Positions 1 to 64,000 of a stretch of DNA of 64,000 nucleotides are shown piece by piece. Source of the stretch: a virus; IMG/VR virus record IMGVR_UViG_3300031964_000784, one strand, 5' to 3'. The notes beneath the pieces were generated by a model. The model searched no databases. It was not told the DNA's origin and saw nothing but the letters and a program-made list of their open reading frames with translations. Within the stretch, counting starts at the first letter, position 1. Each line of letters starts with the position of its first letter. The position numbers and the translations under genes are program-made.

Positions 1-1
1 C

Positions 2-436
2 GACTCAAAGCTCGTTACCGCCAACAACTTCTACGACAAGACCGGCTGCCTGACACCGTTTGCATTCTTGGAATGCAAGATTCTCACGGGCGACACGTCT
101 GATTGCATATCGGGCGTGGGCGGCATCGGTGAAAAGGGAGCGCCAGAGTTCATCGCTGAGTTCGGGGGTGTTCGCAATTTCTGGAAGCTCTGTGAGAGCG
201 GCAAGTTCGAGCCAAAGAAAAAGGCTCATATCAATTTAGCGACCGGCCCCGGCCGTGCGCTTTATAAGCGCAATTTCCAACTGATGCAATTGCTGAAGGT
301 TGAAGCGCCGGCGAAGAGCGATACCAAGCTCGACCTCGGCAAGTTCGACAAAGAGGCTTTCGCGACTATCTGTTCGGAGCTGGCGTTCACTTCCATCCTC
401 AGAAATCTGGATGAATTCGTAGCAAATTTTCAATAA
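2..436 (+). CDS. 5'-3' exonuclease / phage RNase H-like flap nuclease, C-terminal part (5'-truncated by window edge)
   Basis: Frame is open from base 2; H3TH motif ILTGDTSDCISGVGGIGEKGA. Confidence 0.85.
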   Translation, partial: DSKLVTANNFYDKTGCLTPFAFLECKILTGDTSDCISGVGGIGEKGAPEFIAEFGGVRNFWKLCESGKFEPKKKAHINLATGPGRALYKRNFQLMQLLKVEAPAKSDTKLDLGKFDKEAFATICSELAFTSILRNLDEFVANFQ

Positions 437-445
437 GGAAAAGCC

Positions 446-1528
446 ATGTCGACAACGACAGTAGCACCAGCAACAAAACTGAAAGCACCAAAAGGCGGGG
501 CCATTGAAGACCTGATTAGCGCTCTCGATGCAGCGGTAGGCGGTAATGACGACAATGCGGCGGTCACGCAATTCATCGACACCGGCTATGCGCCATTGAA
601 CGAAGCAATTTCCGGTCGTTACGACGGCGGGTTGCCGTACGGTCGTATGATCGAAATGATGGGCGAACCCTCATGCGGGAAAACGGCTCTGGCGACTGAG
701 TGGATGGTCAAGACGCAACAGATGGGTGGCGTAGCCGGCTTCGTTGATTGGGAGCGCAGCTTTGACGTTGGCCTGGCAAAAGGATTCGGGTTGAATGACC
801 AGCGTCCATATTGGTTTTACCACAAAGCGGAAACGTGGGAAAGCGGCAACACATGGGCAGCGCGCGCCTGCCGTGCGATCCGCGCATCTAAAGCACTCCC
901 GCCCGAAGCGCCAATCCTGTTCGTGTTCGACTCGATCGCGTCGGCTATTCCGCACTCGATGCTGTACGACGCCAAAGGCAACAAGCGCGAGATTGAATCC
1001 TTCACCATGAATGACACATCGGCGCTTTCCCGCGTCACGTCCACGACATTGAAGGTGATGGCGCAATACTGCGAAGAGTTCAATGCGACCTTCCTGTACT
1101 TGAACCAGATTCGCTTGAAGATCGGCGTTGTGTTCGGCGATCCGCGCACCACGCCTGGCGGCAAGGCGATGGAGTTCTACGCAACAAACCGGATCATGCT
1201 CGGTCGCGAAAAGATCATGCAGACGGTAGCAGGCGGCAAGGAATTCGTCGGGCAGAACATCAAGATGGAAGTCGTCAAGTCAAAGCTGACCAAGCCATTC
1301 AAGAAATGCGAAATCCGCATGGCGTTCGATGATGACGGTGTGGCGCGGTTCGACACAACCTACTCGCTGATCGAGGAGTTACTGGGGCAGAAAAAGCTGA
1401 CATCGCCCAAGAACGGCTATGTCGAGTGGGAAGGCAAGCAATTGAGCAAGCGAGCGCTGGCTGACCTCATTAATGAAACCGGCATCATCGGTAAATTTAA
1501 TGCGATGTTGGAACCAGCCACGACGTAA
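446..1528 (+). CDS. recA: RecA/UvsX-like recombinase
   Basis: GGLPYGRMIEMMGEPSCGKT Walker A, FVDWE, LFVFDSIA, LNQIRLKIGVVFGDPRTTPGGKAMEFYA are RecA signatures. Confidence 0.95.
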   Translation: MSTTTVAPATKLKAPKGGAIEDLISALDAAVGGNDDNAAVTQFIDTGYAPLNEAISGRYDGGLPYGRMIEMMGEPSCGKTALATEWMVKTQQMGGVAGFVDWERSFDVGLAKGFGLNDQRPYWFYHKAETWESGNTWAARACRAIRASKALPPEAPILFVFDSIASAIPHSMLYDAKGNKREIESFTMNDTSALSRVTSTTLKVMAQYCEEFNATFLYLNQIRLKIGVVFGDPRTTPGGKAMEFYATNRIMLGREKIMQTVAGGKEFVGQNIKMEVVKSKLTKPFKKCEIRMAFDDDGVARFDTTYSLIEELLGQKKLTSPKNGYVEWEGKQLSKRALADLINETGIIGKFNAMLEPATT

Positions 1529-1589
1529 CCCCAAGCAACTCCCCTCTATAATCAGATAGACGCTTGTCGGATTATAGAGGAGTAGCACA

Positions 1590-1970
1590 ATGGTTGAAAC
1601 ACAGGTAATTGGCTTCATTCCACCGATGGTCGGCCTTGACGGAGAGTTCAATACCTTCCGTCTGGGTCAGACCCTCGCCAAGAGACTCGCCGCAGGTGAC
1701 GAGGTATTCTTGATGAATGAAAAGACGAAGACGGTCTTCGGCAAGGCAGTGGTAACGAGTATCGAAACTGGATTGTTGGGCGAGCTGTGTTTGATCCACG
1801 CGCACAAGAATCACACGGAAGTTGGCGGCGATGACCCGATTCGGGCGCCGGAGAGATTGTTTAAATATATTCAAAAGATTTACGGGCCGCACATTGCAGA
1901 GCATGGCAAGAAAAGTGTGGTGCTGTCGTTACGGAGATTAGATGAACCCATCGGAAGAAGCGCTGATTAA
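1590..1970 (+). CDS. hypothetical phage protein (possible ASCH/PUA-like fold)
   Basis: RBS GAGGAG; FNTFRLG...GDEVFL...FGKAVV pattern loosely ASCH-like. Confidence 0.6.
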   Translation: MVETQVIGFIPPMVGLDGEFNTFRLGQTLAKRLAAGDEVFLMNEKTKTVFGKAVVTSIETGLLGELCLIHAHKNHTEVGGDDPIRAPERLFKYIQKIYGPHIAEHGKKSVVLSLRRLDEPIGRSAD

Positions 1971-2301
1971 ACGTGCGTTAGGCCCCTCGCTGACGGAAGA
2001 CAGCGAGCTGCGGTTTGGTAAGCACAAAGGCAAGACGGTCGGAGACCTCTGCCGAATCGATCCGGCCTATCTTGTCTGGTTGCGCGACGCGAAGAAGGAC
2101 AATCGTGACTACTTCGCGTTTCCAATACACACCGTGCTTGACGCAGCGATTCTGTCAAGCAAGGCGCTCAAGAGGAAATTCGAACCCTGGAACGTCGTGC
2201 CCGAAGGTGACGACGTGATCCGGCCCATCAGCGATCAGCCACCACCCTGGATCGAAGCGCCGAATGGCAACGCCTATCGTGAAGCATGGGGCGCATTCTA
2301 A
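1942..2301 (+). CDS. protein with exonuclease X C-terminal-like (FGKHKG...P.YL.WL) motif
   Basis: LRFGKHKGKTVGDLCRIDPAYLVWL motif. Confidence 0.7.
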   Translation: MNPSEEALIKRALGPSLTEDSELRFGKHKGKTVGDLCRIDPAYLVWLRDAKKDNRDYFAFPIHTVLDAAILSSKALKRKFEPWNVVPEGDDVIRPISDQPPPWIEAPNGNAYREAWGAF

Positions 2302-2678
2302 TGGGTCGCGAGCTACATTCAGTCAATGGCAAGATCATGGGTGCGTGGTACGAGACCGCCACCGGTAACAAGCTGTATCTTGCGCACCGCGTCAACCGGC
2401 AGATTCACCGCGTTCGCAATGCCTGGTGCGTCGACCTGGCAATACTGGAAAAGTGCAGAACGCGTGACGTGACCGCAATTGGCATCATCAAGCGGGAAAA
2501 AACGCTGAAGATGGTATGGCTGTCACTGGTCGAGGACTTCTTTGGTGACGAGTCGTTCGCCTATTTTGACCAAGTTCGACAGCGCGGATTACCATTGAAC
2601 AAGTTCCGGGTAGATCCGCTAAAGAGTCAGGAATTCATCGAATCCTTTATCAGATTGCCTAAAGCAAGAAGTCAGTAA
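2301..2678 (+). CDS. hypothetical phage protein
   Basis: ATG overlaps the upstream TAA (translational coupling); ORF in operon. Confidence 0.7.
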   Translation: MGRELHSVNGKIMGAWYETATGNKLYLAHRVNRQIHRVRNAWCVDLAILEKCRTRDVTAIGIIKREKTLKMVWLSLVEDFFGDESFAYFDQVRQRGLPLNKFRVDPLKSQEFIESFIRLPKARSQ

Positions 2679-2685
2679 TGACTTA
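2668..2685. promoter_or_regulatory. palindromic operator
   Basis: GAAGTCA-GTAA-TGACTTA; TATAAT at 2692. Confidence 0.75.
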
Positions 2686-2726
2686 TTAATGTATAATAGT
2701 ATCTTAATGACTAAGAAGGGCAAAAA

Positions 2727-3122
2727 ATGATCTTAACAAGCGCATTGCTGTGTTTAAGCCTCAATTTGTACCACGAATCACGCGGAGAAATGATACCTGG
2801 ACAGTACGCTGTCGCAATGGTCACGATGAATCGCGCCAATAGCAACCCGGATAATGTTTGCAAGGTCGTTCTAAAGCCGCATCAGTTTAGCTGGACGACA
2901 AAGATGGTGAAGGGTAACCAGCTAACACAAGCTGGCGAACCGAAAGAAGAGCATGCGTGGTCGGTAGCGCAGACGATCGCCAAAGTAGTGCTGTCGGGCC
3001 GGTTTCGCGACTTCACCGATGGAGCGAAGTTCTACCATGCCAACTACGTGAAGCCAAAGTGGCGTCTGTCGATGGTGCAAACAAAGGTACTTGGACATCA
3101 CATTTTTTATCGTCAAGCATAA
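2727..3122 (+). CDS. SleB-like cell wall hydrolase (Hydrolase_2 family)
   Basis: CLSLNLYHESRGE...GQYAVAMVTMNR...VCKVV..PHQFSW...TDGAKFYHA...LGHHIFY. Confidence 0.9.
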   Translation: MILTSALLCLSLNLYHESRGEMIPGQYAVAMVTMNRANSNPDNVCKVVLKPHQFSWTTKMVKGNQLTQAGEPKEEHAWSVAQTIAKVVLSGRFRDFTDGAKFYHANYVKPKWRLSMVQTKVLGHHIFYRQA

Positions 3123-3137
3123 GTATGTAGTGACTTA
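3120..3137. promoter_or_regulatory. palindromic operator
   Basis: TAAGTAT-GTAG-TGACTTA; first TAA is the stop codon of the hydrolase gene. Confidence 0.65.
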
Positions 3138-3150
3138 ACAGGAGGGAAGT

Positions 3151-4194
3151 ATGAAGCCTTATGGCGTTTTGAGCGACACCCACAACCATAACTGGTCGGC
3201 ATTTGCCACGACTGGCGCCGACGGCATCAACAGCCGACTGCACATGATTCTCGCGGAAACCGAGCGCTGCGCGGCCGAAGTGCTGAATGCGGGCGGCGAC
3301 ACCATGTACCACGGTGGCGACCTGTTCCACGTTCGCGGCAGTATTGCGCCGACTGTATTGAATCCGACGATGGATTGCTATCGCAGCATCATCGAGTCAG
3401 GCGTCAACATCATCATCAATGCCGGTAACCATGACCTTGAAGGCAAAGAGGCGAGCCGCGTGTCGTCGGCGATTACCGCGCTGGAGGGTATCGGCTGCAC
3501 GGTTGTCAACAAGCCAATCGTCAGGGGTAGCATGATGATCGTACCCTGGATTCCAAAGCTAGATGACCTGAAGATGACGTTGGAAGTTACAACGAAATTG
3601 GAGCGCGCAGACCACGACCTGCTGATTCATGCGCCGGTCGACGGCGTGATCGCAGGCTTGCCCGATCATGGGATGGATGGCGCATACCTGGCGTCGCTCG
3701 GTTACCGGCGTGTTTTCAGCGGTCATTACCATTACCACAAGGAAGTGGCGCCAAACGTGTACTCGATTGGGTCACTAACGCCGCAGACCTGGAGCGACAT
3801 CAACGCCAAAGCAGGTTTCCTGATCGTCACCGACGAAAGGGTGAAATGGCACGCTAGTCATGCGCCGTCGTTCGTTGAGATCGACGCCAGCACCGACCCG
3901 GACGATGTGCCGCTGATTGTCGACGGCAACTATGTTCGCTGCCGCATTACCTCGTCCAAGTCGTCGGACGTGGAAGCGATGCGCGAATACCTGACAAGCG
4001 TTGGCGCAAAGGGCGTCGTGATCCTGCCCGACGTGAAAGCAGCAACGGTCGCACGGGTTGGAGCAACGCTGACGGCCGGGTCGTCGCTGGAAGACAGCAT
4101 CAACGGCTATGTCAACACGCTCGGACACAAGAACGGCGGGCTGGTCGGTGCGCTGTGTCAGGACATCTTGAACACGGTAAGGAGCGTGGCATGA
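3151..4194 (+). CDS. sbcD: SbcD/Mre11-like metallophosphoesterase nuclease
   Basis: SDTH, GGDLFH, GNHD, GHYH calcineurin-like motifs; lies upstream of SbcC. Confidence 0.9.
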   Translation: MKPYGVLSDTHNHNWSAFATTGADGINSRLHMILAETERCAAEVLNAGGDTMYHGGDLFHVRGSIAPTVLNPTMDCYRSIIESGVNIIINAGNHDLEGKEASRVSSAITALEGIGCTVVNKPIVRGSMMIVPWIPKLDDLKMTLEVTTKLERADHDLLIHAPVDGVIAGLPDHGMDGAYLASLGYRRVFSGHYHYHKEVAPNVYSIGSLTPQTWSDINAKAGFLIVTDERVKWHASHAPSFVEIDASTDPDDVPLIVDGNYVRCRITSSKSSDVEAMREYLTSVGAKGVVILPDVKAATVARVGATLTAGSSLEDSINGYVNTLGHKNGGLVGALCQDILNTVRSVA

Positions 4195-4595
4195 ACGATC
4201 AGGCAGCACTGACGCGCCAGGAACGCATCGATCGCGGTCAGGCAAATCGTAAAGCGCGGGAGGAGCTTCGGAACGCGGTGCGTTTTTGCATGAAAGAGGG
4301 TGGCGTATCGCCGGCAGACATCAATAAGGCTGCGCACGATATGGCGGTAACGGAGGTGGGCCGCGTTTTGGGCAGTATCACCCTCAATCAGCTAGTGAGG
4401 AATGCTGTCGAGGTGGAAATCAGCCGACAAATGGGACTTGTGCAAAAGGCTTTGCCAGGCGGGCAGAAGATCACCGAAATGATCGCGTTGGCAATGCAGA
4501 AAGAAGCCTCACGGGTCGCTGCCGAATATATCAAAACAAACATCATCGTGTCCGTCAACGACGCCGGCGGGTACAAAGAAGGAGGGTCGTTCTAA
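4191..4595 (+). CDS. hypothetical protein
   Basis: ATGA overlap with sbcD stop; stop overlaps sbcC start. Confidence 0.65.
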   Translation: MNDQAALTRQERIDRGQANRKAREELRNAVRFCMKEGGVSPADINKAAHDMAVTEVGRVLGSITLNQLVRNAVEVEISRQMGLVQKALPGGQKITEMIALAMQKEASRVAAEYIKTNIIVSVNDAGGYKEGGSF

Positions 4596-6541
4596 TGGAT
4601 ATTACAGAACTCAGCATTAAAAACTTCCTCACGATCGGCGAAGCAGAGATCGCGCTGGACTCTCGCGGACTTTTGCTGATTCAGGGCCAGAACGACGACG
4701 ACTCAAGCGCCAAGTCGAACGGTGCCGGCAAGTCATCCATCGTCGACGCGCTGTGCTGGTGCCTCTTCGGCGAGACGGCGCGCGGCGTAACGGGTGACGC
4801 GGTAGTCAATGATACGGCCAAGAAAGACTGCGCGGTATCGGTAACGCTTGACGATGATGGCGTGTGCTATCTAGTCAGCAGGTATCGGAAGCACAAGGTC
4901 AACAAGAATCAACTGATGGTGTGGCAGATTCCAGCCGCAGGTTCGCCGATTGACCTGGCGAAGGGCACCGACAAAGAGACGCAGGAAGTCGTCTTGAAGA
5001 TTCTCGGTTGCAGCCTGGACGTTTTTAAAGGCGCGGTATATGCCGGTCAAGAGGCGATGCCAGACCTGCCAGGCATGACCGACAAGAATTTGAAGCTACT
5101 GATCGAGGAAGCCGCCGGCGTTGAGGTGTTGGCTGAAGCGTACAAGGAAGCGTCCACGCGGTCGCTGGTGGTCGAGCGGGAATTCACGGTGGCGCAGACT
5201 GCCCTGACGAGCCTGCAAGCGCGTCACGGGTCGCTGAATGCCGAGCTGGTCATCATGACAGCCGACATGGACATCTTCGAGGCGGGTCGCAAGGACAAGG
5301 CGCGACTGGAGCTGGCGAAGATCAAGCCGATGCAAGACGAAATCGACTTGCTGAAGGGGCGAATCATTGCATTTGACGAGCCGGCGCTTATCGCGGAACA
5401 GAAAAAGCTAGAAGCCAGTCTGGCCGACCATGCTGCGCAAGCGGGCGAGCTGAAGAAGCTGACCGACGCCGAGCGCGCCGCTGCCGACCATGTGAATATT
5501 GGGCGGACCGGCACGCTCTTGAAGAAAGACATCCACGACAAGCGCACGAAGGCGCTGGCTGACATCGAGTCGCAGATTGGCAAGCCATGTGGTGAGTGCG
5601 GGAAAGCCTACTGCGCTCACGATCTGGAAGCGGCCAAGGTAATGCAGCAAAAGCAGGTTGAAGCCATCAAGAAAGAGATTGTCGAACTTGCGACTGATGT
5701 GAAGACGCGGATCGTAACCCAGGCGACTGCGGCCGGCGCGGTTGAAGCCTTCAAAGCAACCATGACCGACGTATCGGTAGCGATGGCTGAAATCGGCACG
5801 ATACTGGGCACGATCGGCACTATTCAAAGCCTGCGCCGCAGGGTTGAAGACTTTGAAGCCAATATCGTCATCGTAAAAGCCGCAGCCAAGCGCCACCTGA
5901 CCGATGTCAACCCCTGGACAAAGGCGGTCGAGAACAAGACCGCCGACATTGGCAAGACTGAAGCGGACATGGCGACAAAGACTGTCGAATGCTTGGCGCT
6001 TGAAGAAAAGAAGGACATCTACGCAAGCGCGGCAAAGGTATTCGGGCCTGCCGGTGTACGGGCGCACATTCTCGATACGGTCACGCCATTCTTGAACGAA
6101 AGGACAGGTGAATATCTCGGTGCGCTGGCGGACGGCAACATTAACGCTACGTGGTCAACCTTGAGCAAGACGGCAAAAGGCGAGCTGAAGGAGAAGTTCA
6201 ACATCGAAGTGGTCAATGACAAGGGCGCCAAGTCCTTTGCGGGGCTGTCGGGCGGTGAGAAGCGCAAGGTGCGCCTGGCTGCCGCGATGGCGCTGCAAGA
6301 CATGGTGGCGAGTCGGGCAACCAAGCCAATCAATATCTTCATTGCGGACGAAGTGGATCACGCGCTCGACGAAGCCGGCTTGGAGCGCTTGATGGGCGTG
6401 CTTGAAAAGAAGGCAAAGGAGCGCGGCACCGTGTTGGTCATTTCGCACAATTCGCTGTCCGACTGGATCGATAACGTGATTACCGTCACCAAAACTGGCG
6501 GGACATCCAATGTAGCGGGGGCGACCGTTCGTGGCTTCTGA
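4595..6541 (+). CDS. sbcC: SbcC/Rad50-like SMC ATPase
   Basis: Walker A NGAGKSS, coiled coils, zinc hook CGEC, signature LSGGEKRKV, Walker B IFIADEVD. Confidence 0.93.
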   Translation: MDITELSIKNFLTIGEAEIALDSRGLLLIQGQNDDDSSAKSNGAGKSSIVDALCWCLFGETARGVTGDAVVNDTAKKDCAVSVTLDDDGVCYLVSRYRKHKVNKNQLMVWQIPAAGSPIDLAKGTDKETQEVVLKILGCSLDVFKGAVYAGQEAMPDLPGMTDKNLKLLIEEAAGVEVLAEAYKEASTRSLVVEREFTVAQTALTSLQARHGSLNAELVIMTADMDIFEAGRKDKARLELAKIKPMQDEIDLLKGRIIAFDEPALIAEQKKLEASLADHAAQAGELKKLTDAERAAADHVNIGRTGTLLKKDIHDKRTKALADIESQIGKPCGECGKAYCAHDLEAAKVMQQKQVEAIKKEIVELATDVKTRIVTQATAAGAVEAFKATMTDVSVAMAEIGTILGTIGTIQSLRRRVEDFEANIVIVKAAAKRHLTDVNPWTKAVENKTADIGKTEADMATKTVECLALEEKKDIYASAAKVFGPAGVRAHILDTVTPFLNERTGEYLGALADGNINATWSTLSKTAKGELKEKFNIEVVNDKGAKSFAGLSGGEKRKVRLAAAMALQDMVASRATKPINIFIADEVDHALDEAGLERLMGVLEKKAKERGTVLVISHNSLSDWIDNVITVTKTGGTSNVAGATVRGF

Positions 6542-7544
6542 AAATCTTAAACAAACGAAGATTAACCTGGCCGAAGGCTTAGTTCGGCCTCCATTTGATC
6601 CATATTCATCGCGCTTTCAGAGTGAACTGGCTCACTTAATGAGAACGCCAGGTGCAAGCACGAATAAGCCAGAAACGATGCTGATACTGCCGCGTCGGGC
6701 TGGCAAAACGTCCGCTTATGAAGCGCTAGGGGAAAAGTCGCCAGGTGGCAAGAAAACGCACGAGCCGGTATATATCTCAACGCCAAAGGGCGATTCTGAT
6801 TCTCTATTCGAGAAGTTCGTCTCCTCCGCCGGCGCGGCGCAAGCGGCTAGTCGGATGGCGAAAAGTGCAGCCGACATCGCATCGCTTATGTCAGAAACGT
6901 ACACGACAACATGGACGACCGGCCCGCCAACGCCTGCACTCACGGTAGCAGGCATAGCAAAAATGAAAGCCGAGATCGATTCGTTTAAACGTACGGATCG
7001 TATTTCGGAAATGGCAAGCGACATAAAGAAAGCAGAATTGGAGAGCATGATGGCAACAAGGAAATCAGCCGCAGAGGTCGCGGCAATCACCGAAGCGATG
7101 GGTGAGTTGGTCGCCAAGGTCAATACCTGGATTGAGGAGACGAAGAGCAACAGCGAGGATATGGACAGTCTCGTTGGTGGCAATATCCAAACGGTCGTGT
7201 CCTTGAAGGGGCCAGGCTCACTGACGATCAAGAAAGACGGTCAATACAGCAAGGCGCCGCATATCGGTGGCGAGGAGTTCACGTTGGCCGGTGTCTATTT
7301 GGGCAAGCGCGGCACCATTATCGGCCAGTTCGAGCCTGCAACCAAAGGCGCCTACGATTACCTGGAAATGACGGTCGGTGAGGCGGCGGACCTGCTGAAC
7401 GGCTTCGGAGAAATCGCGGTCGAGTGCGTTGAGGATGGCTTGTTCGTATCGATCAACAAGATTCAACAGGCGGCCACGGCCGCACATGAAATCGAAGCCA
7501 ACAAGTCGAAGTTCAACGAATACGCCACATTCGGGAGCTGGTGA
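6531..7544 (+). CDS. hypothetical phage protein
   Basis: 337-aa ORF coupled to sbcC; ends FGSW. Confidence 0.7.
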   Translation: MASENLKQTKINLAEGLVRPPFDPYSSRFQSELAHLMRTPGASTNKPETMLILPRRAGKTSAYEALGEKSPGGKKTHEPVYISTPKGDSDSLFEKFVSSAGAAQAASRMAKSAADIASLMSETYTTTWTTGPPTPALTVAGIAKMKAEIDSFKRTDRISEMASDIKKAELESMMATRKSAAEVAAITEAMGELVAKVNTWIEETKSNSEDMDSLVGGNIQTVVSLKGPGSLTIKKDGQYSKAPHIGGEEFTLAGVYLGKRGTIIGQFEPATKGAYDYLEMTVGEAADLLNGFGEIAVECVEDGLFVSINKIQQAATAAHEIEANKSKFNEYATFGSW

Positions 7545-7960
7545 TGTTTGGACTTTCATCAGCAAGGGCGACCGGCGTGGGTGATGGGCACATATCGACT
7601 TCGGTCGCCAACTATTCATCGGCGCCACTACCGCAACGGGAAGAGTTCACGTTACCGCTGACGGAGATTCGTGCGGATAACGAATTCAACAACAACTCGC
7701 TTCGCATTACCTTGAAGTCTTACATGGCGCCAGAAATGTCGTTGCCAGGCATGTCTTTTTCCGACTTGTCTAAGCTATCCGAGCGAGGCGGTTTGGAGGT
7801 CGCAATTCGCCCTCGCGGCAGCCAGGCGTTCGGGCCTAGCAGTCTCCTGGCCGATACGAACCGCATCACTACGTTGGAGGCGTCGGTGGCGGCATTAACA
7901 GTGGAACTTGAGGATTTACGCAGGAAAGCAAAGGATATGCCGCAATCGGCAGTTTGGTAA
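7541..7960 (+). CDS. hypothetical protein
   Basis: GTGA overlap; short C-terminal coiled coil. Confidence 0.6.
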   Translation: MMFGLSSARATGVGDGHISTSVANYSSAPLPQREEFTLPLTEIRADNEFNNNSLRITLKSYMAPEMSLPGMSFSDLSKLSERGGLEVAIRPRGSQAFGPSSLLADTNRITTLEASVAALTVELEDLRRKAKDMPQSAVW

Positions 7961-7977
7961 TCAACCAGGAGCAACAA

Positions 7978-8595
7978 ATGAGCAAAATGAAAATCATCGG
8001 TTTCGACCCTTCAATGAGCAATTGGGGCGTCGCCAAAGCAACGCTGGATCTCGATACGCTGAAGATCACGGTGGACGAGCTGGCGGTCGTTCAAACCGAG
8101 AACGAGAAGGACAAAAAGATGAAGAAGGTCGTCCGCAAAAACAGCGAAGACCTGGAGCGGGCCAAGCTGCTGCATGCCGGCGCAATGGGTGCGGTCGAGG
8201 GTCGCTGGCTGGCGTTCGTCGAAGTCCCGGTCGGCAGCCAATCTAGCCGCGCGATGGCGTCGTATGGGGTCTGCATAGGCGTACTCGCGGCGGTCGGTCG
8301 CGCAGTCCCGCTGATTCAGGTCACGCCAACCGAGGTCAAGGTCGCCGGCACCGGCATCAAGACGGCCACGAAGGAAGAAATGATCGAGGCGGCGATGAAG
8401 AAGTACCCAGAGGCACCGTGGCCCACAAAGAAGATCAAAGGTGTCGTCACGCCGATCGCCAGTCAATGCGAACACATGACCGATGCTGTCTTTGCCATTG
8501 AAGCGGGAATCGCCACCGACGAATTCCGGCAGATGATCGCCATGTATAAGTCCACTCCGATGTTTACGCGGGCGCTGGCAACGGAAGAAGTTTAA
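7978..8595 (+). CDS. RuvC-like Holliday junction resolvase
   Basis: KIIGFDPSMSNWG, VEVPVGSQ, VTPTEVK...ATKEEMI, EHMTDAVFAI. Confidence 0.85.
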   Translation: MSKMKIIGFDPSMSNWGVAKATLDLDTLKITVDELAVVQTENEKDKKMKKVVRKNSEDLERAKLLHAGAMGAVEGRWLAFVEVPVGSQSSRAMASYGVCIGVLAAVGRAVPLIQVTPTEVKVAGTGIKTATKEEMIEAAMKKYPEAPWPTKKIKGVVTPIASQCEHMTDAVFAIEAGIATDEFRQMIAMYKSTPMFTRALATEEV

Positions 8596-8612
8596 TTTTG
8601 CGCCTTATATGG

Positions 8613-8630
8613 TAAGTCGCTAGTGACTTA
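8613..8630. promoter_or_regulatory. palindromic operator upstream of RNR
   Basis: TAAGTCG-CTAG-TGACTTA; CATAAT at 8633. Confidence 0.8.
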
Positions 8631-8673
8631 CCCATAATCTATCCCCCAACAGTTTAACTACCACAAGGTATTT

Positions 8674-11166
8674 ATGAAACATCTGGCAACACCCGCAAGA
8701 GAATACGCACCTGGCATGGGCATGGCGGTCGCGGACCGCACCATCAACCGGAAGATTACGCGACAGGTGCCGCTGTATAAGAAACACGTTGATTTGCCGC
8801 GCCGTGATGACATTTCGCTGGACAAGGAAGTTGCCGACTGGTGTAAGTCCAACAATCTCGTGATCGACAGCTATGAAGTGCCGCATGGTGACGGCGAAAT
8901 CGTCGAAGTGATCCTGTACGTGGTTGGCGAGGTCGAGGTTGAGAAATGGGAAGATGTGGCGTATCGGGTCGCCTTCGGCAACTCGCTGCTGCACCCGACA
9001 GCGGAAGGCGACACTCTGTACGACGCTGCGGCACGCCGCAATGCTGAATTTGAAACCATGCACCATCACTTGCGCCAGGCATCGATCTTGATGTCGGGTC
9101 GCCACTTGCAGCACGGTGACGAGACTCAACCTACCCGCAATATGGAGGTCTTCACGAACTGCTCGACTAGCGCGGCGTCGTTTCTGACCTTCTATCTGCT
9201 GCTGAACGGTTCAGGTGTCGGTCGCTCCTATGACGACGACATGCAAGTTCTCGACTTCGCTAGTCTTCCGATCGTGACATGCGTTTGCGATGCGAGCCAT
9301 GCTGACGTTCAAAACGGCACGATCAATGTGCTGGATGTGCGTACCGCGCGCCACTTGTATCACGACAAGGCTGTTCATTACTTCGAAGTGCCGGACAGCC
9401 GCGAAGGTTGGGCCAAAGCGCTCGAAAAGATGGAATTGATGGCGTATCAGTGCATTTATCGCAATGACGTTTTGTTGTTGGACTTCAGCAAGGTTCGTCC
9501 GAAAGGCTCGCCAATCATGGGAATGCAAGGGCGACCCGCGTCCGGCCCGGCTCCGTTGATGTCGGCCATTGCCAACGTGGCAAAGCTGCGCGACGCTGGA
9601 ATGTCTCGCTGGCGCTCTGCGATGTATGCCGATCACTATCTGGCCGAATGCGTTCTGGTAGGCGGTGCGCGTCGTGCTGCCCGCATGGCGACAAAGATTT
9701 GGCGCGACAAGAATGTTCTGGAATTCATCGCGGTCAAGCGCGGCGGCTTCCTCTGGTCGAGCAATAACAGCGTATTGGTGGATCAGGAATTTTGGGACGC
9801 GGTGATGAAGGCGCAGGTGCTTCTGGGCGCAGGTGCAGAAAGCTATGAACAGCTTTGGCGCGACCGTAAGATTAATGCTCTGGAACTGCACGCCTGTAAT
9901 GTATTTAATGCCGTTTGCGAAGCCGCGTATCACGACGGAACCGGCGAGCCTGGCTTGATCACGGTCGATAGGCTGACCTATTCGGACGAAGGCACAGAGG
10001 TTCTGTTCGATGGCAACTTTGCCGAGTCTGAGCGCTATAAGCTGGAGCCGGCAACGCTCGAACTGACTGCGGCACTCGCGAAAGCGTGGCAGGGCTGCCG
10101 CTATAAGGTTATCACCAACCCTTGCGGCGAGATCGTTCTGTCGGCGCTGGGCGGCTACTGTGTCATCGCTGACGTGGTGCCGTACCATGCTGGAGCTACC
10201 GGCCTGAAAGGCGAGACCCGCAAACTTACAGTTTGGGATGCCGACGCCGAAGACGCCTTCCGCACCGCAACCCGCGCGCTGATTCGCACCAACCTGATGG
10301 ACAGTCTGTACCGCAAAGAGGTACAGCGCACCAACCGGATCGGCGTCGGCATTACTGGTCTGCATGAATACGCCTGGGCGCGCTTCGCTTTCGGGTTCCG
10401 CGACATCATCGACGAAGTGAAGTCGAAGGCATTCTGGCTCACGCTGTCACGCTTCAAACGAGCGGTTCAGGACGAGGCTGCTGTTTACTCGGCACTGATT
10501 GGCGTCGTCGCGCCGCATACCGACACGACCATCAAGCCGGCCGGTACGACATCCAAGCTGTTCGGGCTGACGGAAGGCGCGCATTTGGCGTCGATGCGGG
10601 AGTTCTTGCGTTGGGTGCAGTTCCGTAACGGCGACCCGCTGATCGAGGAATACCGCGTCAAGGGCTACCCTGTCCGTGAGTTGCGTATCTATAGCGGTAC
10701 GACGATTGTCGGCTTCCCGACGCAACCGACGATCTGCCAGCTTGGCATGGGCGACCTACTTGTCACGGCGGCAGAAGCTACACCGGAAGAGCAATACCAA
10801 TACCTGCGCTTGCTGGAGAAGTATTGGATTACCGGCGTTGCGGAAGACGGCGTGACTCCATTGCGCGAGACAGGCAATCAGGTGTCTTATACATTGAAGT
10901 ATAAGCCGACTGAAGTCAGCTTCGAGGAGTTCAAGTCAACCCTGTTGGCTGGTCAATCCACGATCCGCTGCTGCTCGGTCATGCCGCAAACCGACACTTC
11001 GGCGTACGAGTACACGCCGGAGGAAATGGTGTCCAAGCATGAGTACGAAATGATCGTCAACGCGATCAAATCGGACATCAAGGAAGAGGTTGGACTGGAA
11101 CACGTCGGCTGTGCCGGCGGCGCCTGCCCGATCGACTTTGGCACCAACGAGGCGTCGGAATCATGA
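8674..11166 (+). CDS. nrdJ: class II (adenosylcobalamin-dependent) ribonucleotide reductase
   Basis: LMSGRHLQ, FTNCS, LNGSGVG, VGGARRAARM, TNPCGEI, RIGVGITG, TIKPAGTTSK; no beta-subunit gene nearby. Confidence 0.85.
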   Translation: MKHLATPAREYAPGMGMAVADRTINRKITRQVPLYKKHVDLPRRDDISLDKEVADWCKSNNLVIDSYEVPHGDGEIVEVILYVVGEVEVEKWEDVAYRVAFGNSLLHPTAEGDTLYDAAARRNAEFETMHHHLRQASILMSGRHLQHGDETQPTRNMEVFTNCSTSAASFLTFYLLLNGSGVGRSYDDDMQVLDFASLPIVTCVCDASHADVQNGTINVLDVRTARHLYHDKAVHYFEVPDSREGWAKALEKMELMAYQCIYRNDVLLLDFSKVRPKGSPIMGMQGRPASGPAPLMSAIANVAKLRDAGMSRWRSAMYADHYLAECVLVGGARRAARMATKIWRDKNVLEFIAVKRGGFLWSSNNSVLVDQEFWDAVMKAQVLLGAGAESYEQLWRDRKINALELHACNVFNAVCEAAYHDGTGEPGLITVDRLTYSDEGTEVLFDGNFAESERYKLEPATLELTAALAKAWQGCRYKVITNPCGEIVLSALGGYCVIADVVPYHAGATGLKGETRKLTVWDADAEDAFRTATRALIRTNLMDSLYRKEVQRTNRIGVGITGLHEYAWARFAFGFRDIIDEVKSKAFWLTLSRFKRAVQDEAAVYSALIGVVAPHTDTTIKPAGTTSKLFGLTEGAHLASMREFLRWVQFRNGDPLIEEYRVKGYPVRELRIYSGTTIVGFPTQPTICQLGMGDLLVTAAEATPEEQYQYLRLLEKYWITGVAEDGVTPLRETGNQVSYTLKYKPTEVSFEEFKSTLLAGQSTIRCCSVMPQTDTSAYEYTPEEMVSKHEYEMIVNAIKSDIKEEVGLEHVGCAGGACPIDFGTNEASES

Positions 11167-11249
11167 TTGAGTGGCCCGACATTGCTCTTCCGCCGGTCAA
11201 TCTCTGGAATGTGCCAAGCGGTCCAAACCGATAAGATTGCCTGAAAAGA

Positions 11250-11267
11250 TAAGTAAGTAGTGAGCTA
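11250..11267. promoter_or_regulatory. palindromic operator (degenerate)
   Basis: TAAGTAA-GTAG-TGAGCTA overlapping TATAAT at 11266. Confidence 0.6.
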
Positions 11268-11315
11268 TAATATAAGGGTAGCGGGTTGAAAGACTCGCTC
11301 CCTTTGGAGACCAAA

Positions 11316-11552
11316 ATGAGCAATGTGATTCAGTTTAGCAAACCGAGCAACGTCGTCCAGCTACCTACGGCGCGAGCAGAAGAAAAGCCAGCCGTCGAGG
11401 CACCTATCGCGGTAAATCCGACAACTGAAGTGGTTCGGGCGCTTTTGTTCTACGCGCGCCAGGGTTGGGATGGTGGCGCTAAAGCGAAGAAGGCACTGGT
11501 CGCAATGGGAGTGGTGGCGCAACCGCAAGCATCTGAGCCGGAGTCCGCATGA
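11316..11552 (+). CDS. hypothetical protein
   Basis: RBS GGAG and upstream TATAAT; LLFYARQGWDGGAKAKKAL. Confidence 0.65.
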   Translation: MSNVIQFSKPSNVVQLPTARAEEKPAVEAPIAVNPTTEVVRALLFYARQGWDGGAKAKKALVAMGVVAQPQASEPESA

Positions 11553-11662
11553 AATTAACGCTGGGCGACATGGTGGCGATTGGATGGGTGGCAGCGGTCG
11601 TAATTACCTCGGTGACGATTGCGGTAATTTTGGAAACAAATCGCAAAACCAGAACTTCCTGA
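11549..11662 (+). CDS. small membrane protein
   Basis: ATGA overlap; 37 aa with one hydrophobic segment (below ORF-track cutoff). Confidence 0.45.
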   Translation: MKLTLGDMVAIGWVAAVVITSVTIAVILETNRKTRTS

Positions 11663-11706
11663 ATGTGGTTTGTACCATGTTTATACAGATTTACAGAAAT
11701 GGAGAA

Positions 11707-12072
11707 ATGATGAAAAAGAACTACCTTGCATTGGCCGTTGTTGCACTTCTCGTCGCCGGCTGCGACCAACCGCGTACGCAATATGTGCAATCAGCGCCGA
11801 CGCAGTATGTCGATCAAGCGCCGCAATACGCTCAACCGGCACCGCAGTACGTGCAACAGCAGCCGGTGGTCGTCCAGCAGCCGTCGGGCAATCACGACAT
11901 GCTTCTCGGCGCGATGGCGGGCTACATGGTGGCCGGTGCGCTGCATGGCGGTAACGGTGGAGGAGGGCATGACTATGGAGGCCATACGATCATTCAGCAA
12001 AAGACCATTGTCGTCAATCACTACCATGCGCCGGCGGTAGTGCGCCCCGCACCATCATTCCGTCGCCGTTAA
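11707..12072 (+). CDS. Q/P-rich lipoprotein
   Basis: RBS GGAG; signal peptide ending LVAGC; repeated (T/P)QY(V/A) units. Confidence 0.7.
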   Translation: MMKKNYLALAVVALLVAGCDQPRTQYVQSAPTQYVDQAPQYAQPAPQYVQQQPVVVQQPSGNHDMLLGAMAGYMVAGALHGGNGGGGHDYGGHTIIQQKTIVVNHYHAPAVVRPAPSFRRR

Positions 12073-12101
12073 TTCGCAGATTTACAGAAACAAGGAGAGA
12101 T

Positions 12102-12932
12102 ATGACAATTACCGCAAAAGTGATCGAGGACTCGATCAGCGAGGATGGCAAGGGCATTACGACGCTACAGCTTTGCTACCCGCGTTTCATCCACGCCGAG
12201 TTCATGACGCACCGCGTTTTCAGCCGCAACGCATCGAGCAGCCGCGCAATTCCGGTCGCAAAGGTTATCGAGCAGGTGCGAACCAATCCGGCCATGCCGA
12301 TCCATTGGGGCAAGAATCAGCCAGGCATGCAAGCGAGCGGGCAACTGACCGGTGTCGAACTTGACCTGGCTAAACGCGAATGGCTGCAACTGGCTGACCG
12401 CGCCGCCTACACCGCTGAATGCATGGTCGAGCTTGGATTGCACAAGCAGGTTGCCAACCGCATTCTGGAGCCATTTCAGCATATCAGCGTTATCGTCACC
12501 GCGACCGATTGGAAGAACTTCTTCGCGCTGCGTGACCATCCCGACGCGCAGCCTGAAATTCGCGAGCTGGCGATTCAGATGGCGGCGGCGATGTACCAAT
12601 CGACGCCAACCGTGCGTAAGCGCGACCGCTTTGATGCGTTTAGCTGGCATTTGCCGTACATCACGGACAACGAGCGAGGCACCTACGTACCGGAATACTT
12701 GGCGAAAATATCAGGCGCGCGCTGTGCCCGTGTTTCGTATTTGACACACGAAGGCAAAGTGCCGGATCGCACCAAAGACTTGGATCTTTACACGAAGCTG
12801 GTCGGATCGGTGCCGCTTCACGCGTCGCCCATCGAGCATCAAGCCTATCCATTGCCGCTGCCATCACAGCGGTCGAACAACTTCGTCGGCTGGCGGCAAT
12901 ACCGTCAACTGGTCGAACAAACTTTTCAATAA
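12102..12932 (+). CDS. thyX: FAD-dependent thymidylate synthase
   Basis: HAEFMTHRVFSRNASSSRAIP, HKQVANRILEPF, ARCARVSY, HASPIEHQA. Confidence 0.93.
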   Translation: MTITAKVIEDSISEDGKGITTLQLCYPRFIHAEFMTHRVFSRNASSSRAIPVAKVIEQVRTNPAMPIHWGKNQPGMQASGQLTGVELDLAKREWLQLADRAAYTAECMVELGLHKQVANRILEPFQHISVIVTATDWKNFFALRDHPDAQPEIRELAIQMAAAMYQSTPTVRKRDRFDAFSWHLPYITDNERGTYVPEYLAKISGARCARVSYLTHEGKVPDRTKDLDLYTKLVGSVPLHASPIEHQAYPLPLPSQRSNNFVGWRQYRQLVEQTFQ

Positions 12933-12946
12933 CCACAAGGAAACAC

Positions 12947-13582
12947 ATGAACTCGAAAGAATACATCGCCAACGCAATCAAGACAGAATCCGTACCGGCC
13001 AGCCTGAGCGTCGACCAGATCGTCCTGCATCAATTCGTCGCTACCATGATTACGGTGGCGGAATTGGCAAACCAAATGAAGCGCAAGCTCTTCTACGGTA
13101 AGCCGCTCACGCGCGAAGCTATCGTTCCGCTTTTGCTCAAAGTGAACGACAGTCTCCGAAATGTCGCGATTTCAATGAACAGCGAAGAGCTTATCAATCA
13201 GCCTATTCCGCAACAGACGTTTGAAGCCTTGCTGGCCGAAGCCGGCGTTCCAAACCACCCGTACGCAGGGGTCAAGTTGGAAAACCTGAACATTCGCCTG
13301 TTGCACTCAGCGTTGGGTATTTTCAGCGAATCCGGCGAGCTGCTGGAAGCGTTGCAAACGCAGTTTGAAACCGGGAAGCTGGACAAGGTGAACTTCGGCG
13401 AAGAACTAGGCGACATTGACTGGTACAAGGCGATCGGTCATGACGAATCCGGCGTCGATGAAGTCGATAACCGAATCCTCAACATCGCCAAGCTGCGTTT
13501 GCGCTACCCAGGCAAGTTCTCGGCAGAGGCCGCGCTTAACCGCAATCTGACAGGCGAGCGTCAGGTTCTCGAAGCAGCATGA
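12947..13582 (+). CDS. MazG-like nucleotide pyrophosphohydrolase
   Basis: LHSALGIFSESGELLEAL...NFGEELGDIDWY...NIAKLRLRYP. Confidence 0.8.
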   Translation: MNSKEYIANAIKTESVPASLSVDQIVLHQFVATMITVAELANQMKRKLFYGKPLTREAIVPLLLKVNDSLRNVAISMNSEELINQPIPQQTFEALLAEAGVPNHPYAGVKLENLNIRLLHSALGIFSESGELLEALQTQFETGKLDKVNFGEELGDIDWYKAIGHDESGVDEVDNRILNIAKLRLRYPGKFSAEAALNRNLTGERQVLEAA

Positions 13583-14217
13583 GCCTGATCAGCCTGGTTG
13601 GAGCGCACCGCACCGGCAAAACGTCGCTGGCGCGCGCCTACGCCGAGAAGCATGAGATTACCTTTCTGGAGACATCCGTATCGGCAATCTTCCGCGAACT
13701 CGGTCACGATCCGGCTGGCGATTTCGACTTCAAAACGCGTCTGATGATCCAGGAGGAGATTCTGACGCGGGTTGATCGAATCTATGCGGAGCAAGATCCT
13801 GCGTTGCAAACCATAACCGACAGGTCACCGTTGGATATGGCGGGCTACCTGATGGCTGACGCGATCGGCAAGTCGGTGCAGGGAAGGGATCAGAAGCATT
13901 TCAAAGCCTACATGGAGAAGTGCTTCGAGATCACCAACCGACGCTTTTCCACCGTCATCTTGGTGCAGCCAGGCATTTCACTGGTCAAGGCGAAGGGGAA
14001 GGCGGCATTGAATGAGGCGTACATCGAGCATCTGAACACCCTGATACTTGGGCTGACGGTGGACGAGCGCCTGAAGGTGCCTCACTTCTACTTGCCGCGT
14101 CGATGTCTGGAAATGGCTGACAGGGTTTCGTCAGTCGAAGGGGCGCTGGGGAGGGTGACGAACGTGGCGAGTCGACACCTTGAAGAGTACGTTGCCAATG
14201 GAAGTTTTATCCATTAG
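13579..14217 (+). CDS. P-loop NMP-kinase-like / AAA_28 protein
   Basis: GAHRTGKTSL Walker A; ITDRSPLD motif. Confidence 0.75.
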   Translation: MSLISLVGAHRTGKTSLARAYAEKHEITFLETSVSAIFRELGHDPAGDFDFKTRLMIQEEILTRVDRIYAEQDPALQTITDRSPLDMAGYLMADAIGKSVQGRDQKHFKAYMEKCFEITNRRFSTVILVQPGISLVKAKGKAALNEAYIEHLNTLILGLTVDERLKVPHFYLPRRCLEMADRVSSVEGALGRVTNVASRHLEEYVANGSFIH

Positions 14218-14231
14218 TTCGTCGGTCAGGA

Positions 14232-14275
14232 TAAGTAAGTAATGACTTGTTTGTCCTGACCGCAAGTTTTACACT
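14232..14275 (+). promoter_or_regulatory. operator overlapping -35 of sigma70-like promoter
   Basis: TAAGTAA-GTAA-TGACTTG; TTGTTT-17-TACACT. Confidence 0.75.
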
Positions 14276-14320
14276 GAATTTGTCGGTTGCGCAGGTTGCG
14301 CGACCTATTCGGAGAAATAA

Positions 14321-14737
14321 ATGAACCTTCCAACTATCCGCGAAGAACTCGACCGCAAGACTTTCGAGACTATCGAATGGCTCGCTGTCAGTCACGATCT
14401 GGGGAAGATTACAGACGGCCAATTCAATACCGGTGTCGATGCTGTCTTCATGAGTGTGGCGGGCTTGGTCAACTACTCGATCATGGAGATTGTGTCGGCC
14501 GCGTCGCGCAGTATTGACCGGCATGACTTGAAGGTGCGCCGGCACTTTGCCAGGCTAGGCGTAGTCGTCACGCTTGAATGGGCGGCCGGGGAGGGTAACT
14601 ACCGATGGGTAACACGCGCCTCGAACGACTCAATTTTAGAGGACAAAGTGAAAACCTTCGACACGCCTGCAATGGCGCTGGAGAAGATGAATAAGGCCGC
14701 CGACCGTTTGATCGGCATGGCATTTACTGAACTATAG
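14321..14737 (+). CDS. hypothetical protein
   Basis: RBS GGAG, preceded by promoter and operator. Confidence 0.7.
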   Translation: MNLPTIREELDRKTFETIEWLAVSHDLGKITDGQFNTGVDAVFMSVAGLVNYSIMEIVSAASRSIDRHDLKVRRHFARLGVVVTLEWAAGEGNYRWVTRASNDSILEDKVKTFDTPAMALEKMNKAADRLIGMAFTEL

Positions 14738-14745
14738 GAGAAACA

Positions 14746-15090
14746 ATGCAACTGCACATACCGCCACTCGGTGCAAAGTTGACTCTGGCGTCCGACTGGA
14801 CATTCGAGCTGTACCTGGAATACCGTAACGGCGCCATGATCGAGGCAATGAAAATCCACTTCGACAAACGCAAGTTCGGCGACGGAGAAATGTACTTGGA
14901 TTGGAATACCAATCAGCACAAGCCGGCCACGCTCCCCGCCGGCACCGAACTGATCGTTCGCCGGTACTACATTCGCTTGGGGCAAAGCGCCTTCGACAGC
15001 GTGACGTTCAGCGTCAAGGTGGGCAAAAAAAGTCATCGCTTTTGGGTGAAGCTGGCCGACGCCAACAACATCGAGCTGGCGCCGGCATGA
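14746..15090 (+). CDS. hypothetical phage protein
   Basis: RBS AGGAG; HIPPLG..LTLASDWTF...LPAGT.L.V.R.YIR pattern recalled from phage hypotheticals. Confidence 0.7.
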   Translation: MQLHIPPLGAKLTLASDWTFELYLEYRNGAMIEAMKIHFDKRKFGDGEMYLDWNTNQHKPATLPAGTELIVRRYYIRLGQSAFDSVTFSVKVGKKSHRFWVKLADANNIELAPA

Positions 15091-15668
15091 AGGCGCCAGT
15101 AACCTATAGCAGATTCATGCCAAAAGATAATGCGGACGCATGGCTGGATTATCTTTGGACAGGACTCGATTGGGTGCGCCACGACAAGGTGCCGCGCCGC
15201 GAGTATTACTGCAACGCGAAAGGCAAGCCGTATAGCTATGGCGTGAAGGATTTCGCCAGAACGTACAAGCCGCAGGTAATCAACCCGCGCTTGGCGTCAC
15301 TGTGGGCGTCGGTTGAGGAATATGTCGGCTGCGAGTTCGAGGTCTGCTTCCTCAATGGCTACGAAAACCAGTCCGATCACTTGGGCTGGCACAGCGACAA
15401 CTCGCCGGAAATGGATGACAGCCGGTCAATCGCAATCCTTACTTTTGGCGCCCAGCGAGAAATATGGTTCAGGCGGACGCCGGAGATACGATTCACCCGC
15501 GATGTCGTACCTGACATGGATCTGGAAAGACTCACGCTTGGGAACGGCAGCCTGTGCGTAATGGCGCCAGGTATGCAGGACACGCACCAGCACCGAATAC
15601 CAAAGGCCAGCTTCGTGTGCGGCAAGCGCATAAGCCTGACTTTTCGCGGCTTCGTGGAGACGACATGA
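15087..15668 (+). CDS. AlkB-like 2OG-Fe(II) dioxygenase
   Basis: CFLNGY...LGWHSD (HxD), THQHRIP (H), RISLTFR. Confidence 0.9.
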   Translation: MKAPVTYSRFMPKDNADAWLDYLWTGLDWVRHDKVPRREYYCNAKGKPYSYGVKDFARTYKPQVINPRLASLWASVEEYVGCEFEVCFLNGYENQSDHLGWHSDNSPEMDDSRSIAILTFGAQREIWFRRTPEIRFTRDVVPDMDLERLTLGNGSLCVMAPGMQDTHQHRIPKASFVCGKRISLTFRGFVETT

Positions 15669-15892
15669 GCCAATCGAGGCGCTTGAGCGCGGAAGAGATC
15701 ATCGTCAGCACGACCATCGGCTTGGGAATCTCCATGATTCTCAACGTGACGGCGGTGCCGGCGATCCTCCACACGCCTGTCAACTTCACCGCAAACATGA
15801 CACTGCTTGCCGTTTTCACAGGCGCGTCGCTCATTCGCGGCTACGCGATGCGCCGCTGGTACAACTGGAGGGCGAACCGTGCGAGTGACTAG
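15665..15892 (+). CDS. small two-TM membrane protein
   Basis: ATGA overlap; two hydrophobic segments; SLIRGYAMRRWYN. Confidence 0.65.
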   Translation: MSQSRRLSAEEIIVSTTIGLGISMILNVTAVPAILHTPVNFTANMTLLAVFTGASLIRGYAMRRWYNWRANRASD

Positions 15893-16304
15893 CACATCAA
15901 TTGCCGCGTTCCACACTGCGCCAATCATTTCGATGCGTGAGCAGGTGTTGGAGGTCATCGAAAGCTTTGGCGCCGCCGGCTGCATTACCGATGACGTTAT
16001 TGCTCACTTTTCCAAGACGGCAAAGACGAACACCGGGAGAATCACCGGACGGTTCTCGGAGCTGGAGAACGAAGGCAAGATGGTTCGAGTAGGCGACACG
16101 CGCCCAGGCGCGTCCGGTAAGCAGCAGATGATAATGCGAGCGACGGCGCATGCCGCGACCATGAAGCCGGTGTTTGGCAAGACGAAGAAGAATCCTTTCC
16201 TAGCCGGTATGAAGCATGCGGCGCGCATCGTACTGGCGGCGGGAGATTACCCCGAGGCGCGGGCAGCGCTTAAACGTGAACTGATAAAGGCAGCAAAACG
16301 ATGA
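15879..16304 (+). CDS. winged helix-turn-helix protein
   Basis: REQVLEVIESFG..G.ITDDV...ITGRFSELENEG...GDTRPGASGK. Confidence 0.65.
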   Translation: MRVTSTSIAAFHTAPIISMREQVLEVIESFGAAGCITDDVIAHFSKTAKTNTGRITGRFSELENEGKMVRVGDTRPGASGKQQMIMRATAHAATMKPVFGKTKKNPFLAGMKHAARIVLAAGDYPEARAALKRELIKAAKR

Positions 16305-16663
16305 ACGACGCGATGAACCGATTGAATCAAGTGGCTTTTCTCATTGGTGGGATTGAAGCAGCAGAGCCGACCGAGACGGATCGCCCGTGGCCCTTCAAAG
16401 GTCAGGAGCTTGAAGCCTGGATGGCAGTCGTGCCGGATGAGGAAGACCCAGCCTTCTGCTACGTCGAAGTGATGTCGGCACCAGAGGAGGTGCGAGAGGT
16501 TATGTATGACGCGTCCGGCACGGTTGTTACGGAAGAAGTGTTCGACATGGACGAAGTGCCGGTCATTCATGGCTTGTACAAGGTCAAGCTGAAGTTTTGG
16601 CAGGAGGGCAGCGGCGAGGATATGGACTTCGGCTTCAACATCGTATCGAAGGAGAAAATCTGA
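16301..16663 (+). CDS. acidic hypothetical protein
   Basis: ATGA overlap; strongly D/E-rich. Confidence 0.65.
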   Translation: MNDAMNRLNQVAFLIGGIEAAEPTETDRPWPFKGQELEAWMAVVPDEEDPAFCYVEVMSAPEEVREVMYDASGTVVTEEVFDMDEVPVIHGLYKVKLKFWQEGSGEDMDFGFNIVSKEKI

Positions 16664-16705
16664 AACTTGCCGAGCAAGTAGTCGCGTAATCGTAAAAGTT
16701 TGCGC

Positions 16706-16730
16706 TATAATATAAGTAAGCACTGAGTTA
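16706..16730 (+). promoter_or_regulatory. -10 box followed by operator
   Basis: TATAAT 16706; TAAGTAA-GCAC-TGAGTTA 16713-16730. Confidence 0.7.
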
Positions 16731-16764
16731 TAGTTAATTCAGATCAACCAAAGGAGAATCCATT

Positions 16765-17376
16765 ATGGCAAGTCAACGCCTCACAAATCAACTGCGTACC
16801 GAAATCATCGACAGCGCTATGGTCGGCGCATTCAAGAAAGAGCGCGAAGCTAATAAACAGGCGCGCATTGACCTGACCGGCCGCGTCTATCGGAGGCTTG
16901 TCACCGAAGAGCAAGAAAAGGCGATGAAGAAATTTCCTCCAGGTTTCTTCCACTCTGGTTCCGGCACGAGGTACATCTACATCGGCGCCGACGACAGCAA
17001 GACGAATCGATTTACACTCGACTTCGGCACAGTGAGCCGCATGCTTCCCGCAAACTGCCAACACAACTTTACCGTCATTGACGCAAAGATTAACCAGCAA
17101 GCCGACAAGATCACGGAAATGGACGAGTCGATCAAAAATCGCACCAACGAATTGCGCGAAAAAATCAGCCAGGTCGTCAACTCTGTTGGATCTGTCGCCA
17201 AGCTGCTTGAAGTGTGGCCCGAAGCAGAGCCTTTCATACCGGTTGCCTCTGCGCCGGTCAAGTCAAACCTGCCGGCAGTCATCGTCAAAGACCTGATGGC
17301 GGCCCTCATGAGCGCCAAAGGCGAGAAGCCGGCCAAGTCGAGCAAGACGTGCGACAGCTTCGCGCTGGCAGCGTAA
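16765..17376 (+). CDS. Nmad5-like (nucleotide modification associated domain 5) protein
   Basis: RLTNQLRTEII N-terminus and SVAKLLEVWPEAEPFIP...NLPA motif. Confidence 0.7.
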   Translation: MASQRLTNQLRTEIIDSAMVGAFKKEREANKQARIDLTGRVYRRLVTEEQEKAMKKFPPGFFHSGSGTRYIYIGADDSKTNRFTLDFGTVSRMLPANCQHNFTVIDAKINQQADKITEMDESIKNRTNELREKISQVVNSVGSVAKLLEVWPEAEPFIPVASAPVKSNLPAVIVKDLMAALMSAKGEKPAKSSKTCDSFALAA

Positions 17377-17415
17377 GAATTCGTTTTAACCTTCACAACA
17401 ACAGGAGAAGTAAAG

Positions 17416-17844
17416 ATGGCAAAAGTAACATTGTTCCGCACCACCGACGGCCAACTGCACGAAACAGAGGCGGCTCACGACGCTCACCAGCGCCGGCTGC
17501 GCGCTAAACCGGCACTGGAGGCGCTAGTCGAGAATACGCTTTGGTCATTCAACGCGATCGAGGCGAATGGCGGCAAGGACAAAGATATTATATTCCGTGA
17601 CCAGCTTGCCAACTTCATCAACGACCACGCCGACAACATTCGCAAGATCCTGACGGACTCGCTGACGGCCAAGCGCGCACCACGCAAGCTGAAGTCAGTT
17701 AAGCCGGCTACCACTGTCGCGACACAATCCGCCGCGTTCGTAGCCGCATCGAGCGATGTTGCCGGATCGGTCGATGCGGCGAAGGCACACCCGTTTCCAG
17801 GCGAGCAATACTTTCTGAACGCGGGCAACAAGGCGGCAGCCTAA
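17416..17844 (+). CDS. hypothetical protein
   Basis: RBS AGGAG; FRTTDGQLHETEAA motif. Confidence 0.65.
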   Translation: MAKVTLFRTTDGQLHETEAAHDAHQRRLRAKPALEALVENTLWSFNAIEANGGKDKDIIFRDQLANFINDHADNIRKILTDSLTAKRAPRKLKSVKPATTVATQSAAFVAASSDVAGSVDAAKAHPFPGEQYFLNAGNKAAA

Positions 17845-17867
17845 CCGTTTAACCACGTCCTCGTCGG

Positions 17868-17885
17868 TAAGTAATCGGTGAGGTA
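17868..17885. promoter_or_regulatory. weak operator
   Basis: TAAGTAA-TCGG-TGAGGTA. Confidence 0.45.
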
Positions 17886-17904
17886 TTAAATTTTAGAGGA
17901 ACAC

Positions 17905-18243
17905 ATGAAAGACTACTTTCGCTTCGTCGCCATCGTCCTGCTGATTATCTTGACGCTTGGGCTATTCGGTTTCGCCGGCAACCTACTGGGCTTCTTCAGC
18001 TTCGCCTTCTTTGCACCAAAGGTCGAGCAGGTTCGCTACAACACGTTCAAGAACGGTCAAGCCTACAACGACGGAATGATGCACGACCTGGAAGACGTGA
18101 AGATGGAATACAACAACGCCACCCCAGACCAGAAGGTCATGTTGCGCGCCATTGCTTTGCGCCGTTTAAGCGTCTACGACACCAACAGGTTACCGCCTGA
18201 CCTTCAACAATTCTCCCTCCAACTTCAAGGAAATGCCCAATGA
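17905..18243 (+). CDS. membrane-anchored phage protein
   Basis: N-terminal TM; FAPKVEQVRYNTFKNGQAYNDGM. Confidence 0.75.
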   Translation: MKDYFRFVAIVLLIILTLGLFGFAGNLLGFFSFAFFAPKVEQVRYNTFKNGQAYNDGMMHDLEDVKMEYNNATPDQKVMLRAIALRRLSVYDTNRLPPDLQQFSLQLQGNAQ

Positions 18244-18752
18244 AAAAACTAACCCTCGCTTTCGCCGTTATATTCACTCTGGCCCTTGCCGGCTGCGAAG
18301 AGCAATCCCCGCGTCCGGTGCCGGCCGATGTCCAGCAACGCCAGCAGCAGGAACAAATCTCGCAGCAAGGCAACGCCGTCGTCGGCATGCCTGCCATCAC
18401 ACGCTTCGCCGAGAAGAAAATGATGCGCGATATCCTCGAAATGCGCGACAAGATGGTGCCAACCACCACGTACACGCTGGACATGAATGGCAAGCTGCAC
18501 AAGCTCTGCGACAGCCTGGGCTTCGGGCTGCCAGGGGCTACGCAGTACACCAACCCCGCCAAGATCGACTGGCGCGGCGACAGCACTCACGGCTATGCCA
18601 GCGGCGTGATTCCGCAGGCAGACCCCAATGGCTTATTTTCACCTTCGTCCGATGAGGGAACTTACGTTATGTGTAAAGACCCGCATAGCGACAAAATTGC
18701 GCCGGTTCGCATGGAGCCACGCACGATCATAAGTCCGTTCCCGCTGGACTGA
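18240..18752 (+). CDS. phage lipoprotein
   Basis: Lipobox LAGC; CDSLGFGLPGATQYTNP...PQADPNGLFSP...GTYVMC. Confidence 0.8.
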   Translation: MKKLTLAFAVIFTLALAGCEEQSPRPVPADVQQRQQQEQISQQGNAVVGMPAITRFAEKKMMRDILEMRDKMVPTTTYTLDMNGKLHKLCDSLGFGLPGATQYTNPAKIDWRGDSTHGYASGVIPQADPNGLFSPSSDEGTYVMCKDPHSDKIAPVRMEPRTIISPFPLD

Positions 18753-18762
18753 GCCTTTACCC

Positions 18763-18784
18763 TGCCGATAGTTCGCTATCGGCA
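18763..18784 (+). other. 9-bp RNA hairpin with UUCG loop (no U-tract; stabilising/processing element?)
   Basis: TGCCGATAG-TTCG-CTATCGGCA. Confidence 0.55.
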
Positions 18785-18822
18785 CGAGTAAGAGTTTAGA
18801 CGTTCAATCACAGGAGAAAAGC

Positions 18823-19353
18823 ATGACCACAGCAGCAAAGATACCGCAGCTTGGCAATACCGTTCGTGACACCATCACGGGCTATACGGGTATTGCCGCG
18901 CAACAGTTGGAGTTAATCAGCGGCACGATCCAATTCGCCGTTCAGCCCAAGATCGACAAGAAGGCAGAGAGCGGGAAGTATCCCGACGCCACCAACATCG
19001 ACGTGCAGATGTTGGAGTTCGTAGACGATGGTGTGGCCGCCCGCGTCACGCAGCCGACGGCAATCATACCGTTCGAACTTGGCAATACCGTCAAGGACAC
19101 AGTAACGGGATTTACTGGAATCGCTACCGGCAAGCACACCTTCATCAATGGCTGCGTCTACTTTTCGGTAACGCCGCCAATGTCGAAGGAAGACAAGGAA
19201 AAGGGCACCCAACCGGAAGCTGGCTTCTTTGACGCCGGCAGGCTCGCACGTACCGGCAAGGGCGTTGCGCAAAGCTATGTCAAGGCGCCAGAGGTGGAGA
19301 AGACAAAAGAACGACCAGGCGGGCCATCCACGCGCGCACGTCGCGCTAATTAG
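18823..19353 (+). CDS. hypothetical protein with tandemly duplicated domain
   Basis: LGNTVRDTITGYTGIA / LGNTVKDTVTGFTGIA repeats. Confidence 0.75.
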   Translation: MTTAAKIPQLGNTVRDTITGYTGIAAQQLELISGTIQFAVQPKIDKKAESGKYPDATNIDVQMLEFVDDGVAARVTQPTAIIPFELGNTVKDTVTGFTGIATGKHTFINGCVYFSVTPPMSKEDKEKGTQPEAGFFDAGRLARTGKGVAQSYVKAPEVEKTKERPGGPSTRARRAN

Positions 19354-19435
19354 ATTGTGAACTTGCCTGCGGCCCGACGCGAGCGCCTGGGTCGCAACTT
19401 CAGAATGTAGTCATTCGATCAACGAGAGGTAAATT

Positions 19436-19573
19436 ATGTTTTCATTTGGATCGCACTTAATCGCTTATCAGATGTGGTGCCAGTGGGTGTTGAACCCCTG
19501 GATGAATGCCGTCGAAGTCGGGATGAACGTCGCTAACGCGGCCAAAGTCACGATTGCCGAGATCGAATCGTGA
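19436..19573 (+). CDS. small hypothetical protein
   Basis: RBS GAGGT; 45 aa; stop overlaps exonuclease GTG. Confidence 0.45.
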   Translation: MFSFGSHLIAYQMWCQWVLNPWMNAVEVGMNVANAAKVTIAEIES

Positions 19574-20112
19574 CCCGCATTCTTGGACTGGATCTTGAAA
19601 CAACCGGACTGGAGCAAGACAAAGGCCACCGGATCATCGAGATCGCTTGCCTGACGTATGACTCCGACACGCGGGAACTCCTGGACAGCTATGTGCAACG
19701 AATCGACCCTGAAAGACCAATTGACGCGAAAGCGCAAGAGGTACACGGGATCAGCTATGCCGAGCTTGTGGGGCAGCCAAAGTGGGAAGCTGTCGCACCG
19801 ATAGTTGCAAGCAAGATGGCGGGCGCACAGATCATGATTGCGCACAATATGAACTTCGATGGCCCGTTCATCGGCGCTGAATTGCTGCGCATTGGTTTGA
19901 CACTGCCGGACATCTTGCCGTTTTGCACAATGGCGAGCGCTCGCTGGGCCTGTCACGATGGCAAGTTTCCGAAGCTGGGCGAACTGTGCTTTGCGCTCGG
20001 CGTTGAGTATGACCCATCGAAGGCGCATGGAGCGTCATACGACGTTGAGGTCATGATGGAATGTTTCTGGCGCGGCCTTGATCGCGGATTCTACAAAACG
20101 GAGGCAACATGA
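19570..20112 (+). CDS. DEDDh 3'-5' exonuclease (DnaQ-like)
   Basis: LDLETTG, IAHNMNFD, HGASYD motifs. Confidence 0.92.
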   Translation: MTRILGLDLETTGLEQDKGHRIIEIACLTYDSDTRELLDSYVQRIDPERPIDAKAQEVHGISYAELVGQPKWEAVAPIVASKMAGAQIMIAHNMNFDGPFIGAELLRIGLTLPDILPFCTMASARWACHDGKFPKLGELCFALGVEYDPSKAHGASYDVEVMMECFWRGLDRGFYKTEAT

Positions 20113-20378
20113 CGAAAATGCCATTTCAAACGCCAGTTGATATCACAGATCGTCACTATTTGGTCGCCACCGACCGGGAATTAATTTGCACGATTGGCGA
20201 CGCCACGCCGGAAGAAAAATGTTGCATTGTTACAGCAATCAACGCACACGAGGATTTGGTTATGGCACTGCAAGGTTGCTTGACGATTATCGACATCTAC
20301 CGGCGCGTGTCAGGTGGTGACGGGGATTTGACTGCGGCGGTAGCACGAGCAGCGCTCAAGAAAGCTGGCGCGTTATGA
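20109..20378 (+). CDS. hypothetical protein
   Basis: Coupled ORF; IVTAINAHEDLVMAL...ARAALKKA phage motif. Confidence 0.6.
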   Translation: MTKMPFQTPVDITDRHYLVATDRELICTIGDATPEEKCCIVTAINAHEDLVMALQGCLTIIDIYRRVSGGDGDLTAAVARAALKKAGAL

Positions 20379-20617
20379 AGCCGGCCGAGCGCACCATTAC
20401 CTATGTCGTGTATCCAGCCAGTTACCGGCCAGGAGGCGATCGCAAGAATGCCAAGACCCTAACGCAAGCAAGGAGGCAGGCACAAAGGTACGGGGTCGGC
20501 GCGCAAATCTGGCGCAACATCGTCACCAGCCACAACAGAAAGGCGAAAGCTGACCGCCGCGCCCGTGTGTCAAGTTGCTCGAATTTCTCGCACTTTTCGA
20601 CGTTGAGGATTCTATGA
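20375..20617 (+). CDS. basic hypothetical protein
   Basis: ATGA overlap. Confidence 0.5.
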   Translation: MKPAERTITYVVYPASYRPGGDRKNAKTLTQARRQAQRYGVGAQIWRNIVTSHNRKAKADRRARVSSCSNFSHFSTLRIL

Positions 20618-20976
20618 TCGACCAATACATCGAGGCGGAAATTCTACTGGCGGATTTGCTTGGTTACAAGTGGATACCCGGCACATCGAAGCACCGGACA
20701 GGCGCGACGTGGGAAGAATGGGAGTGGATAGGGCCGGTAGGATACGTTCATCCGAAAACTTCGTCATTGACTCAGCCGTGCCGGAACAATGGGGATGCCT
20801 TTGAGCTGATGACCGAGCATAAGTGTGAGCTGGTCTATATGGCGGACTGCATTCTCATTGCGACAAACTGCGGGCCTGCGGCGGAAGGCACAAATTACGA
20901 CGAGCATCCTGACATCATGGCGGCAAGTCGCTTTGCGATCGTTAAGGCGGTGATCGCGAAATTGGAGTCGAAATGA
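20614..20976 (+). CDS. NinX/phage ABA-sandwich-like protein
   Basis: LADLLGYKW...DAFELM...ASRFAIVKAVI pattern. Confidence 0.55.
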   Translation: MIDQYIEAEILLADLLGYKWIPGTSKHRTGATWEEWEWIGPVGYVHPKTSSLTQPCRNNGDAFELMTEHKCELVYMADCILIATNCGPAAEGTNYDEHPDIMAASRFAIVKAVIAKLESK

Positions 20977-21206
20977 CCACGGTCAACTTGAACGACACAT
21001 TTGCTGCCACGTTGACCGAAACCGGCGCGATATGGTGGAACGCGGCCTTCGACAATATACCGGCTCAGTATCGCTCGCCGCCTGCGAAAGCTGGCGACGT
21101 AATCAAGATTCAATTGTGGGTGCTGATGCAGGTCTTTGGCACTATGATTTTCATGGGAATGGCCGAATTGCCATTTCAAGGCAACGTAATCGAGCGAATG
21201 GAATAA
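20973..21206 (+). CDS. small phage protein
   Basis: VNLNDT...LTETG...QLWVLMQVFG...PF pattern. Confidence 0.65.
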   Translation: MTTVNLNDTFAATLTETGAIWWNAAFDNIPAQYRSPPAKAGDVIKIQLWVLMQVFGTMIFMGMAELPFQGNVIERME

Positions 21207-21369
21207 AGAATAATGGTCAAACCGCAACCATCGGCGGTTGGTCTTCGGGCCTGATGCACCTCCGCGTAGCTGACACGCGTATTACGATGGATCAGCGAAC
21301 AGTAGCCAAAAGCTGCGCATGGGTAGCGCGGTAATCTGATTTTGGCTTTTATGAATTGAAAGGACGATT

Positions 21370-21825
21370 ATGAGCAAAGCGAAATACATCAACCGCGAAG
21401 GCGCTCACATCCCTTTGGTGGCCTGGACAAAGCTGCAAGCGGACGAGAGTTACCGCACCGTCCGGCAATACGACAATGGCGTCGTCCAAGTGACACTGCT
21501 CTGGTCAGGTAGGGTAAGCGCGTCCGATGCGCAAACCTACGAGGAATATTGGCCCGTGTACATCTTGCTGGTCAAGAACTATAAGCCAGACGGCAGCTTG
21601 GCTGTTGATCCGGCAGATAGTGACAAGACATTCCCGAATGAGGGGAAGGGTATCGCCGCCTACGAGGAGTTCCTGGTGAAGTGGACGGAATGCGAAACAA
21701 GCGAGCATACTGGCGAATTCATTGAAGAGGGTAACGACTTGGCGCCAATAGTGCCGCCGCCACCTCCAGATCCGAACAAGCCGCAAACCGAAGCGGTAGA
21801 GCTTGGCAGTACGGGAGCATGGTAA
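21370..21825 (+). CDS. hypothetical protein
   Basis: RBS AGGA; Pro-rich acidic tail ending GAW. Confidence 0.7.
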   Translation: MSKAKYINREGAHIPLVAWTKLQADESYRTVRQYDNGVVQVTLLWSGRVSASDAQTYEEYWPVYILLVKNYKPDGSLAVDPADSDKTFPNEGKGIAAYEEFLVKWTECETSEHTGEFIEEGNDLAPIVPPPPPDPNKPQTEAVELGSTGAW

Positions 21826-22109
21826 TGGAAAATCTACGCAAAATCGTTTGCTCCGCAATTCGGCAGACATACAAGACAGAAGTAATCATCGTCGTCGGCC
21901 GTCGTCATTGGGACGCTACGATGCATGCGACATTAGACAGGCTAAACGCGCATCTATCGCCGCCGTCGTTCTGGGATCAAGGCTTCATCGACCAGAAAGG
22001 CGTCTTTCTTAACAGAGAAGAGGCTTGGATTGTCGCCGAAGCGGCGGGTCAAATCATCCGACGGGTGGGTGGCGACGGCATCGAGCTGTACAGCGAAAAC
22101 CTTTACTGA
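21819..22109 (+). CDS. small phage protein of unknown function
   Basis: IVCSAIR...GRRHWD...QGFIDQKGVFLNREEAW...GQI...LYSENLY. Confidence 0.75.
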   Translation: MVMENLRKIVCSAIRQTYKTEVIIVVGRRHWDATMHATLDRLNAHLSPPSFWDQGFIDQKGVFLNREEAWIVAEAAGQIIRRVGGDGIELYSENLY

Positions 22110-22143
22110 GCCAGACGCTCCGATACTTTCTTTCGAGGACTTT

Positions 22144-22168
22144 GGCGACCTACGGGTCGCCTTTTTTT
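22144..22168 (+). terminator. intrinsic terminator
   Basis: GGCGACC-TACG-GGTCGCC-T7. Confidence 0.85.
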
Positions 22169-22213
22169 CATGACGCTGCTAGAATGAAAATTCGTCAACT
22201 AATGGAGATCGAT

Positions 22214-22396
22214 ATGTCGTATGGGCCATATGCAGGGAATAAGTTTAAGGTGGATGAGGACATCAGTGTCGGCTTGGCAAGCGGAGACAAAATAGTTGGC
22301 AAGTTTGTTGAAGCCAGCGGACATACCTTAATAGTGAAAGTAACCGATGGCTCGAAGGTTTACTGCAATATGGACCACGTAGAATCTATGTGTTAA
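22214..22396 (+). CDS. small Sm/LSm(Hfq)-like protein, autonomous moron
   Basis: RBS GGAG; extended -10 TGcTAGAAT at 22177-22185; ISVGLASGDKIVGKFV...TLIV...VYCNMDHVESM beta pattern. Confidence 0.6.
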   Translation: MSYGPYAGNKFKVDEDISVGLASGDKIVGKFVEASGHTLIVKVTDGSKVYCNMDHVESMC

Positions 22397-22418
22397 GTTA
22401 TTTTCAGCATCACCGGAC

Positions 22419-22441
22419 AAGGCAACTTCGGTTGCCTTTTT
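22419..22441 (+). terminator. intrinsic terminator
   Basis: AAGGCAAC-TTCG-GTTGCCTT-TTT. Confidence 0.85.
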
Positions 22442-22722
22442 CTTTGCCTGTCATTCTCCAAAGTAGGTGCGCTAGTCGCGCGCCCACAAATTGTCATCAG
22501 TCAAAACGCAGCCGTTAGCCGACACGGACGTAGCCTGCATTTCCCGTTACTGTGCCGAAGGTGGGGCGTCATACTTCAATCATCGAAACAACAAGCAGAC
22601 TAAACAAGCGGGGCAGGTAAAGAAAAGCAGCCAAGTGATTCAGTTGCGACGCCACTACCCGATTGAGAAACTGATTGTGTTGTATCGAAATTAGCGCAAT
22701 TCAACCTATTGAGGAGATTCAC

Positions 22723-23595
22723 ATGACATTAGCAACAAACGCCGCAGTTGAAGTTCTCGTTGGAGACGACAGCAACATGATCGACGAATTGCTCGCCGGT
22801 CTGTCCGACGAGATTGAAATTGAAGGCTTCAATGCCGACGGCGGGGAAGTGATCGAGTCGGTGATCGAAGCCGCGATGCCTTTGGTCGACGAAGCCGCGC
22901 TCGAAGCCGCTATCGAGGGTGTTGAGCGTAAGGAAGCGAAACAGGCGCTTTACGCCCAGCAGAAGTCGAATGACGCCAGCGATGGTGTTGCGCCAGAAAC
23001 AACGGTCGAGAGCTTGACGACCCCGGCAGATCCAAAAGCGAAGAAGTCGAAGGAGGCCAAGCAACCGAAGCCACCAAAGGAGCCGAAGGAAAAGAAGGCG
23101 CCGGTGCCGACCTCGGTCTCACACAAGCCAGGCGATCTGTTGCTTGCCAAGCTCGGTGCCGCCGCAAACGACTACTTGGTCTTCAGCTTGGCAGACGCCG
23201 GTTCGTTATCGAACGAGGAACTGGCGGTAAAGCGCGCTGAATTCGTCGAAGTCATGAACAACCGGGAAGGCATTGCCATCAAGGTTAAGGAAAAGGCGAT
23301 TCAGCTCTTCACGACACTGGTCAAGGGTGGACAGATGAACAAGGTCATGGCTGCGGCCTTCATGTTGTTGGCGACAGAGGGTAGCTTGACATCGGGCGGC
23401 AAGGGCAACTTGGAGACAGCATTGCGCGCATCCGGTTTGTCCGAGCGCACGTCGGCATCGCAAAGCAATCAAATCTTCATGCTCTTGCCGCTGTTGAATC
23501 TGACGGTCAAGTCCAAAGGGGTCATGTCACCAAATCCCGATAGCGCCTTGCTGCCGACGATCTATGCGAATCAAGGCTTGACGCAAGCGGTTTAA
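22723..23595 (+). CDS. hypothetical protein (acidic N-terminus, K/P/E linker, helical C-terminal domain)
   Basis: RBS GAGGAG; 290 aa. Confidence 0.75.
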   Translation: MTLATNAAVEVLVGDDSNMIDELLAGLSDEIEIEGFNADGGEVIESVIEAAMPLVDEAALEAAIEGVERKEAKQALYAQQKSNDASDGVAPETTVESLTTPADPKAKKSKEAKQPKPPKEPKEKKAPVPTSVSHKPGDLLLAKLGAAANDYLVFSLADAGSLSNEELAVKRAEFVEVMNNREGIAIKVKEKAIQLFTTLVKGGQMNKVMAAAFMLLATEGSLTSGGKGNLETALRASGLSERTSASQSNQIFMLLPLLNLTVKSKGVMSPNPDSALLPTIYANQGLTQAV

Positions 23596-23649
23596 TTGAA
23601 CAGGGAAGGGCGGCCGGCACCGCCCGATTCAACCACATAGGAGAATGAA

Positions 23650-23994
23650 ATGATCGACAAGTCCAAACTCGAAGCGTTGCCGGCAGAAGCCCTATTCAAG
23701 CTGAAGGCGGCGATTGATGAGGTGGCAGAAAAGCGCAAGCGCCAATTGTTCAAGACAGGCGCGGCGGCGACATTCACCCATTCGACAACGGGCGAGAAAA
23801 TGCGCGTAATCGTAATGCGCGTCCACACCAAGAACATTAGCTGCGTAGAGGCTGACGCACACGGCATGCCGCTCTACAACAAGAAATGGCGCATCGACCC
23901 GGCGTTCCTGATGCCGTATTTCGCACCGAAGAAGCCAACGATGCCGGCTGCGGGAGTCGGAAATGATAGACCCGCGCAGATCGCCGCATGGTAG
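23650..23994 (+). CDS. hypothetical protein
   Basis: RBS AGGAG; followed by terminator. Confidence 0.7.
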   Translation: MIDKSKLEALPAEALFKLKAAIDEVAEKRKRQLFKTGAAATFTHSTTGEKMRVIVMRVHTKNISCVEADAHGMPLYNKKWRIDPAFLMPYFAPKKPTMPAAGVGNDRPAQIAAW

Positions 23995-23997
23995 ACC

Positions 23998-24017
23998 AGG
24001 AGCCGCAGGCTCCTTTT
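23998..24017 (+). terminator. intrinsic terminator
   Basis: AGGAGCC-GCA-GGCTCCT-TTT. Confidence 0.7.
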
Positions 24018-24041
24018 GTTTGGTCGATTCGCATCCTTGGC

Positions 24042-24257
24042 TTAGTGAAAGCCCATGCCGAACTGCTCGCCAATATGCGCGGCAGGGTTCTTGTCCTTGA
24101 TGTTGGACAGGTCAAGAATCTTCCGTAGTGGAACTTTGCCATATTGAGGCTTGCCGCCTCGAATTACTAAGGTGAAGTCGAACTGTTCCTCGATGTCGTC
24201 GTAAGCGGTCAGCGTGACGACCGAGCCTGCCACTTCTTCAGGTGTGTATTTCTTCAT
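24042..24257 (-). CDS. hypothetical protein (opposite-strand insert)
   Basis: 71-aa ORF in small minus-strand island. Confidence 0.45.
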   Translation of the reverse strand: MKKYTPEEVAGSVVTLTAYDDIEEQFDFTLVIRGGKPQYGKVPLRKILDLSNIKDKNPAAHIGEQFGMGFH

Positions 24258-24404
24258 TTTTCGCCTTCTGCATTTACGATTTTCTGTAATTCTATCGCAG
24301 AAGCGACCATAGCCAATGACCAGATCGCGCTGTGCCGCATAGGATTGGTCTGGTCGGTATCTGTATAGCGGTCGATGCTTCCAGCGCTCAAAGCGCGTTT
24401 AAAT

Positions 24405-24707
24405 CTAAGGCTCGCTTTTGTCGGTTGGTAGCATGGCAAGCCGCGCTAAATTGGCTGCCGCCTGCTCACTGAATCCGTTTTCGATAAGTTCGCGCCTGAG
24501 TTCGTCTGGTGTTTCGGCGTGTATATGCATTGGGTCTCCAGCCAACACCGATACGTCGGTATCGGCAGCGCCGTCGCCTAGCATCCCATCTTCGATGAAG
24601 GTGGTTTCAACACGCAGCGAACGGCCTTGCTCATCGTTGTGTTCCTTCAATACAACCGTGCGCCCATCTTCGGTGCCAGTATGAATGTGACTCCAGCCAT
24701 GTGACAT
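24405..24707 (-). CDS. acidic hypothetical protein (opposite-strand insert)
   Basis: RBS GGAG upstream of ATG at 24707. Confidence 0.6.
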   Translation of the reverse strand: MSHGWSHIHTGTEDGRTVVLKEHNDEQGRSLRVETTFIEDGMLGDGAADTDVSVLAGDPMHIHAETPDELRRELIENGFSEQAAANLARLAMLPTDKSEP

Positions 24708-24800
24708 ATTCTTCTCCAGTAATGTGGGCGCTAACATTAGCGCGGAGGGTAATCATACCTGAAACGTATCCTGCTTGCCGCCGACACTTGCTTTGGAAAA

Positions 24801-24874
24801 TAAGTCATCAGTGACTTGACTACGATTGAAATGTGTAAGACAATTCGAGCATTGGATAAGTAATTGGTGACTCA
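24801..24874 (+). promoter_or_regulatory. promoter bracketed by two operators
   Basis: TAAGTCA-TCAG-TGACTTG 24801; TTGACT-17-GACAAT; TAAGTAA-TTGG-TGACTCA 24857. Confidence 0.8.
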
Positions 24875-24939
24875 CTATTGCCAATAACCGAACGAGATAA
24901 TGAATTTGTCGCGACGTGCGACACAACGGGAGAAAGAAT

Positions 24940-25173
24940 ATGACATTGGACACGGTACAGGTAAGCATTGCGCCAGGTGACGCGCTTGCCATTCTGAAGA
25001 AACTGGATGACCGAGGCGAGACTTGGCAACTGATGGGTCTTGCAAGCGGCGGCGAATCGAGCTACACGCTGGAGCTGAACGTCGACGGCTGCGACGGCCC
25101 GACATGTATCGTCTTGCGCAACGACGGAACCTGGACAGCATCAACACACATTAGTCTCGGAGAGGCGAAATGA
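24940..25173 (+). CDS. hypothetical protein
   Basis: RBS GGAG; first gene after double-operator promoter. Confidence 0.6.
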   Translation: MTLDTVQVSIAPGDALAILKKLDDRGETWQLMGLASGGESSYTLELNVDGCDGPTCIVLRNDGTWTASTHISLGEAK

Positions 25174-25541
25174 GCGACAAGATCACAAGTGCGGATCTGA
25201 GCGACCAACTCTCCGGCTATCACGGTGGCGATCAGACCTATTTTCACAATCTTAATCAAAACGTCATCTACACGTCTGGCGTTCGACACTTTGCGCAGTC
25301 GGCAGGCGCCTACTGGTTCCTCGACATCCTCGCTACCGAGCCGAAGATTCGTCGCCAGGGGCAAGACTTTGCGCTGATCTTGCTGACCGTCAAGGACAAG
25401 AAGGCGAAGATCATCGTCACCGACGGCAATGACGGTACGCCAGGCATCTTCAAGCGCAACATCGATTTCACCGACTGCCCCGAAGGCGAATGGAAGTTCT
25501 ACTTCGAGAACGGCACAATCATGCTGCCAGGGGAGCGTTGA
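25170..25541 (+). CDS. DUF6876-like protein
   Basis: VIYTSGVRHFAQSAGAYWFLDIL...TDGND...FTDCP..EWKFY..NG.IMLPGE. Confidence 0.7.
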   Translation: MSDKITSADLSDQLSGYHGGDQTYFHNLNQNVIYTSGVRHFAQSAGAYWFLDILATEPKIRRQGQDFALILLTVKDKKAKIIVTDGNDGTPGIFKRNIDFTDCPEGEWKFYFENGTIMLPGER

Positions 25542-25542
25542 C

Positions 25543-25704
25543 ATGGATCAGCAAATAAGGCCCGCATTCGACGAAAAGAAGTTCTTGGAGAATCTGGTGC
25601 TGGATGAGCATCGCGAGGCGTATGCGCGAATGGACAAGCAACAGCAGATGGTCGTCCGATTCGCCTACAACGCCGGTTGGTTCAGAGCGGCGAGCGTGCA
25701 ATGA
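25543..25704 (+). CDS. small hypothetical protein
   Basis: In-operon ORF, 53 aa. Confidence 0.5.
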   Translation: MDQQIRPAFDEKKFLENLVLDEHREAYARMDKQQQMVVRFAYNAGWFRAASVQ

Positions 25705-25880
25705 GCCGAGCGGACATCCAGGTATCGGTCGGCGGCCTACGCCAGAAGTTCATCGACGGAAGCGCACCGACAGCGGAATACCTCGAACGTGTTTTCGCGA
25801 TGGTTGGCGAATGCGCCGAAATCGAAGAGCGGGTTGGCGACTTGGAACTCGAAGACTATCTTGCGGAGCGGCGCCCATGA
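25701..25880 (+). CDS. small acidic hypothetical protein
   Basis: ATGA overlap. Confidence 0.5.
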   Translation: MSRADIQVSVGGLRQKFIDGSAPTAEYLERVFAMVGECAEIEERVGDLELEDYLAERRP

Positions 25881-26071
25881 GCAACGATTACGACCTCAAA
25901 TGTCCAAAATGCGGGCAGCGCAACAAGTTCGCAATAGTCGCGCACCACACAATCAACATCAATGGCGACGACATCGACCATGACGACAGCTTGACATGGG
26001 AAAACGACGATACGATTTCCTGCGGCAAATGCAGCCATCAGGGAACTGTCAAATCATTCGAGGAGGACTGA
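25877..26071 (+). CDS. zinc-ribbon protein
   Basis: CPKC...CGKC. Confidence 0.65.
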   Translation: MSNDYDLKCPKCGQRNKFAIVAHHTININGDDIDHDDSLTWENDDTISCGKCSHQGTVKSFEED

Positions 26072-26072
26072 T

Positions 26073-26321
26073 ATGGGACTTGGCCCAACCAAACGTATGC
26101 GCGGCACGTCCGAGCGAAAACTTCGACGCCGGCGTTTTGTTGCGTGGGGCGATTTCGCGAAAAATAACGCCAGAGGTGAGTCCGCCAAACTACATTGCGC
26201 CGGTGTTGATGAATTGAATATGACAGCGATTGCGCGCCGACGCGGGAACGTGCCACTGGCGCGGTACTGCGTGCGCTTCTCCAAACGCTTTCGCGAGCTG
26301 GCCGGCAAGGTGCTGCCATGA
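26073..26321 (+). CDS. basic hypothetical protein
   Basis: In-operon, Arg-rich. Confidence 0.5.
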   Translation: MGLGPTKRMRGTSERKLRRRRFVAWGDFAKNNARGESAKLHCAGVDELNMTAIARRRGNVPLARYCVRFSKRFRELAGKVLP

Positions 26322-26466
26322 GTCTTGGCCCAATCAAAAACGGCAAGCACATGCCGATCACGCCGCGAGACGGCAAAGCGTGGTGTGATGTCGTCAAGAA
26401 AGAGCGGCTGCCGAAGCCGCCAGCACCAACCGGCAGCTATTTGTGGCTAAACCAGGAGAGCAAGTA

Positions 26467-26811
26467 ATGGCATACATCGTAATTAACGGTCGACTGGAAA
26501 GAATTCACCGAAACCGTTGGAATGGCAAAACTAACGCGGCGCAGATCATCGGCTCGCGCATCAATGAAAAGGCGAAGGCCGCACTCAAAGGCATTAAGGA
26601 TGGCAATTGCAATATTACCGCCTGCCAGAAACCTGGCGCGACGTGGTGGAACATCAGTACGCGGGCCTACTATTGTGCGTATTGCGCCAGCGAAATCAAT
26701 CGATGGAGCAAATACGATGATGGTGTCGAGATTTGCTTCTCGAACCGCGAAGATGGAGAAGCGGCGCAGGGGGACATTTGGAAGGCGCTGCGGGAAAAGC
26801 AGGTGGCATGA
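26467..26811 (+). CDS. Cys-containing phage protein
   Basis: GNCNITACQKPGATWWN.ST.AYYC.YCA.EIN. Confidence 0.65.
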   Translation: MAYIVINGRLERIHRNRWNGKTNAAQIIGSRINEKAKAALKGIKDGNCNITACQKPGATWWNISTRAYYCAYCASEINRWSKYDDGVEICFSNREDGEAAQGDIWKALREKQVA

Positions 26812-27020
26812 ACACCAAGCAACGCAAAGCGCATAAGAAGGCGTTGGCATTTGAATTGAAGAACGGCGCCGACATCCGACGTGCGCAAGACAGAGCGCGC
26901 GCCGAAGAGATGAAAATCGATAGGGCATTCGACCAATTGTGGATCGAGCTGAAAGCAGAATTTACAGCCTACCTGAACTGGCGCAAGCAAGTGCCAACCA
27001 CGTCGGCAGACCCTTGGTAA
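26808..27020 (+). CDS. hypothetical protein
   Basis: ATGA overlap. Confidence 0.5.
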   Translation: MNTKQRKAHKKALAFELKNGADIRRAQDRARAEEMKIDRAFDQLWIELKAEFTAYLNWRKQVPTTSADPW

Positions 27021-27032
27021 TAGGAGAACGAA

Positions 27033-27227
27033 ATGAACATGAGAGCGCAGCCAGCGGAAGCAGCGGCCAGGCAAGCAAAACGTCCAGCCTACGGCATGGG
27101 AAGTAGTCAGGAGCGTTTTTACTATAAGACGCATGGCAAGCCATTGATGAAAGAGCCTGTGCAGCGGGAGCCTGACTTCGATCATGTCGAGCATCTTTGG
27201 CTGTCTTGTTGGCTAAGTCACCGCTGA
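27033..27227 (+). CDS. hypothetical protein
   Basis: RBS AGGAG. Confidence 0.5.
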   Translation: MNMRAQPAEAAARQAKRPAYGMGSSQERFYYKTHGKPLMKEPVQREPDFDHVEHLWLSCWLSHR

Positions 27228-27231
27228 CATA
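27214..27231. promoter_or_regulatory. palindromic operator
   Basis: TAAGTCA-CCGC-TGACATA directly upstream of the 36-bp repeat. Confidence 0.7.
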
Positions 27232-27236
27232 TTGCA

Positions 27237-27272
27237 GCCACAGACCGGTTGCGACAATGTAGTTATCGAAAC
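27237..27272 (+). repeat. 36-bp promoter/leader repeat, copy 1
   Basis: GCCACAGACCGGTTGCGACAATGTAGTTATCGAAAC; 31/36 identical to 28887-28922. Confidence 0.8.
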
Positions 27273-27290
27273 AAACAAGAGGTAAAAGAA

Positions 27291-27953
27291 ATGCAAACCA
27301 CAGTTTTCGAGTGGCGCGAAGATCGCGAGTTTGGCGGCGAGGGCTGGATACTCAAGGGCTTCCCAGACTTCAATGCAAGCCAGGGTATAGGCATCGCGCA
27401 CGACACGCTTGAACACTTCGCCGGTGGTGACGGTAGCCTGAGTCATGAAATGTTGGCCTTTGGCTCGATGCTGTACATGCGCGGCGAGAGTGGCTGGTTT
27501 CACCAGTACGGAAATGCGAGAGGCGCTGCTGACAACATGGGCAGCGATATCGCCCGGTTCCTGGACGAAATGAGCTATCAGGACATGGGGCTGCGCAACC
27601 CAGGCAGAACATACGCATTGCGGGATGGACTCGAAGACGATTTGCAGGCGATTCTGACCAAAGGCTTGAGCGACGCGAACGAGAACGCCAGATACAACGG
27701 CAGTGAAGTCGCCACTGTTTTCACCCGCGATTACAAGATCGAATGGATGGCCGGCTGGATGAGGCGTGGTTACAGAATGTGTAAGAAGCGCTGGCCTGGC
27801 GCGAGCGCATCCGACATGAGCTGGCTATTCAGACAGATCCAACGCGATATCGATCGGCGCTTCAAGGAAGGTAATCACTACGAGGAACTGCACGTTCGCG
27901 TCAATCCAACGACACGCGAATTCCAAATCAACCGCCGCTATCAGGATGAGTGA
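27291..27953 (+). CDS. hypothetical phage protein
   Basis: RBS GAGG; FEWREDREFGGEGW...GIAHDTLEHF. Confidence 0.75.
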   Translation: MQTTVFEWREDREFGGEGWILKGFPDFNASQGIGIAHDTLEHFAGGDGSLSHEMLAFGSMLYMRGESGWFHQYGNARGAADNMGSDIARFLDEMSYQDMGLRNPGRTYALRDGLEDDLQAILTKGLSDANENARYNGSEVATVFTRDYKIEWMAGWMRRGYRMCKKRWPGASASDMSWLFRQIQRDIDRRFKEGNHYEELHVRVNPTTREFQINRRYQDE

Positions 27954-27960
27954 GCCAACT

Positions 27961-28224
27961 ATGAGCGAAACAATCACAACATTGGATGCGCGCCGCATTG
28001 CAAGCGAATGGCATGACGGCCAGGCAAGTGCGCTGTACGCCTTCGGCAGCTCCGGTACGATCATTTCAGGCTTTCTCGGTGAAGTGCGCCGCGCCTGCGC
28101 GATGGCAGAAACACAGAAGCAAATGGGCCAGCTTGACGCCGAAGCCTATTGGGAAATGCAAGACCTGCTTGCTTTTGCCGAGTATTACTCCGACTCGCGC
28201 TATTCCGACATGCCGGTGAGCTGA
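27961..28224 (+). CDS. hypothetical protein
   Basis: ARRIASEWHDGQASALYAF.SSG pattern. Confidence 0.6.
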   Translation: MSETITTLDARRIASEWHDGQASALYAFGSSGTIISGFLGEVRRACAMAETQKQMGQLDAEAYWEMQDLLAFAEYYSDSRYSDMPVS

Positions 28225-28226
28225 CC

Positions 28227-28496
28227 ATGACCAGAATAATCATGGGCAGCCGCAGGGGCGAGCAAATCGAAAACATCGATGTCGGCGAGGAAATGACAAG
28301 GTGCGGACACTGTGGCGGGCGAACTGGAATTGCAATTCAAAACGATGACGGTAGCCGTGAGGAGACTTGCCTGGGCTGCGGTCAGCGTTACCACGTCGAG
28401 GACGAGACCTTCGTCGAATGCCAACAGATTGCGGCGACGCTTGAAACCAAGCGGAACCCTGCCGGCGCCAACCACCCCAATTTTGGAACATTTTAG
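28227..28496 (+). CDS. zinc-ribbon protein
   Basis: CGHC...CLGC. Confidence 0.55.
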   Translation: MTRIIMGSRRGEQIENIDVGEEMTRCGHCGGRTGIAIQNDDGSREETCLGCGQRYHVEDETFVECQQIAATLETKRNPAGANHPNFGTF

Positions 28497-28506
28497 GAGA
28501 ACGACC

Positions 28507-28872
28507 ATGATTTTGAACAAACAAGAAGCTGCATTGGTACTCGCCGGATTGCGTTTGCTGCAATTTGATCTTGAGTACAAAAGGGAGAAGTGGCCCAAAT
28601 TGTTTTTTCACATACTTGCCGAAGTCGAAGATACCGAAGGAATGATTGATAACATCGATCGCCTGTGCGAAGACAAGATCAACGTGGTGGCGGAGCCGGC
28701 CGATCTGGAAACAAAGGATGGCCGGATTGTTCGCCACATTCTAATTACCGGCAACCCGGTCGACGGCTTGCAGTTTACAGGCCCATTCAATTCTCAGGCA
28801 GAAGCGGACGATCAAGCCGAAGGGTATAGCGATACCGATTATTGGATTGCTGACCTACTTGGCCCGATGTAA
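28507..28872 (+). CDS. hypothetical protein
   Basis: RBS AGGAG; ILITGNPVDGLQFTGPF. Confidence 0.65.
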   Translation: MILNKQEAALVLAGLRLLQFDLEYKREKWPKLFFHILAEVEDTEGMIDNIDRLCEDKINVVAEPADLETKDGRIVRHILITGNPVDGLQFTGPFNSQAEADDQAEGYSDTDYWIADLLGPM

Positions 28873-28886
28873 CCAGCCAATTCAGA

Positions 28887-28922
28887 GCCAAAGTCTGGTT
28901 GAGACACTGTAGTTATCGAAAC
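28887..28922 (+). repeat. 36-bp promoter/leader repeat, copy 2
   Basis: GCCAAAGTCTGGTTGAGACACTGTAGTTATCGAAAC. Confidence 0.8.
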
Positions 28923-28942
28923 CAGACAACGAAAGAAACGAA

Positions 28943-29125
28943 ATGGGCGCACCTAGACCACTGACGTCCGAACTGATCGCAGAGATCGCCGAACACGCCG
29001 AAGCCAGCGGTGCCGATCTCAACGACATGATCCGCGCCTATCGACTCGGCGGAATGGATGCCGTTGTGAGCCACGGTTCCTTTGTGTCGATGCTGCCAAT
29101 GCTTACCTTTAGGGCCAAATTATGA
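28943..29125 (+). CDS. small hypothetical protein
   Basis: Follows the leader repeat. Confidence 0.5.
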   Translation: MGAPRPLTSELIAEIAEHAEASGADLNDMIRAYRLGGMDAVVSHGSFVSMLPMLTFRAKL

Positions 29126-29454
29126 CCAACGAACAACGCATTGAACTTGAACGGAAGATCGTTCGCCACCTGATCCGTGCCGCCAAAGAGGCCGGATGGA
29201 ACGTCTGCAAAGTGGACGACGGCGGCGATGAACTGGTAACTGTCCGCAATGAGACTGAGGCGATGGATGCAATCTTCGCCGTCGACGAATCACGCCTGAA
29301 GTTCACCAACGGCACAGTCAATCACACCGTCCTGATCGTCGGCGGCAACGGCATCGACATCATCGCGGATCACTCCTATGTCGACGGTGACGCCGACGGC
29401 TTTGAGGCATTGATGAACAGGGTTGCCGCATACGTGGAAACACTGGACGAATAA
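29122..29454 (+). CDS. hypothetical phage/MGE protein
   Basis: ERKIVRHLI...GW.V..VDDG...AMDAIFAVDE...GNG.DIIADHS. Confidence 0.7.
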   Translation: MTNEQRIELERKIVRHLIRAAKEAGWNVCKVDDGGDELVTVRNETEAMDAIFAVDESRLKFTNGTVNHTVLIVGGNGIDIIADHSYVDGDADGFEALMNRVAAYVETLDE

Positions 29455-29472
29455 TTGAATAGGAGAAGCAAC

Positions 29473-29646
29473 GTGGGAAAAATTGAAGTCAACAGTTACC
29501 TTTTCACCATGATGGCGATTGGCGCCATTGTTTTCTGGGGCGTGGTTGCCGTCTTCATCGGCGACATTCTTTGGTGGATTGTGCGCGCCGAAGTGATGCA
29601 GATCCACGCACGTATCGCCAACTGGCGTGATCGGAACAAGGTATGA
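29473..29646 (+). CDS. small membrane protein
   Basis: RBS AGGAG, GTG start, one TM segment. Confidence 0.55.
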   Translation: MGKIEVNSYLFTMMAIGAIVFWGVVAVFIGDILWWIVRAEVMQIHARIANWRDRNKV

Positions 29647-29999
29647 AAATCAACACTCACTACTTCAGCCAACATATCAAGAAGTATCGCAGGCTGACAA
29701 AAAGCGAACAGCGCAAGGTGGACAGGCAGATTGAACATTTTGGCGCCTTGTACAATTTCGCTCCAACCGCCCGCCAGGCAAAACAGGTGATCCAGGAACG
29801 CCTGAACTATCTGGAACAGAACCGGATCTCGGAGACGATCTACGGCTTTTTCACCGAAATCTATGAGGTGGAGATTCACGCCGAAGGCAAGTCGAAAGAA
29901 GAGCAGGACGCGGCGCTACAACAGGCGCTCGCCGAACACCGGGCAGGCAAGTCGGTTGCGCTGTACACATCCAATCTGAGTAGTCAAAACGATAAGTAA
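29643..29999 (+). CDS. hypothetical protein
   Basis: ATGA overlap. Confidence 0.6.
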   Translation: MKINTHYFSQHIKKYRRLTKSEQRKVDRQIEHFGALYNFAPTARQAKQVIQERLNYLEQNRISETIYGFFTEIYEVEIHAEGKSKEEQDAALQQALAEHRAGKSVALYTSNLSSQNDK

Positions 30000-30006
30000 G
30001 TTAACA

Positions 30007-30032
30007 AAAAGGCATGAGCGTTTATGCCTTTT
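30007..30032. terminator. probable bidirectional terminator
   Basis: AAAAGGCAT-GAGCGTTT-ATGCCTTTT. Confidence 0.6.
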
Positions 30033-30345
30033 CCATCGATTCGTAAATCCTCGGATAACTAATTGATTATAAACAACATTCTTCCAAGAAACGCGCATCC
30101 ACTGCACAAATACTGCACGTCCCTTTGAGACCGAAATGAGCGTTTTTAAACCTGATAACGCTGAGCTACCGCAAGCGCACCAGATCACACCAGAAACGAC
30201 GAACGCATGCAAGACGAACCGAACCGACTCAAACAAACAGAACCGCTCAAAACGTCTTTAAACGCATTTGGCAACATACCGCGAATTCGACCAAAGCCAT
30301 ACCTACCTTGCGACAATGAACTATCAAACCATGAAAGGGAAAACA

Positions 30346-30642
30346 ATGCAGCCTGACCCAGAGCAAATCAGAATCGCCGATAACATGAACCGGGAATACC
30401 CAGGCATGAGCAGAGAGGATGCGCTGAATCGCGCAAGCCAAATCCTGACCGGTATTGCAAACCGAGCAAAAGGAATCCTAGAGCCTGATCGCCCGAATCC
30501 GTATCAAACAGCTATACCGCCGAAGAAGAACACGCCAGAGCAAACACCGATCAGAACCAATCCGGCCAGAGCTACTGTCGGTGCCAAAGACCTGTACCAA
30601 CAAGGTATGATTGAAGCATTGAACCGATCAGGAGAGAAGTAA
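30346..30642 (+). CDS. hypothetical protein
   Basis: RBS-like AGGGA; A-rich coding strand. Confidence 0.5.
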   Translation: MQPDPEQIRIADNMNREYPGMSREDALNRASQILTGIANRAKGILEPDRPNPYQTAIPPKKNTPEQTPIRTNPARATVGAKDLYQQGMIEALNRSGEK

Positions 30643-30888
30643 ATGCAAGACGAACAAGATGAACCAGGAACACCACTACCGGAAGAGTTCACAGACCTGG
30701 CCGACCTACGTGAACGATTGAAGAAAGCAGGCATGCTGATTACCGACGCTATGGAAGCTAAAGAGCGGGAAACCGAACAGCAAGAGACACAGGCAGAAGA
30801 GATCAACGACTTCCTGACCCGCGTAACACCAAAGGAAGAACCAATCGTCATACCGTCGTTCAGGATCAAAACAGGGAGACTTGAATAG
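30643..30888 (+). CDS. acidic hypothetical protein
   Basis: Directly abuts the upstream stop. Confidence 0.5.
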   Translation: MQDEQDEPGTPLPEEFTDLADLRERLKKAGMLITDAMEAKERETEQQETQAEEINDFLTRVTPKEEPIVIPSFRIKTGRLE

Positions 30889-31393
30889 AGGGATATACGG
30901 GAGGGAAGATGCAAGGGGAAAGCGAGCGCCGGCGAGCGTGATTGCGTAGGGCTAGTCCTTGATCGGCAGGCCAGGCAATGAGAGATATGCGGGAGGGGAG
31001 GGCGCCTGGTGGGAGTGGGTATAAGTATGGGGAAAATAGGCGAGCGTGGTCGGCTTGTTCTTCGGCGCCTTCCTCCCAACTCTACTTACACATCACGCTC
31101 GGCAAGTCTCGCTCAACCACCCACCGCATCGATCGATCCTGCCACCCGCCAAAAACGCTCACGCTCACATCGCCGGCACAAATCACGTCTTACACATTGA
31201 TTATAGTCGGCATCAGGCTACCCAGAAATCATTATTTACAGAAAGACAGAATTCATGGAAAAGCTCAAAATCGCCATTCCGCGACGCAAACGACGTGCCG
31301 GCGTGATGCCGACCAAGACCGAGCGCGACAAGTCGAAGGATCATCAGCGGTTGGGGAAACACAAGCAGAAACCGGATCACTTGAGGCAGGACT

Positions 31394-31549
31394 GACTTGG
31401 GGCCGGAGCCTGCTCGACTTGGGGTTACATCGACTTGGGGCCGGTTTGGTGTACTTGGGGCCGGAGGCTCTATCATAAAGTCTTATTAAAACCTTTAAAC
31501 CTATTACTACTTACTTATTAAGGCGAAAGTATAAGATTCCCCCAAGTGA
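31394..31549. repeat. iteron-like array plus AT-rich core (candidate origin/packaging-related site)
   Basis: (G/T)ACTTGGGG(CCGG) at 31394, 31416, 31432, 31452; AT-rich 31470-31535; inverted CCCCAAGT at 31540. Confidence 0.65.
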
Positions 31550-31782
31550 TTTTCACCCCAACAATAGCGCGGCTCCAAGGCAACGACGGCGCCAGGCTTT
31601 TCATAAATTTCACGTACAGGCGGATCGACTCAAGCGGGCCTGCACGCGCTCCTCGGCGATTCACCGCTAGGCAGATACCGGAATCGTGCCGGGGCGACCG
31701 TCAGGCTGCTGAAATCAAGCCGAACCGGTGCCAAGACGCGATAGCTATACTGTCTTCACTCAAACAACACGCGACGACCATC

Positions 31783-31983
31783 ATGAAGCCACTTCTGCTC
31801 ACCATCTTGATACTGACAACCGGATCGGCATTTGCACGCGGCGGCCATTCAACATTACCAGGCGCCAAAATCGATGTCGTCCGATCCGACGCCGCAGTCA
31901 AGCATGCGGAATCGATCAGGAAGACGCGTCGTCAGGAAGAGCGCAATGAAAAGCGTCTTGAGAAGCTATTTGCCGCCCATTGA
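31783..31983 (+). CDS. small exported protein
   Basis: Signal peptide MKPLLLTILILTTGSAFA. Confidence 0.5.
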   Translation: MKPLLLTILILTTGSAFARGGHSTLPGAKIDVVRSDAAVKHAESIRKTRRQEERNEKRLEKLFAAH

Positions 31984-32008
31984 CATAAGTCACTACTTAC
32001 TTTAGTAT
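31980..32008 (+). promoter_or_regulatory. sigma70 promoter with operator filling the spacer
   Basis: TTGACA-17-TAGTAT; TAAGTCA-CTAC-TTACTTT. Confidence 0.8.
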
Positions 32009-32130
32009 TGCCGGTCACGGCAATATGACGTAAACGGCGAGATGAAACAAGCCACTTTGCAGCCTACATCAAACCATCAAACTTCAATTACTGCATCGGG
32101 TGATGCAGACAACCAGACAGGGAAGACATT

Positions 32131-32271
32131 ATGAGTGCAATTGACATCGCCTACTACCGTAAGAAGATCAAGCAAATGGGCCGCTGGATTGGCGCGCGCT
32201 ATTTGCGCAACAAGGGCATTTCGTTCGAGCAAGCCTATTTCATCATGTTCAACTGCCGGCCGAGGTATTAA
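32131..32271 (+). CDS. small phage protein
   Basis: RBS GGGA; G.WIGARYLRNKGISFEQAYF; 46 aa (below track cutoff). Confidence 0.6.
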   Translation: MSAIDIAYYRKKIKQMGRWIGARYLRNKGISFEQAYFIMFNCRPRY

Positions 32272-32273
32272 TC

Positions 32274-32459
32274 ATGGCGCATCAGCTCTATCAACTCTAC
32301 GCGGTGGCGTTTTATGTCGTTGGCGCCTTCGTATTGGCAGCAATTCCGGTCGGCGCCGTCTATGGCCTGGATTGGTGTCACCGGAATGGCAAGTTCGGTC
32401 TCGGCTGCCGGACGTTGGCTCGCATCACAAGGATGGCCTCAGTTCGCCATTATCCATAA
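32274..32459 (+). CDS. small membrane protein
   Basis: RBS GAGGT; one TM segment. Confidence 0.5.
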   Translation: MAHQLYQLYAVAFYVVGAFVLAAIPVGAVYGLDWCHRNGKFGLGCRTLARITRMASVRHYP

Positions 32460-32474
32460 GTCATGGGTGAGTTA
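32457..32474. promoter_or_regulatory. palindromic operator
   Basis: TAAGTCA-TGGG-TGAGTTA; TAA is a stop codon. Confidence 0.7.
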
Positions 32475-32780
32475 AGCCGGCTGTGCCGGCTTCTCGTTGC
32501 CCGTGAGCTTTCCTCGGAATTGAAAACAGGAGTCCTAAATCGCCAGGCCAGCCTAACGCTAGCGCTGCATAGCGCTGAAGTGTTGGAGCGCTATAGCGCT
32601 GTAGCGTTTTAGTGTTAAAGCGCCACAGAAACACAGATCCACGGATTTCATCATTCCTACATTTGACCTTCGGTCTTCTGCGAATCAGCCTGCCGCCGAT
32701 CACTGCTGCCTGGCATGGGTCTTCATACTTGAATCTATCGCAACTGATTGCGAATTAATTAACTCTTCAAGGAGAACATC

Positions 32781-33008
32781 ATGTTTCATGCCTCAGTAGT
32801 CAATTCCATCAATGCTCACTTTGCCAATGCTGCAAAATCGTTTCACGCCGTCCAATCGATCGCCGTTCCAGCAACACCGGCTGACGACACCTATCTGTCC
32901 GACTATGACCCGATCGGCTACGACCACTTCCAGGAGCGCGCCGAGGTCGACATGCTGCGCGGCCGTCCACGTCATGCCAGGTCGATCCTGATGGATAGTG
33001 GCTCGTAA
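32781..33008 (+). CDS. hypothetical protein
   Basis: RBS AAGGAG after CATACT/ATCGCAAC promoter-leader. Confidence 0.6.
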   Translation: MFHASVVNSINAHFANAAKSFHAVQSIAVPATPADDTYLSDYDPIGYDHFQERAEVDMLRGRPRHARSILMDSGS

Positions 33009-33412
33009 TAGCGCAACGCTGCCGGTAACGCCTAAAAGCCGCCTATTCAGGCGGCTTAGTCATTAGCGCTGGAGCCTATGTGGCGCCAACCTTATCAGGA
33101 GTGGCATTCCTGCACACATAAGGCGGTTTGGTCAGTTCGGCATCAAGCGCTCGGATCGGCGCCTAAATGCGTCAAATCCTAGGATCGGTCGAAAATCCTC
33201 GGAATCGCCTACTGATATGAATGTGCAGGCGTGCATGTGCGAATATCATGCTTTTATTTGGAGCGTCAAGTGATTTTTACGTGTCCGCGTTAAAACAACA
33301 TGCAAAAATAAATCACACAAAAGCATGAAAACATATTGCATGAGAAAATAAAGCATGAGACTATGTGTCTACTGTATCGCGTGATGCAGACAACGAGATA
33401 AGAAAGCAAATC

Positions 33413-34195
33413 ATGACAACATCGACAACTAAAGCGCTGAGTGAAAAACAAATCGCCGCAAACGTAAAACGCGCCGCGACACTCGCAGCGAAGAAACTTG
33501 TAAAAGAGCAAGAAATCGCAACACTTGCCGCGCTCGAAGCATTGGTTCAACCTGAAACACTAGCAGCAATCGAACCTGAAGCGATTGAAGCAATCGCTGA
33601 AGAAACAAGCGAAGAAAAGCCCGGTTTTTGCGCTAAGTGGTTGATGGTCTTGAATTCGCGTATCGCTGAAGTGTATAGCAAGGACACAGAAAACGTGATT
33701 AAGTACATCACGAAATCGAGTGTTGCAATTGACAACACTGCATCAAAGCCACACTTTGCTGAAATCGCACGCACTATCATTGTTAAGTCACGTAATGCAG
33801 ACAACAAAACAAACAAACGCGATTTTGTTGCCGTCAAAGTGCTGGTGAAAGTCGCACATATCATGTGCGCGCTCGGCCAAGGTTTGAAAAGCGAAATTGA
33901 CAATCACACACAGATTATCGGCCACCAATTGCGCAAATTGATTTACTTGACGGCAATAACTGCAAAGGTAATTCAATGCAAACGCATTGTGTATGATGAA
34001 ATGGATACAGTGCAACAAATCGACCTGAAACACACTGCGAACTACCGGGAGGGTACAGTATCAACACAGGTATCTAGTTCGCGCCAGGCTCTTGATATTC
34101 TCGGTATTTGCTCAATCGTCAAAGGCAAGAAAGATGATGTTATCTCATTGCAAGAGAACGATCGCCGCAATGATTTTGTTGCATTGTTCGCATAA
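33413..34195 (+). CDS. hypothetical protein, remote paralog-like to 22723-23595
   Basis: 260 aa, AT-richer codons; FVAVKV.VKV...GTVSTQVSSSRQAL.ILGI. Confidence 0.75.
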   Translation: MTTSTTKALSEKQIAANVKRAATLAAKKLVKEQEIATLAALEALVQPETLAAIEPEAIEAIAEETSEEKPGFCAKWLMVLNSRIAEVYSKDTENVIKYITKSSVAIDNTASKPHFAEIARTIIVKSRNADNKTNKRDFVAVKVLVKVAHIMCALGQGLKSEIDNHTQIIGHQLRKLIYLTAITAKVIQCKRIVYDEMDTVQQIDLKHTANYREGTVSTQVSSSRQALDILGICSIVKGKKDDVISLQENDRRNDFVALFA

Positions 34196-34210
34196 GTCAC
34201 GACTGAGTTA
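34193..34210. promoter_or_regulatory. palindromic operator
   Basis: TAAGTCA-CGAC-TGAGTTA; TAA is a stop codon. Confidence 0.75.
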
Positions 34211-34264
34211 AGCAAGCGGGTAAAACCGCTTGCAATCAATCAAATCACTATAGGTTATACCATC

Positions 34265-34441
34265 ATGTCAGATTTTTACTTTGTCGCGCTAATCGAAGTT
34301 TTAAACGAATCGCAAGACCATGCAAACGTATTGCGAGCGCGCGAACAGATCAAAGCGAACCGGGTGGAGGCGATCAAGCGCGCACAGATCAAGCAAAAAG
34401 AATATCTTCAAAGAGATTTCACAGTCATCGATAAGAAGTAA
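34265..34441 (+). CDS. small hypothetical protein
   Basis: 58-aa ORF (below track cutoff). Confidence 0.45.
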   Translation: MSDFYFVALIEVLNESQDHANVLRAREQIKANRVEAIKRAQIKQKEYLQRDFTVIDKK

Positions 34442-34461
34442 CAAAACAATGTCAAGTGAGA

Positions 34462-34479
34462 TAAATCATTAGTGACTTA
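34462..34479. promoter_or_regulatory. palindromic operator
   Basis: TAAATCA-TTAG-TGACTTA. Confidence 0.7.
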
Positions 34480-34705
34480 TACGCAACGCTTGACAGGTTG
34501 AATGAGGAAAGGGCTTGACGGGGCAGAGGAATGAAAGTCCTAGAAGGATTCAGGCCCCTTGGTGGCCCTGCCTTCCTCGTTCCGACCCTGGAAATGAGAC
34601 CCTTATAGAAATTCCGGGAAAATCCGCCGGAGACTCCTTATAGATTCTTGCCGCGTGCTAACATCTATCCGCGCTTTGCTCACTGACCCGCAGCCACGGA
34701 GAAAA

Positions 34706-35395
34706 ATGATTATGAAGCTGTTTTCAATATTGTCGGTACTGGCAACGCTCCCAATTCTTACCTCTTGCACAAAGCAACACGATGAATTTGTCGGCACCTG
34801 GGGCAACGAATGGATGGGAGGGACGGTACATTTCGTCGTAACCAAAGATGGCAGCGACTCATTTATCGTCAAAGAGGTGCTTTTGGAAAATGGGGCCATA
34901 ATTTCGACGAGCGTGGGCAAGGTCGTTAATGATCAACTTGTCTTGAATGATGGCACCGGACTGTTTGGTAAGTTTGCCTACTCACCCTCGGAAAATGCAT
35001 TGGTGGTTATTAATCAGCCGACTTCACCAATCTATCGTCGTGTAGCCACATTGACCGCGAGCGACATAAGCAACGCAAAAAAAGAGATCGACGTAATAGT
35101 AAAGCCAGCTTTTGTTGCAACTGGAACAGCTTGTTCGACAAACTTTCCAGGGGCGCCCGACATCAGCAACGCAGTCCTTGGGTTGCCTTCAGCGTCAAGT
35201 ATGTCTGGCGCGTATATTGATTCTGTTTTTACCGGAGGCACTGAATCTGAGCCGACAATAACAGTCACCTTTAAAACGATTGGAAATGCGCTCCCTGCTG
35301 GGCGAACCTTGGTCTATAGAGGAGTTTGTTCGACGACAGGTCTTGCGTGGACGGTTAGCGGCACTGGATTGGAAATATTGAACGCGAAGGGGTAG
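34706..35395 (+). CDS. lipoprotein with C-terminal type IV pilin-like globular domain
   Basis: Lipobox LTSC; NAVLGLPSASSMSGAYIDSVF...TITVTF...GRTLVY...GLAWT resembles pilin head. Confidence 0.6.
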   Translation: MIMKLFSILSVLATLPILTSCTKQHDEFVGTWGNEWMGGTVHFVVTKDGSDSFIVKEVLLENGAIISTSVGKVVNDQLVLNDGTGLFGKFAYSPSENALVVINQPTSPIYRRVATLTASDISNAKKEIDVIVKPAFVATGTACSTNFPGAPDISNAVLGLPSASSMSGAYIDSVFTGGTESEPTITVTFKTIGNALPAGRTLVYRGVCSTTGLAWTVSGTGLEILNAKG

Positions 35396-35397
35396 AC

Positions 35398-35592
35398 ATG
35401 ACGATGAGAACCTATACTTGGTATCGATGTACTTGCGGCCATCGTGGTGCCGTGGTCGTCAGCGAAAACGACCAGCCTTACTCCAAAATGTGGGAAAGTA
35501 CGAGCTTGAAGGAACTCGCCGGCACATCTGAACACCCTGTTTGCCCCAAGTGTAAAGCCGTCCTGTCCGCATCGAACATCGAACACGAATAG
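35398..35592 (+). CDS. small zinc-finger protein
   Basis: CTCGH...CPKC. Confidence 0.6.
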   Translation: MTMRTYTWYRCTCGHRGAVVVSENDQPYSKMWESTSLKELAGTSEHPVCPKCKAVLSASNIEHE

Positions 35593-35601
35593 GGAAATGC
35601 C

Positions 35602-35751
35602 ATGACGCGCTTTATTATCTACAGCATCATATATTCTGCAATTTTCTGGCTCCTCTTCCCGCCTGGTGACAAGTCCTACGCTATCGTCGGCGGACTGCTA
35701 GTTGCGGCGGTGTCGATAGGCGTCTCGAAGCTATTCAAAATCGGCAAATGA
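35602..35751 (+). CDS. small two-TM membrane protein
   Basis: RBS AGGGA; 49 aa, hydrophobic. Confidence 0.5.
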   Translation: MTRFIIYSIIYSAIFWLLFPPGDKSYAIVGGLLVAAVSIGVSKLFKIGK

Positions 35752-35989
35752 CGCAATGCGACGGCTCGCTCAGTCAGCCTCTTGTATTCCCTCATGGCCT
35801 CGCCCAACATAAGCAGCGGGCCGTCGCCATACCAATCCTCGGTACAAACGGAGCATCCGAGAAAAGCCCCAGGATTTCCGTCGACTGACGCCTCTTGTAC
35901 GATCACCACGGAATAGCCATTAACTTGCGGAGTGATCGCGGTCAATTTTCGATTCATGTTCAATTTCGGTGTTTCCTGAGTTCCGCACA

Positions 35990-36322
35990 TCAGCAGCCAA
36001 TCCTTCGCAAGAAGAAATAATAGACCCACATTACCAATAACAATAGCCCGTAGATCAGAGTGGGCCGGACGCGTCGCGCACGATAGGATCGTATTGCCCC
36101 AACCACCAGAAGACCCAATATCAGTATCCCGGTAAGCGGAACAAAGATATCGGACATGTCGTCGCTTTCGGTTGGAAGATCGCAAAACGTCGTTACCTTG
36201 CCGTCATGAACCTCGCCCTCGAAAGCGTCGTATGGTGAGGTTGTCCCAATGAGTATAAGCAGCGCCACCAATAACGAGTATATTGGCGCGATTAGGGCCA
36301 TTAAGAATTTACGAACTTTCAT
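35990..36322 (-). CDS. three-TM immunity-like protein (DUF2645/YjeO-like)
   Basis: TM-loop(C...DD)-TM-TM with C-terminal W.YYFFLRRIGC. Confidence 0.6.
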   Translation of the reverse strand: MKVRKFLMALIAPIYSLLVALLILIGTTSPYDAFEGEVHDGKVTTFCDLPTESDDMSDIFVPLTGILILGLLVVGAIRSYRARRVRPTLIYGLLLLVMWVYYFFLRRIGC

Positions 36323-36323
36323 A

Positions 36324-37022
36324 TTAGATTCCCAGCAACCCTGTTACTTCCATGCGATGCTCCATCATTGACCTACCGTATGATGACCATTCGCGCTTCA
36401 GCGTATCTTTCGGTGAGGCCATTGAGTCTTTCAAATCCTTTATTGAGCGTGCCGTCCCTCGGTTATAGCGAATCCCCGCCACCATAAATTGCTCATCAGT
36501 AAGTCTGCGTGTATTGGCTGTTGGGTAGTCACGCAAAATCGTCTGCCGCAGGAACTTCGCTACAACGTCGATATTGAACACATCAGTTTCAAGACAGTCA
36601 GTCAGCTCTCCTTGCTGCTCACGAGTTAATGGCGCACCTTTGTAACCCATAGCCGATAATGCATTCCTTAACTGAATCTTGATCGCCCCTTCAGACGTTG
36701 CCATTGGATCACCCGTTCCTGGTACATACTGACGCAGAGGCAGGGCGAAATGATGTTTAATGTAAGGAGCCTTTCCACCAGCTTCATTGTAAGCGACGCA
36801 CCCGAGAAGATCGGGGGGTATCTGCTGCAAATTTGCCGAATAAAGTATCCGCAATTTGTTATAGGACACCCACGCCCTTTTATACGCCCATATTTGCTGC
36901 ATGCCGCCATGTGTATGTAGCCATTTCCAGTTTGGCGTAGCCCTCCCCGAGATCATTTGCCAAGTTGTCCATTTCGGAAAATTTTGCGGGGTGTACGTAC
37001 AAAATTGGTTCGAGTCTGCCAT
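36324..37022 (-). CDS. lysozyme-like fold antibacterial effector (T6SS cargo-like)
   Basis: IPPDLLGCVAYNEAGG, TSEGAIKIQLR, FNIDVVAKFL, GIRYNRG. Confidence 0.6.
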   Translation of the reverse strand: MADSNQFCTYTPQNFPKWTTWQMISGRATPNWKWLHTHGGMQQIWAYKRAWVSYNKLRILYSANLQQIPPDLLGCVAYNEAGGKAPYIKHHFALPLRQYVPGTGDPMATSEGAIKIQLRNALSAMGYKGAPLTREQQGELTDCLETDVFNIDVVAKFLRQTILRDYPTANTRRLTDEQFMVAGIRYNRGTARSIKDLKDSMASPKDTLKREWSSYGRSMMEHRMEVTGLLGI

Positions 37023-37256
37023 TGTCGTTTAACCATCGAAAGTAAAATTTTCGCTATTATACTTGGCTTTTCGACAATTGTTCACCTGTCATAAATGACA
37101 GGCTGCAATACACTGCCGCCGCAGATCGTTGCAGCACAAGCCGGCACGCACTTTCGCCATTACTTGCGCGTATATCAGAAACGCAATACAATGAAGCCTG
37201 ACAGAAGTGACGCACGGGGTCGTTCCCCTATTAAGGTTTCATGGAGTCCGCACTGT

Positions 37257-37329
37257 ACCACCGTCTTCCAAAGGATAGGCTGCCTCCCTAACGAAGAGGA
37301 GAATACCGGTTCGAGTCCGGTCGGTGGCG
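37257..37329 (+). tRNA. degenerate tRNA (Arg-like body; anticodon loop reads AAC or expanded ACG)
   Basis: Acceptor CCACCG/CGGTGG, perfect T-arm ACCGG-TTCGAGT-CCGGT, D-loop GGATAG; weak D-stem, mismatched anticodon stem, no CCA. Confidence 0.65.
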
Positions 37330-37384
37330 CTTTTACAATAAGGCAGGGCCGCATCCAGCAATGGGCGCGTTTCGTTAATCCCTA

Positions 37385-37490
37385 GATCAGTGGGGGCTTG
37401 CCGAATAAATTGATCAAGTTGACAGGGAAAAATGCATTCCGTGGTGGTGACTACTGCAAACGGAGGCAAGTCGTATAGTTATGCTTTTCC
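37385..37490 (+). ncRNA. candidate structured RNA downstream of tRNA
   Basis: Nested helices and an 8-bp GGCTTGCC/GGCAAGTC cross-pairing. Confidence 0.3.
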
Positions 37491-37493
37491 AGG

Positions 37494-37522
37494 GCGCCCT
37501 TCTTAACCGGAGGGCGCTTTTT
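37494..37522 (+). terminator. intrinsic terminator
   Basis: GCGCCCT-N10-AGGGCGC-TTTTT. Confidence 0.75.
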
Positions 37523-37538
37523 ACTTTCTGGCAACGCT

Positions 37539-37841
37539 ATGCTCGCTCGCGTCACACAATTCAGATATCGGGGCGTTCGCCGATCAGACCATGACATCAC
37601 CAATGACCCAGGCGTTGTTGGCAAGGTTTCCCTTTATTCCGTCGCAAACTACCTCCAGATGACGGTCTGCGACCCGAATGACGTTGGCATAGCGCACCTG
37701 TTGCTACCCGCCTTGTTCGAGCCGGTCGTCTTCAACATCATCAATGGCGGCATGCTCTTTCGCGGCTACCAGCGCGAGGGTGAGGGCAAGCACATGCCAA
37801 CATACTTCCAGGAGTGGCGTGTCGAGCCACTCCCACGCTAG
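37539..37841 (+). CDS. hypothetical protein
   Basis: LLPALFEP...FRGYQR...YFQEW.VE pattern recalled from prophage hypotheticals. Confidence 0.6.
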   Translation: MLARVTQFRYRGVRRSDHDITNDPGVVGKVSLYSVANYLQMTVCDPNDVGIAHLLLPALFEPVVFNIINGGMLFRGYQREGEGKHMPTYFQEWRVEPLPR

Positions 37842-37946
37842 GCGCCCATAATACCGATATTATCCGCTCCTTAAATACGTTTACACTGAAATACAGAAAG
37901 GCGCATAATCGTCTTTCCTCATTATCGTAAATGCAGAAATGGAGAA

Positions 37947-38588
37947 ATGATGATATTTGGAATCCTGAACCAAAAGGGCGGCGTCGGCAAGACCACGCTA
38001 TCCGTCAACCTGGCCGCATCATTGGCCCGCAATGGCAGCCGCATCCTTCTGATCGACGCCGACCCGCAGGGGAGCGCCCTGGATTGGGCGGCGGCGAGGG
38101 CCGAGGGCGCAGAAGTGACTGCCTTGTTCTCGGTGGTCGGCCTGCCCCGGCCATCTGTCCACAAGGAGATCGGGGCCTTGTCGGCCGGCTACGACCATGT
38201 GATCATCGACGGCCCGCCGCGCGTGACCGACCTGGCACGATCGGCCATGATGGCGTCGGATGTGATCGTTATACCGGTGCAGCCAAGTCCATACGATGTG
38301 TGGGCGGCTGCGGAGGTGATAAAATTGGTCAAAGAGGCTTCTGTATATAAGGAAGCACTGAAATCATGTTTTGTGATAAACCGCAAAATCGCAAATACTG
38401 CGATCGGTAGGGACATTGGAGCCGGTCTGGCGGCTTATAGCACGCACGTACTAAATGCGGCAGTCGCGCAGCGTGTCGTGTTCGCTGAAGCGGTTGCGCA
38501 GGGCAAGTCAATTTTCGAGATTGACGAGCGCGGGAAGGGCGCCAGGGAGATCCAAGACGTCGCAGACGAACTCATAAAGGGGTGGTGA
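37947..38588 (+). CDS. parA: ParA partition ATPase (short, type Ib/ParF-like)
   Basis: [34 protein letters not shown]; no N-terminal HTH. Confidence 0.95.
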
Positions 38589-38589
38589 A

Positions 38590-38811
38590 ATGGCAACGGG
38601 CGGCAAGAAGGTTGTAATCGGGGCGAAACCTAATGTCGCCCGAACGCCAGACAATTGGGTCGACGACAAAGCATCGTCCGACCCAACCAAGCGGCTGACA
38701 CTGGACATACCGGTCGAGTTGCACCGGAGGATCAAGGCCGACTGCGCGGTAAAGGATGCCAGTATGGTCGAGGAGATTACTAAGCTGCTGGAAAAGCGCT
38801 GGCCGAAGTGA
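38590..38811 (+). CDS. ParG-like ribbon-helix-helix centromere-binding protein
   Basis: KRLTLDIPVELHRRIKADCA...SMVEEITKLL directly after parA. Confidence 0.85.
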   Translation: MATGGKKVVIGAKPNVARTPDNWVDDKASSDPTKRLTLDIPVELHRRIKADCAVKDASMVEEITKLLEKRWPK

Positions 38812-38850
38812 CTACATGTGGCGAGAAGCATTTGATGAAGTCCCGGCTCA

Positions 38851-39183
38851 TTACTGCAAGTCGAGGGTCAGGGCATTCGCCATCGTTTCAAACTTTGCCT
38901 GCTCTTGCTCATCGGCACGAGTGCCGGCGGCGTCCATTGCCGTCATCCATTGCGCAAGCATTGCCTTGGCTTTTGGACGAATGGCATCTGACTGGAAGAA
39001 GCCGAGGATGTGCCCAGCTTCGAAGTCCCGCGCCCGCTCACAACTGGCCGGCAATAAGTTGTGACACATGCGCAGGTCGTTTCGCAGAACTTTGATCGCA
39101 AGCCGCTGCTGGTCGACGGAATCAGCCGCCTGCGTTGACGCAGCGCACAGCGCTAAGATGCCTACTAGAATTGCCTTTTTCAT
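38851..39183 (-). CDS. exported hypothetical protein
   Basis: Signal peptide MKKAILVGILALCAASTQA. Confidence 0.6.
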   Translation of the reverse strand: MKKAILVGILALCAASTQAADSVDQQRLAIKVLRNDLRMCHNLLPASCERARDFEAGHILGFFQSDAIRPKAKAMLAQWMTAMDAAGTRADEQEQAKFETMANALTLDLQ

Positions 39184-39208
39184 ACTCTCTCCAAAGTTGA
39201 GGCGAATT

Positions 39209-39499
39209 TTACACTGACGGGTTGCCACCAGTCATCTTTTCAAGCCACTCACGCTGCTCCGGCGTGAGGCTCTTGAGTTTCGCCAGGAGCGCCTTGTCAA
39301 CACCGCCGCGCATGTCAACCTTCTCTTCGCGCCGTCGGGTAAAGTAGGTATCCATTTCGTTCATGTCGGCATTGTCCAACATGACCTCGACGACTTCGCC
39401 CTGGCTGATCTTGTACTTCTTAGCCAGCTCGGCCAGGTTGCGCTGGTGTGGCTTGCTTGTGGTGATGGTGAAGCGCGCCGTCTGGTCTTCATCTTGCAT
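39209..39499 (-). CDS. hypothetical protein (possible DNA-binding)
   Basis: RBS GGAG; L.ELAKKYKISQGEVVEVMLD. Confidence 0.65.
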   Translation of the reverse strand: MQDEDQTARFTITTSKPHQRNLAELAKKYKISQGEVVEVMLDNADMNEMDTYFTRRREEKVDMRGGVDKALLAKLKSLTPEQREWLEKMTGGNPSV

Positions 39500-39586
39500 G
39501 ATAAATTCTCCCGTGATTTTCATTCGCATGCTTATTATAGCGCATGAAAAAAGCGCCCGAAGACGCTTTGTGATTGACGAGGGGTA

Positions 39587-39778
39587 TTAACTGATGGCGG
39601 CGTTGAAACCAATCTTGGGATCATCGTCTTCTTCCGGCGGCCCTTGAGCCAGCAGCCCGAACGGCAAGCGCTCGATCAGCAGCGGCAAGACCAGGATCAC
39701 CAGCGGATTGTGAGTCACGTACAGCGCCCCAAGAACGAAGAGCAGGATGGCTACATTGAAAAATACACCATGATTCAT
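39587..39778 (-). CDS. small membrane protein
   Basis: Two hydrophobic segments. Confidence 0.55.
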   Translation of the reverse strand: MNHGVFFNVAILLFVLGALYVTHNPLVILVLPLLIERLPFGLLAQGPPEEDDDPKIGFNAAIS

Positions 39779-39791
39779 AGGCTCTTTCTGA

Positions 39792-39809
39792 TAAGTTTTC
39801 GGTGACTTA
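39792..39809. promoter_or_regulatory. operator upstream of minus-strand operon
   Basis: TAAGTTT-TCGG-TGACTTA. Confidence 0.6.
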
Positions 39810-40063
39810 CTTTACGCGAAAACTGACAACTTGTGTATAAGGGTTCGTTGATTTCTGATAATATTACGCCACATTAACTTTGTTGCAGCTTCCACCATTT
39901 GGCCGTCTGGTCTGCTAAGTCAGGGATTCAGGGGCGGGAATATGACACTCATGGCCGACGAGTGCCCATTATTGCCTGCGCTCGGCAACCGTTTCGTAAA
40001 GCAACTTCAACCCTCCGGGTTGAAAACGCTCTTTAGAAACGGTGTATAAAAGTGGAGAAGTGT

Positions 40064-40237
40064 ATGAAATTCAAGGTTCTGTATCAAGTCAACGATGAGT
40101 TTGCAACTGACGTGATCGAGTCTAGCGTTATAAGTGGTCAGGCGTTTGCCGAAGCTATGAAGCCGCTATACGAGAGAGCGGGGGTCGAATTTCTAGGCGT
40201 GGTATCGGTCGCTGAGATAGATGTTGATGTTTGGTAA
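40064..40237 (+). CDS. small hypothetical protein
   Basis: RBS GGAG. Confidence 0.5.
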   Translation: MKFKVLYQVNDEFATDVIESSVISGQAFAEAMKPLYERAGVEFLGVVSVAEIDVDVW

Positions 40238-40376
40238 GTAATAATGGGCCGGGGTCAAACCTGGCCCATTTCCATTTTAGCGTGGGGCGGGTCTTGTCCA
40301 TTGGGCAAACTTGGCCGGCAATGTTATGCTCGGATGGCCCGCACTTTGCGGCACAGCGAACACTGAGTAGGCACGC

Positions 40377-41048
40377 ATGAATAAAATGACTGAAGCGGCG
40401 AGACTGGCGTGGCAGGAGGCTTATTTCGCGAGAATTAATTGGAAACATCACCTGCTGGATATTGCGAAAATGGCTCTGGCAGACTTCGAGCGCGATTTGG
40501 ACAGGGATCATCAAGATAAGCCTCGCTCAACAATCATCAGTGAGGAGGTTGCAAAAGGCTTGCATGACGACGCGAAGAAGGTGATATGGGGTGACTCAAT
40601 TTGCGTTAGCTTTGGCGCGAGACCAGTGGCAGGAATACCGGTGGTTTCTGTCAAAAGACAATCCACAATAATGTCAGAGGATTGCGCCTCATTGGTCATT
40701 TCGCAATTTATCTCGGGGTCTGTCTTTGCGATGATTTATCCGCCCTGTTCGGAAGTTTTAAAGCCTTCCAAGAAGTGCTATATGGTTGCCGTATGGCGCA
40801 ACCCTAGAACGGCAACTACAAAGCAAATTAGAGGTCTATTAGACTTGACACACAAGGTGGATTTGTTTTGCGGAACGGCAACTTACGGCAACAATACTGG
40901 CGCAAAGTTGATGGCGAAGTTACAGGCTAAGGATGAAGGTCTTAGTGGCGGCAAATCAAAAATAGGTGCCAATCTGAGGTACGCTTATTACGTGTTATCG
41001 GTGGCGCTTAAACTTCACGGAGTTCCCGTGCCATTCGGCATACCGTAA
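40377..41048 (+). CDS. accessory hypothetical protein (moron-like)
   Basis: AT-richer ORF convergent with the helicase. Confidence 0.6.
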   Translation: MNKMTEAARLAWQEAYFARINWKHHLLDIAKMALADFERDLDRDHQDKPRSTIISEEVAKGLHDDAKKVIWGDSICVSFGARPVAGIPVVSVKRQSTIMSEDCASLVISQFISGSVFAMIYPPCSEVLKPSKKCYMVAVWRNPRTATTKQIRGLLDLTHKVDLFCGTATYGNNTGAKLMAKLQAKDEGLSGGKSKIGANLRYAYYVLSVALKLHGVPVPFGIP

Positions 41049-41081
41049 GCGCTTGCGTAAAGTTGCCTCCCAGGGCGCTCT

Positions 41082-42830
41082 TCATGCCGCCAGTCTCAGC
41101 TTGCCGAAGCCCAGCGCTTCAAAGTCGAAGTCATTGCCAGCCTCCAGCACGTTTTCATCAAAGCCAGGCGTTCCCTTGATAATCGCCAGTCGTTGCTGCG
41201 CGTGGCCGCGCAGGTGAAGGTTGTGGCTGTCGTCGAAGTCGGTCACGAACGACTTGTTCGGGCCTGACTTCTTCGAGCGCAGCCCGCGACCGATCCGCTG
41301 GCGTAGCGCGACCTCGGCTTTGCCGCCGCCGGCGAGGCAGATATGACCAACCGAGGGCACGTCGACGCCGACGTCAAGGATCGTGGTGCCGATCAATACG
41401 TCGATCGTTCCGTTGCCCAGGCGAGCGAGAGCGGCTTTGCGGCCATCCTGATCATCCTCGCCCTGGATGAACATGACGCGTAGGCCGCGCGCGGCCATGT
41501 CCGTCGTAAGAATCTCGCCGTGCTTCGTCTGCTGAATCAGCACCATCGACGACAGCCCGTAGCGCGTCATGCGCAGGCACTCGTCGACGATCGCCTTGTT
41601 TCGGTACTCGTTGTCGACAATCCCGATCCGATAAGCTGGCTGCCAGCCGGTGTGTTTGTGCAGCTTGGTTGGTTTGTTCGGCAGCGAAATGATCTTGAAG
41701 TGCGGCTGCGCCAGAATGCCGCGATCGATCAGCATCTTCTCGGTTATCTTAATGGCTATGGGGCCAGAGCAAGCCATTAGGCGCATATTCGACTCTTCCG
41801 AGTCCTTCATGAATGGCGTAGCGGTCAGCGCCAACCGGTAGTGTGCATTCTTGCAGTGCTGAAGGATCTCGTAATAGCTATTGCCGGACGCTTCGTGTGC
41901 TTCCTCCAGGATCACCAGACCGAACATGCCAAGCAGGTTGATCGTCTGGGCGCGTTCCTTCATGTGCTGCTCAACCTTGATCGCGGCTTTGCGCTTCATG
42001 CTCGCCTCGGTAGGGCGAGCTGCCTCCTGCTCGATCTCGAAGGTGGCCAGCGCTGCGCGAATCTTCGGCTCTGGCATTTTAATCATCTCCAGATCCTTGC
42101 GCATCGTTTTTGCCGCCTTCAGCTCCCGGTTGACCAGCGCGTCCATCATTCGTTCCAGCTCAGACTCGACCGTCTGCTCTTCGAGACGCGCGATCAAGGT
42201 CTGGACCATGCCAACGCTCATCTTGCGAACCGCAGAGCGCTCTAACCCGTCCTCGGTAATGGTGTGCCCAAACTGACCATCGCCCAATACCGATACCTTG
42301 ATCTTCAGGTCGCGCTCGAACGACTCCTTCATCTGGTACATCAGGATGCCGCGCGTGGTTAGGAAGAGGGTAGGCATGCCGAGTCGAGCAAAGGCCATCT
42401 TTGCGATACGGGATTTGCCGCCGCCGGTAGCCACCTGGGCGATGATCTGTCCATGTCTAACCAGACGATTGACGACATCGTACTGATAGTCATAGCGCGG
42501 GTCGTCACCGAACGCATCAACGATCGGTTTGAGAGGGCCAAGCGGTGTCGGCAAGGGCTTTCTAACCTGATTGACCGTGTAACCCTGTGCGCGCAGCTTG
42601 GCCGCGACAAAATGCACGAAGCCGGCAGGGAAGGTGCCGTTCTTGAAGTGGAAAAAGCTACTTCGGCCATCCCACGTGCCGCCCTTGAAGGACGTCATGT
42701 GTTCGGCGCCGGCCACCGCGTACGACAAGATCGCCTGAACCTGCATCTTGACCTCAGTCGACGGTTTGTGCAGCTTTGCCACTGTCGCGTTGCTGGCAAT
42801 TGTAATTATTTCACGCATGGGGGTTGCCAA
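41082..42830 (-). CDS. superfamily 2 (DExH) helicase
   Basis: QVATGGGKS, ILEEAHEAS, ALTATP, ILDVGVDVP, RQRIGRGLR; helical insert. Confidence 0.92.
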   Translation of the reverse strand: MATPMREIITIASNATVAKLHKPSTEVKMQVQAILSYAVAGAEHMTSFKGGTWDGRSSFFHFKNGTFPAGFVHFVAAKLRAQGYTVNQVRKPLPTPLGPLKPIVDAFGDDPRYDYQYDVVNRLVRHGQIIAQVATGGGKSRIAKMAFARLGMPTLFLTTRGILMYQMKESFERDLKIKVSVLGDGQFGHTITEDGLERSAVRKMSVGMVQTLIARLEEQTVESELERMMDALVNRELKAAKTMRKDLEMIKMPEPKIRAALATFEIEQEAARPTEASMKRKAAIKVEQHMKERAQTINLLGMFGLVILEEAHEASGNSYYEILQHCKNAHYRLALTATPFMKDSEESNMRLMACSGPIAIKITEKMLIDRGILAQPHFKIISLPNKPTKLHKHTGWQPAYRIGIVDNEYRNKAIVDECLRMTRYGLSSMVLIQQTKHGEILTTDMAARGLRVMFIQGEDDQDGRKAALARLGNGTIDVLIGTTILDVGVDVPSVGHICLAGGGKAEVALRQRIGRGLRSKKSGPNKSFVTDFDDSHNLHLRGHAQQRLAIIKGTPGFDENVLEAGNDFDFEALGFGKLRLAA

Positions 42831-42871
42831 TCAAAAATATATGGAGTAAAGTATAAGTCAGTAGTGACTTA
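42824..42871 (+). promoter_or_regulatory. promoter with perfect operator over the start site (helicase/ParB divergent region)
   Basis: TTGCCA-17-TAAAGT; TAAGTCA-GTAG-TGACTTA 42854-42871. Confidence 0.85.
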
Positions 42872-42903
42872 TTTTCAATCAATCTGGGCGTATCCATACG
42901 TTT

Positions 42904-43554
42904 ATGCAACAACAATTCAAGCAAGGCTTCGCCAATCCCGCCGATCTGGTTCCAAATCCCTGGAACACGAACAAGGTGGCTCCCGAAAACGAAGCGAAAA
43001 TCGACGCTAGTCTCAAACGATTCGGCATGTTCAAACCGATCATCGTGCGCGAACTTGCCGATGGCACGCTTCAAATTCTCGGTGGCGAACACCGACGCGA
43101 CTCCGCAATCCGAACCGAACTTGGTCAAGTGCCGATCATTAACCTCGGCAAGATCACCGATCAGCGGGCCAAAGAAATCGGCATTGCCGATAACGGCAGG
43201 TATGGATCGGATGACACGCTTCAATTGGCTGAACTCCTTGAAAGTTTGGGCGGCGCTGACGAACTTGGTACGTTTTTGCCTTACTCCGACAACGACTTCA
43301 TGTCGATCTTCTCAAGTGTGAATATAGCTCTCGATGAGCTTGATTTAGACGACGACGTACCGCCCCCAAGTAAATCTTCCGAAAAAGCGGTACAGACCCA
43401 CGCGATCATGCGATTCAAGGTGCCGGTCGGTGACGTATCGAAAATCACAGAGCGCGTCGAGAAGGTCATGAAACAGCAGCGATTCCATGACGAGGACTCC
43501 CTCGCCAACGCCGGCAATGCGCTGGTACACATTTTCTCAACGGTGGAGATCTAA
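42904..43554 (+). CDS. ParB/Sulfiredoxin N-terminal domain protein 1
   Basis: L.PNPWNTN...SLKRFGMFKPIIVR...ILGGEHR. Confidence 0.85.
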   Translation: MQQQFKQGFANPADLVPNPWNTNKVAPENEAKIDASLKRFGMFKPIIVRELADGTLQILGGEHRRDSAIRTELGQVPIINLGKITDQRAKEIGIADNGRYGSDDTLQLAELLESLGGADELGTFLPYSDNDFMSIFSSVNIALDELDLDDDVPPPSKSSEKAVQTHAIMRFKVPVGDVSKITERVEKVMKQQRFHDEDSLANAGNALVHIFSTVEI

Positions 43555-43752
43555 ATGGCGCGCTGCAATGGCAGGGGCTTTGATTGCTGCGATAGCTGCG
43601 TCAATGCCGAGTTCGACCCGCAAGAGTGCGAAATGTGCGAAGACGGCGACAAGTGGGTAGCGGACGACGACGAAACTTGGGATGACAGCAACGGCGGCGA
43701 AGATATGACCGTCCGTGACTTGGCGAACATTATCTTTTTGAAGGCGGCATAG
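43555..43752 (+). CDS. small Cys-rich acidic protein
   Basis: CCDSC...CEMC. Confidence 0.55.
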   Translation: MARCNGRGFDCCDSCVNAEFDPQECEMCEDGDKWVADDDETWDDSNGGEDMTVRDLANIIFLKAA

Positions 43753-44450
43753 TGAAAAAACTTCTACTCATTCTCATGATGCTGGCGACTGCGGCGCTCG
43801 TTACCGCCGACCAGGCGCAAGAGATCAAGGTCGATGGTGGCCTGATCGACTTCACTGCGGCGCCATGTGGCAACTGGTATCAATGTAACCAGCCGACGTT
43901 ACCCTACACGCTGCGTTTGATTCAGCCGGCAGTCTCAATCGGCGTCTTCACGGAAAAGTCTGACGACTGGCAATTTGGCGTTGGCGTCGGTGACGATCGG
44001 CGAGCTACGGTTGATGCGACGATCAAAGACGTTGACGGCTGCAAGGTTCTATCCAAGTGCGGACCATCCTCGCAAATGCAGGGGCAGGGAATGTACCTGT
44101 ACCGGTACGCCGAGGCGCGTCGATACTTTGGTGACGCCTTTATTGGTCTTGACTTTGTGGATTCGCGTACGACCTATTGGAATTGCAACGGCAACTGGTA
44201 CGGCGGGCAAGACTTCTCTGTTGGCCCGGTAAAGTCTTGTGTCAAGTATCAGCCCAAGAACATACCTGGCTGGGGCCTCACTGCCGGCTATGAATGGGGC
44301 GCCTGGTATGGCGTCTTTAGGGTTCTCCCCACCGCCGCAAACAATTCACAGCCAGATGCGCAGGCGCCTGGCGGAACCACTTGGTATCGACCTATCACAT
44401 CAAGTTCGATCGGCTTCTCGCCATATTTCGGCCTCGGTCGCACATTCTAA
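43752..44450 (+). CDS. exported beta-strand-rich protein, outer-membrane beta-barrel-like
   Basis: Signal peptide; aromatic-rich strands; C-terminal YFGLGRTF. Confidence 0.55.
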   Translation: MKKLLLILMMLATAALVTADQAQEIKVDGGLIDFTAAPCGNWYQCNQPTLPYTLRLIQPAVSIGVFTEKSDDWQFGVGVGDDRRATVDATIKDVDGCKVLSKCGPSSQMQGQGMYLYRYAEARRYFGDAFIGLDFVDSRTTYWNCNGNWYGGQDFSVGPVKSCVKYQPKNIPGWGLTAGYEWGAWYGVFRVLPTAANNSQPDAQAPGGTTWYRPITSSSIGFSPYFGLGRTF

Positions 44451-44457
44451 GGAACGT

Positions 44458-44682
44458 ATGGAAAATCAACACAAGAAAATCAATGGCTACCGTGACTTGT
44501 CGCAAGCTGAAATCGACGCGGTGAACAGGGTCAAGCAAAAAGCAGCCGAAGTAGGCGAGCTGATCTCCGATCTGCGCGCTACGCCTGGCCTCGACCAGCG
44601 CTGGATCAACATCGGCGCCACAGAGCTGCAACAGGGCTTCATGGCGATCACACGCGGCGTCGCCCAACCAACCACATTCTGA
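44458..44682 (+). CDS. acb2: Acb2-family anti-CBASS cyclic-oligonucleotide sponge
   Basis: MENQHKKINGYRDLSQAEID..NRVK and RWINIGATELQQGFMAITRGVAQPTTF closely match the recalled Acb2 sequence, including Y11 and K26. Confidence 0.9.
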   Translation: MENQHKKINGYRDLSQAEIDAVNRVKQKAAEVGELISDLRATPGLDQRWINIGATELQQGFMAITRGVAQPTTF

Positions 44683-44684
44683 AC

Positions 44685-45365
44685 ATGACCACCAAGATTA
44701 CCAAATCGCCGGTTGAGCAGCGCGACATCGGCTGGCTACGCCCCTACGCGCTCAACGCCAAAGAACATGACGACAAGCAGGTCAGCAAGATTGCGGCTTC
44801 AATGGACAAGTTTGGATGGATTGGCAACCCGATCGTAGCCAACCCGGCCGGTGACATCCTGGCGGGACATGGCCGCCGGCTCGCCGCACTCAAGCGTGGC
44901 ATGAAACAAGTGCCGGTTGAGATTATCTCCGGCCTGACAGAAGAGGAAGAGCGCGCATACCGCCTGGCGGACAACCGCGTCGCTATTTCCAACATCGACA
45001 CCGGCATCCTTCAGCAAGAGCTTGCCGGCATGTCCTTTGACCTGGACGACATCTTCGACAAAAAAGAGCTGGACTTCATGATCGCCGACATGGGCGCCCT
45101 CAACAGTGACGCTTTTATCGCTGACCTGGACGCGGCAGTGACCAGACAGGTTGAAGAAACGGCCGCGACACTGGCCGCCGTCGATGGAAAGCAAGTCAAG
45201 ATCGAAAAGGCGCTCGGCTTCAAGTCGATCAAAGGCAAGGACGAGCGCTATGTGACCATTTTCATGTCACAGCTCGAAGCTGAGACCGGCAAGACAGCCG
45301 CCGAAGCCTTCATCGACTTCGTGAAACACTTTACTCCAACCGATACGTCACTGGTGACTGCATGA
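44685..45365 (+). CDS. ParB/Sulfiredoxin N-terminal domain protein 2
   Basis: LRPYALNAKEH...SMDKFGW..NPIV...ILAGHGRRLAA...AYRLADNR. Confidence 0.9.
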   Translation: MTTKITKSPVEQRDIGWLRPYALNAKEHDDKQVSKIAASMDKFGWIGNPIVANPAGDILAGHGRRLAALKRGMKQVPVEIISGLTEEEERAYRLADNRVAISNIDTGILQQELAGMSFDLDDIFDKKELDFMIADMGALNSDAFIADLDAAVTRQVEETAATLAAVDGKQVKIEKALGFKSIKGKDERYVTIFMSQLEAETGKTAAEAFIDFVKHFTPTDTSLVTA

Positions 45366-46012
45366 AATACATAATCAATAAGCGATTCGAAACCAGAGTG
45401 GAGCGCACGCCGCGCGTACTGGAGATCGCCGAAGCGTTCGGCCTTGGACTAGACGCGAAGGAATTCGTCGTCTTCGATAACGTGGAGCTTGAGGTCGAGC
45501 AGGGCGATGTCGTCTATATCACAGGCGAGTCCGGCGGCGGCAAGTCACTTCTGTTGCGCGAGCTGCGCACACAGATGGAAGCCGGCGGTCTGAGCGTGGT
45601 GAGTATCGACGACACCGAACTGCTCGACAAGCCTCTGACCGAGCAGATTGGCTCTAGCACAAACGAAGGCACCAATTTCATGGGAATGGTCGGGATGAAC
45701 GACGCCCATATCTGGCTGCGCAACCCGTCGCAACTCTCGGACGGTCAGCGTTACCGGTTCCGGCTCGCCAAAGCGATCGAATCGGGCGCAAAGGTTTGGT
45801 TCGCCGACGAGTTCCTGGCCGTCTTGGATCGCACCGTCGCGGTCAACGTCGCCTTCAACATGCAAAAGATCGCCAGAACTGTCGGCGCCACGCTAGTTGT
45901 TGCCACCACGCACTCGGACATGATCGACGACCTGGCGCCAACTCTGCGCATCATCAAGAAATATCGCGAAAAGGTGGAAATCATTCGCGCGCCAGAAGGA
46001 TACAAGCAATGA
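45362..46012 (+). CDS. stand-alone ABC ATPase (non-transporter)
   Basis: GESGGGKS, LSDGQRYR signature, FADEF Walker B, ATTH H-loop; no permease gene nearby. Confidence 0.9.
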   Translation: MKYIINKRFETRVERTPRVLEIAEAFGLGLDAKEFVVFDNVELEVEQGDVVYITGESGGGKSLLLRELRTQMEAGGLSVVSIDDTELLDKPLTEQIGSSTNEGTNFMGMVGMNDAHIWLRNPSQLSDGQRYRFRLAKAIESGAKVWFADEFLAVLDRTVAVNVAFNMQKIARTVGATLVVATTHSDMIDDLAPTLRIIKKYREKVEIIRAPEGYKQ

Positions 46013-46368
46013 AGGAAATTCTGCACGCCAACGCCGGCTCGTTCATGTCCGACGTGCTGGCAACTTCGTACCTGGAGCCGACAGTCGTGATGTTTTCGAC
46101 GAGCTGGTGCGCCCCCTGCAAGATCATGAAGCCGCTGCTGGAGCGCCTGTCTGTAGAGCTGTACTTCCAGCTTGTGATGGTCAACGCGGACGCTACCGAT
46201 AGCCGCAGTTTGCTCTCGTCAGAATCGGTTCGCTCGGTGCCGACAATCATCGTCTATAGCAACGGCAAACAGGTTGGCGAACAACTGGTCGGCAACAAGA
46301 CCGCCTTCCAAGTTGCGAAATTTCTCCAAGAAAATGGCGTCATAGGGAGCCAAGCATGTTCAAAGTGA
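46009..46368 (+). CDS. thioredoxin-like protein
   Basis: WCAPC active site; VRSVPT cis-Pro motif; ATGA overlap. Confidence 0.85.
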   Translation: MKEILHANAGSFMSDVLATSYLEPTVVMFSTSWCAPCKIMKPLLERLSVELYFQLVMVNADATDSRSLLSSESVRSVPTIIVYSNGKQVGEQLVGNKTAFQVAKFLQENGVIGSQACSK

Positions 46369-46541
46369 TTTGCGACTGCGCGTGCGGCCTGGCCGCCATG
46401 ATCATCGCCGCAATTGGCATGCTACTACTTGTGGCCTACGTCGCGCGAAACCAGCCGTTTGCGCAAGAACGGTCATTCGTACCCCTCCAATTGAAGCGCG
46501 CCTCCAAGCGCAAACTGGCAAAACTAAGGAAAAGGAAATGA
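46356..46541 (+). CDS. small membrane protein
   Basis: One TM plus basic tail. Confidence 0.45.
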   Translation: MFKVICDCACGLAAMIIAAIGMLLLVAYVARNQPFAQERSFVPLQLKRASKRKLAKLRKRK

Positions 46542-46843
46542 AGATGAACTCTGATCAATTCGTATTTTGGCTTGAAGGCTTTATCGCGTCAGCTCCAGGA
46601 ATCACTCACCAGGCGCGTGGCGAGATTCAGGCCAAGATCCAGCAAATGCGCGAACCCGCCCCGTCGCCATATCCGCAAATCTCGGATCTGGTGTACCGAG
46701 GCACTGGCCGCCTGGCGGACGGGATTGGCGAGACCGCGCTGCCTGTTTTCGTTGCCCAGGCCGCTCATGAGGGGCACTTCCCGCATATTGGCACCCGAAC
46801 GATGTCCGCTATCCACGACTTTGGTCTTGGCGAGCTTGCATGA
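46538..46843 (+). CDS. hypothetical protein
   Basis: MNSDQFVFWLEGFI phage motif; ATGA overlaps. Confidence 0.55.
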   Translation: MKMNSDQFVFWLEGFIASAPGITHQARGEIQAKIQQMREPAPSPYPQISDLVYRGTGRLADGIGETALPVFVAQAAHEGHFPHIGTRTMSAIHDFGLGELA

Positions 46844-47823
46844 ACGTGGTTACTGATACCGCTGACTGGCTAATCACCCGCCACGAAGTGCCGAGGAATC
46901 ACAGCTTTTCGTTGTTGCCTGAGATTTACGTCGAGCGCGGCACCAAGGAAGACTGGAATCTGCTGCACGAGCTGCACTATAAGGCGGAAAACCTTGGCAT
47001 CGGCCCGAAAATATTCCGCTGTGTGCTGCGCGGGCAGGTAATTGGCGTGGGCGTCATGACGGTGCCAAAGATGTTGCTGTCGGGTCGCAATGAGGTATTT
47101 GCCAACCTGCGCCCCAACGCCGGCGGACGGGATACGCGCATGATGAATCGCCATAGGGCGCAATGGATCAACGCACATTCCTGCACCAACAGTCGCCTTG
47201 TCCTGGACACGGTGTTTCGTGGCGCCGGCATCGCGTACCGGATGCAGAACTTGATGATGCGCATGACTGGCTGCCGGTATGTCGAGTTCCAGTCTTCGAT
47301 GTCGAAGTTCAATCCGTTCGCGAGCAAGGCCGGTCTGCGCTTCACCAGGCCAAGACGGTCGGCAAGCTACGTCAGCGGGCTGGAGTGGTTTAGGCGCTGG
47401 TTCGTCTGCACTCCCTCCGATTTCGTAGGCGTGATGGAGGAGCTGGAGGCTTTGCCGCCGGCAGCGCGCGACAAGTGCATCGCTGAAATGCGGAAGTTCT
47501 ATTACAAGTCCAGCTCGATGGAGAAGTCAGGCGATAACCGCGCCAATGGCACTTCCAGAGTTGACGCAATGGACGTTCCGTATCTGCTCAAGTCGGTGCA
47601 GCAGCTTGTTTTCGCCAGTCCGCTGTATGGCGTCTATGAGAACCCAGACTTCGGCCGCAAAGCCCTGCCAGCTCGACTGCCGCTCATTGCGTTCGATAAC
47701 CAGTCGACCGACGCCTGGCTGGCTCTGAACGCGGCTGAAGAGCAACTGAGCGCAATTAAAGCACATACACCATTGATTGATTTGAATTGGGACGAAGATG
47801 AAGCTGACGACAAAGCAGTATGA
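46840..47823 (+). CDS. GNAT-fold acetyltransferase-like protein (ABC-ATPase associated)
   Basis: DWNLLHELHY start; NSRLVLDTVFRGAGIAY acetyl-CoA motif A; MSKFNPF..KAG. Confidence 0.75.
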   Translation: MNVVTDTADWLITRHEVPRNHSFSLLPEIYVERGTKEDWNLLHELHYKAENLGIGPKIFRCVLRGQVIGVGVMTVPKMLLSGRNEVFANLRPNAGGRDTRMMNRHRAQWINAHSCTNSRLVLDTVFRGAGIAYRMQNLMMRMTGCRYVEFQSSMSKFNPFASKAGLRFTRPRRSASYVSGLEWFRRWFVCTPSDFVGVMEELEALPPAARDKCIAEMRKFYYKSSSMEKSGDNRANGTSRVDAMDVPYLLKSVQQLVFASPLYGVYENPDFGRKALPARLPLIAFDNQSTDAWLALNAAEEQLSAIKAHTPLIDLNWDEDEADDKAV

Positions 47824-48130
47824 ACTGTTACGGGTGATCTCTGCCGGCAATGGCCCAGATGATCCGGCTGACCTGGATGAAGTTCTGGAGCGGGTGCGCT
47901 ATGAGGCTTCCAAGCCTGGCTTGCAGTTCCAGATCCGCGCACTGATCGCTCACGGGTTGATTGCCAGACGGGGGATCGTCAAGCGCAGGGGCCGGCAGCG
48001 ACAGGTTCTCGAAGCGACCAAGTTGGGGCATGACTACATGGTGACGAACCGCGTGGTTGCCGCCGACTATTCCGGTATTGAAGGCGAGGGGCTTGATGAG
48101 GAGCCGGCGCTGGTCGATCTATCTATCTGA
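47798..48130 (+). CDS. LexA-DBD-like winged helix-turn-helix protein
   Basis: LTTKQYELLRVI...LDEVLER...LQFQIRALIAHGLI; no peptidase domain. Confidence 0.7.
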   Translation: MKLTTKQYELLRVISAGNGPDDPADLDEVLERVRYEASKPGLQFQIRALIAHGLIARRGIVKRRGRQRQVLEATKLGHDYMVTNRVVAADYSGIEGEGLDEEPALVDLSI

Positions 48131-48146
48131 ACCGAAGCGGCGCTTG

Positions 48147-48345
48147 TTGGGGCCGCGATGGTTTATTGTTAAATCATCACTTATCTTGTTTTTATGTCAC
48201 TTATCTTTTTCGGTCTCAACATAAATACTAAGTACATTTATTAAGTAGTAAGTAATAAGTAGTTTACGAAAACGAAGGCGAACCCCAAGTGAAGATAAGT
48301 GACAGCTTAACAACTCGCGGAAAAGATAAGTCACGGGTGACTTGA
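48147..48345. repeat. AT-rich locus with inverted half-site repeats
   Basis: TTGGGGCCG 48147; TCACTTATCTT at 48177 and 48197; CCCCAAGTGA 48283; AAGATAAGT(G/C)A at 48292 and 48323; TAAGTA tandem core. Confidence 0.7.
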
Positions 48346-48370
48346 TTAAATCCACAAACTAGGATACAGT
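48327..48370 (+). promoter_or_regulatory. terminase promoter with operator over -35
   Basis: TAAGTCA-CGGG-TGACTTG; TTGATT-17-TACAGT. Confidence 0.8.
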
Positions 48371-48449
48371 GGCTACCTAGACGGCATGTTTCACACGCTG
48401 TTCTAACGGGTGCCCTCTCCGCACCCTTTTTTTTGGCCGAAAGGTTTGT

Positions 48450-49076
48450 ATGGCAACAAGTAAGGTAGCGCCGGCTCCATCAAAGCTGACGCCGAAGCAG
48501 TGGGCCGAAATTGAAGCGCTTTGGGAAGCCGGAACGCTCACGCTCGAAGATTTGAGCAAAAAGTACGGCAAGGCGGTGTCGACCTTCACGCGGCACTTCA
48601 AAGCGAAGGGAACAAAGCGCGGCTCGGCACTCGACGAGGCGAAGCAACGCGCGGCGGAAGCTCTCAAACGCAACGCCGCCGGCGACGCTGCGATATTGGC
48701 CGCCCGCATCTTCGAGACCAAGGACGAAAGTTACAAAATGCAGACCGCTATACAGCGTCTCTTTTGGAACGAAGTGCTGATCGCCAAGAACAACGGCGTC
48801 GATATCGCCACACGTATGCCCAATATCAAGGCGATCAAAGAGATTTCCGCCGGGTTGAGCATTGTTCGAAGCGAGAAGTTCGCCATCCTCGGACTCGACC
48901 GTCCAGATGCGACTGATCCGTCTGAGTTGCCAGAGCTGTTCGTGACCGAGTTGACCGCTCAAGAAATAAAAGAGTTACGCGACAGAGACATTACTGAGCT
49001 AGATGACATTGTGCCCGCCCAGATCGCCCTTGATGACGCTCCAGACGACGAGATAGTCGACGAGAGCGATTCGTAA
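48450..49076 (+). CDS. terS: terminase small subunit
   Basis: N-terminal HTH (LTPKQWAEIEALWEAG..TLEDLSKKYG); directly precedes terL. Confidence 0.8.
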   Translation: MATSKVAPAPSKLTPKQWAEIEALWEAGTLTLEDLSKKYGKAVSTFTRHFKAKGTKRGSALDEAKQRAAEALKRNAAGDAAILAARIFETKDESYKMQTAIQRLFWNEVLIAKNNGVDIATRMPNIKAIKEISAGLSIVRSEKFAILGLDRPDATDPSELPELFVTELTAQEIKELRDRDITELDDIVPAQIALDDAPDDEIVDESDS

Positions 49077-49077
49077 T

Positions 49078-50322
49078 ATGGCGGTGCGCAACTCGCTCAC
49101 ACTGCACACCAAGCAAATGGAGGTGTACAAGTCCAAGGCGCGCTTTCGCGTCGTTGTAGCGGGTCGTCGGTGGGGCAAGACGGCGTTGTCGCGAGTTCTC
49201 ATCATTACGCGGGCCAAGGTCAAGAAGCGCAAAATCTGGTACGTGGCGCCTACATACCGGATGGCGAAGCAGATCATGTGGGTCGACCTGCTGGACGCAA
49301 TACCGAAAAAGTGGATTCGCAAGATCAACGAGACCACGCTGACGATCGTTCTGGTCAACGGCACCCGCATCGAGCTGAAGGGCGCCGATAAGCCGGACTC
49401 ACTGCGCGGGGTCGGCGTGGATTTCCTGGTGTTGGATGAATTTCAGGACATTAGCGAGATCACCTGGACGCAGGTATTGCGCCCAACTCTGGCCGACCGC
49501 CGTGGCGAAGCCATCTTCATCGGCACGCCAAAGGCATACAACTACCTTTACGACCTGTACAAGCGCGGGCAGGACTCGATCGCTGTCGCCAAGAATCTCT
49601 GGCAGTCATGGCAGTTCCCAACCATCACGTCGCCCTTCATCCCGCTGTCGGAAATAGAGGCGGCACGCGCCGACATGGACGAAAAATCGTTCAAGCAGGA
49701 GTTCGAAGCCAGCTTCGAAACGATGTCCGGTCGCGTCTACTACCCGTTCGAGCGCGACATTCATGTTGGCAAATACGCCTTCAATCCAAAACTGCCGATC
49801 TGGGTGGGGATGGACTTCAACATTGACCCAATGTCCACTGTCATATTCCAGCCGCAGCCAAATGGTGAGCTGTGGGCGGTGGATGAGATCGTGCTGTTTG
49901 GCTCGAATACCGAAGAAATATGTAATGAGCTGGAGCGCCGGTATTGGCGCAACCAGTTGCAAGTCGTGGTCTACCCCGATCCGGCCGGCGGTTCCAGGCA
50001 GCACGCGCGCGGCGAGACTGACGTGGACATTCTGCGCGAGAAGGGCTTCAAGCGGGTCAAGTATCGCAAGAAACACCCCGCCGTTGCTGACCGTGTGAAC
50101 GCGGTCAACCGAATGCTGCGGGCAGCAAATGGCGACATCAGGATGCGCGTAGACGAGAAGTGCAAGCACTTCATCAATGCGCTTGAGCAGACGATTTACC
50201 AAAAGGGGTCTCGCGACGTGGACAAAAAAGCGGGCGTTGAACACTCGGCCGATGCGGGTGGCTATTGCGTCGAGCTGGAATACCCGGTGCGCAAGGTTCA
50301 AATTGGCGGCATTTCTCGTTAG
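49078..50322 (+). CDS. terL: terminase large subunit
   Basis: VAGRRWGKT Walker A, LVLDEF, FIGTP, GMDFN nuclease motif, HSADA. Confidence 0.95.
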   Translation: MAVRNSLTLHTKQMEVYKSKARFRVVVAGRRWGKTALSRVLIITRAKVKKRKIWYVAPTYRMAKQIMWVDLLDAIPKKWIRKINETTLTIVLVNGTRIELKGADKPDSLRGVGVDFLVLDEFQDISEITWTQVLRPTLADRRGEAIFIGTPKAYNYLYDLYKRGQDSIAVAKNLWQSWQFPTITSPFIPLSEIEAARADMDEKSFKQEFEASFETMSGRVYYPFERDIHVGKYAFNPKLPIWVGMDFNIDPMSTVIFQPQPNGELWAVDEIVLFGSNTEEICNELERRYWRNQLQVVVYPDPAGGSRQHARGETDVDILREKGFKRVKYRKKHPAVADRVNAVNRMLRAANGDIRMRVDEKCKHFINALEQTIYQKGSRDVDKKAGVEHSADAGGYCVELEYPVRKVQIGGISR

Positions 50323-50326
50323 ACTG

Positions 50327-50355
50327 TTGACATAAGTCACTGGTGACTGTATAAA
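50327..50355 (+). promoter_or_regulatory. portal promoter with operator in the spacer
   Basis: TTGACA-17-TATAAA; TAAGTCA-CTGG-TGACTGT. Confidence 0.85.
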
Positions 50356-50363
50356 GGCAAACT

Positions 50364-52022
50364 ATGGCAATTAATTCCACATACGGCAATCAGGCTCCTG
50401 ACACGAGCATCATCCCGCCTCCTGGCTCCTCGATCGTGATCGATCCGGCGGACATTGACGGCTTTGCGCCGTTGTCGGATATGTCTGGCGACCAGAAGGC
50501 GCTGAAGAACCTGATTACGCGCAGGCACCCAGAATACGACGCTTATGAAAAGCATTGGCATTTTCTGGAAGCAACGTACGAGGGTGGCCGCGAGTGGTTC
50601 AGGAAACACGTCTTCCGGTACATCAAGGAAGGCGAAATGGAGTACAAGGATCGCCTGGAGCGGTGCTATCGCTTCAACCACACCCGCGAAGTAGTGGACT
50701 TGCTGAACAAGTACCTGTTCAAGCAAAACATCATTCGCAACGAGGCGGACGCCCCCGATAGCGTCAAGCAATTCTGGTTGAAATCGACCAAGAATGGTCT
50801 TGCCATTCGCGACTTTTCGCGACAGGTCTCCAAGAAGGCATCGATTTACGGCCGCGTCGGCGTAGTTGTCGACAATACCGGCGTCAATGGCGCCATCTCA
50901 AAGGCGGACGAAAAGGCGCTCGGCGTTCGCACTTACGCATACGTGGTCGGCCCCGAACAACTGCTAGACTATTCCTATGATGCGAACGGCGACCTAAACT
51001 GGATCACGATTCAGGAAATCTCACGCGACGACCAAAATCCATTCACCTCGAACGGCAAGCAGACACCGCGCTATCGTTTGTGGACAAAGACACAGTGGGC
51101 ACTGTACGAAGAGCAGACCCAGGCGAACAAAAAGAAAGTCATTGTCGAGATCGAATCCGGCACCCATGACCTCGGCGTGGTTCCGGTCATTTTGACGGAC
51201 AACATCATTACCGACGAGGATTATGTCGCGCCAGCACTGATCGATGACATCGCATACCTAGATCGCGCGGTCGCCAATTATCTGTCGAACTTGGATGCCA
51301 TCATTCAGGATCAGACTTTCTCGCAGCTCGCGATGCCGGCCCAGAACGTATTGCCAGGCGAAGACAATTATACCAAGTTGATGGAAATGGGAACGAAGCG
51401 CATGTTCCTGTACGACGGCGAAAGCTCCACCCAGCCGTTCTACCTGTCGCCAGATCCAAAGCAGGCGCAGATGATTCTGGCCGCCATCAACAAGATCATC
51501 AACGAGATTTACCACACCGTCGGCTTGGCCGGCGAGCGAACGAAGCAAGACAACGCCCTCGGCATCGACAATAGCTCCGGTGTCGCCAAGGCATACGATT
51601 TCGAACGAGTCAATGCGCTTCTGCAAGCGAAAGCGGACAGCCTTGAGGACTTTGAAAACAAGCTGGTGAAGTTGGTAGCGTTGTGGAATGGTGAAGAAGC
51701 GGCGGTCAAGGAAGACTACGTTTCCTACCCGGACAACTTCGACACCCGTGGGCTGTATGACGAGTTCGACATCGCGGCGCGCTTGATGCTGCTGACGGCG
51801 CCAGACTCAGTACGGCAACAACAGATGGAAACCTTAATCGACAAGCTCTTTCCGCAACTGGCAAAGGATCTGAAGGCCAAGATGCTGGCGGACTTGAAGA
51901 GTTGGCCGATTGATCCGGTAGAGCAGGCGGCGGCGATGGCTGCCGCCCAGGCGCCGGATCAGCAGGCTTTAGAGAAAGAAACCGACCGGGAGCAAGCGAA
52001 GGCTACCACGTCGGGGAATTGA
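50364..52022 (+). CDS. portal protein
   Basis: Position after terL; 552 aa; RHPEY...W.FLEATYEGG. Confidence 0.85.
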   Translation: MAINSTYGNQAPDTSIIPPPGSSIVIDPADIDGFAPLSDMSGDQKALKNLITRRHPEYDAYEKHWHFLEATYEGGREWFRKHVFRYIKEGEMEYKDRLERCYRFNHTREVVDLLNKYLFKQNIIRNEADAPDSVKQFWLKSTKNGLAIRDFSRQVSKKASIYGRVGVVVDNTGVNGAISKADEKALGVRTYAYVVGPEQLLDYSYDANGDLNWITIQEISRDDQNPFTSNGKQTPRYRLWTKTQWALYEEQTQANKKKVIVEIESGTHDLGVVPVILTDNIITDEDYVAPALIDDIAYLDRAVANYLSNLDAIIQDQTFSQLAMPAQNVLPGEDNYTKLMEMGTKRMFLYDGESSTQPFYLSPDPKQAQMILAAINKIINEIYHTVGLAGERTKQDNALGIDNSSGVAKAYDFERVNALLQAKADSLEDFENKLVKLVALWNGEEAAVKEDYVSYPDNFDTRGLYDEFDIAARLMLLTAPDSVRQQQMETLIDKLFPQLAKDLKAKMLADLKSWPIDPVEQAAAMAAAQAPDQQALEKETDREQAKATTSGN

Positions 52023-52098
52023 TTTTACCAACCGTCGGCCAAGAGAATGGCCGGCATTTTTAACTTTGACCTAGAGACTGGTCAGAAAGACTTTACAA

Positions 52099-52977
52099 AT
52101 GAAATTTAGCAAACTTTTGCAGTTCTTGTTGTTCGGCATCGCCTCCATGAAAATGGGTATCGACGGCGATGGTGGTGGCGACGGTGGCGCAGCCGCCGCA
52201 GCAGCAGCCGACGCAGCCGCAGCAAAGGCGGCAGAAGACGCCGCAGCGGCAGCCGCATCAGCAAAAACGGGCGACCCCGCCAAGCCAAGCGACCAGGAGG
52301 CGAAGCTCATAAAGGAAGTGATGCAGAAGAAAGAGGCGCTGCAACGTCAGCAAGCCGAATTTGACGCATTCAAAAAGCAGTACGAGGGCATTGATCCGGT
52401 CGCGGTAAAGGCCATGCTCGACGCGCAGAAGGAAGCGGAAACAAAGGCGCTCGAAGCAAAAGGCGAATGGGATCGTCTGAAACTGCGCATGGCGGACGAA
52501 CACGGCAAACAAACCAAAACCTTGCAAGAGCAAATCGACGCGCTGAAAGGCGAACTTGGCGCCAAGGATGGAGCGATCAACGAACTGTCGGTCGGTTCAT
52601 CGTTCGCGCAAAGCCCCTTCATCGCCGGCGAACTGACGCTGACACCATCGAAGGCTCGCGTTGTTTATTCCAGCCACTTCGAACTGGTCGACGGCAAAGT
52701 CGTAGGGTACGACAAGCCGAAGGGTGCCGCGAACCGTACCGCGTTGGTTGACAGCTTGGGCAATCCAGTCGCATTCGACGAAGCCTTGCGCAAGATCGTC
52801 GACACCGACCCGGATAAGGACTCGCTGCTGAAGAGCAAGGTCAAACCTGGCGCCGACTCACACAGTAAGAATGGTGTGGTCGTGAAGTCTCAACAGCAAG
52901 GCGAGCAATCGTCGCTGTCGAAAATCCAGCAAGGTCTGAAAAGCCTGAACGTGGTCAACAACAAGACGCCTTTATAG
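52099..52977 (+). CDS. capsid scaffolding protein
   Basis: Ala-rich N-terminus, coiled coil (KEVMQKKE...), position before capsid gene. Confidence 0.75.
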   Translation: MKFSKLLQFLLFGIASMKMGIDGDGGGDGGAAAAAAADAAAAKAAEDAAAAAASAKTGDPAKPSDQEAKLIKEVMQKKEALQRQQAEFDAFKKQYEGIDPVAVKAMLDAQKEAETKALEAKGEWDRLKLRMADEHGKQTKTLQEQIDALKGELGAKDGAINELSVGSSFAQSPFIAGELTLTPSKARVVYSSHFELVDGKVVGYDKPKGAANRTALVDSLGNPVAFDEALRKIVDTDPDKDSLLKSKVKPGADSHSKNGVVVKSQQQGEQSSLSKIQQGLKSLNVVNNKTPL

Positions 52978-52988
52978 CCGACATAGGA

Positions 52989-53032
52989 TAAGTCACGGGT
53001 GACTTTACTTTAACGGGCTTTTGTGTTATTGT
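52989..53032 (+). promoter_or_regulatory. capsid promoter with operator over -35
   Basis: TAAGTCA-CGGG-TGACTTT; TTTACT-17-TATTGT (extended TG). Confidence 0.8.
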
Positions 53033-53112
53033 TCCGTCATCCGTGACTTAGAGCGACTTAGGCATCGGCGAGTAACTTTACTGAATTTTTATTTTTATAA
53101 GGACATTCAAAA

Positions 53113-54027
53113 ATGCCTCTGTTAGCTTCCGAAGCCGCGCTACTGAGTAATAACCAGCTCGTCGCGGGCGTAATCGATCAGATCATCGAACGCGATGATA
53201 TGTTCTCCATTTTGCCGTTCGTCAAGGTTAATTCCAAGGCGTACGTGTATAACCGCGAAAACACACTCGGTACTGCCGATTGGTTGTCGCCGTATGCTGA
53301 CGTGAACGAATCCAGCTCGAACTTCACCGAAGTTATCGCTTCGCTGAAAATCCTGGCTGGCGACGTTGACGTGGACAAGTTCCTACAAACGACCGAAAGC
53401 GACACCAATGACCAGATGGCGATTCAGATCGCCAAAAAGGCAAAGGGCGTTGGCCTGATGTTCCATCAAGCCCTGGCTACCGGTTCGAGCGCGACCAACC
53501 CTAACCAATTCGACGGTTTGTCTTCGCTGGCGGCGCAAGCTGGCGGCACACAGATCGTTTCGGCTGGCGCCAACGGTAATGCGTTGACGTTGACCATGCT
53601 GGACGAATTGTGTGACGCGGTGCCGAACGGCGCTGACGTGATTGTGATGCGACGGGGTACGATCCGTGCATATCGTGCGTTGCTCCGCGCAACCTACGGT
53701 ACTGACGCAGTGCTGCAAATGATGGAAAACTTCGGTCGCCCGATGTTGACCCATAACGGCATTCCAGTGATCATGAACGAATTCTTGTCTGGCACTGAAA
53801 CCGCCGGTACAAGCGCTGGAAATACCTGCTCGGTCTACGCTTTGCGTTTGAACGAACTGGACGGCTTGCATGGTCTGTATGGTGGCGACAACGCCGGTAT
53901 CGTGGTTGAGAACGTCGGCACTGTTCAAACCAAAGATGCAACTCGCATCCGTTTGAAATGGTACTGCGGCTTGGCGCTGAAATCGACTCGTTCGATCGGC
54001 CAACTGTCGGGCGTAACAAACATCTAA
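53113..54027 (+). CDS. major capsid protein (HK97 fold)
   Basis: LPFVKV...YNRE, GDVDVDKF, FDGL, LDELCDAV, RIRLKWYCGLA. Confidence 0.9.
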   Translation: MPLLASEAALLSNNQLVAGVIDQIIERDDMFSILPFVKVNSKAYVYNRENTLGTADWLSPYADVNESSSNFTEVIASLKILAGDVDVDKFLQTTESDTNDQMAIQIAKKAKGVGLMFHQALATGSSATNPNQFDGLSSLAAQAGGTQIVSAGANGNALTLTMLDELCDAVPNGADVIVMRRGTIRAYRALLRATYGTDAVLQMMENFGRPMLTHNGIPVIMNEFLSGTETAGTSAGNTCSVYALRLNELDGLHGLYGGDNAGIVVENVGTVQTKDATRIRLKWYCGLALKSTRSIGQLSGVTNI

Positions 54028-54035
54028 GTTTGCGC

Positions 54036-54064
54036 TTGCAGATAAGTCACGACTGACTTAGAAT
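54036..54064 (+). promoter_or_regulatory. promoter with perfect operator in the spacer
   Basis: TTGCAG-17-TAGAAT; TAAGTCA-CGAC-TGACTTA. Confidence 0.85.
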
Positions 54065-54095
54065 AAGGCGGGTTCGCAAGACCCGCCTTTTTTTT
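54065..54095 (+). terminator. intrinsic terminator after capsid gene
   Basis: AAGGCGGGT-TCGCAAG-ACCCGCCTT-T-tract. Confidence 0.85.
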
Positions 54096-54113
54096 ACATT
54101 TAAAGGAACCGCA

Positions 54114-55004
54114 GTGAATCTTCAACTGACCCAAGCAGGCTACACCAATTTCACGGGCTTTATCGGCCCCGTACAGTTCATCAATGGCATTTCCGTCACC
54201 AGTCTGACCGACTCGATGCGCTCCGGCATCGCCGCCGTGTACGCGTGCAGCGACTACAACGCCACCACATCGACCGCAGTGTCAGCAAAAGACGTTACCA
54301 ACCCTGCCTTTAACCCCTTCGACATTTCCGGCGACACGGGCGCAATGGCGACAGCGGTCGGCAGCTACGACTTTGTGCAAGGGCTGGCAACCGTAACCAC
54401 GGCAGCAGCACTCGCGGCGGCAGCAACAGCACCAAGCAACATCGAAGTCACCGCAACGACCACACCGGCGGAACAAGCAATCATCCAGGCGCAAATGGAA
54501 GCTCTTGGCTTGCCAGTCATCATCCAGCCGAACGGCACCGTCTACAGCCCACCCGCAACAGTCTACGTGGCACCAGCGGCAGTGCCTCCAACTGGATGGC
54601 CGGCAGCGGCAGTCGGCGGTGCGGCAGAGGCGACCAATACCACTTCCGCAACTGAACAGGCGCAGATTGCCATTGACGCCCTTGCAGCGACGGCAGCGTT
54701 GACTGCGGCAAAGACTGCTTTGACAACAGCCCAAGCGGTTGAAGTGACGGCAAATTCAGCGTTAGCGGCAGCGCAATCGGCCAACGACACGGCGCAAGCA
54801 CTGTCCACCGAAGCGGCGAACGTTGAACTGGCAACGCCAAGTACCGGCAACGCAGCAGCAGCTACCGCAGCCGCCGCCGCCGCAGCAGCAACCGTGACCG
54901 CACTGGAAACTGCCCAAGAGGCCGCGACAGCAGCAGCTAAAGCGGTCAATGCAGCGGAAGATCAGTTGGCGGCCGCATCTATCCAAACCGGCGTTGTGAA
55001 CTAA
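54114..55004 (+). CDS. Ala/Thr-rich virion-associated protein (putative head fibre/decoration)
   Basis: N-terminus paralogous to 55017; long Ala-rich helical C-terminus. Confidence 0.55.
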   Translation: MNLQLTQAGYTNFTGFIGPVQFINGISVTSLTDSMRSGIAAVYACSDYNATTSTAVSAKDVTNPAFNPFDISGDTGAMATAVGSYDFVQGLATVTTAAALAAAATAPSNIEVTATTTPAEQAIIQAQMEALGLPVIIQPNGTVYSPPATVYVAPAAVPPTGWPAAAVGGAAEATNTTSATEQAQIAIDALAATAALTAAKTALTTAQAVEVTANSALAAAQSANDTAQALSTEAANVELATPSTGNAAAATAAAAAAAATVTALETAQEAATAAAKAVNAAEDQLAAASIQTGVVN

Positions 55005-55016
55005 TAGGAATACGAC

Positions 55017-55457
55017 ATGAAACTTAGATTAACTCAGCCTGGCTTCAGTAACTACAACGGTCAAATGGGCGTTGTGTTTTACGAAGCAGGCTTATCTAAG
55101 GGCGATGTTAGCGTAATGGATGCCGTTCGCATTTCGGCATCCATGCTCTGCGAGTGGGAGGACGGATCTAAACCATCCGTCACCCAATCGTTACTGGACA
55201 ACGCCAATACGCCCGCACCGATGTTCAAAACGGGCGCACAGGGTCAGCACGACTTGGCGCCTCAGAAAGACAGGCCCGTACAGGCCCAAGCGACTACGAA
55301 ATCCACCTATACGGTGGAAGAGTTGAGCGCGGTTGCTGACGCGGACGGCATTAGAGGGCTGCGCAAGATTGCCGACCCTCTCGGCATCAAAAGCAACTCG
55401 ATTGCGGAAATGATTAACGCGATCATCAATGCAACCCAGGCGCCAGCAAAGAGCTAA
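55017..55457 (+). CDS. virion morphogenesis protein
   Basis: MKLRLTQPGFSNYNGQMG; C-terminal small helical domain (GLRKIADPLGIK.NSI). Confidence 0.6.
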   Translation: MKLRLTQPGFSNYNGQMGVVFYEAGLSKGDVSVMDAVRISASMLCEWEDGSKPSVTQSLLDNANTPAPMFKTGAQGQHDLAPQKDRPVQAQATTKSTYTVEELSAVADADGIRGLRKIADPLGIKSNSIAEMINAIINATQAPAKS

Positions 55458-55460
55458 GAA

Positions 55461-56354
55461 ATGAAGACCTACCTGCAAGGAACGGCGGTCACGCTGACAA
55501 TCCCGCTCGTTGATCGGGCCGGAACCCCGCTCAACGTAGCCTCCATCGCCTATTACGTGGTTGACCAGGCCGGAAGCTACGTTTCTGACGACATCGAGGT
55601 GGAAGGGATCGTCGCGGTAACGTCAACATCGGTTCCGCTGGCGCCACTTGCAGGCTTCATCGCCGGCTCACCAACAGCAGTCGTCACCATGTCGCCAACC
55701 ATCAACACGATGGCGACATACAGCACGGCAGAGCTGCGCAACGTCCAGTTGCAGTGTACGCTGGCCGACGGCAACACGATTCTGGTCAGTGAAGCGTACG
55801 CGGTAACCCTGGCAGATCCATTGCAGGTCGGCATTAATTCGTTCATGACCTACGCCAACGCGGAATTCACCGCATTGAGCATTCCCAACATCCCAGGATG
55901 GGATGGCGCATCAGACAAAGACCGGATTGCTGCGCTAATCGACGCCCGCAGTCACATTTGCCAATTGAACTTCAGCCAACTGAATTCGAACGTGAATTGG
56001 GGCCAGGACAGCCTGTCATACGTTCCAGAGGGAACATACCCGACCAATTTCGCATCACCGGATGGCATGTTCCTGTTTAGCGGGAATCTGTCGTTCTTGA
56101 CGGTCGAGCAATTCGTCCAACTGCCGCCGCGCTTCCTAAACGCGCTGTACCTGGCGCAAGTAGCCGAAGCAGATGACATCTTGCAGGGCGATCCGGTAGT
56201 CAAGCGTCGGCAGGAGGGCATGATGCTTGAATCGATCGGCGAGTCCAAGCAAATGTATCGCCCCAGCAAGCCGCTTCAGCTCCCATGCTGCCGCCGCGCA
56301 CTAGGCTACCTGTCGTACTTCCTGTCATTTACCAAGGGGCTGACGCGCCGATGA
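55461..56354 (+). CDS. head-tail adaptor-like protein
   Basis: Position; NSFMTYANAE...AALIDARSHI pattern. Confidence 0.6.
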   Translation: MKTYLQGTAVTLTIPLVDRAGTPLNVASIAYYVVDQAGSYVSDDIEVEGIVAVTSTSVPLAPLAGFIAGSPTAVVTMSPTINTMATYSTAELRNVQLQCTLADGNTILVSEAYAVTLADPLQVGINSFMTYANAEFTALSIPNIPGWDGASDKDRIAALIDARSHICQLNFSQLNSNVNWGQDSLSYVPEGTYPTNFASPDGMFLFSGNLSFLTVEQFVQLPPRFLNALYLAQVAEADDILQGDPVVKRRQEGMMLESIGESKQMYRPSKPLQLPCCRRALGYLSYFLSFTKGLTRR

Positions 56355-57028
56355 ACAAGTACGACCAATTTGCCGCGCAACTGAGCGATGGCTACAAACT
56401 GTTTGCGCTGGCCCTGACCGGAATGTTCGCACAGACCGTCGCGGCAGGCGTCTCGCCCCATTCGATTACTCGGCTACAAAGCGACGGACTGCAAGCGGTC
56501 AACTCGTTCATGCAGATGTCCAGTGAATCGATCGACCACTACTTGATTACGATCGACGATGGCGTTGTCACGCGCTCGATGCGCGACCGTCAAAGCGCTT
56601 TTCTGGTCACGCTACGGGCGCTCACTACAAAAAACCTGACCAACACGGTGTTGCGCGCAAAAGGATCAACTACAGGGTTCGGCCAGATGCTCAAGGAAAC
56701 GGGCGCGGGCCTCTTCGAAGCACTGATGAAAAAGCGCATGGAGCAACCCTTCACCGCACGCGACTCTGCCGGCCGCAACTGGAATGCAGGCGCGCTGGTT
56801 AGAACCCAGGCCCGCGACCTGGCCTATCAGACCCTTATCGACTCACAAGCGGCAAAGATTGGCACGACCAGCGATCTGGCATCGGTATCGTACAGCGACA
56901 ATATGCACGACTTCTTTGGCCTGCGCTTGTCTCTCACCGGGGCAACACCCGGCTTTCAGACGCTTGCTTCGGTACGGGCGAAGGTTTTTCACCCCAACGC
57001 AAATGCGGAATTGGTGCCGTATGTTTAG
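56351..57028 (+). CDS. virion morphogenesis protein (minor capsid-like)
   Basis: ATGA overlap; RDSAGRNW...FHPNA. Confidence 0.55.
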   Translation: MNKYDQFAAQLSDGYKLFALALTGMFAQTVAAGVSPHSITRLQSDGLQAVNSFMQMSSESIDHYLITIDDGVVTRSMRDRQSAFLVTLRALTTKNLTNTVLRAKGSTTGFGQMLKETGAGLFEALMKKRMEQPFTARDSAGRNWNAGALVRTQARDLAYQTLIDSQAAKIGTTSDLASVSYSDNMHDFFGLRLSLTGATPGFQTLASVRAKVFHPNANAELVPYV

Positions 57029-57371
57029 ACCCAATGCCTACTGCACAATCCAACTGAGCGACGGCACAACGGATGTGTACGGTCAGCCGACCCCAGGATC
57101 TACCGTCACCGAGCGCTGCGCAGTCGTTAAGTTGATGATCGAAAACGAGAAGTCCTCGGTACGCGCAGACAGCTCCGCATCACGCGGCAGCGCCCTTGAG
57201 TTGGAAACGACCTCGGTCATTCTTCTGACGGCGCTAACAAAGGCGCATATCGACGACATCGTGACGATCGACGGCTACAGCTTCCGTGTCAAGGGTATGT
57301 GGCCGCGCGCCAATGTGATGGGCAAGCTCGACCACTACCAGACCGACTTAACCATGTGGGCGTCGACATGA
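57021..57371 (+). CDS. head-tail joining/closure-like protein
   Basis: Position, size, DVYGQP...G.LDHY. Confidence 0.55.
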   Translation: MFRPNAYCTIQLSDGTTDVYGQPTPGSTVTERCAVVKLMIENEKSSVRADSSASRGSALELETTSVILLTALTKAHIDDIVTIDGYSFRVKGMWPRANVMGKLDHYQTDLTMWAST

Positions 57372-57757
57372 ACCTTATGCCGCTTATTACCCTCCTGCAA
57401 ACAAGTGGGCTGGGCGTACCAGGACAGACGATTTTTCTCAACATGATGCCAGCGGAGGCGGATTCGGCTATTCTGCTGCGCAATCCGCTGTCGGGCACCA
57501 AAATCGACTATGAACTGCCGGACTATTATAGGTCTCAGTTTCAATTGATCGTACGAGGCAAGAGCTACAAGGCAGCGCAAGCGGTATCCGACCAGGCGAT
57601 CGCGGCGCTCACACTTGTCAATACGCAGGTTGGGACGCTGTACTTCAACTTCTGCCGACCAAAGACAGAACCGGTGGCGTTCCCGCTATCCAAAGGTAAC
57701 CTGATTGAGTTCAACGTCAACTTTGAAGTCAACTTCGTCGATACGACTCCTCCATAA
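57368..57757 (+). CDS. tail terminator/minor capsid-like protein
   Basis: TIFLNMMP...FQLIVRG..Y...FNVNF. Confidence 0.55.
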   Translation: MNLMPLITLLQTSGLGVPGQTIFLNMMPAEADSAILLRNPLSGTKIDYELPDYYRSQFQLIVRGKSYKAAQAVSDQAIAALTLVNTQVGTLYFNFCRPKTEPVAFPLSKGNLIEFNVNFEVNFVDTTPP

Positions 57758-58263
57758 TGGCTGTCGAATACGAAGGCACTGATGAAGTAATTCTCAGCTT
57801 CAAGCGCGTCGATCTGACCGCGCGGAACCTGTCGATGAAAAAGCTGATCGAGGCGGGCGCCGCCATTCAAGAACTCGCACAGAAGTTCGCCCCAAGGGAC
57901 GAGGCTAACCTGGAAAACGCGATCATGATGACGCCAGATCCAGATGCGTCACAGCCGCGTGGCGTCAATGGTCAGTTCGGAAGTTGGGCCGGAACCGAAG
58001 TAACGGTGTATGTCGATGGCGATGCACCTGTGCCAGAGCGCCCAGGCAAGACAGTTGGCGACTATGCCTACGAGCAGGAAACGCACCTTGAACCTGCTGG
58101 TAATTGGCAGCTCGGCGAAGGGTCGAGGCAAAAGCAGGATGGTCAGTCCGAAACTGTCGGTGGCGCCTATATGGAACGGGCATTCGATCAGATCACCGAG
58201 GGCGGCTTTCTGGATGACGCGCTATCGGTTTGCCTGACAGAGATTGTTGAATCGTTAAGCTAG
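57757..58263 (+). CDS. HK97 gp10-like tail completion protein
   Basis: AQKFAPRDEANLENAI...YAYEQE...GAYMERAF. Confidence 0.6.
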   Translation: MAVEYEGTDEVILSFKRVDLTARNLSMKKLIEAGAAIQELAQKFAPRDEANLENAIMMTPDPDASQPRGVNGQFGSWAGTEVTVYVDGDAPVPERPGKTVGDYAYEQETHLEPAGNWQLGEGSRQKQDGQSETVGGAYMERAFDQITEGGFLDDALSVCLTEIVESLS

Positions 58264-58280
58264 GAAGTTAGTCTGTTTTG

Positions 58281-58306
58281 TGGTATAGTAAGTCACCACT
58301 GAGTTA
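58281..58306 (+). promoter_or_regulatory. tail tube promoter (extended -10) with operator
   Basis: TGgTATAGT; TAAGTCA-CCAC-TGAGTTA 58289-58306. Confidence 0.8.
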
Positions 58307-58341
58307 TCTGGCACCCATACACCCTTTGCTAAGGAAATTTC

Positions 58342-59202
58342 ATGAGCGATACAAGAAACGTAAAACTTGGCGTCTGCCAGGTGCTTTACAATGGCGTTGA
58401 TCTTGGGTACACCCAAGGCGGCGTTGAAGTAACCGTTAAGACGGATACCCACAAGGTCAACGTCGATCAATTCGGTAAGTCGACCATCAACGAATACATC
58501 CTCGGTCGCGATATTAGCGCCAAGGTGCCGCTGGCTGAAACCACGCTGCAAAACTTGATCACGATTATGCCTGGCTCGATCATGGTAACCACCGGCGGCG
58601 GCGCTGCGGCATCCGGCTCGATTACCGTTGTCACTCAACCAGCTTCCGGCAGCACCATCGTCGTCAATGGCGTCACCTTCACGTTCGTCAGCGAACTGAC
58701 CGGCGCAAACAACCAAGTGCTACTAGGCAGCACCGTCGCCGCTACCGCAGCCGCATTGAACGAAGCGCTGGTATCTTGCACTTCGTTCGGTCAATTTGCA
58801 GCGGTATCGGAAGCGTCGTACGAAGTCACTGGTGCAGTTGTTGGCGTTACCTTCAACGTGACGGCGGCCGCTGGCAATGCGTTCACGCTTGGAGCAGGAA
58901 CAGCAGGCGCCGCAATCACGATGTCCGGCACAACTCTGTTGGGTGGCACCGATGGTATCAACGACTACGTTGCGGTCTCGAACGGCATCGGCACCAACCT
59001 GTTGACCAACGCGAAGCCACTGCGTCTGCACCCCGTTTCCAACGCAATTGGCGACACTTCGGACGATTTGGTGATTCCGTTGGCCGCAACTGCCGGCGCG
59101 TTGACCTTTGCCTACAACTTGGAAAAAGAGCGAATTTACAACGTCGACTTCAACGGCTACCCGAACTCGTCTACCGGCCAACTTTTTACGGTTGGAAACT
59201 AA
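58342..59202 (+). CDS. major tail tube protein with inserted domain
   Basis: VKLGVCQVLYNGVDLGYTQGGVEV...ERIYNVDFNGY; central Gly/Ala/Thr-rich insert. Confidence 0.8.
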   Translation: MSDTRNVKLGVCQVLYNGVDLGYTQGGVEVTVKTDTHKVNVDQFGKSTINEYILGRDISAKVPLAETTLQNLITIMPGSIMVTTGGGAAASGSITVVTQPASGSTIVVNGVTFTFVSELTGANNQVLLGSTVAATAAALNEALVSCTSFGQFAAVSEASYEVTGAVVGVTFNVTAAAGNAFTLGAGTAGAAITMSGTTLLGGTDGINDYVAVSNGIGTNLLTNAKPLRLHPVSNAIGDTSDDLVIPLAATAGALTFAYNLEKERIYNVDFNGYPNSSTGQLFTVGN

Positions 59203-59217
59203 GTCACAGGTGACTTA
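59200..59217. promoter_or_regulatory. perfect palindromic operator
   Basis: TAAGTCA-CAGG-TGACTTA; TAA is the tail tube stop codon. Confidence 0.8.
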
Positions 59218-59280
59218 AGCTAACTTTCAACCCAACCAAGCCCCGTCTTTTGGCGGGGCTTATTCACAAGGAAATACCAA

Positions 59281-59676
59281 ATGGCAAAGATTCTGAACCT
59301 TGACGCACTGACGCCGGCAGAGACACGCGAGTTAGTGCTTGGCGGCATCACGTACACGATTCCAGAAATGACCGTCGAGAACTTCATTCTGACGACTCAA
59401 GCAGCTCAAGCAATCCCCAAAGACGCAACCCTGGACGTGCAGATTGAAGCCACGGTCGACATGCTCGTGCGTAGCGTTCCCAACCTGCCGCGCGAGGCAT
59501 TGACTGGCGTTCCCTTGACTACCCTTTCCCAGATCGCCGCATTTGTTCGCGGTAACGATGTCCCAGATCAAACCGACACTTCCGCGCCAGCTCCGGCAGT
59601 CGCGACAGATGAAACTCCGGCGGCTGACCCGGCCTCAGACGCAACGCCAGATGGAGCGGCGCCAGCGGGAAACTAA
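59281..59676 (+). CDS. tail assembly chaperone (G-like)
   Basis: Between tail tube and tape measure; ends at slippery G GGA AAC. Confidence 0.8.
   Translation: MAKILNLDALTPAETRELVLGGITYTIPEMTVENFILTTQAAQAIPKDATLDVQIEATVDMLVRSVPNLPREALTGVPLTTLSQIAAFVRGNDVPDQTDTSAPAPAVATDETPAADPASDATPDGAAPAGN
59667..59673 (+). other. programmed -1 ribosomal frameshift site
   Basis: G GGA AAC in X XXY YYZ phase immediately before TAA; -1 frame is open to 60020. Confidence 0.85.
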
Positions 59677-60020
59677 CCGGCCCGAAGATTGAAGAAATCG
59701 ATTTCGGTTTCTTCTTCTGTCGGGTCATGCACTTTTATTCAATAAGTTACGCCGAAATGATGACGCTCCGGCTCAAGGCGTTTTGGCTTTTGAGTGGAAA
59801 CGTCGACCGAGTGATGGCGCAGGCAGATATGCGCAAGTTGACCATTGCTGTATGCGGGCAGGCTGGCGAAGCTGCAAAAGAATACAGAAAGCAACTGGTC
59901 ATCGAAATCGGGACGATTGTAAAGGCGGAAACAGTAGCGCAAAACGCGCCTTTGCCCTATGAAGCCGAACGTGACGTGGCTGGTTTTGAGGGGTTAAGGA
60001 TGCTTTCAAAAATGTTATAG
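59667..60020 (+). CDS. tail assembly chaperone frameshift extension (GT-like)
   Basis: -1 frame reads GKLTGPKIEEIDFGFFFCRVMHFYSISY... Confidence 0.75.
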   Translation, partial: GKLTGPKIEEIDFGFFFCRVMHFYSISYAEMMTLRLKAFWLLSGNVDRVMAQADMRKLTIAVCGQAGEAAKEYRKQLVIEIGTIVKAETVAQNAPLPYEAERDVAGFEGLRMLSKML

Positions 60021-60032
60021 TTCGAGGTCAGC

Positions 60033-63000
60033 ATGTCTATCGGCAAGGAAATCAAGGTCGTTTTAACCCTGGATGACGCGGGGTTCAGTGTAAAGACCAA
60101 GAGCGCTTCCGATACAGTCAAGCTGTTGGAAGCGGGACTCAATAGTGTCGGCAAGGTTGCCGAATCACTGGAGGGTTCCGTTTCTGATTTAACGGATAGC
60201 ATTTCCTCGTTCGGTGACGGCTTCAAGTCCGTCAACAAGAATCTCGAAGGTATCTCCAAGCAACTAAGCGAGCTTGGCGGCAAGTTCGCTAGTGTTGGCG
60301 AAAAGGCAGAAGCCGCGTCTGATGGCGTCGATACCCTTGCGGCATCCACCAAATCTCTTAACGCAGCGTCACCGGATCGCTGGGCAAAGCTCTATAGCGA
60401 GAGCCTGACAACGCTAGCGCCGGCAATTCGCAGCACAGTTGCCAGCATTCTCCAACTTGATGAAACAAACGCCGCCAGTGTCGCGGCAGGTAAGCGTGCG
60501 GCCGAAGGTACTGCCGCAAACCGTCTGAAGGCGCTGGAGGCGGAACGCGCCGGCAATCTCAAAATCATCGCCTCCCGCGAGGCCATGCTTGTAGAGCTGG
60601 AAGCATTGCAAGGAAAATTAAACCACCTGCATGGCGCGAATGTCGCGCCGGCCAAGAACTACTTTGGAAAGAACGCCGCGAAGGGCGAGCAAATCAAAGC
60701 GGAAGCCTTGCCGTTTGCGCAGGGGGCGAGCGAAGCGGAAGCTGAAGCAAAGCATGTGCAGGCAACCGTTGATGAAATGAAATGGAAGAATGCAGAGATT
60801 GAAAAATCGATCGCATTAATCCAAGAAGAGGCCGCTGCGTCATCGGTTGCTGCTGCCGTCGGAAAGGCAAATGCCGAAGAGGTGATAAAAATCACCCAGA
60901 TGAGCGCCAACGCTGCCCGCGCTGCTGATGCCGAGAAGCGCGCATCAGCGGTAGAGACGGCTCGAACTATCGCCGCAGCCAATCAAGAAGTCGCGGATGC
61001 GCAAAAGAGACACTTCGCGGAGCAAAAAGAGCTAGGCGCCCAATCCAACGATATGTGGAAAGGTTTGGCCGAACTCTACGCCGCCGGCAAGATAGAGGAA
61101 GCGCTAAAGGCTTCAGTCAAGGACGCTGACGAGTACCAACGCATCGTCGATCGTATGCGCGGCGCCGGAATTGACGGTGCCCAAGGCGCGAAGAACACGC
61201 TCGAACTGGCAAAAAAGGTCGAAGATGCAAATCCGAATCTGGGTCGAACCGATTCGCTGAAGATGACTATGGCGGCAACCGCCGGCACAGTAAGCACCGA
61301 CCAGAAGAACCTGGGCGTGATTGTTCCAGAGATAGCCAAGGTGCTGACCGTTCTGGAACGGGATTTTCCTGCGCTTGTCGCCAACAAGGAAGATTTCGCC
61401 AAGAACGTGATGGGCGTGATGGAGGCGCGCGGCATTACCCAAGACCCGAAAAAAATGCTCGACACGCTGGACAATCTTGCCCGCGCCATCACATTGAGCC
61501 AAGGGAAGATGGGCGTGCAGGATTACGAAACGCTGATGCGTCGTGGCGGTCCTGGTAATGCGGTTGCGAAAGACAACGAATCGATCCTTTGGGACTATGC
61601 GGCAGCGGCGCAATTCAAGGTTGCCGGCGGTGGTGGCGGGGGAGGCGCGGGCGGCGTGTCAACCTTTGCCACGATGCAGAAGCAATCCGAGAAACGGGCC
61701 GCTGGGGGTGTCGCCGAAACACAAAACGCAGTCGACCTTCTGACCGAGTTCGGCGTTATTGACAAGAGCCAGCTTCATAAGGCAAATGGGGTAGGTGACG
61801 ACGACTCGTTGCCGAGTCATTTTAAAACGGTTGCATACGCCGGATCTGAACACGCGGCCGAGAACATGACCAAGTTCGCAATGGACATGGTTAACGAGGT
61901 GAAGAAGAAGCTGGCAGCATCCAATCCCAACGACTTCCGCTTCTTTGCCCCTGGCGACGACAGAAAGTCAGATGCCGCTCAATCGAGAGCGTTCAACAAA
62001 TACGCCCAAAGCGCATTCAGTAACACAAGCGAATCGCAGTATTATTCGACGTTTGCCTCGCAGGGTACGCAAGACCGGATCGGGAAAGAGGTACAAGCAT
62101 CCAAAGACGCGCCCTCGTATGGCAAAGACCAGGAAGAGATAATGAAGTCCTGGGGGATGGCTGTACAGACGACAAACGCCCAATTGGAAAAGTTAGGCGT
62201 AGTTGTCGGCAACATCCTAATTCCAGTTCTCAAGCCGATGATGGAAGTCGTCACGTCCGTTGTGACTACGCTTCGCGAATTCGGCGAGAACGATCCAACT
62301 GCCGCCAAACTCGCTGTGATTGCCACAGCCGGCCTGGCTGTCAATATGGCCTTTCAAGGCTTCAAGAGTGTATTTGGTGTCGTTGGCAACCTATCGAGTG
62401 TGCTGAGTAGTGCGTCCAACTCTGCAAAGGGGATGGAGGTATCGACCAGCGGCCTTGCGACCTCTACCGCGAGCGCGCGCAAGGAAATGGTCGCCAATCT
62501 TGCAACCGCTGAAAGTTCGGCCCTCGCCCACCGCGAATTGGCACAAATTCAGCTTGCCGAGGCGCAGGCGACGGTATCAAACGCCAAAGGCTACGGTCAG
62601 TGGACAAGCGCAGTCAATCAGCTCATTCCGGCGCAAGCAAACGCTACGGCTAAAACAATCGCGCACACGACCGCGCAGACGGCATTGCAAAATGCACAGA
62701 AGGCATCAACACTTGGCGCGCGGGCATTGAATGGCGCGCTTAGTCTGTTCGGCGGCCCAATCGGTTTAATAATTACCGGGTTGACCGTTGCTATCGGGCT
62801 GTGGGATGCGTTCGGCGACCACGCCGCGACCGCTGCTGAAAAGGCCAAAGAGAAGACCGGCGAGGTTGTCGCGGAGGTCGATCAGGCGATCAAGCGCATG
62901 CAGGAAGAGCTGCAAGTTGCAAGCGGAGGCGAGAATGCGGTAGCCCGCAATAAGATTTCTGACAGCATTTCCTCTGACAAGACAAGTTTGGAGCAAGCGA

Positions 63001-64000
63001 AGCGGGATGCCGCAGCGGCCGAGCAAAACTTCGCAGACACTTCAAAACATGCCGGTGGAGATAGCGGCGAGGTGGCTATTGCCGCGAGCGCCAGTGCCGC
63101 AAGCAAAGCAGAAGCGGCGGTCAAATCGCTTGAGGATGGGATAAAACTCAAGGAGCAGAAGCTCAACGACTTGAACGAGCAAGAAAACAAGAACATTCTT
63201 GCTCGCGCAGCCAATACTGCAAAAGCGGCCGAACAGGCGCAGAAGCTATTATCGGACGCAACCAAGGCGGGCGCGGCGAAGGCTGACGCTACGAAGGGAG
63301 GGGCGACCCCGGCCGACCCTGGCGCCTTTACGCCGCCTAAGTCGAACTTTTCGCCAGTAAGTAAAGAACGCGCACCCGCAGAAGATCCACTGACAGCGGC
63401 GCTCGCTACCGCCGCAGCCAAGGTCGATGAGCAACAGATCAAGTTGGAGTCCATTATCAGCGGCGGCGAGAAGCTGTCCGATCTGAATGCAGAAGCAGCA
63501 GCAGTTATTGAGGGAAACCGCAAAGCTGGACAATACGACACGACTTCAAGAGATAGCAAGGGCAAAGAAACGCGATCCACGCCAGGCGCAGATTCGTCGC
63601 GCATCGCCGACCTAAAGGCCCAAACAGCCGCCAATATGCTGTTGGCCGAGCAGATCAAAGCCGTTACCTTTGCCAATGAGCGTGTCGCCGCCGCACAGGA
63701 TGAAACAGACTTTGCGATGGATCGCCTCGATGATGGCAACTTGTCCAAGCAAACCGACGCCTTCCGCGCGCTGACGCGGGAACTGGATCGGGCTGAAGAG
63801 CGACTTGGCGCCGGCGCAAAGGCATTTGAGGCGTGGGGTCAAAAGAAGGACAAGGCGCTTTTGGGGCAGGCGCTTGCCGACGGCGCGAACCAGGCCGCAA
63901 ACGACAAGCAGTCGCAAAAGACCGACACCAGCGGCATGTCACACAACGAAGCCATTACGTCAGAGCAAGGTGACGCCAACAAGAAGATCAATGACGTCCT
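60033..64000 (+). CDS. tape measure protein (3'-truncated by window edge)
   Basis: Frame 60033 consistent at spot checks through the end (>1300 codons), Ala-rich helical; follows chaperones. Confidence 0.9.
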   Translation, partial: MSIGKEIKVVLTLDDAGFSVKTKSASDTVKLLEAGLNSVGKVAESLEGSVSDLTDSISSFGDGFKSVNKNLEGISKQLSELGGKFASVGEKAEAASDGVDTLAASTKSLNAASPDRWAKLYSESLTTLAPAIRSTVASILQLDETNAASVAAGKRAAEGTAANRLKALEAERAGNLKIIASREAMLVELEALQGKLNHLHGANVAPAKNYFGKNAAKGEQIKAEALPFAQGASEAEAEAKHVQATVDEMKWKNAEIEKSIALIQEEAAASSVAAAVGKANAEEVIKITQMSANAARAADAEKRASAVETARTIAAANQEVADAQKRHFAEQKELGAQSNDMWKGLAELYAAGKIEEALKASVKDADEYQRIVDRMRGAGIDGAQGAKNTLELAKKVEDANPNLGRTDSLKMTMAATAGTVSTDQKNLGVIVPEIAKVLTVLERDFPALVANKEDFAKNVMGVMEARGITQDPKKMLDTLDNLARAITLSQGKMGVQDYETLMRRGGPGNAVAKDNESILWDYAAAAQFKVAGGGGGGGAGGVSTFATMQKQSEKRAAGGVAETQNAVDLLTEFGVIDKSQLHKANGVGDDDSLPSHFKTVAYAGSEHAAENMTKFAMDMVNEVKKKLAASNPNDFRFFAPGDDRKSDAAQSRAFNKYAQSAFSNTSESQYYSTFASQGTQDRIGKEVQASKDAPSYGKDQEEIMKSWGMAVQTTNAQLEKLGVVVGNILIPVLKPMMEVVTSVVTTLREFGENDPTAAKLAVIATAGLAVNMAFQGFKSVFGVVGNLSSVLSSASNSAKGMEVSTSGLATSTASARKEMVANLATAESSALAHRELAQIQLAEAQATVSNAKGYGQWTSAVNQLIPAQANATAKTIAHTTAQTALQNAQKASTLGARALNGALSLFGGPIGLIITGLTVAIGLWDAFGDHAATAAEKAKEKTGEVVAEVDQAIKRMQEELQVASGGENAVARNKISDSISSDKTSLEQAKRDAAAAEQNFADTSKHAGGDSGEVAIAASASAASKAEAAVKSLEDGIKLKEQKLNDLNEQENKNILARAANTAKAAEQAQKLLSDATKAGAAKADATKGGATPADPGAFTPPKSNFSPVSKERAPAEDPLTAALATAAAKVDEQQIKLESIISGGEKLSDLNAEAAAVIEGNRKAGQYDTTSRDSKGKETRSTPGADSSRIADLKAQTAANMLLAEQIKAVTFANERVAAAQDETDFAMDRLDDGNLSKQTDAFRALTRELDRAEERLGAGAKAFEAWGQKKDKALLGQALADGANQAANDKQSQKTDTSGMSHNEAITSEQGDANKKINDV

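Follow-up and report, generated by a model that had tools for sequence, protein, structure and literature searches.

The 64,000-nucleotide stretch of viral DNA analyzed here (the window, in whose coordinates positions are given unless a contig is named) contains an 18-bp palindrome, TAAGTCA-N4-TGACTTA, in many of the gaps between its genes, and the question is what reads this word and to what effect. This DNA comes from a temperate siphophage of ~110 kb that belongs to the SSU5/nickie/Rhizobium-B1VFA supergroup. The window shares with this supergroup the capsid, terminase, portal and replication-recombination genes in the same order, with TerL, portal, RecA, SbcCD and helicase in common, and its major capsid protein is 52-59% identical to those of SSU5, ANB28 and JGB6. 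The element is a prophage integrated, with int and xis, beside the tRNA-Cys gene of a peat bacterium. Its temperate lifestyle is indicated by the integrase, an excisionase-like gene, two HTH regulators and the tRNA-Cys attachment upstream of the window, and by the ParA/ParG pair inside it; ParA is a marker of the temperate, plasmid-capable lineage, while the present copy sits integrated at tRNA-Cys.

Distribution of the palindrome in the window

With up to two mismatches, the palindrome matches the window 21 times compared to 0.10 matches expected, a ~200-fold enrichment, and none of 100 shuffled sequences reaches 21; with up to three mismatches, there are 28 matches compared to 1.26 expected. 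The sequence-only reading had listed about 22 copies, and all 22 positions are indeed occupied, 20 of them with at most two mismatches and two (11250 and 17868) with three; one further copy at 53033, missing from that list, brings the number to about 23. The full consensus, built from 101 sites with co-directional flanking genes in the window and three relatives, is wRR-TAAGTCA-CYRG-TGACTTA, an 18-bp palindrome with half-sites conserved independently of each other. The palindrome was absent from the literature searched. The copies in the window, which are putative operators, and the relevant neighboring features are as follows, with the strand given where one is assigned:

2668-2685: copy, 1 mismatch; intergenic, upstream of gene 2727
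3120-3137: copy, 2 mismatches; the SbcD-like gene (3151) begins 13 nt on
8613-8630: copy, 1 mismatch; precedes the class II RNR gene (8674)
11250-11267: weak copy, 3 mismatches; its final TA begins a TATAAT hexamer
14232-14249: copy, 2 mismatches; abuts the -35 of TTGTTT-N17-TACACT; inside a longer inverted repeat
16713-16730: copy, 2 mismatches; immediately 3' of a TATAAT-like hexamer
17868-17885: weak copy, 3 mismatches; gene 17905 begins 19 nt on
24801-24818: copy, first of a pair, 1 mismatch; divergent gap; abuts the -35 of TTGACT-N17-GACAAT
24857-24874: copy, second of the pair, 2 mismatches; 56 bp downstream of the 24801 copy
27214-27231: copy, 1 mismatch (TGACATA arm); gap preceding gene 27249
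31986-32003, plus strand: copy occupying the spacer of TTGACA-N17-TAGTAT (14.4 bits)
32457-32474: copy, 1 mismatch; GC hairpin at +1 after the copy
34193-34210: copy, 1 mismatch; followed by a hairpin
34462-34479: copy, 1 mismatch
37947-38588, plus strand: ParA-type partition ATPase, found only in motif-bearing relatives; no copy nearby
38590-38811, plus strand: ParG/RHH-like small partner of ParA (weak match)
39792-39809: copy, 2 mismatches; border of a 522-bp divergent gap
42854-42871: perfect copy common to two divergent promoters; leftward, occupies the spacer of TTGAAA-N17-TATACT (helicase gene); rightward, lies over the start site of TTGCCA-N17-TAAAGT (ParB-like gene)
48327-48344, plus strand: copy at the late (TerS) promoter, abutting the -35 of TTGATT-N17-TACAGT; centered near -41.5
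48408-48434, plus strand: leader intrinsic terminator; past the late promoter, ahead of the TerS start (48450)
50333-50350, plus strand: copy at the TerL-portal junction, occupying the spacer of TTGACA-N17-TATAAA
52989-53006, plus strand: copy abutting the -35 of TTTACT-N17-TATTGT; upstream of the major capsid gene
53033-53050: additional copy, 2 mismatches
54043-54060, plus strand: perfect copy occupying the spacer of TTGCAG-N17-TAGAAT; the capsid gene stop lies 16 nt before
54065-54089, plus strand: strong intrinsic terminator, immediately 3' of the 54043 copy
58289-58306: copy, 1 mismatch; begins at the final T of TATAGT; precedes the Ig-domain tail gene
59200-59217: perfect copy; hairpin 22 nt on

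The sites avoid coding DNA: 18 of the 21 lie in gaps of the ORF map, where intergenic bases account for 13.5% of the window, and the remaining three are in gaps that hold just short, doubtful opposite-strand ORFs. The intergenic or stop-overlapping placement initially described is thus borne out, and the motif is not as frequent within ORFs or in shuffled sequence. The leading TAA had been taken for the stop codon at four copies; this is the case at 3120, 34193 and 59200 (ORFs 2727-3122, 33365-34195 and 58342-59202), and at 32457 for one of two overlapping frames. Because only 15 of the 55 gaps of at least 30 bp hold a site, the palindrome is not a feature of every gap. Several sites lie in the interval from a stop codon to a terminator, or have a start codon just 7-14 nt away, positions at which simple promoter occlusion does not obviously fit.

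Promoter phasing and conservation among relatives

An independent scan for sigma70-like boxes around 231 sites of seven genomes, compared with shuffled flanks, detects three preferred registers, enriched 7- to 14-fold. Thirty -10 boxes begin at site position 17 (4.4 expected; gene-strand bias 23:7), 28 at position 39 (2.0 expected; 27:1) and 13 at position -4 (1.8 expected; 10:3). The three placements noticed in the window, namely in the spacer, at the -35 box and just after the -10 box, are therefore reproduced and are significant across this larger set. A recognizable promoter overlaps ~26% of the sites, and about three quarters have no promoter of at least 9 bits; given this fraction and the share of gaps with a site, the statement of the sequence-only reading that all virion genes are silenced directly is too strong. 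Its 'flat one-switch circuit' is doubtful as well: the late (TerS) promoter is followed, ~40 nt downstream, by an intrinsic terminator conserved in the window and four relatives, which suggests an extra antitermination step.

The TAAGTCA word or symmetric variants of it are present in 20-47 copies in every temperate relative tested, with hosts of 41-61% GC. Two Rhizobium phages carry other variants, TAAGTAA-N4-TTACTTA and TCAGTCAAT-type, and SSU5 has ~26 copies of TARGTAA-N4-TTACYTA, whereas the lytic relatives nickie/phiK7B1, ANB28 and JGB6 do not carry the palindrome. The motif occurs together with ParA and with a gene for an XRE (Cro/C1-type HTH) protein in the window's genome, in G001, G003, G004, G006, G007 and G010, and also in B1VFA, RHph_N1_10 and an Acinetobacter plasmid; all three are missing from the lytic ANB28, phiK7B1 and JGB6. 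Synteny of sites across clades is seen ahead of the genes for SbcD, the ParB-like protein, the capsid and the tail protein. In particular, the SbcD-upstream site (3120) is syntenic in G001, G006, G007, SSU5, B1VFA and RHph_N1_10, the 42854 site in G001, G003, G004, G006, G007, G010, B1VFA and RHph_N1_10 but not in SSU5, the capsid-upstream site (52989) in seven relatives and the tail-gene site (58289) in eight. The layout of promoter and palindrome at TerS (48327) is the same in G004, G006, G007 and G010, and the TerL-portal site (50333) is syntenic in these four genomes as well.

The candidate reader and its rivals

The XRE gene, which encodes a product of 147-154 aa, is located ~11.5 kb upstream of the window, beside the integrase gene, in a lysogeny module with the order tRNA-Cys, integrase, excisionase-like gene, 237-aa HTH protein, XRE protein:

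L278 354-818, minus strand: XRE gene; contig 100% identical to window 1-1046 where the two overlap

A 60-aa ORF and the early genes point away from the XRE gene, with operator-like sites between, an arrangement resembling that of the lambda CI-Cro type; the sites on this contig are degenerate at 887 and 987 and perfect at 1375. Every genome examined has degenerate sites ahead of its XRE gene, mostly two to four and in a few genomes one, compared to a background expectation of ~0.04 per kb. The window's own genome and eight relatives share this pattern, which would fit autoregulation. The homologue in the Escherichia coli phage-plasmid Cyrano is the 'putative repressor' CYRAN_45, with a palindromic core just upstream of its gene. 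SSU5 lacks the 3.9-kb segment that in Cyrano holds the repressor and integrase genes and yet keeps its sites, which suggests that the XRE reader would be a repressor rather than an activator and would be dispensable for lytic growth.

The XRE protein yields weak matches to HTH_3 and HTH_26, with Pfam scores under the curated cut-off. In the AF2 model (pLDDT 79.7), the predicted N-terminal five-helix HTH domain resembles those of 434 Cro and P22 C2 and superposes on them with target-normalized TM scores of 0.76-0.83 and an rmsd of ~2 A; the Foldseek E-values for this fold are above 1e-3. Homodimer formation is predicted with a score of 0.32, the best of three controls scoring 0.00; at least 91% of contacts recur between the runs, with partner pLDDT of at least 76. 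Of the proteins solved as pairs, 21 of 30 attain the homodimer mark, and of those solved as single chains, none of 23. The XRE protein is the likely reader of the word, in view of its co-occurrence with the motif, the degenerate sites ahead of its gene and its predicted dimerization. We infer both the identity of the binding protein and repression upon binding, and assign a probability of about 0.65 to the reading that the palindrome is the operator of the XRE repressor encoded upstream and serves to silence promoters in the lysogen. The dimeric repressor proposed at the outset, as opposed to an activator, is matched at the DNA level by a dimer-type word and by repressor-type promoter positions, the operator function itself being a prediction.

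It is rather unlikely that the palindrome is a DNA operator with another reader, such as the 60-70-aa ORF (Cro-like), the 237-aa HTH_3 protein, a ParG-type protein or a host factor. What ties the XRE protein to the word is correlation, ParA tracks the motif equally well, and G001 has the same word and yet a divergent XRE homologue, ~30% identical and differing at the start of the recognition helix. The small divergent ORF next to the XRE gene is conserved among G006, G007 and G010, a small ORF occupies the matching position in Cyrano and an Acinetobacter plasmid, and in classical switches Cro uses the repressor's operators too; however, the 60-aa ORF has no detectable DNA-binding domain. The 237-aa protein, for its part, is confined to the window's genome and G007, and a partition reader would be expected to have its centromere by parA/parG, at 34.5-39.8 kb, where there are no copies. 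Reading by an element-encoded protein is supported because the same word spans 41-61% GC and the two Rhizobium phages use variants, which also makes a host factor unlikely. The regulon of a host global regulator is likewise disfavored: the motif does not follow host taxonomy, and the 3 kb of host flank scanned contain no copies.

Activation is an alternative to repression by the XRE protein, in the form of either a two-way regulator that represses from the spacer and start-site positions and activates as a class II factor from -41.5, or a factor that times the lytic phase. The position -41.5 is that of class II activators, lambda CI activates at PRM, and 28 of the 231 sites fall exactly in this register, among them the ones that precede TerS and the capsid gene. 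Moreover, operators of immunity repressors normally diversify, and conservation across bacterial classes, as seen here, is unusual, which counts against the immunity reading and in favor of activation or timing. We nevertheless consider this alternative distinctly unlikely: 43 promoter-linked sites occupy positions plausible for repression only, both the -35 and the -10 box of promoters in the -41.5 register are good (G007, for example, has TTGACA-N17-TATAGT), so that no activator is needed, SSU5 grows lytically without the XRE gene, and neither the gene nor the sites occur in the lytic relatives.

Roles outside transcription, namely centromere or partition, packaging, nucleoid organization or nuclease protection, appear very unlikely. 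Two ParB-like proteins and the ParA/ParG pair are encoded, and the perfect 42854 copy is immediately upstream of a ParB-like gene, but the site-free lytic relatives equally have ParB-like genes, the sites are promoter-phased with a gene-strand bias, and packaging or a centromere would not require the observed avoidance of coding DNA. As an RNA element, the palindrome would form an intercistronic hairpin (7-bp stem, 4-nt loop) with a role in processing, stability or translational control, as might be suggested by the many copies just past a stop codon and 7-30 nt ahead of the next start, and by the change of C6:G13 to A6:T13 between clades with pairing kept. This is scarcely credible given that, among the 231 sites of seven genomes, 273 one-arm changes break a pair compared to three compensatory changes (2.2 expected by chance), that there is no G-U-compatible excess on the sense strand (36 versus 28), and that copies accompany genes of either orientation, also occur in gaps with divergent promoters and are phased with promoter hexamers. 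With compensatory changes at chance level, a hairpin, processing or terminator element is disfavored.

Dispersed operators in other phages and the proposed regulon

The design is not new in kind, as shown by the dispersed operator sets of P1 C1, L5 stoperators and phiC31 CIRs. P1 is a phage-plasmid whose C1 repressor acts on many dispersed operators, and the likeness lies in one repressor with operators scattered over a ~100-kb temperate genome at promoters of unrelated gene blocks. The P1 operators, however, are 17-bp and asymmetric, in contrast to the 18-bp perfect palindromes here, which would suit a symmetric dimer, and the candidate reader here is of the Cro/C1-type HTH family; the likeness to P1 is one of layout, and membership is not claimed. 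The stoperators of mycobacteriophage L5 gp71 are 13-bp, asymmetric and orientation-dependent. L5 resembles the present system in that each genome has ~25-35 sites, placed in short gaps between genes and in many cases away from promoters, and a stoperator-like role could explain the copies between stop codons and terminators; unlike in L5, the window's sites are symmetric and a sizeable fraction is promoter-phased. The repressor of Streptomyces phage phiC31 recognizes conserved inverted repeats (CIRs), again a palindromic word at many intergenic loci of a temperate phage, in an unrelated host, phage lineage and repressor family. Compared with 434, P22 C2 and lambda CI, the XRE protein lacks the S24 peptidase domain, its C-terminal half being a predicted helical dimerization domain, and the sites are genome-wide, whereas those systems confine their operators to one or two control regions. 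A further likeness lies within the supergroup: the enterobacterial SSU5-like phage-plasmids share syntenic positions and the repressor family (Cyrano CYRAN_45) with this prophage, but differ in the half-site (TAAGTAA as opposed to TAAGTCA) and are found as plasmids, whereas the element studied here is tRNA-integrated in an uncultured peat bacterium.

The regulon seems to be undescribed; its general principle is already known from other phages. In the proposed regulon, a dimeric Cro/C1-type (XRE) repressor encoded by the phage would use the 18-bp palindrome as its operator. About a quarter of the sites overlap host sigma70-type promoters, in the spacer (-28 to -11), against the -35 box (-50 to -33) or at the start site (-7 to +11), where the bound repressor would exclude RNA polymerase; the other sites might control weaker promoters or function as roadblocks. 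During lysogeny, the repressor would occupy 25-45 sites genome-wide and keep most viral genes off.

The element and its dispersed palindrome

The window derives from peat metagenomes, and in the search for RNA evidence its sequence was matched only in peat DNA runs. It encodes RecA, SbcCD, a class II ribonucleotide reductase, ThyX, a UvsW-like helicase and two ParB-like proteins, together with the structural components TerL, portal, scaffold, major capsid and tape-measure protein. No close phage was found in GenBank; the capsid protein is 50-59% identical to those of Xanthomonas phage JGB6, Stenotrophomonas phage ANB28 and Pseudomonas nickie-like phages, and the same range covers enterobacterial SSU5-like phage-plasmids and Rhizobium phages. 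A metagenome contig that matches window positions 1-1046 at 100% identity extends leftwards and, with its neighbours, reaches the end of the prophage, where uvrC, pgsA, two tRNA-Gly genes and tRNA-Cys on the host side are followed by a tyrosine integrase, an HTH_17 excisionase-like gene, a 237-aa HTH_3 protein and a 147-154-aa XRE-type protein. Beyond the XRE gene, a divergent 60-aa ORF is followed by CobT-like and replication genes that lead into the window. Given this gene order (tRNA-Cys, integrase, regulators) and its relatedness, the element belongs to the SSU5 supergroup as a temperate, integrated member. It encodes a partition pair at 37947-38811, made up of a ParA ATPase and a ParG-like protein, yet it is inserted beside tRNA-Cys and has both an integrase gene and an excisionase-like gene (on L280, outside the window); it may be capable of both plasmid and integrated prophage life. 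Most ORFs at about 13.4-41 kb, several of them on the minus strand, have no homologue in any compared relative, GC content drops to 48-50% at 32-38 kb, and the contig of the closest relative (G006) ends at the start of this block, which looks like a variable cargo region.

The 18-bp palindrome TAAGTCA-N4-TGACTTA has 21 matches in the window at up to two mismatches, compared with 0.10 in dinucleotide-preserving shuffles, and 28 at up to three mismatches, compared with 1.26 expected. All 22 positions listed in the sequence-only reading hold a copy, those at 11250 and 17868 with three mismatches, and one more, absent from that list, is located at 53033. On a longest-ORF map made in this analysis, 18 of the 21 copies are intergenic, with 13.5% of bases intergenic, and the other three lie in gaps holding only short opposite-strand ORFs; a copy is present in only 15 of the 55 gaps of at least 30 bp. 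Alignment in gene orientation of 101 sites with co-directional flanking genes, from the window and three relatives, yields the full palindrome TAAGTCA-CYRG-TGACTTA as the consensus, with a purine-rich triplet upstream. No hexamer is conserved at any single offset among these sites; a fixed composite promoter was rejected since neither a -35 nor a -10 box keeps one position, and an upstream TTTGCGC word was discarded as a promoter part because it is mostly coding.

No other palindrome family was found in the window; the whole genome of SSU5 contains a second dispersed palindrome, AAACAA-N-TTGTTT, in 11 copies. The long gap upstream of TerS (48176-48303) contains half-site-like words, namely three occurrences of AAGATAAGTGAC, two of them inverted, and four of TAAGTA in an AT-rich stretch, which may be auxiliary binding sites. 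We also observe that the copy at 14232 sits within a longer inverted repeat, GGTCAGGA ... TCCTGACC (14221-14263).

Among 231 sites in seven genomes sharing the word of the window, 273 departures affect one arm only and three are compensatory, compared with 2.2 expected by chance, and G-U-compatible changes are not more common on the sense strand (36 versus 28). An RNA hairpin was rejected on this pattern, which indicates that the half-sites are kept as sequence, the kind of conservation that a DNA-bound symmetric dimer would impose. A promoter for a phage RNA polymerase, or a hairpin promoter of the N4 type, was rejected as well: no polymerase of this sort is encoded, and the long ORF at 60033 encodes the tape-measure protein.

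Distribution of the word and its candidate reader

A scan of IMG/VR for the exact word recovered numerous contigs, 100-119 kb long and with terminal repeats, that each contain several copies; the same scan of genome contigs gave mostly single chance matches and added little. Ten whole records contain from 10 copies (up to one mismatch) to 47 (up to two), compared with 0-6 for the reversed word. The GC content of the measured records ranges from 44% to 61%, and their conserved genes are only about 65-78% identical to the window at the nucleotide level. Variant words occur in related elements, with about 40 copies of TAAGTAA-N4-TTACTTA in Rhizobium phage B1VFA, a TCAGTCAAT-ATTGACTTA-like word in RHph_N1_10, about 26 copies of TARGTAA-N4-TTACYTA in SSU5, and TCAGTCA-N4-TGACTGA in an Acinetobacter baumannii phage-plasmid. 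In clades with different variants, syntenic copies lie upstream of the genes for SbcD, the ParB-like protein, the capsid and the Ig-domain tail protein. No copy is present at the corresponding places, or anywhere else, in the lytic relatives phiK7B1 (Nickievirus), ANB28 and JGB6, which also lack any other over-represented non-coding word.

When ORFs were compared between genomes with and without the motif, two families alone separated the two sets, being found in most or all motif-bearing genomes and in no motif-free one: ParA, and a protein of 146-162 aa with an HTH domain of the Cro/C1 type, the XRE protein. An HMM of this protein matches the genome of the window itself (L278:354-818, minus strand, E 3e-41; L278 lies outside the window), the motif-bearing temperate relatives G001, G003, G004, G006, G007 and G010, B1VFA and RHph_N1_10, with no match in ANB28, phiK7B1, JGB6 or SSU5. 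By tblastn, it corresponds to the 'putative repressor' CYRAN_45 of the Escherichia coli phage-plasmid Cyrano, which is among the genes expressed in an LF82 lysogen in a published transcriptome (PMC9928086). Klebsiella phage-plasmids have homologues too, as do over 1000 plasmids from Klebsiella, Escherichia, Acinetobacter, Yersinia and Salmonella, and the neighbourhood is constant: a CobT-like gene, a small ORF, the divergent repressor and an integrase. In IMG/VR, the repressor or TerL family is represented on at least 590 contigs. Degenerate copies of the word precede the XRE gene in every genome examined, mostly two to four and in a few genomes one; the genome of the window has two, along with a perfect copy preceding the first early gene. 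Two degenerate half-copies at L278:850-905, upstream of the repressor gene, together make up a larger inverted repeat, with TAAGTAACCGCTGA and TCAGCGGTGACTT some 25 nt apart, which may serve for looping or for autoregulation at low affinity.

The XRE protein shows weak matches to HTH_3, HTH_31 and HTH_26, and in its AF2 model (pLDDT 79.7) the N-terminal domain consists of five helices, as in 434 Cro and P22 C2, and the C-terminal half is also helical. The homodimer prediction scored 0.32, whereas none of three controls exceeded 0.00. Among proteins solved as pairs, 21 of 30 attain this mark; among those solved as single chains, 0 of 23 do. With at least 91% contact agreement between runs, a partner pLDDT of at least 76 and a predicted interface in the C-terminal half, the modelling supports a putative dimer.

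Several other candidates for the reader were rejected. ParG and ParB are disfavored because parAG lacks a site cluster and ParB-like genes occur in the site-free lytic relatives too, and the 237-aa HTH_3 protein is not conserved among motif-bearing genomes. A repressor within the window was rejected as well, given that the XRE-family HMM was negative on six-frame ORFs and that no HTH regulator emerged when 40 window ORFs were searched against Pfam. Comparison of recognition-helix residues with the half-site variants in 11 sequences gave no clear rule.

Promoter placement and the direction of control

Sigma70-type promoters were scored with a position weight matrix at a threshold of 9 bits; the matrix is E. 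coli-like, and the host is a proteobacterium. Three registers stand out. In register 17, the -10 box begins at site position 17 and the operator fills the spacer (-28 to -11); in register 39, the -10 begins at position 39 and the operator extends from -50 to -33, so that the TT(G) of the -35 comes from its final bases; in register -4, the -10 begins at position -4 and the operator covers the start site. These registers have 30, 28 and 13 matches, respectively, compared with 4.4, 2.0 and 1.8 when the motif is kept and the flanks are shuffled, and they are oriented toward downstream genes in ratios of 23:7, 27:1 and 10:3. The three placements described from sequence inspection are thus reproduced, and the -35-abutting register explains the common TGACTTG variant, which makes the TTG of the -35. 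About three quarters of sites have no promoter at the 9-bit threshold, and a strict scan of 42-60 kb found 9 promoters compared with 8.9 in shuffles, that is, no overall enrichment, although both divergent promoters at 42854 were called.

Predicted promoter and terminator features at copies of the palindrome in the window

31986: spacer register, TTGACA-N17-TAGTAT
50333: spacer register, TTGACA-N17-TATAAA
54043: spacer register, TTGCAG-N17-TAGAAT
48327, 52989, 24801, 14232: -35-abutting register
42854: perfect copy shared by two promoters, within the spacer of the leftward one and over the start site of the rightward one
48342-48450: late (TerS) promoter with a conserved GC hairpin/T8 terminator about 40 nt downstream
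54043-54089, 59200-59260, 32457-32500, 34193-34240: operator, then a terminator-like hairpin within 1-22 nt

The near-consensus promoter at the TerL-portal junction (50333-50366) has its predicted start at or beside the annotated portal ATG; either the portal mRNA is leaderless or the annotated start codon is misplaced.

Two of the three registers, spacer and start-site, would permit only repression, and promoters in the third themselves have strong -35 and -10 boxes, such as TTGACA-N17-TATAGT upstream of TerS in the relative G007. SSU5 provides a further comparison. Both sides of the repressor region align between SSU5 (JQ965645, 42.6-42.7 kb) and Cyrano (39.1-43.0 kb), and a 3.9-kb segment of Cyrano, which includes the small ORF and in all carries four small genes besides the integrase and the putative repressor, is absent from SSU5. 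SSU5 retains its 26 sites, and its isolation was as a phage that forms plaques. Provided that the reader is the XRE protein, lytic growth can dispense with it, since SSU5 grows without the gene; this would fit a repressor and not an essential activator, and absence of the segment would explain the lytic behavior of SSU5.

Direct silencing of early genes and all virion genes by one protein, proposed in the sequence-only reading as a flat one-switch lysogeny circuit, fits the late operon poorly. In five genomes (the window, G004, G006, G007 and G010), the region upstream of TerS has a common layout: the operator, an overlapping -35, a -10, a leader of about 35-45 nt, a GC-rich hairpin with a T8 run, a ribosome site and the start codon. 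In phage lambda, PR'-tR' likewise places a terminator within the late-operon leader, and the resemblance suggests that the late genes would need a Q-type antiterminator in addition to loss of repression. Terminators also accompany other copies: those at 54043, 59200, 32457 and 34193 each follow a stop codon and precede a terminator-like hairpin, and SSU5 has the same arrangement at 5472, 15590, 21938 and 67776. The tandem at SSU5 5472 is 3' of the capsid gene, as at window 54043. The predicted start site at 54043 falls within the 5' arm of the terminator stem, and transcripts begun there would escape the terminator that halts upstream transcripts.

Relation to known systems and significance

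P1 C1, L5 gp71 and phiC31 provide precedents for a single repressor acting through numerous scattered operators. The present set differs from these in being strictly palindromic, in having a candidate reader that is probably of the Cro/C1 type, and in its conservation over an unusually wide host range. In the literature searched on SSU5, Nickievirus, B1VFA and the operator words, the motif was not described. The design is known, and what is new for the window is the variant half-site, the integrated copy and the environmental host; for the window itself, this is a well-supported annotation and no new principle. Regulation by the word and its binding by the reader are both inferred from sequence throughout.

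The core AGTCA-N4-TGACT is shared by peat prophages, apparent Bradyrhizobium-, Brucella- and Faunimonas-type plasmids and Acinetobacter baumannii phage-plasmids. A broader reading, to which we give only about one chance in four, is that the word and the XRE reader make up one 'frozen' code in temperate SSU5-like elements of Alpha-, Beta- and Gammaproteobacteria, with very broad cross-immunity groups and a possible two-way switch at the sites centered at -41.5. Under such a code, shifts of specificity would be rare and symmetric (C6:G13 to A6:T13) because 25-45 operators must change together, and the rarity of such shifts would, if true, make for the very broad immunity groups.

SSU5-like elements include pMT1 of Yersinia pestis and pHCM2 of Salmonella Typhi, and SSU5-like plasmids of Klebsiella, E. 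coli and Acinetobacter can carry resistance genes. Lysis-lysogeny control in this group is essentially uncharacterized, and a 2024 review names no regulator for it. A defined word and a candidate repressor, both present in temperate relatives and both missing from lytic ones, make the switch directly testable; immunity groups could be predicted from sequence, and temperate members could be distinguished from lytic ones.

Follow-up and report, generated by a model that had tools for sequence, protein, structure and literature searches.

Type IV pili serve in DNA uptake, motility and adhesion and are major receptors of phages, and mobile elements have repeatedly evolved means to disable or disguise them. 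The phage-encoded tools known to act on these pili include the cytoplasmic inhibitors Tip, Aqs1 and Zip and the membrane peptide PfsE. Pilins require a prepilin leader, Phe1, Glu5 and the alpha1-N segment for their processing and for building the filament core. Llp of phage T5 and Cor of phages phi80 and N15 are outer-membrane lipoproteins with a demonstrated function in superinfection exclusion, exerted by blocking the receptor FhuA. Pilus-subunit homologues are also carried by phages, and the phage-encoded P-FimU and P-PilA block pilus-dependent phages (Sztanko et al., Cell Rep 2026; PMC12952977), while a truncated P-PilA consisting of the N-terminal 60 residues has been proposed to be an assembly inhibitor or poison (PMC12952977).

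The window analysed here, the whole 64,000-nucleotide stretch of IMG/VR record IMGVR_UViG_3300031964_000784, is classified from its sequence as an SSU5-like phage-plasmid and has been seen in peat metagenomes only. The gene under study, which codes for the 229 aa protein P0001 (Table 1), sits on a phage-plasmid and not in an integrated prophage. It is a 'moron'-type cargo gene of this element, located in a lineage-specific island with a GC content of 0.495, as opposed to 0.542 for the window. The island is missing from the closest relative found, which is in a Massilia genome: its genes have no match in the syntenic interval there, nor beside parA in a betaproteobacterial MAG. Both P0001 and the profile of its N-terminal domain are absent from the five genomes with related phage-plasmids, and a PF00114 pilin is encoded in all five. 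P0001 is known from one phage lineage, in which the contigs of four sequencing runs do not differ from the window in the parts that they cover; the runs containing the element are DNA runs of peat metagenomes, with no RNA runs listed, and JGI 3300029951 and 3300029910 are among the peat metagenomes with the element.

Direct reading of the window places the start of the P0001 frame at the ATG at 34706 and its stop codon at 35393-35395. The GGAG ribosome-binding site is spaced 4 nt from this ATG and 10 nt from an alternative ATG at 34712, and gene callers used this second ATG, two codons later, on identical metagenome contigs, yielding a 227 aa version of the same protein (P0002). Scanning for promoter and terminator consensus sequences near the gene returned none above the shuffled expectation. 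The ATG of a zinc-ribbon-like ORF occurs 2 nt past the P0001 stop codon, and this ORF is probably co-transcribed with the P0001 gene; no PHROGs or PADLOC family was found for the hydrophobic mini-ORF that lies beyond it. The P0001 signal, MIMK-LFSILSVLATLPI-LTSC, fits the lipobox pattern [LVI][ASTVI][GAS]C of SPase II substrates, and the signal peptide contains the sole hydrophobic stretch of the protein (residues 5-22). In the 29 aligned relatives of the N-domain the lipobox Cys21 is invariant and position -1 is always occupied by A, G or S. P0001 is consequently a predicted Sec/SPase II-type lipoprotein, with lipidation expected at this cysteine.

Table 1. Features of the P0001 gene, the encoded protein and the surrounding cargo island (positions in the window)
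Feature	Coordinates	Strand	Basis
Lineage-specific cargo island, from conserved 276-aa gene to parA	34200..37900	.	GC, synteny
GGAG ribosome-binding site	34698..34701	+	Read from sequence
CDS of the 229-aa lipoprotein-pilin-head fusion P0001, stop included	34706..35395	+	ORF reading
Predicted lipoprotein signal peptide, residues 1-21: n-region MIMK, hydrophobic core, L-T-S-C	34706..34768	+	Sequence, alignment
N-domain, residues 22-114, predicted eight-stranded small beta-barrel of an unnamed small-lipoprotein family	34769..35047	+	phmmer, model
Linker, residues 115-117 within ATLTASDIS, from the ..YRRV lipoprotein end to the pilin helix	35048..35056	+	Alignment A3, model
Pilin alpha1-C helix, residues 118-144, Cys143 near its end	35057..35137	+	Model, VIA-align, alignment A4
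Pilin alpha-beta loop and four-stranded head, residues 145-229, Cys208, Trp215	35138..35392	+	Alignments, profile, model
64-aa CxC...CxxC zinc-ribbon-like ORF	35398..35592	+	Called on contig L003; weak sub-threshold Pfam zinc-finger match
49-aa hydrophobic two-segment mini-ORF	35602..35751	+	Called on contig L002

An exhaustive phmmer search against 1.8 billion representatives assigned the N-domain to a family of small, roughly 110-aa lipoproteins, with P0003 (E 8e-29, 50% identity) and about 28 further relatives. In the AlphaFold2 model this domain is predicted to form a barrel, the strands of which span residues 30-112. By language-model features (0.90), the N-domain lies closest to DUF3876 (PF12992), a family of small proteins of similar length that are mostly found in Bacteroidota. 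DUF3876 was rejected as the identity of the N-domain, being a language-model lead with few shared features, and none of the members of alignment A3 matches PF12992 (hmmscan E<=1). The stand-alone relatives in alignment A3 stop at the R-R-V position, directly ahead of the short linker in P0001.

Beyond this linker, the relatives of P0001 are proteins with pilin heads. In the same phmmer search the C-domain matched P0004 (E 3.8e-17), the canonical GFTLIE prepilin P0005 (E 1e-14) and about 45 more pilin heads, which were aligned at their residues of about 42-135. The PF00114 gathering score is passed by the nine C-domain relatives that were scanned, and N_methyl (PF07963) or the class III motif is present in P0005, P0012 and P0015. 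A profile of the C-domain family finds the K122-4 pilin structures of Pseudomonas aeruginosa (1qve and 1hpw, E 4e-9) and matches 80 of the 400 genomes of the class searched. C143, C208 and W215 are invariant columns in alignment A2 (47 sequences). The canonical pilins found share at most 44% identity with the C-domain, so that it was not recently copied from any of the pilins sampled. The near-invariant K-Y-(L/W)-P-K tail has been lost together with its proline, as P0001 ends in ...GTGLEILNAKG where the relatives end in ...KYLPKx. Searches with the whole protein against Pfam, including PF00114, and NCBIfam returned no match even at E<=10. The combined MAFFT alignments A1 and A5 were discarded, as N-domain relatives were misplaced onto the C-domain, and the smaller interleaved alignment A4 was used instead, although it puts the last ~7 residues of these relatives in the wrong place.

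The MSA-based AlphaFold2 model of P0001 has a mean pLDDT of 83.5 and shows, in its C-terminal part, a helix (residues 118-144) followed by four strands, with the head strands at residues 171-218 modelled at a pLDDT of about 90; the single-sequence prediction (pLDDT 42) was uninformative. VIA-align superposes the model on 1qve with a Z of 11.2 and an rmsd of 2.8 A over 109 residues, pairing model residues 117-229 with residues 25-144 of the pilin. Sequence comparison and predicted fold together identify the C-domain as the alpha1-C helix and head of a type IVa major pilin. By both homology and the model the helix starts at the equivalent of pilin residue 25-30, so that the domain junction falls at about the position where pilins are usually cut in structural biology to render them soluble. 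The hydrophobic alpha1-N (pilin residues of about 1-25) is absent from P0001, no G-F-T-L-I-E class III motif occurs in all 229 aa and there is no PF07963 match. By what is established about pili, P0001, which lacks the class III leader, Phe1, Glu5 and alpha1-N, can neither be processed by prepilin peptidase nor join a filament.

The three-part reading in the initial annotation, of a lipoprotein signal, a beta-rich N-domain and a pilin globular domain, was right on both sequence statistics and fold. Its LTSC lipobox is backed by the conservation around Cys21, its beta-rich N-domain by the predicted eight-stranded barrel, its C-terminal pilin-head match by the phmmer, profile and fold results, which put the resemblance well outside chance, and its two C-domain cysteines by their invariance in the family, while its deduction that a protein without the prepilin helix cannot polymerise agrees with the missing motif and alpha1-N. 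The word 'headless' was wrong, as the head is present and it is the stalk that is absent. Comparison by Foldseek and with PF00114, which had been put forward as a check on the pilin domain, was borne out for the fold, the best Foldseek matches being type IV pilins (prob 1.00), but not for the Pfam model, which the query itself does not match.

No second example of a lipoprotein barrel joined to a pilin head was found by phmmer among the 1.8 billion representatives, and in a word-indexed homologue search P0001 only finds itself. Neither tblastn of P0001 nor megablast of the locus against phage records yielded a match, and the same was true for megablast of the locus against plasmid records. No relative was detected in a scan of IMG/VR with P0001, and nothing was found for it in BFVD, PHROGs or PADLOC (E<=0.01 for PADLOC-DB and PHROGs). 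A literature search retrieved no paper on a lipoprotein-pilin-head fusion, a DUF805-pilin protein or an exclusion lipoprotein of SSU5-type phage-plasmids. The absence of a Pfam, NCBIfam, PHROGs or PADLOC model, of a phage, plasmid or BFVD match and of a paper fits the earlier claim that the architecture is undescribed, and a lipid-anchored barrel carrying a stalk-less pilin head would be, by the databases and literature searched, a design not described before.

Pilin heads on other anchors were nevertheless recovered. The protein closest to the C-domain, P0004 (45% identity, BLASTP E 8e-25), is not a prepilin but carries its head on a DUF2939 anchor, and the two heads are sister taxa nested among canonical prepilins (support 98/84). 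Further anchored heads occur in the DUF805-Pilin proteins P0044 and P0048 and in the polytopic membrane-pilin fusions P0041, P0055 and P0062. Pilin heads have been moved to non-prepilin anchors several times. The contexts of P0041 and P0044 are ordinary chromosomal ones with no link to pili or phages.

The reading we prefer, to which we assign a probability of roughly 0.4, is that P0001 is a pilin mimic that may interfere with type IV pili or with pilus-dependent entry of phages or DNA. Lipidation of Cys21, followed by Thr and not Asp at position +2, would send the protein to the outer membrane of its diderm, probably betaproteobacterial, host, and the Cys143-Cys208 pair would be oxidised in the periplasm. 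The tethered, monomeric head could then mimic a pilus subunit and bind whatever recognises pilin heads, the candidate targets being the periplasmic pilus machinery or secretin passage and the growing fibre. The head might also act as a decoy for receptor-binding proteins of phages that depend on pili, but only if it is exposed on the cell surface, as a phage outside the cell would never meet a decoy that faces the periplasm. Pilus function would be lowered or altered, and with it pilus-dependent infection or DNA uptake, such that the resident phage-plasmid would gain superinfection or entry exclusion. The decoy or assembly poison for superinfection exclusion suggested in the initial annotation would be interference of this kind, which is plausible given that phage-encoded P-FimU, P-PilA and truncated P-PilA are known (PMC12952977).

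Several observations were weighed in arriving at this estimate. Counted against a pilin mimic were the identity of at most 44% to canonical pilins, the lost K-Y-x-P of the tail and the status of P0001 as a singleton of one phage lineage, the fact that the published phage pilins need to become part of the pilus in order to act, as P0001 cannot, and the occurrence of DUF805 and similar anchored heads in chromosomal contexts unlinked to pili or phages. Counted in its favour, besides the architecture, were the stalk-less head of the sister protein P0004, the location in a low-GC cargo island of a phage-plasmid, the relaxases, integrases, Rep3 gene and phage-like gene arrays beside N-domain relatives, and the PF00114 pilins in all five genomes with related elements.

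It is possible, if doubtful, that the pilin fold is a generic binding module unrelated to pili, the barrel being the constant anchor of a mobile-element accessory protein and the C-domain its exchangeable specificity module, with a role in entry or surface exclusion, in immunity to or inhibition of a periplasm-acting enzyme, or as an adhesin. The N-domain stands alone in about 27 relatives and is followed by another, Cys-rich C-terminal domain in P0008 and P0020, the former without a Pfam match, as would be expected for an anchor with exchangeable partners. Four of the six genomic contexts of N-domain relatives that were read are mobile-element-like, and the neighbouring genes include relaxases, integrases, a Rep3 gene, phage-like gene arrays, TIR and a defence-like islet. 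The structural neighbours of the N-domain also include lipoprotein inhibitors and immunity proteins, namely potempin E, a T6SS immunity protein and Tp0435, and the repeated appearance of chromosomal pilin heads on non-prepilin anchors, unrelated to pili, points in the same direction. However, VIA-align pairs the N-domain with lipocalin-, avidin- and potempin-type barrels at intermediate scores (Z about 8), which may reflect no more than a common barrel, no partner is known, and the C-domain is specifically a well-conserved major-pilin head, which reaches 44% identity to canonical pilins and has kept the invariant residues.

An evolutionary accident, in which a small lipoprotein gene recombined with the 3' part of a pilin gene to give an unselected chimera, whether expressed or silent, is improbable. 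Such an origin would account for a singleton among 1.8 billion representatives that was found, with identical sequence, in a single phage lineage, for the loss of the conserved C-terminal tail and for the position in a variable cargo island. Against it, the junction lies exactly at both domain boundaries with a short linker, both domains have confident folds and retain their invariant residues, and the gene has an intact frame, a ribosome-binding site and a closely abutting downstream gene. Moreover, P0004 keeps the same stalk-less head elsewhere, and the retention of the head on a different anchor in this sister protein argues for selection for a stalk-less head.

A lysis function as an o-spanin or unimolecular spanin, which a phage-encoded outer-membrane-type lipoprotein with a lysozyme-like gene 1 kb away on the opposite strand might bring to mind, is very improbable and was rejected on anatomy. 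P0001 has no C-terminal transmembrane segment, as a u-spanin requires, and no adjacent or embedded i-spanin, its neighbours being the zinc-ribbon ORF and the 49-aa ORF; its 229 aa with two globular domains are unlike o-spanins, and no PHROGs spanin family is matched. Least credible of all is a role as a replacement pilin, built into the pilus of the host so as to hide it from phages, for although P-FimU and P-PilA set a precedent (PMC12952977) and the head is homologous to major pilins, this is contradicted by a sequence anatomy with a lipobox signal and barrel in place of the class III signal, Phe1, Glu5 and alpha1-N.

Returning to the pilin mimic, a lipid-anchored, non-polymerising head would, if this reading is true, be a mechanistically different tool, a mimic of a receptor subunit acting from the outer membrane or periplasm. 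We tentatively suggest, as an unlikely extension, that stalk-less heads tethered at the outer membrane constitute a new class of mobile-element antagonists of type IV pili, which would act by jamming the secretin or the fibre in the periplasm or by sequestering the pilus-binding proteins of phages. This class would belong to a wider sensor or decoy group of 'anchored pilin heads', comprising the DUF2939-, DUF805- and lipoprotein-linked forms in bacteria and their parasites. P0001 draws attention to these uncharacterised bacterial proteins with pilin heads on non-pilin membrane anchors and, if its function is confirmed, would provide a compact natural reagent with which to probe the parts of the machinery that recognise the pilin head.

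Among the known systems, the type IVa major pilins of PF00114, such as K122-4 PilA (1qve, 1hpw), have in common with P0001 the alpha1-C helix packed on a four-stranded antiparallel sheet, whereas the leader, Phe1, Glu5, alpha1-N and K-Y-L-P-K tail are missing from P0001 and an SPase II lipobox and barrel are present instead. Engineered delta-N pilins are cut at the same point of alpha1 as P0001, but are artificial. A man-made vaccine antigen, the Protein E-PilA fusion of non-typeable Haemophilus influenzae (6gut), likewise combines a stalk-less PilA with a beta-rich domain taken from a lipoprotein; its PilA part matches the P0001 C-domain with a Z of 9.6, while the N-terminal domains are unrelated. 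The DUF2939-, DUF805- and polytopic pilin fusions place a PF00114 head behind a non-prepilin anchor as P0001 does, with transmembrane helices where P0001 has a lipid. Llp and Cor, which act on the receptor pathway of their own phages, are phage-encoded outer-membrane-type lipoproteins as is P0001, but they bind and block FhuA rather than copy a receptor, and P0001 matches no PHROGs family. P-FimU and P-PilA are likewise phage-borne pilus-subunit homologues, for which protection against pilus-dependent phages has been proposed or demonstrated; they keep the prepilin N-terminus and are, or could be, incorporated into the pilus, whereas P0001 is predicted to be lipid-anchored and unable to polymerise. 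The truncated P-PilA is a stalk without a head, and P0001 a head without a stalk.

The C-terminal half of P0001, the 229-aa protein under study, is a real pilin head, as judged from sequence profiles and a structural model. The whole protein has no match in Pfam or NCBIfam, and phmmer against the PDB yielded only a marginal match (E 0.5), to a fusion of MBP with PilA. When 1.8 billion cluster representatives were searched exhaustively with phmmer, approximately 45 proteins matched residues ~121-225, most of them 140-155 aa in length and aligned at their own residues 42-135. They include the canonical pilin P0005 (E 1e-14), which, like P0012 and P0015, has GFTLIE behind a short N-terminal leader and scores above the gathering threshold for both PF07963 (N_methyl) and PF00114 (Pilin). 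A profile of 47 aligned heads matches two structures of the P. aeruginosa K122-4 pilin, 1qve and 1hpw, over the whole domain (E 4e-9), and the two cysteines and one tryptophan invariant in this family correspond to C143, C208 and W215 of P0001. In the AlphaFold2 model, derived from a 24-row alignment (mean pLDDT 83.5), the C-terminal domain comprises a long helix (118-144) and four strands (171-218). Its top Foldseek matches in the PDB are the Neisseria PilE, K122-4 and Acinetobacter PilA pilins (probability 1.00). In the Foldseek-independent VIA-align search the top match is 1qve (Z 11.2, rmsd 2.8 Å, 109 residues), with model residues 117-229 aligned to pilin residues 25-144. The pilin resemblance and the two cysteines reported for this region in the initial annotation are thus borne out, also by the Foldseek comparison it had proposed.

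The same annotation had called the domain headless, a term that should be replaced by stalk-less, as the head is present and the stalk is missing. It was right that the prepilin helix is absent: the P0001 sequence contains no leader, Phe1, Glu5 or hydrophobic alpha1-N. Cleavage and methylation by PilD, extraction by the assembly platform and packing in the filament core require a class III leader and alpha1-N. P0001 has neither and, on established pilus biology, can therefore undergo none of these steps. The C-terminal K-Y-L-P-K tail of the family is likewise not found in P0001 in the 24-row alignment. D-W-K-Y, encoded by the last codons of the +1 shifted frame at 35370-35395 just before a stop, could be a faint remnant of an old pilin tail or mere chance.

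The first ATG of the P0001 gene is preceded by GGAG at a distance of 4 nt, and a 227-aa version (P0002), starting from the ATG two codons later, is the choice of the gene callers on identical metagenome contigs. The N-terminus (MIMK-LFSILSVLATLPI-LTSC, with the lipobox cysteine at position 21) reads as a textbook lipoprotein signal. Across 29 aligned relatives of the N-terminal half, the Cys21 column is invariant, position -1 is A, G or S in 29/29 and position -3 is mainly Leu, in agreement with the lipobox originally annotated. The residue following the lipobox Cys governs lipoprotein sorting in proteobacteria (the Lol rule); in P0001 this is Thr, and outer-membrane sorting is thus predicted in a proteobacterium.

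Residues ~10-113 are matched by approximately 29 proteins in the exhaustive search, the best being P0003 (E 8e-29, 50% identity). Most of these relatives are lipoproteins that stand alone, measure 101-121 aa, share a conserved C..K..E.F.GTWSN motif and stop where P0001 has YRRV. The family, which includes P0003, P0006-P0010, P0013, P0014, P0018, P0020, P0021, P0025 and others, is without a name in its source records, and no member has a meaningful Pfam match. A language-model search pointed to DUF3876 (0.90), an assignment which found no support in hmmscan and is retained as a lead. The N-domain is modelled with eight strands, in line with its earlier description as beta-rich, and VIA-align retrieves only generic small beta-barrels (Z ~8), among them the lipocalin-like C-domains of D-aminopeptidase-type enzymes, Tp0435, potempin E, avidins and a T6SS immunity protein; these matches may reflect a common fold only. 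A different Cys-rich C-terminal domain is carried by the relatives P0008 and P0020, and the barrel thus behaves like a carrier on which C-terminal modules are exchangeable. The genomic contexts of six relatives were read (Table), and members of the family are often located on mobilisable or integrative elements.

The best match to the C-domain, P0004 (299 aa; 45% identity over 101 residues, BLASTP E 8e-25), is not a prepilin, consisting of a DUF2939 N-terminal region, which includes one membrane anchor, and a PF00114 head. P0001 and P0004 pair as sisters (98/84 support) and nest among canonical prepilins such as P0005, P0034, P0012 and P0042 in a maximum-likelihood tree built from the 47 heads; the stalk-less phage head thus shares an ancestor with this one bacterial anchored head. 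Anchors of other non-prepilin types appear in further parts of the tree, with DUF805 in P0044 and P0048 and other polytopic regions in P0041, P0055 and P0062. On the well-supported branches the anchor type must have changed at least twice, and pilin heads have thus on more than one occasion been recruited to membrane-anchored proteins that do not polymerise. The genes for P0044 and P0041, where contexts were readable, lie in ordinary chromosomal surroundings. PF00114 heads behind non-prepilin anchors were observed in P0004, P0041, P0044, P0048, P0051, P0055, P0062 and P0078 (loci L029-L031), and no literature on such proteins was found. P0005, the closest canonical pilin, is encoded by the second gene of a tandem PF00114 pilin pair (L004:3609-4610) in a chromosomal context with no adjacent pilB, pilC or pilD.

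The window encodes RecA-like and SbcCD-like proteins, a class II RNR, ThyX, a UvsW-type helicase, ParA, ParB and a large terminase. The last shares 62% identity with the terminases of Salmonella phage SSU5 and its relatives, which identifies the window as an SSU5-like phage-plasmid. By terminase identity, the closest genome relative found is a 113-kb contig of Massilia sp. TN1-12 (81%), followed by elements in a Betaproteobacteria MAG, a Paraburkholderia MAG and an Acinetobacter genome (73-74%); that the host is betaproteobacterial is no more than a reasonable guess. A PF00114 pilin is encoded in each of the five genomes carrying related phage-plasmids, and none of them has a detectable relative of either P0001 or the N-domain family. 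P0001 is a singleton from uncultured material, recorded solely on metagenome contigs of uniform gene order. Where labelled by organism, the runs containing the DNA of the window are peat metagenomes, and contigs from four are identical to it. The conserved 276-aa gene upstream of the P0001 gene and parA are separated by 3.75 kb in the window versus ~1 kb in the Massilia element, and the intervening genes are matched neither in the syntenic Massilia interval nor next to parA in the Betaproteobacteria MAG. Together with the low GC content, this places the P0001 gene in a lineage-specific cargo island beside the partition locus. Both small ORFs downstream are called as genes on the metagenome contigs and neither belongs to a family, while the phrog match of the lysozyme-like protein indicates that it recurs in phages.

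Table. Features of the P0001 cargo island and contexts of six N-domain relatives
Sequence	Position	Strand	Feature	Remarks
Window	34200-37900		Cargo island	Between 276-aa gene and parA; GC 0.495 vs 0.542 for window
Window	34706-35395	+	P0001 ORF	Intact, 229 codons
Window	35398-35592	+	64-aa CxC...CxxC zinc-ribbon-like ORF	ATG 2 nt past P0001 stop
Window	35602-35751	+	49-aa hydrophobic two-segment ORF	After zinc-ribbon-like ORF
Window	35990-36322	- (opposite to P0001 gene)	DUF2645 gene	Neighbour of lysozyme-like gene
Window	36324-37022	-	232-aa lysozyme-like protein	phrog_11932 (function unknown), E 7e-26
L006			N-domain relative	Adjoins TrwC relaxase and TIR gene
			N-domain relative	Flanked by MobA-type relaxase with NikA and by integrase
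L007			N-domain relative	Island with integrase, TIR, Rep3
L042			N-domain relative	Phage-like array, small ORFs
L040			N-domain relative	Small islet with NTase-substrate-binding gene and caspase-like gene
L041			N-domain relative	Ordinary chromosomal setting

The preferred, tentative interpretation of P0001, at a probability of roughly 0.4, is that of a putative pilin mimic that would disturb pilus biogenesis or use through a partner recognising pilin heads. It would be exported by Sec, lipidated at Cys21 and sorted to the outer membrane, with the C143-C208 pair oxidised and a monomeric head shown on a barrel-and-linker spacer. The head could engage the periplasmic pilus machinery, the secretin passage or the growing fibre or, if P0001 is surface-exposed, the receptor-binding proteins of pilus-dependent phages, and pilus-dependent phages or DNA would be excluded. 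Circumstantial points in favour are that the gene is cargo of a temperate element, that the carrier domain is associated with mobile elements and that relatives of the likely host are piliated. Against it count the distance to the nearest canonical pilin (at most 44% identical to the C-domain), the loss of the conserved pilin tail and the inability of a periplasm-facing decoy to meet an extracellular phage. Rather doubtful, in turn, is that the pilin fold is a mere exchangeable binding module on a mobile-element lipoprotein with some other role, for example in exclusion, immunity, inhibition or adhesion. That P0001 is a functionless chimera is improbable: its domains join cleanly, the invariant residues are retained, the fold is confidently predicted and the sister protein P0004 has another anchor. 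A role as spanin is very improbable for a protein with neither a C-terminal TM segment nor an i-spanin partner, and a replacement pilin entering the pilus, contradicted by the sequence itself, is scarcely credible.

Phage-encoded pilus subunits are already known, and two precedents lend the mimic interpretation circumstantial support: prophage FimU copies block pilus-tip phages, as demonstrated in 2026, and other phages carry full-length and stalk-only PilA-like genes (PMC12952977). The stalk-only forms may inhibit assembly, according to a proposal in the same paper (PMC12952977). No pilin head that is both lipid-anchored and stalk-less was found in the searchable catalogues or literature. A man-made Protein E-PilA chimera (6gut) is among the structural matches of P0001 and, curiously, an Adhesin_E gene (PF16747, Haemophilus Protein E family; L042:1916-2431) occurs in the phage-like L042 array, ~1 kb downstream of the N-domain member.

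Follow-up and report, generated by a model that had tools for sequence, protein, structure and literature searches.

Tse3 (Tge1) of Pseudomonas aeruginosa is a type VI peptidoglycan muramidase effector whose structure has been determined as a complex with Tsi3, its immunity protein (PDB 4luq, 4m5f, 3wa5). Among the systems described so far, it gives the best structural match to the toxin candidate considered here, a protein that we call X, the likeness being at the level of the fold only. The gene for Tse3 lies away from the T6SS cluster and delivery of the protein is Hcp-dependent, two features that enter its comparison with X. Tsi3 is a periplasmic protein, and the known immunity proteins of peptidoglycan-hydrolase effectors are soluble or lipid-anchored proteins of the periplasm. 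The same fold is found in the family 1 lytic transglycosylases and goose-type lysozymes (MltE, MltC, Slt70 and MltF; Z 7.3-8.8 against X), whose AYNAG motif is resembled by an RYNRG motif in X.

There is precedent for temperate phages that carry T6SS or polymorphic toxins. A PAAR2-TseV-TsiV cluster sits on the Burkholderia gladioli phage AB4 (PMC13366799), and Jamet et al. 2017 is cited there (PMC5576092, as cited in PMC13366799). With regard to the gene that accompanies X, an RB-TnSeq preprint has reported strong fitness defects for mutants in Pectobacterium DUF2645 genes located beside Hcp genes, and has proposed the DUF2645 genes as likely T6SS immunity genes (10.64898/2026.10.02.755747). 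Loci of the same two-gene family, with the same gene order and with X at 30-42% identity, occur in Enterobacterales both as hcp-X-ygiZ and as an X-DUF2645 pair at the side of epmA, and the E. coli proteins YgiZ and YjeO are the namesakes of the Pfam family DUF2645. In the literature searched, coverage of which was incomplete, X is nowhere described under a name; the lysozyme-like effector of Pantoea and the Hcp2B-XmtU module of APEC are different systems.

Here we analyse a copy of this pair in a stretch of 64,000 nucleotides from a virus (IMG/VR record IMGVR_UViG_3300031964_000784), referred to as a whole as the window. We propose, with a probability of about 0.7, that the two genes form an orphan interbacterial effector-immunity cassette of the T6SS type, acquired horizontally as accessory cargo of an SSU5-like phage-plasmid.

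Results

Layout and composition of the cassette

A preliminary description of the window had placed a minus-strand bicistron with a 1-bp gap in this region, and both reading frames are present at the coordinates given here together with the other features discussed below:

35990..36322, minus strand: Y, a DUF2645 membrane protein of 110 aa, predicted immunity protein (from Pfam DUF2645 and synteny)
36324..37022, minus strand: X, a stand-alone lysozyme-like toxin candidate of 232 aa, predicted peptidoglycan glycosidase (from fold and family alignment)
37056..37084, minus strand: candidate sigma-70-like promoter, TGAACA-17 nt-TATAAT, 10/12 matches (from a consensus scan)
2727-3122: endolysin candidate of the SleB type (Hydrolase_2/SleB, 72 bits; phrog_938 'endolysin', 1e-24)

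X lies upstream of Y, and the junction between them reads TAA-t-ATG, a 1-bp gap that suggests translational coupling. The promoter candidate ends 34 nt before the start codon of X and is suggestive only; promoter-like sites are no commoner in the region than in shuffled sequence in the consensus scan, and the candidate sequence is not kept in the closest relative, a copy in a Burkholderiaceae MAG (L005).

The pair had also been described as AT-richer than its surroundings. Indeed, its GC content is 48.6% against a window mean of 54.2%, with lower values in only 4% of windows of the same size, and X and Y have GC3 values of 0.51 and 0.57, compared with 0.69-0.75 for backbone genes (terminase, portal, RNR, SbcC, helicase and ParA). 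The plus-strand ORFs just before the pair (33.3-35.4 kb) have low GC3 too. Given the low GC and GC3 of the pair and the low GC3 of these ORFs, the stretch looks recently acquired. The pair runs antisense to the backbone genes of the phage-plasmid.

X is predicted to adopt a lysozyme-like fold

X had no match in Pfam at E up to 1, to SLT (PF01464) or any other family, and none in NCBIfam. As the preliminary description had stated, the Pfam scan detected no PAAR, VgrG or Rhs domain in X, and inspection of its hydrophobicity revealed neither an N-terminal hydrophobic stretch nor an export signal. X does match phrog_11932 (7e-26), a PHROG of unknown function. An Atlas neighbour of X carries an SLT label (score 0.93, 142 shared features), which we treat as a lead only, and X weakly resembles phage SLT/GEWL proteins.

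Invariant positions across 19 homologs of X are E80, T109-S110-x-G112, Q117, D147, R185-Y-N-R-G189 and Y215-G-R. The window copy is full length and retains all the invariant residues of the family. The lysozyme- and SLT-like motifs first read from the window X fall in invariant columns of the family alignment (N79-E80-A-G-G, N150..V153.A155..L158, R185-Y-N-R-G189 and S110-E-G-A-I-K-I-Q117) and to that extent stand, although the last of them had been written S.G..IQ, with a spacing one residue short.

A structure search against representatives with the AF2 model of X (pLDDT 81, pTM 0.80) placed Tse3 at the top (Z 9.7, 180 residues aligned), followed by MltE (8.8) and MltC (8.7), with further matches to Slt (Z 8.0), MltF (7.9), Slt70 (7.7) and a g-type lysozyme (7.3). 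All of the best 19 VIA structural matches (Z 5.7-9.7) are lysozyme-fold proteins that cleave peptidoglycan or chitin, and the top ranks in Foldseek were all occupied by MltE. These scores (Foldseek E ~1e-2, Z below 10) are moderate for a helical protein. Weak fold matches (Z 3-4) to GT51 glycosyltransferase domains were also seen. Because every top structural match is a lysozyme-fold enzyme, the model supports the assignment of X to the lysozyme-like fold superfamily, and its predicted chemistry is that of a muramidase or a lytic transglycosylase.

There is no detectable sequence relationship between X and Tse3, which is also longer (~400 aa against 232 aa): a profile built from the 19 homologs did not retrieve Tse3 from all PDB sequences at E up to 10 and returned a match at chance level only. 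Comparison of X with E. coli MltE by hhalign gave a single alignment, with a probability of 6%, in which E80-A-G-G of X (E80-x-G-G) falls on the catalytic E64-S-G-G of MltE; the register of the MltE structural match (model residues 44-226 on chain residues 28-203) agrees with this pairing of E80 and E64. Unlike the lytic transglycosylases and goose-type lysozymes, X has no Pfam SLT match, lacks both signal peptide and lipobox, and has a predicted immunity gene as its neighbour. An enzyme that lacks a signal peptide or lipobox and has an immunity partner looks like a weapon and not like a housekeeping autolysin. The weak GT51 matches leave room for lipid II-linked substrates.

Y is a DUF2645 protein with three predicted membrane spans

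The membrane partner had been described as a three-TM, DUF2645-like protein of 110 aa, and this holds: Y passes the Pfam DUF2645 model (27.8 bits against a cut-off of 25, residues 12-110 covering model positions 4-98 of 98), has three hydrophobic spans and is modelled by AF2 (pLDDT 86, from an alignment of 19 cognates) as three long helices (residues 3-27, 51-82 and 87-108), the first and second of them joined by a structured loop. The loop (residues 28-58) contains nine acidic residues and one basic residue. Two cysteines of Y are invariant: C47, which lies in this loop, and the C-terminal C110. The N-terminus is basic, as is the stretch that separates helices 2 and 3, which points to an N-in topology; the acidic loop, C47 and C110 would then all face the periplasm. 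In this respect the partner of X, a three-pass membrane protein, is unlike Tsi3; to our knowledge, an integral, multi-pass immunity protein with an exposed loop of only ~30 residues is unusual for peptidoglycan-hydrolase effectors, and X may instead act on a target close to the membrane. Y matched nothing in PHROG, in PADLOC or among viral structures (best viral structure, E 1.5).

The X family and its genomic neighbours

An exhaustive profile search recovered 411 representative clusters of the X family, 331 of them at E <=1e-10. In the longer relatives sampled, the domain is C-terminal and follows PAAR, Rhs repeats or an eCIS-core domain, and such proteins often also carry OmpA or PG_binding_1, which are peptidoglycan-binding domains. 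Judged by these architectures, the family has the character of a polymorphic-toxin module directed against the cell wall.

The gene-neighbourhood search that had been suggested as a check covered 25 loci, of which 21 were genome contigs, 3 annotated plasmids and 1 an IMG/VR provirus. In 23 of them the gene immediately after X encodes a DUF2645 protein, and hcp adjoins the pair in 13. The statement that such pairs typically follow vgrG or PAAR genes thus does not apply to this family, in which the linked secretion gene is hcp. In E. coli the order is mdaB/hcp-X-ygiZ/qseC. The pair is also present on Rahnella and Serratia plasmids, the latter with an annotated baseplate gene, and on a conjugative F-type plasmid, while a P2-like provirus has the module flanked by a gene of tail-completion size and one of baseplate size. 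In several Enterobacteriaceae the pair, without hcp, occupies the site between epmA and mscM; at two such loci (L015 and L023) X is truncated and the DUF2645 gene intact, and in E. coli K-12 the same site holds the DUF2645 gene yjeO. We rejected the idea that YjeN is a decayed remnant of X, as it shows no similarity to the X profile or to a neighbouring full-length homolog. Among 5,426 complete E. coli genomes, hcp-X-ygiZ was found in 1,261 and ygiZ alone in ~3,300 more. This excess of ygiZ alone follows the orphan-immunity pattern that T6SS effector-immunity pairs typically show.

Carrier element and origin of the window copy

The window encodes a UvsX-like protein, SbcCD, RNR, ThyX, a UvsW-type helicase, terminase, portal, and ParA with a ParG-like partner; ParA is clear, and the ParG match of 21.3 bits lies just below the Pfam cut-off of 21.4. 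The cassette adjoins these partition genes. The portal protein matches 966 plasmid records, is 68% identical to that of 107-113 kb Acinetobacter baumannii plasmids, and is ~57% identical to the portals of phage SSU5 and its Klebsiella and Escherichia relatives. By tblastx against one of the Acinetobacter plasmids, the window is collinear at 12.1-23.5 kb and 41.1-55.2 kb, whereas the stretch between (23.6-41.0 kb), which contains the X-Y pair, has nothing in common with that plasmid. Portal homology and collinearity therefore indicate an SSU5-like phage-plasmid with the pair in a variable accessory stretch. Assignment to the SSU5/pHCM2-like class was based on virion and replication homology and synteny with plasmid records of ~105-115 kb, together with partition genes; the earlier view of the carrier as a phage-plasmid is upheld by the portal and terminase homology and by the synteny with plasmid records.

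In a maximum-likelihood tree, the window X forms a group (support 99/90) together with a metagenomic protein of 79% identity and the Burkholderiaceae MAG copy. The group is nested in a clade of environmental copies from beta- and gammaproteobacteria, none of which has hcp beside it where the context is known. Linkage to hcp is concentrated in the Enterobacterales clades of the tree. The window copy thus differs from the Enterobacterales loci in belonging to a separate, well-supported clade, in having no hcp beside it and in residing on a phage-plasmid and not on a chromosome. Similarity to the Burkholderiaceae MAG copy, which is 76% identical, runs from ~3 nt before the ATG of X to ~9 nt after the stop codon of Y, and the flanks and promoter regions of the two copies are unrelated. 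As the similarity ends at the borders of the ORFs, X and Y appear to move as a tight unit. A tRNA as part of the cassette was likewise rejected, a tRNA being found beside the pair only at L006 among eight loci and the similarity to L005 stopping at the ORF borders. A search of 401 sampled Burkholderiales genomes did not recover the portal, megablast of the pair and of a 15-kb region around it against annotated phage and plasmid collections gave nothing useful, and tblastn of X against phages found nothing.

Association with the T6SS

No secretion genes had been noticed in the window, and our scans agree: an HMM made from three enterobacterial Hcp sequences detected no Hcp in the ORFs of the window, no secretion-apparatus Pfam domains were detected in the accessory-region ORFs scanned, and no hcp, vgrG, PAAR or adaptor genes were found among the window ORFs scanned. 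Nor is there a secretion gene beside the pair in copies of the window's clade with known context. Linkage of effector and secretion genes is seen in the family (hcp at 13/25 loci; fusions to PAAR and Rhs) but not in the window or in the copies of its clade whose context is known.

Whole genomes with hcp-less pairs were T6SS-positive, with TssC in 12/12 and Hcp in 5/5 tested, compared with 1/14 control genomes; this sample consists of 12 genomes, many of them from T6SS-rich Enterobacterales. TssC was absent from the P2-like provirus, the Serratia plasmid and the conjugative F-type plasmid that carry the module.

Discussion

The reading of the two genes as a lysozyme-like toxin and a membrane immunity protein of the T6SS type, put forward in the preliminary description, has gained from several directions: the predicted fold of X, the X-DUF2645 synteny, the fusions to PAAR, Rhs and eCIS-core, the T6SS-positive genomes and the orphan immunity genes of E. 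coli. Under this reading, X would be made in the cytoplasm, where it would stay for want of an export signal until delivered into the periplasm of a neighbouring cell, and there it would cleave the glycan chains of peptidoglycan with E80 as the catalytic acid. Y would be a three-pass inner-membrane protein whose acidic loop, probably held by a disulfide between Cys47 and Cys110, is exposed to the periplasm, and it may neutralise incoming X in carrier cells by binding. With no secretion apparatus encoded on the element, X would need the chromosomal T6SS of its host, and we infer that the host possesses one, X most likely riding it as Hcp-dependent cargo. The carrier protein is a guess, because there is no hcp in the window or near the copies of the clade whose context is known. 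Carriers would gain a weapon as well as protection against kin that wield the same weapon; the cassette probably serves a carrier cell for attack and self-protection alike.

Several other readings have to be weighed against this one. It may be that only immunity matters in the host of this element, with X going undelivered because no compatible Hcp or T6SS is at hand, Y selected against X-firing neighbours and X a decaying passenger. Orphan DUF2645 genes are far commoner in E. coli than the full module, X is truncated beside an intact Y at two loci, and no secretion gene was found in the window; yet the window X is full length with every invariant residue, is coupled to Y behind a promoter-like site, and belongs to a family whose hcp-less pairs were accompanied by a T6SS in 12/12 whole genomes. 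On balance we consider this reading unlikely. A phage lysis cassette, with X as the endolysin of the element and Y as a holin or antiholin of the class I type, seems far less probable still, even though a muralytic-type enzyme without a signal, followed by a three-TM protein of ~110 aa, does have the look of an endolysin and holin (class I holins have three TM segments), and X has a PHROG match and its weak likeness to phage SLT/GEWL proteins. The SleB-type candidate at 2727-3122 would already provide the element with a conventional endolysin, which makes the lysis reading unlikely, and Y has no match to PHROG, holins or viral structures. Moreover, many chromosomes carry the pair between housekeeping genes (for example mdaB/qseC and epmA/mscM), and thousands of E. 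coli genomes retain Y on its own, which is not expected of a lethal holin; in the window, the pair is antisense to the backbone, foreign in composition and absent from the collinear relative.

Uses that do not involve the T6SS, namely post-segregational addiction, anti-phage defence or delivery by a contractile-injection system or the virion, strike us as equally remote. Many distant relatives carry an eCIS-core cargo domain, and the pair sits beside the partition genes of a plasmid-like element. However, X itself has neither an eCIS-core domain nor an export signal, the stand-alone members of the family are linked to hcp and to T6SS-positive genomes, and SSU5-type phages are siphoviruses with no obvious route for loading cargo. 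Defence or addiction had been offered as an option in the preliminary description and finds no support here: a PADLOC search with X, Y and six neighbouring ORFs (E up to 0.01) gave no match, and X without an export signal would be kept from its presumed target in the periplasm of the producing cell, so that it could not kill plasmid-free segregants.

A related idea builds on the preferred reading of a T6SS-type effector-immunity cassette. Once fired by the T6SS, X would kill sibling cells that have lost the element or had never acquired it, and hence lack Y, so that the cassette would act as a social addiction device. We regard this as possible but doubtful. If it were true, a contact-dependent weapon would enforce the maintenance and spread of an extrachromosomal prophage at the level of the population.

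The arrangement may be compared with the cluster on phage AB4: in both cases a temperate element would carry an effector-immunity module that depends on the secretion machine of the host. The AB4 cluster brings its own PAAR carrier and a nuclease toxin, whereas the window has no carrier gene, a predicted cell-wall toxin and an SSU5-like phage-plasmid as its vehicle. What appears to be new is the unnamed toxin family without a profile, the multi-pass membrane immunity partner and the location on an SSU5-like phage-plasmid without a carrier gene. The X-Y module is small and self-contained, and the predictions made for it are therefore directly testable.

If our reading is true, it would define a family of interbacterial toxins against peptidoglycan that is widespread yet has no name, with 411 representative clusters and no Pfam model. 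DUF2645 would be its cognate immunity family, and ygiZ and yjeO of E. coli K-12 would be explained as orphan immunity genes. SSU5-like phage-plasmids, which are common in Klebsiella, Escherichia, Acinetobacter and Salmonella, would join the elements by which T6SS weapons and immunity pass from strain to strain.

Candidate lysis genes of the phage-plasmid

Besides X, the 232-aa lysozyme-fold predicted toxin, the element carries a second candidate muralytic gene and, elsewhere in the window, two genes with a spanin-like layout:

2727-3122, plus strand: SleB-type cell-wall hydrolase, 131 aa (Pfam Hydrolase_2, 72 bits; phrog_938 'endolysin', 1e-24)
17905-18243, plus strand: 112-aa protein, TM segment at the N-terminus
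18240-18752, plus strand: 170-aa predicted lipoprotein, signal ending L-A-G-C (phrog_24725, function unknown)

The SleB-type hydrolase is likely the true endolysin of the element. It is surrounded by DNA-metabolism genes, and no holin was identified among the genes adjacent to it. The TM protein and the predicted lipoprotein, whose ORFs share a 4 bp overlap, are similar in layout to a two-component spanin, although typical o-spanins are much shorter than this lipoprotein.

Surroundings of the pair

X and its DUF2645 membrane partner are flanked by the following features of the window:

33365-35751, plus strand: a run of five ORFs, encoding
a 276-aa protein (unknown PHROGs)
a 58-aa ORF
a 246-aa predicted lipoprotein, signal ending L-T-S-C
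a 64-aa Cys-rich zinc-ribbon-like protein
a 49-aa membrane peptide
37257-37330, plus strand: tRNA-Val, anticodon AAC (ARAGORN and Rfam)
37947-38811, plus strand: ParA and ParG-like (borderline) partition pair

The ORF run converges on the toxin-partner pair, has a low GC3 (0.44-0.49) and may be a second accessory module; neither Pfam nor PADLOC gave an assignment for any of its five ORFs. Upstream of X, at a distance of 235 bp, the opposite strand carries the tRNA-Val gene, whose Rfam score of 36.2 bits (gathering score 29) agrees with the ARAGORN call. Valine tRNAs of bacteria usually carry UAC or GAC anticodons, and the A34 form is unusual. At 58%, the GC content of the partition pair exceeds that of both the backbone and the adjoining low-GC cargo, and in the collinear Acinetobacter relative the ParB-family genes are located elsewhere, so the partition module may be exchangeable within this phage-plasmid group.

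Carriage of the module elsewhere

In E. coli K-12, DUF2645 genes occur as ygiZ at the mdaB/qseC site and as yjeO at the epmA/mscM site, and X-DUF2645 occupies exactly these two sites in other strains or genera. Among 5,426 complete E. coli genomes, hcp-X-ygiZ was found in 1,261 and ygiZ alone in ~3,300; both ygiZ and yjeO look like orphan immunity genes. We rejected yjeN, directly upstream of yjeO, as a remnant of X.

Two further loci place the module in other settings:

L006 (uncultured gammaproteobacterial MAG), 5669-5745: tRNA-Pro gene
L006, 5926-7033: X-DUF2645 pair
L004 (provirus IMGVR_UViG_3300031372_000449), 4178-5695: X, DUF2645 and a convergent hcp

In the MAG, an 801-aa ORF resembling pheT is followed downstream by the tRNA-Pro gene and immediately afterwards by the pair, a position that resembles an island integration site. 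In the provirus, two ~150-aa genes of tail-completion size flank the module on one side and several consecutive genes of baseplate size on the other, in an order like that of P2; the assignment of these flanking genes is based on size and order only. Provirus L004 is a separate instance of the X-DUF2645 module on a phage, independent of the one in the window and with an Hcp of its own.
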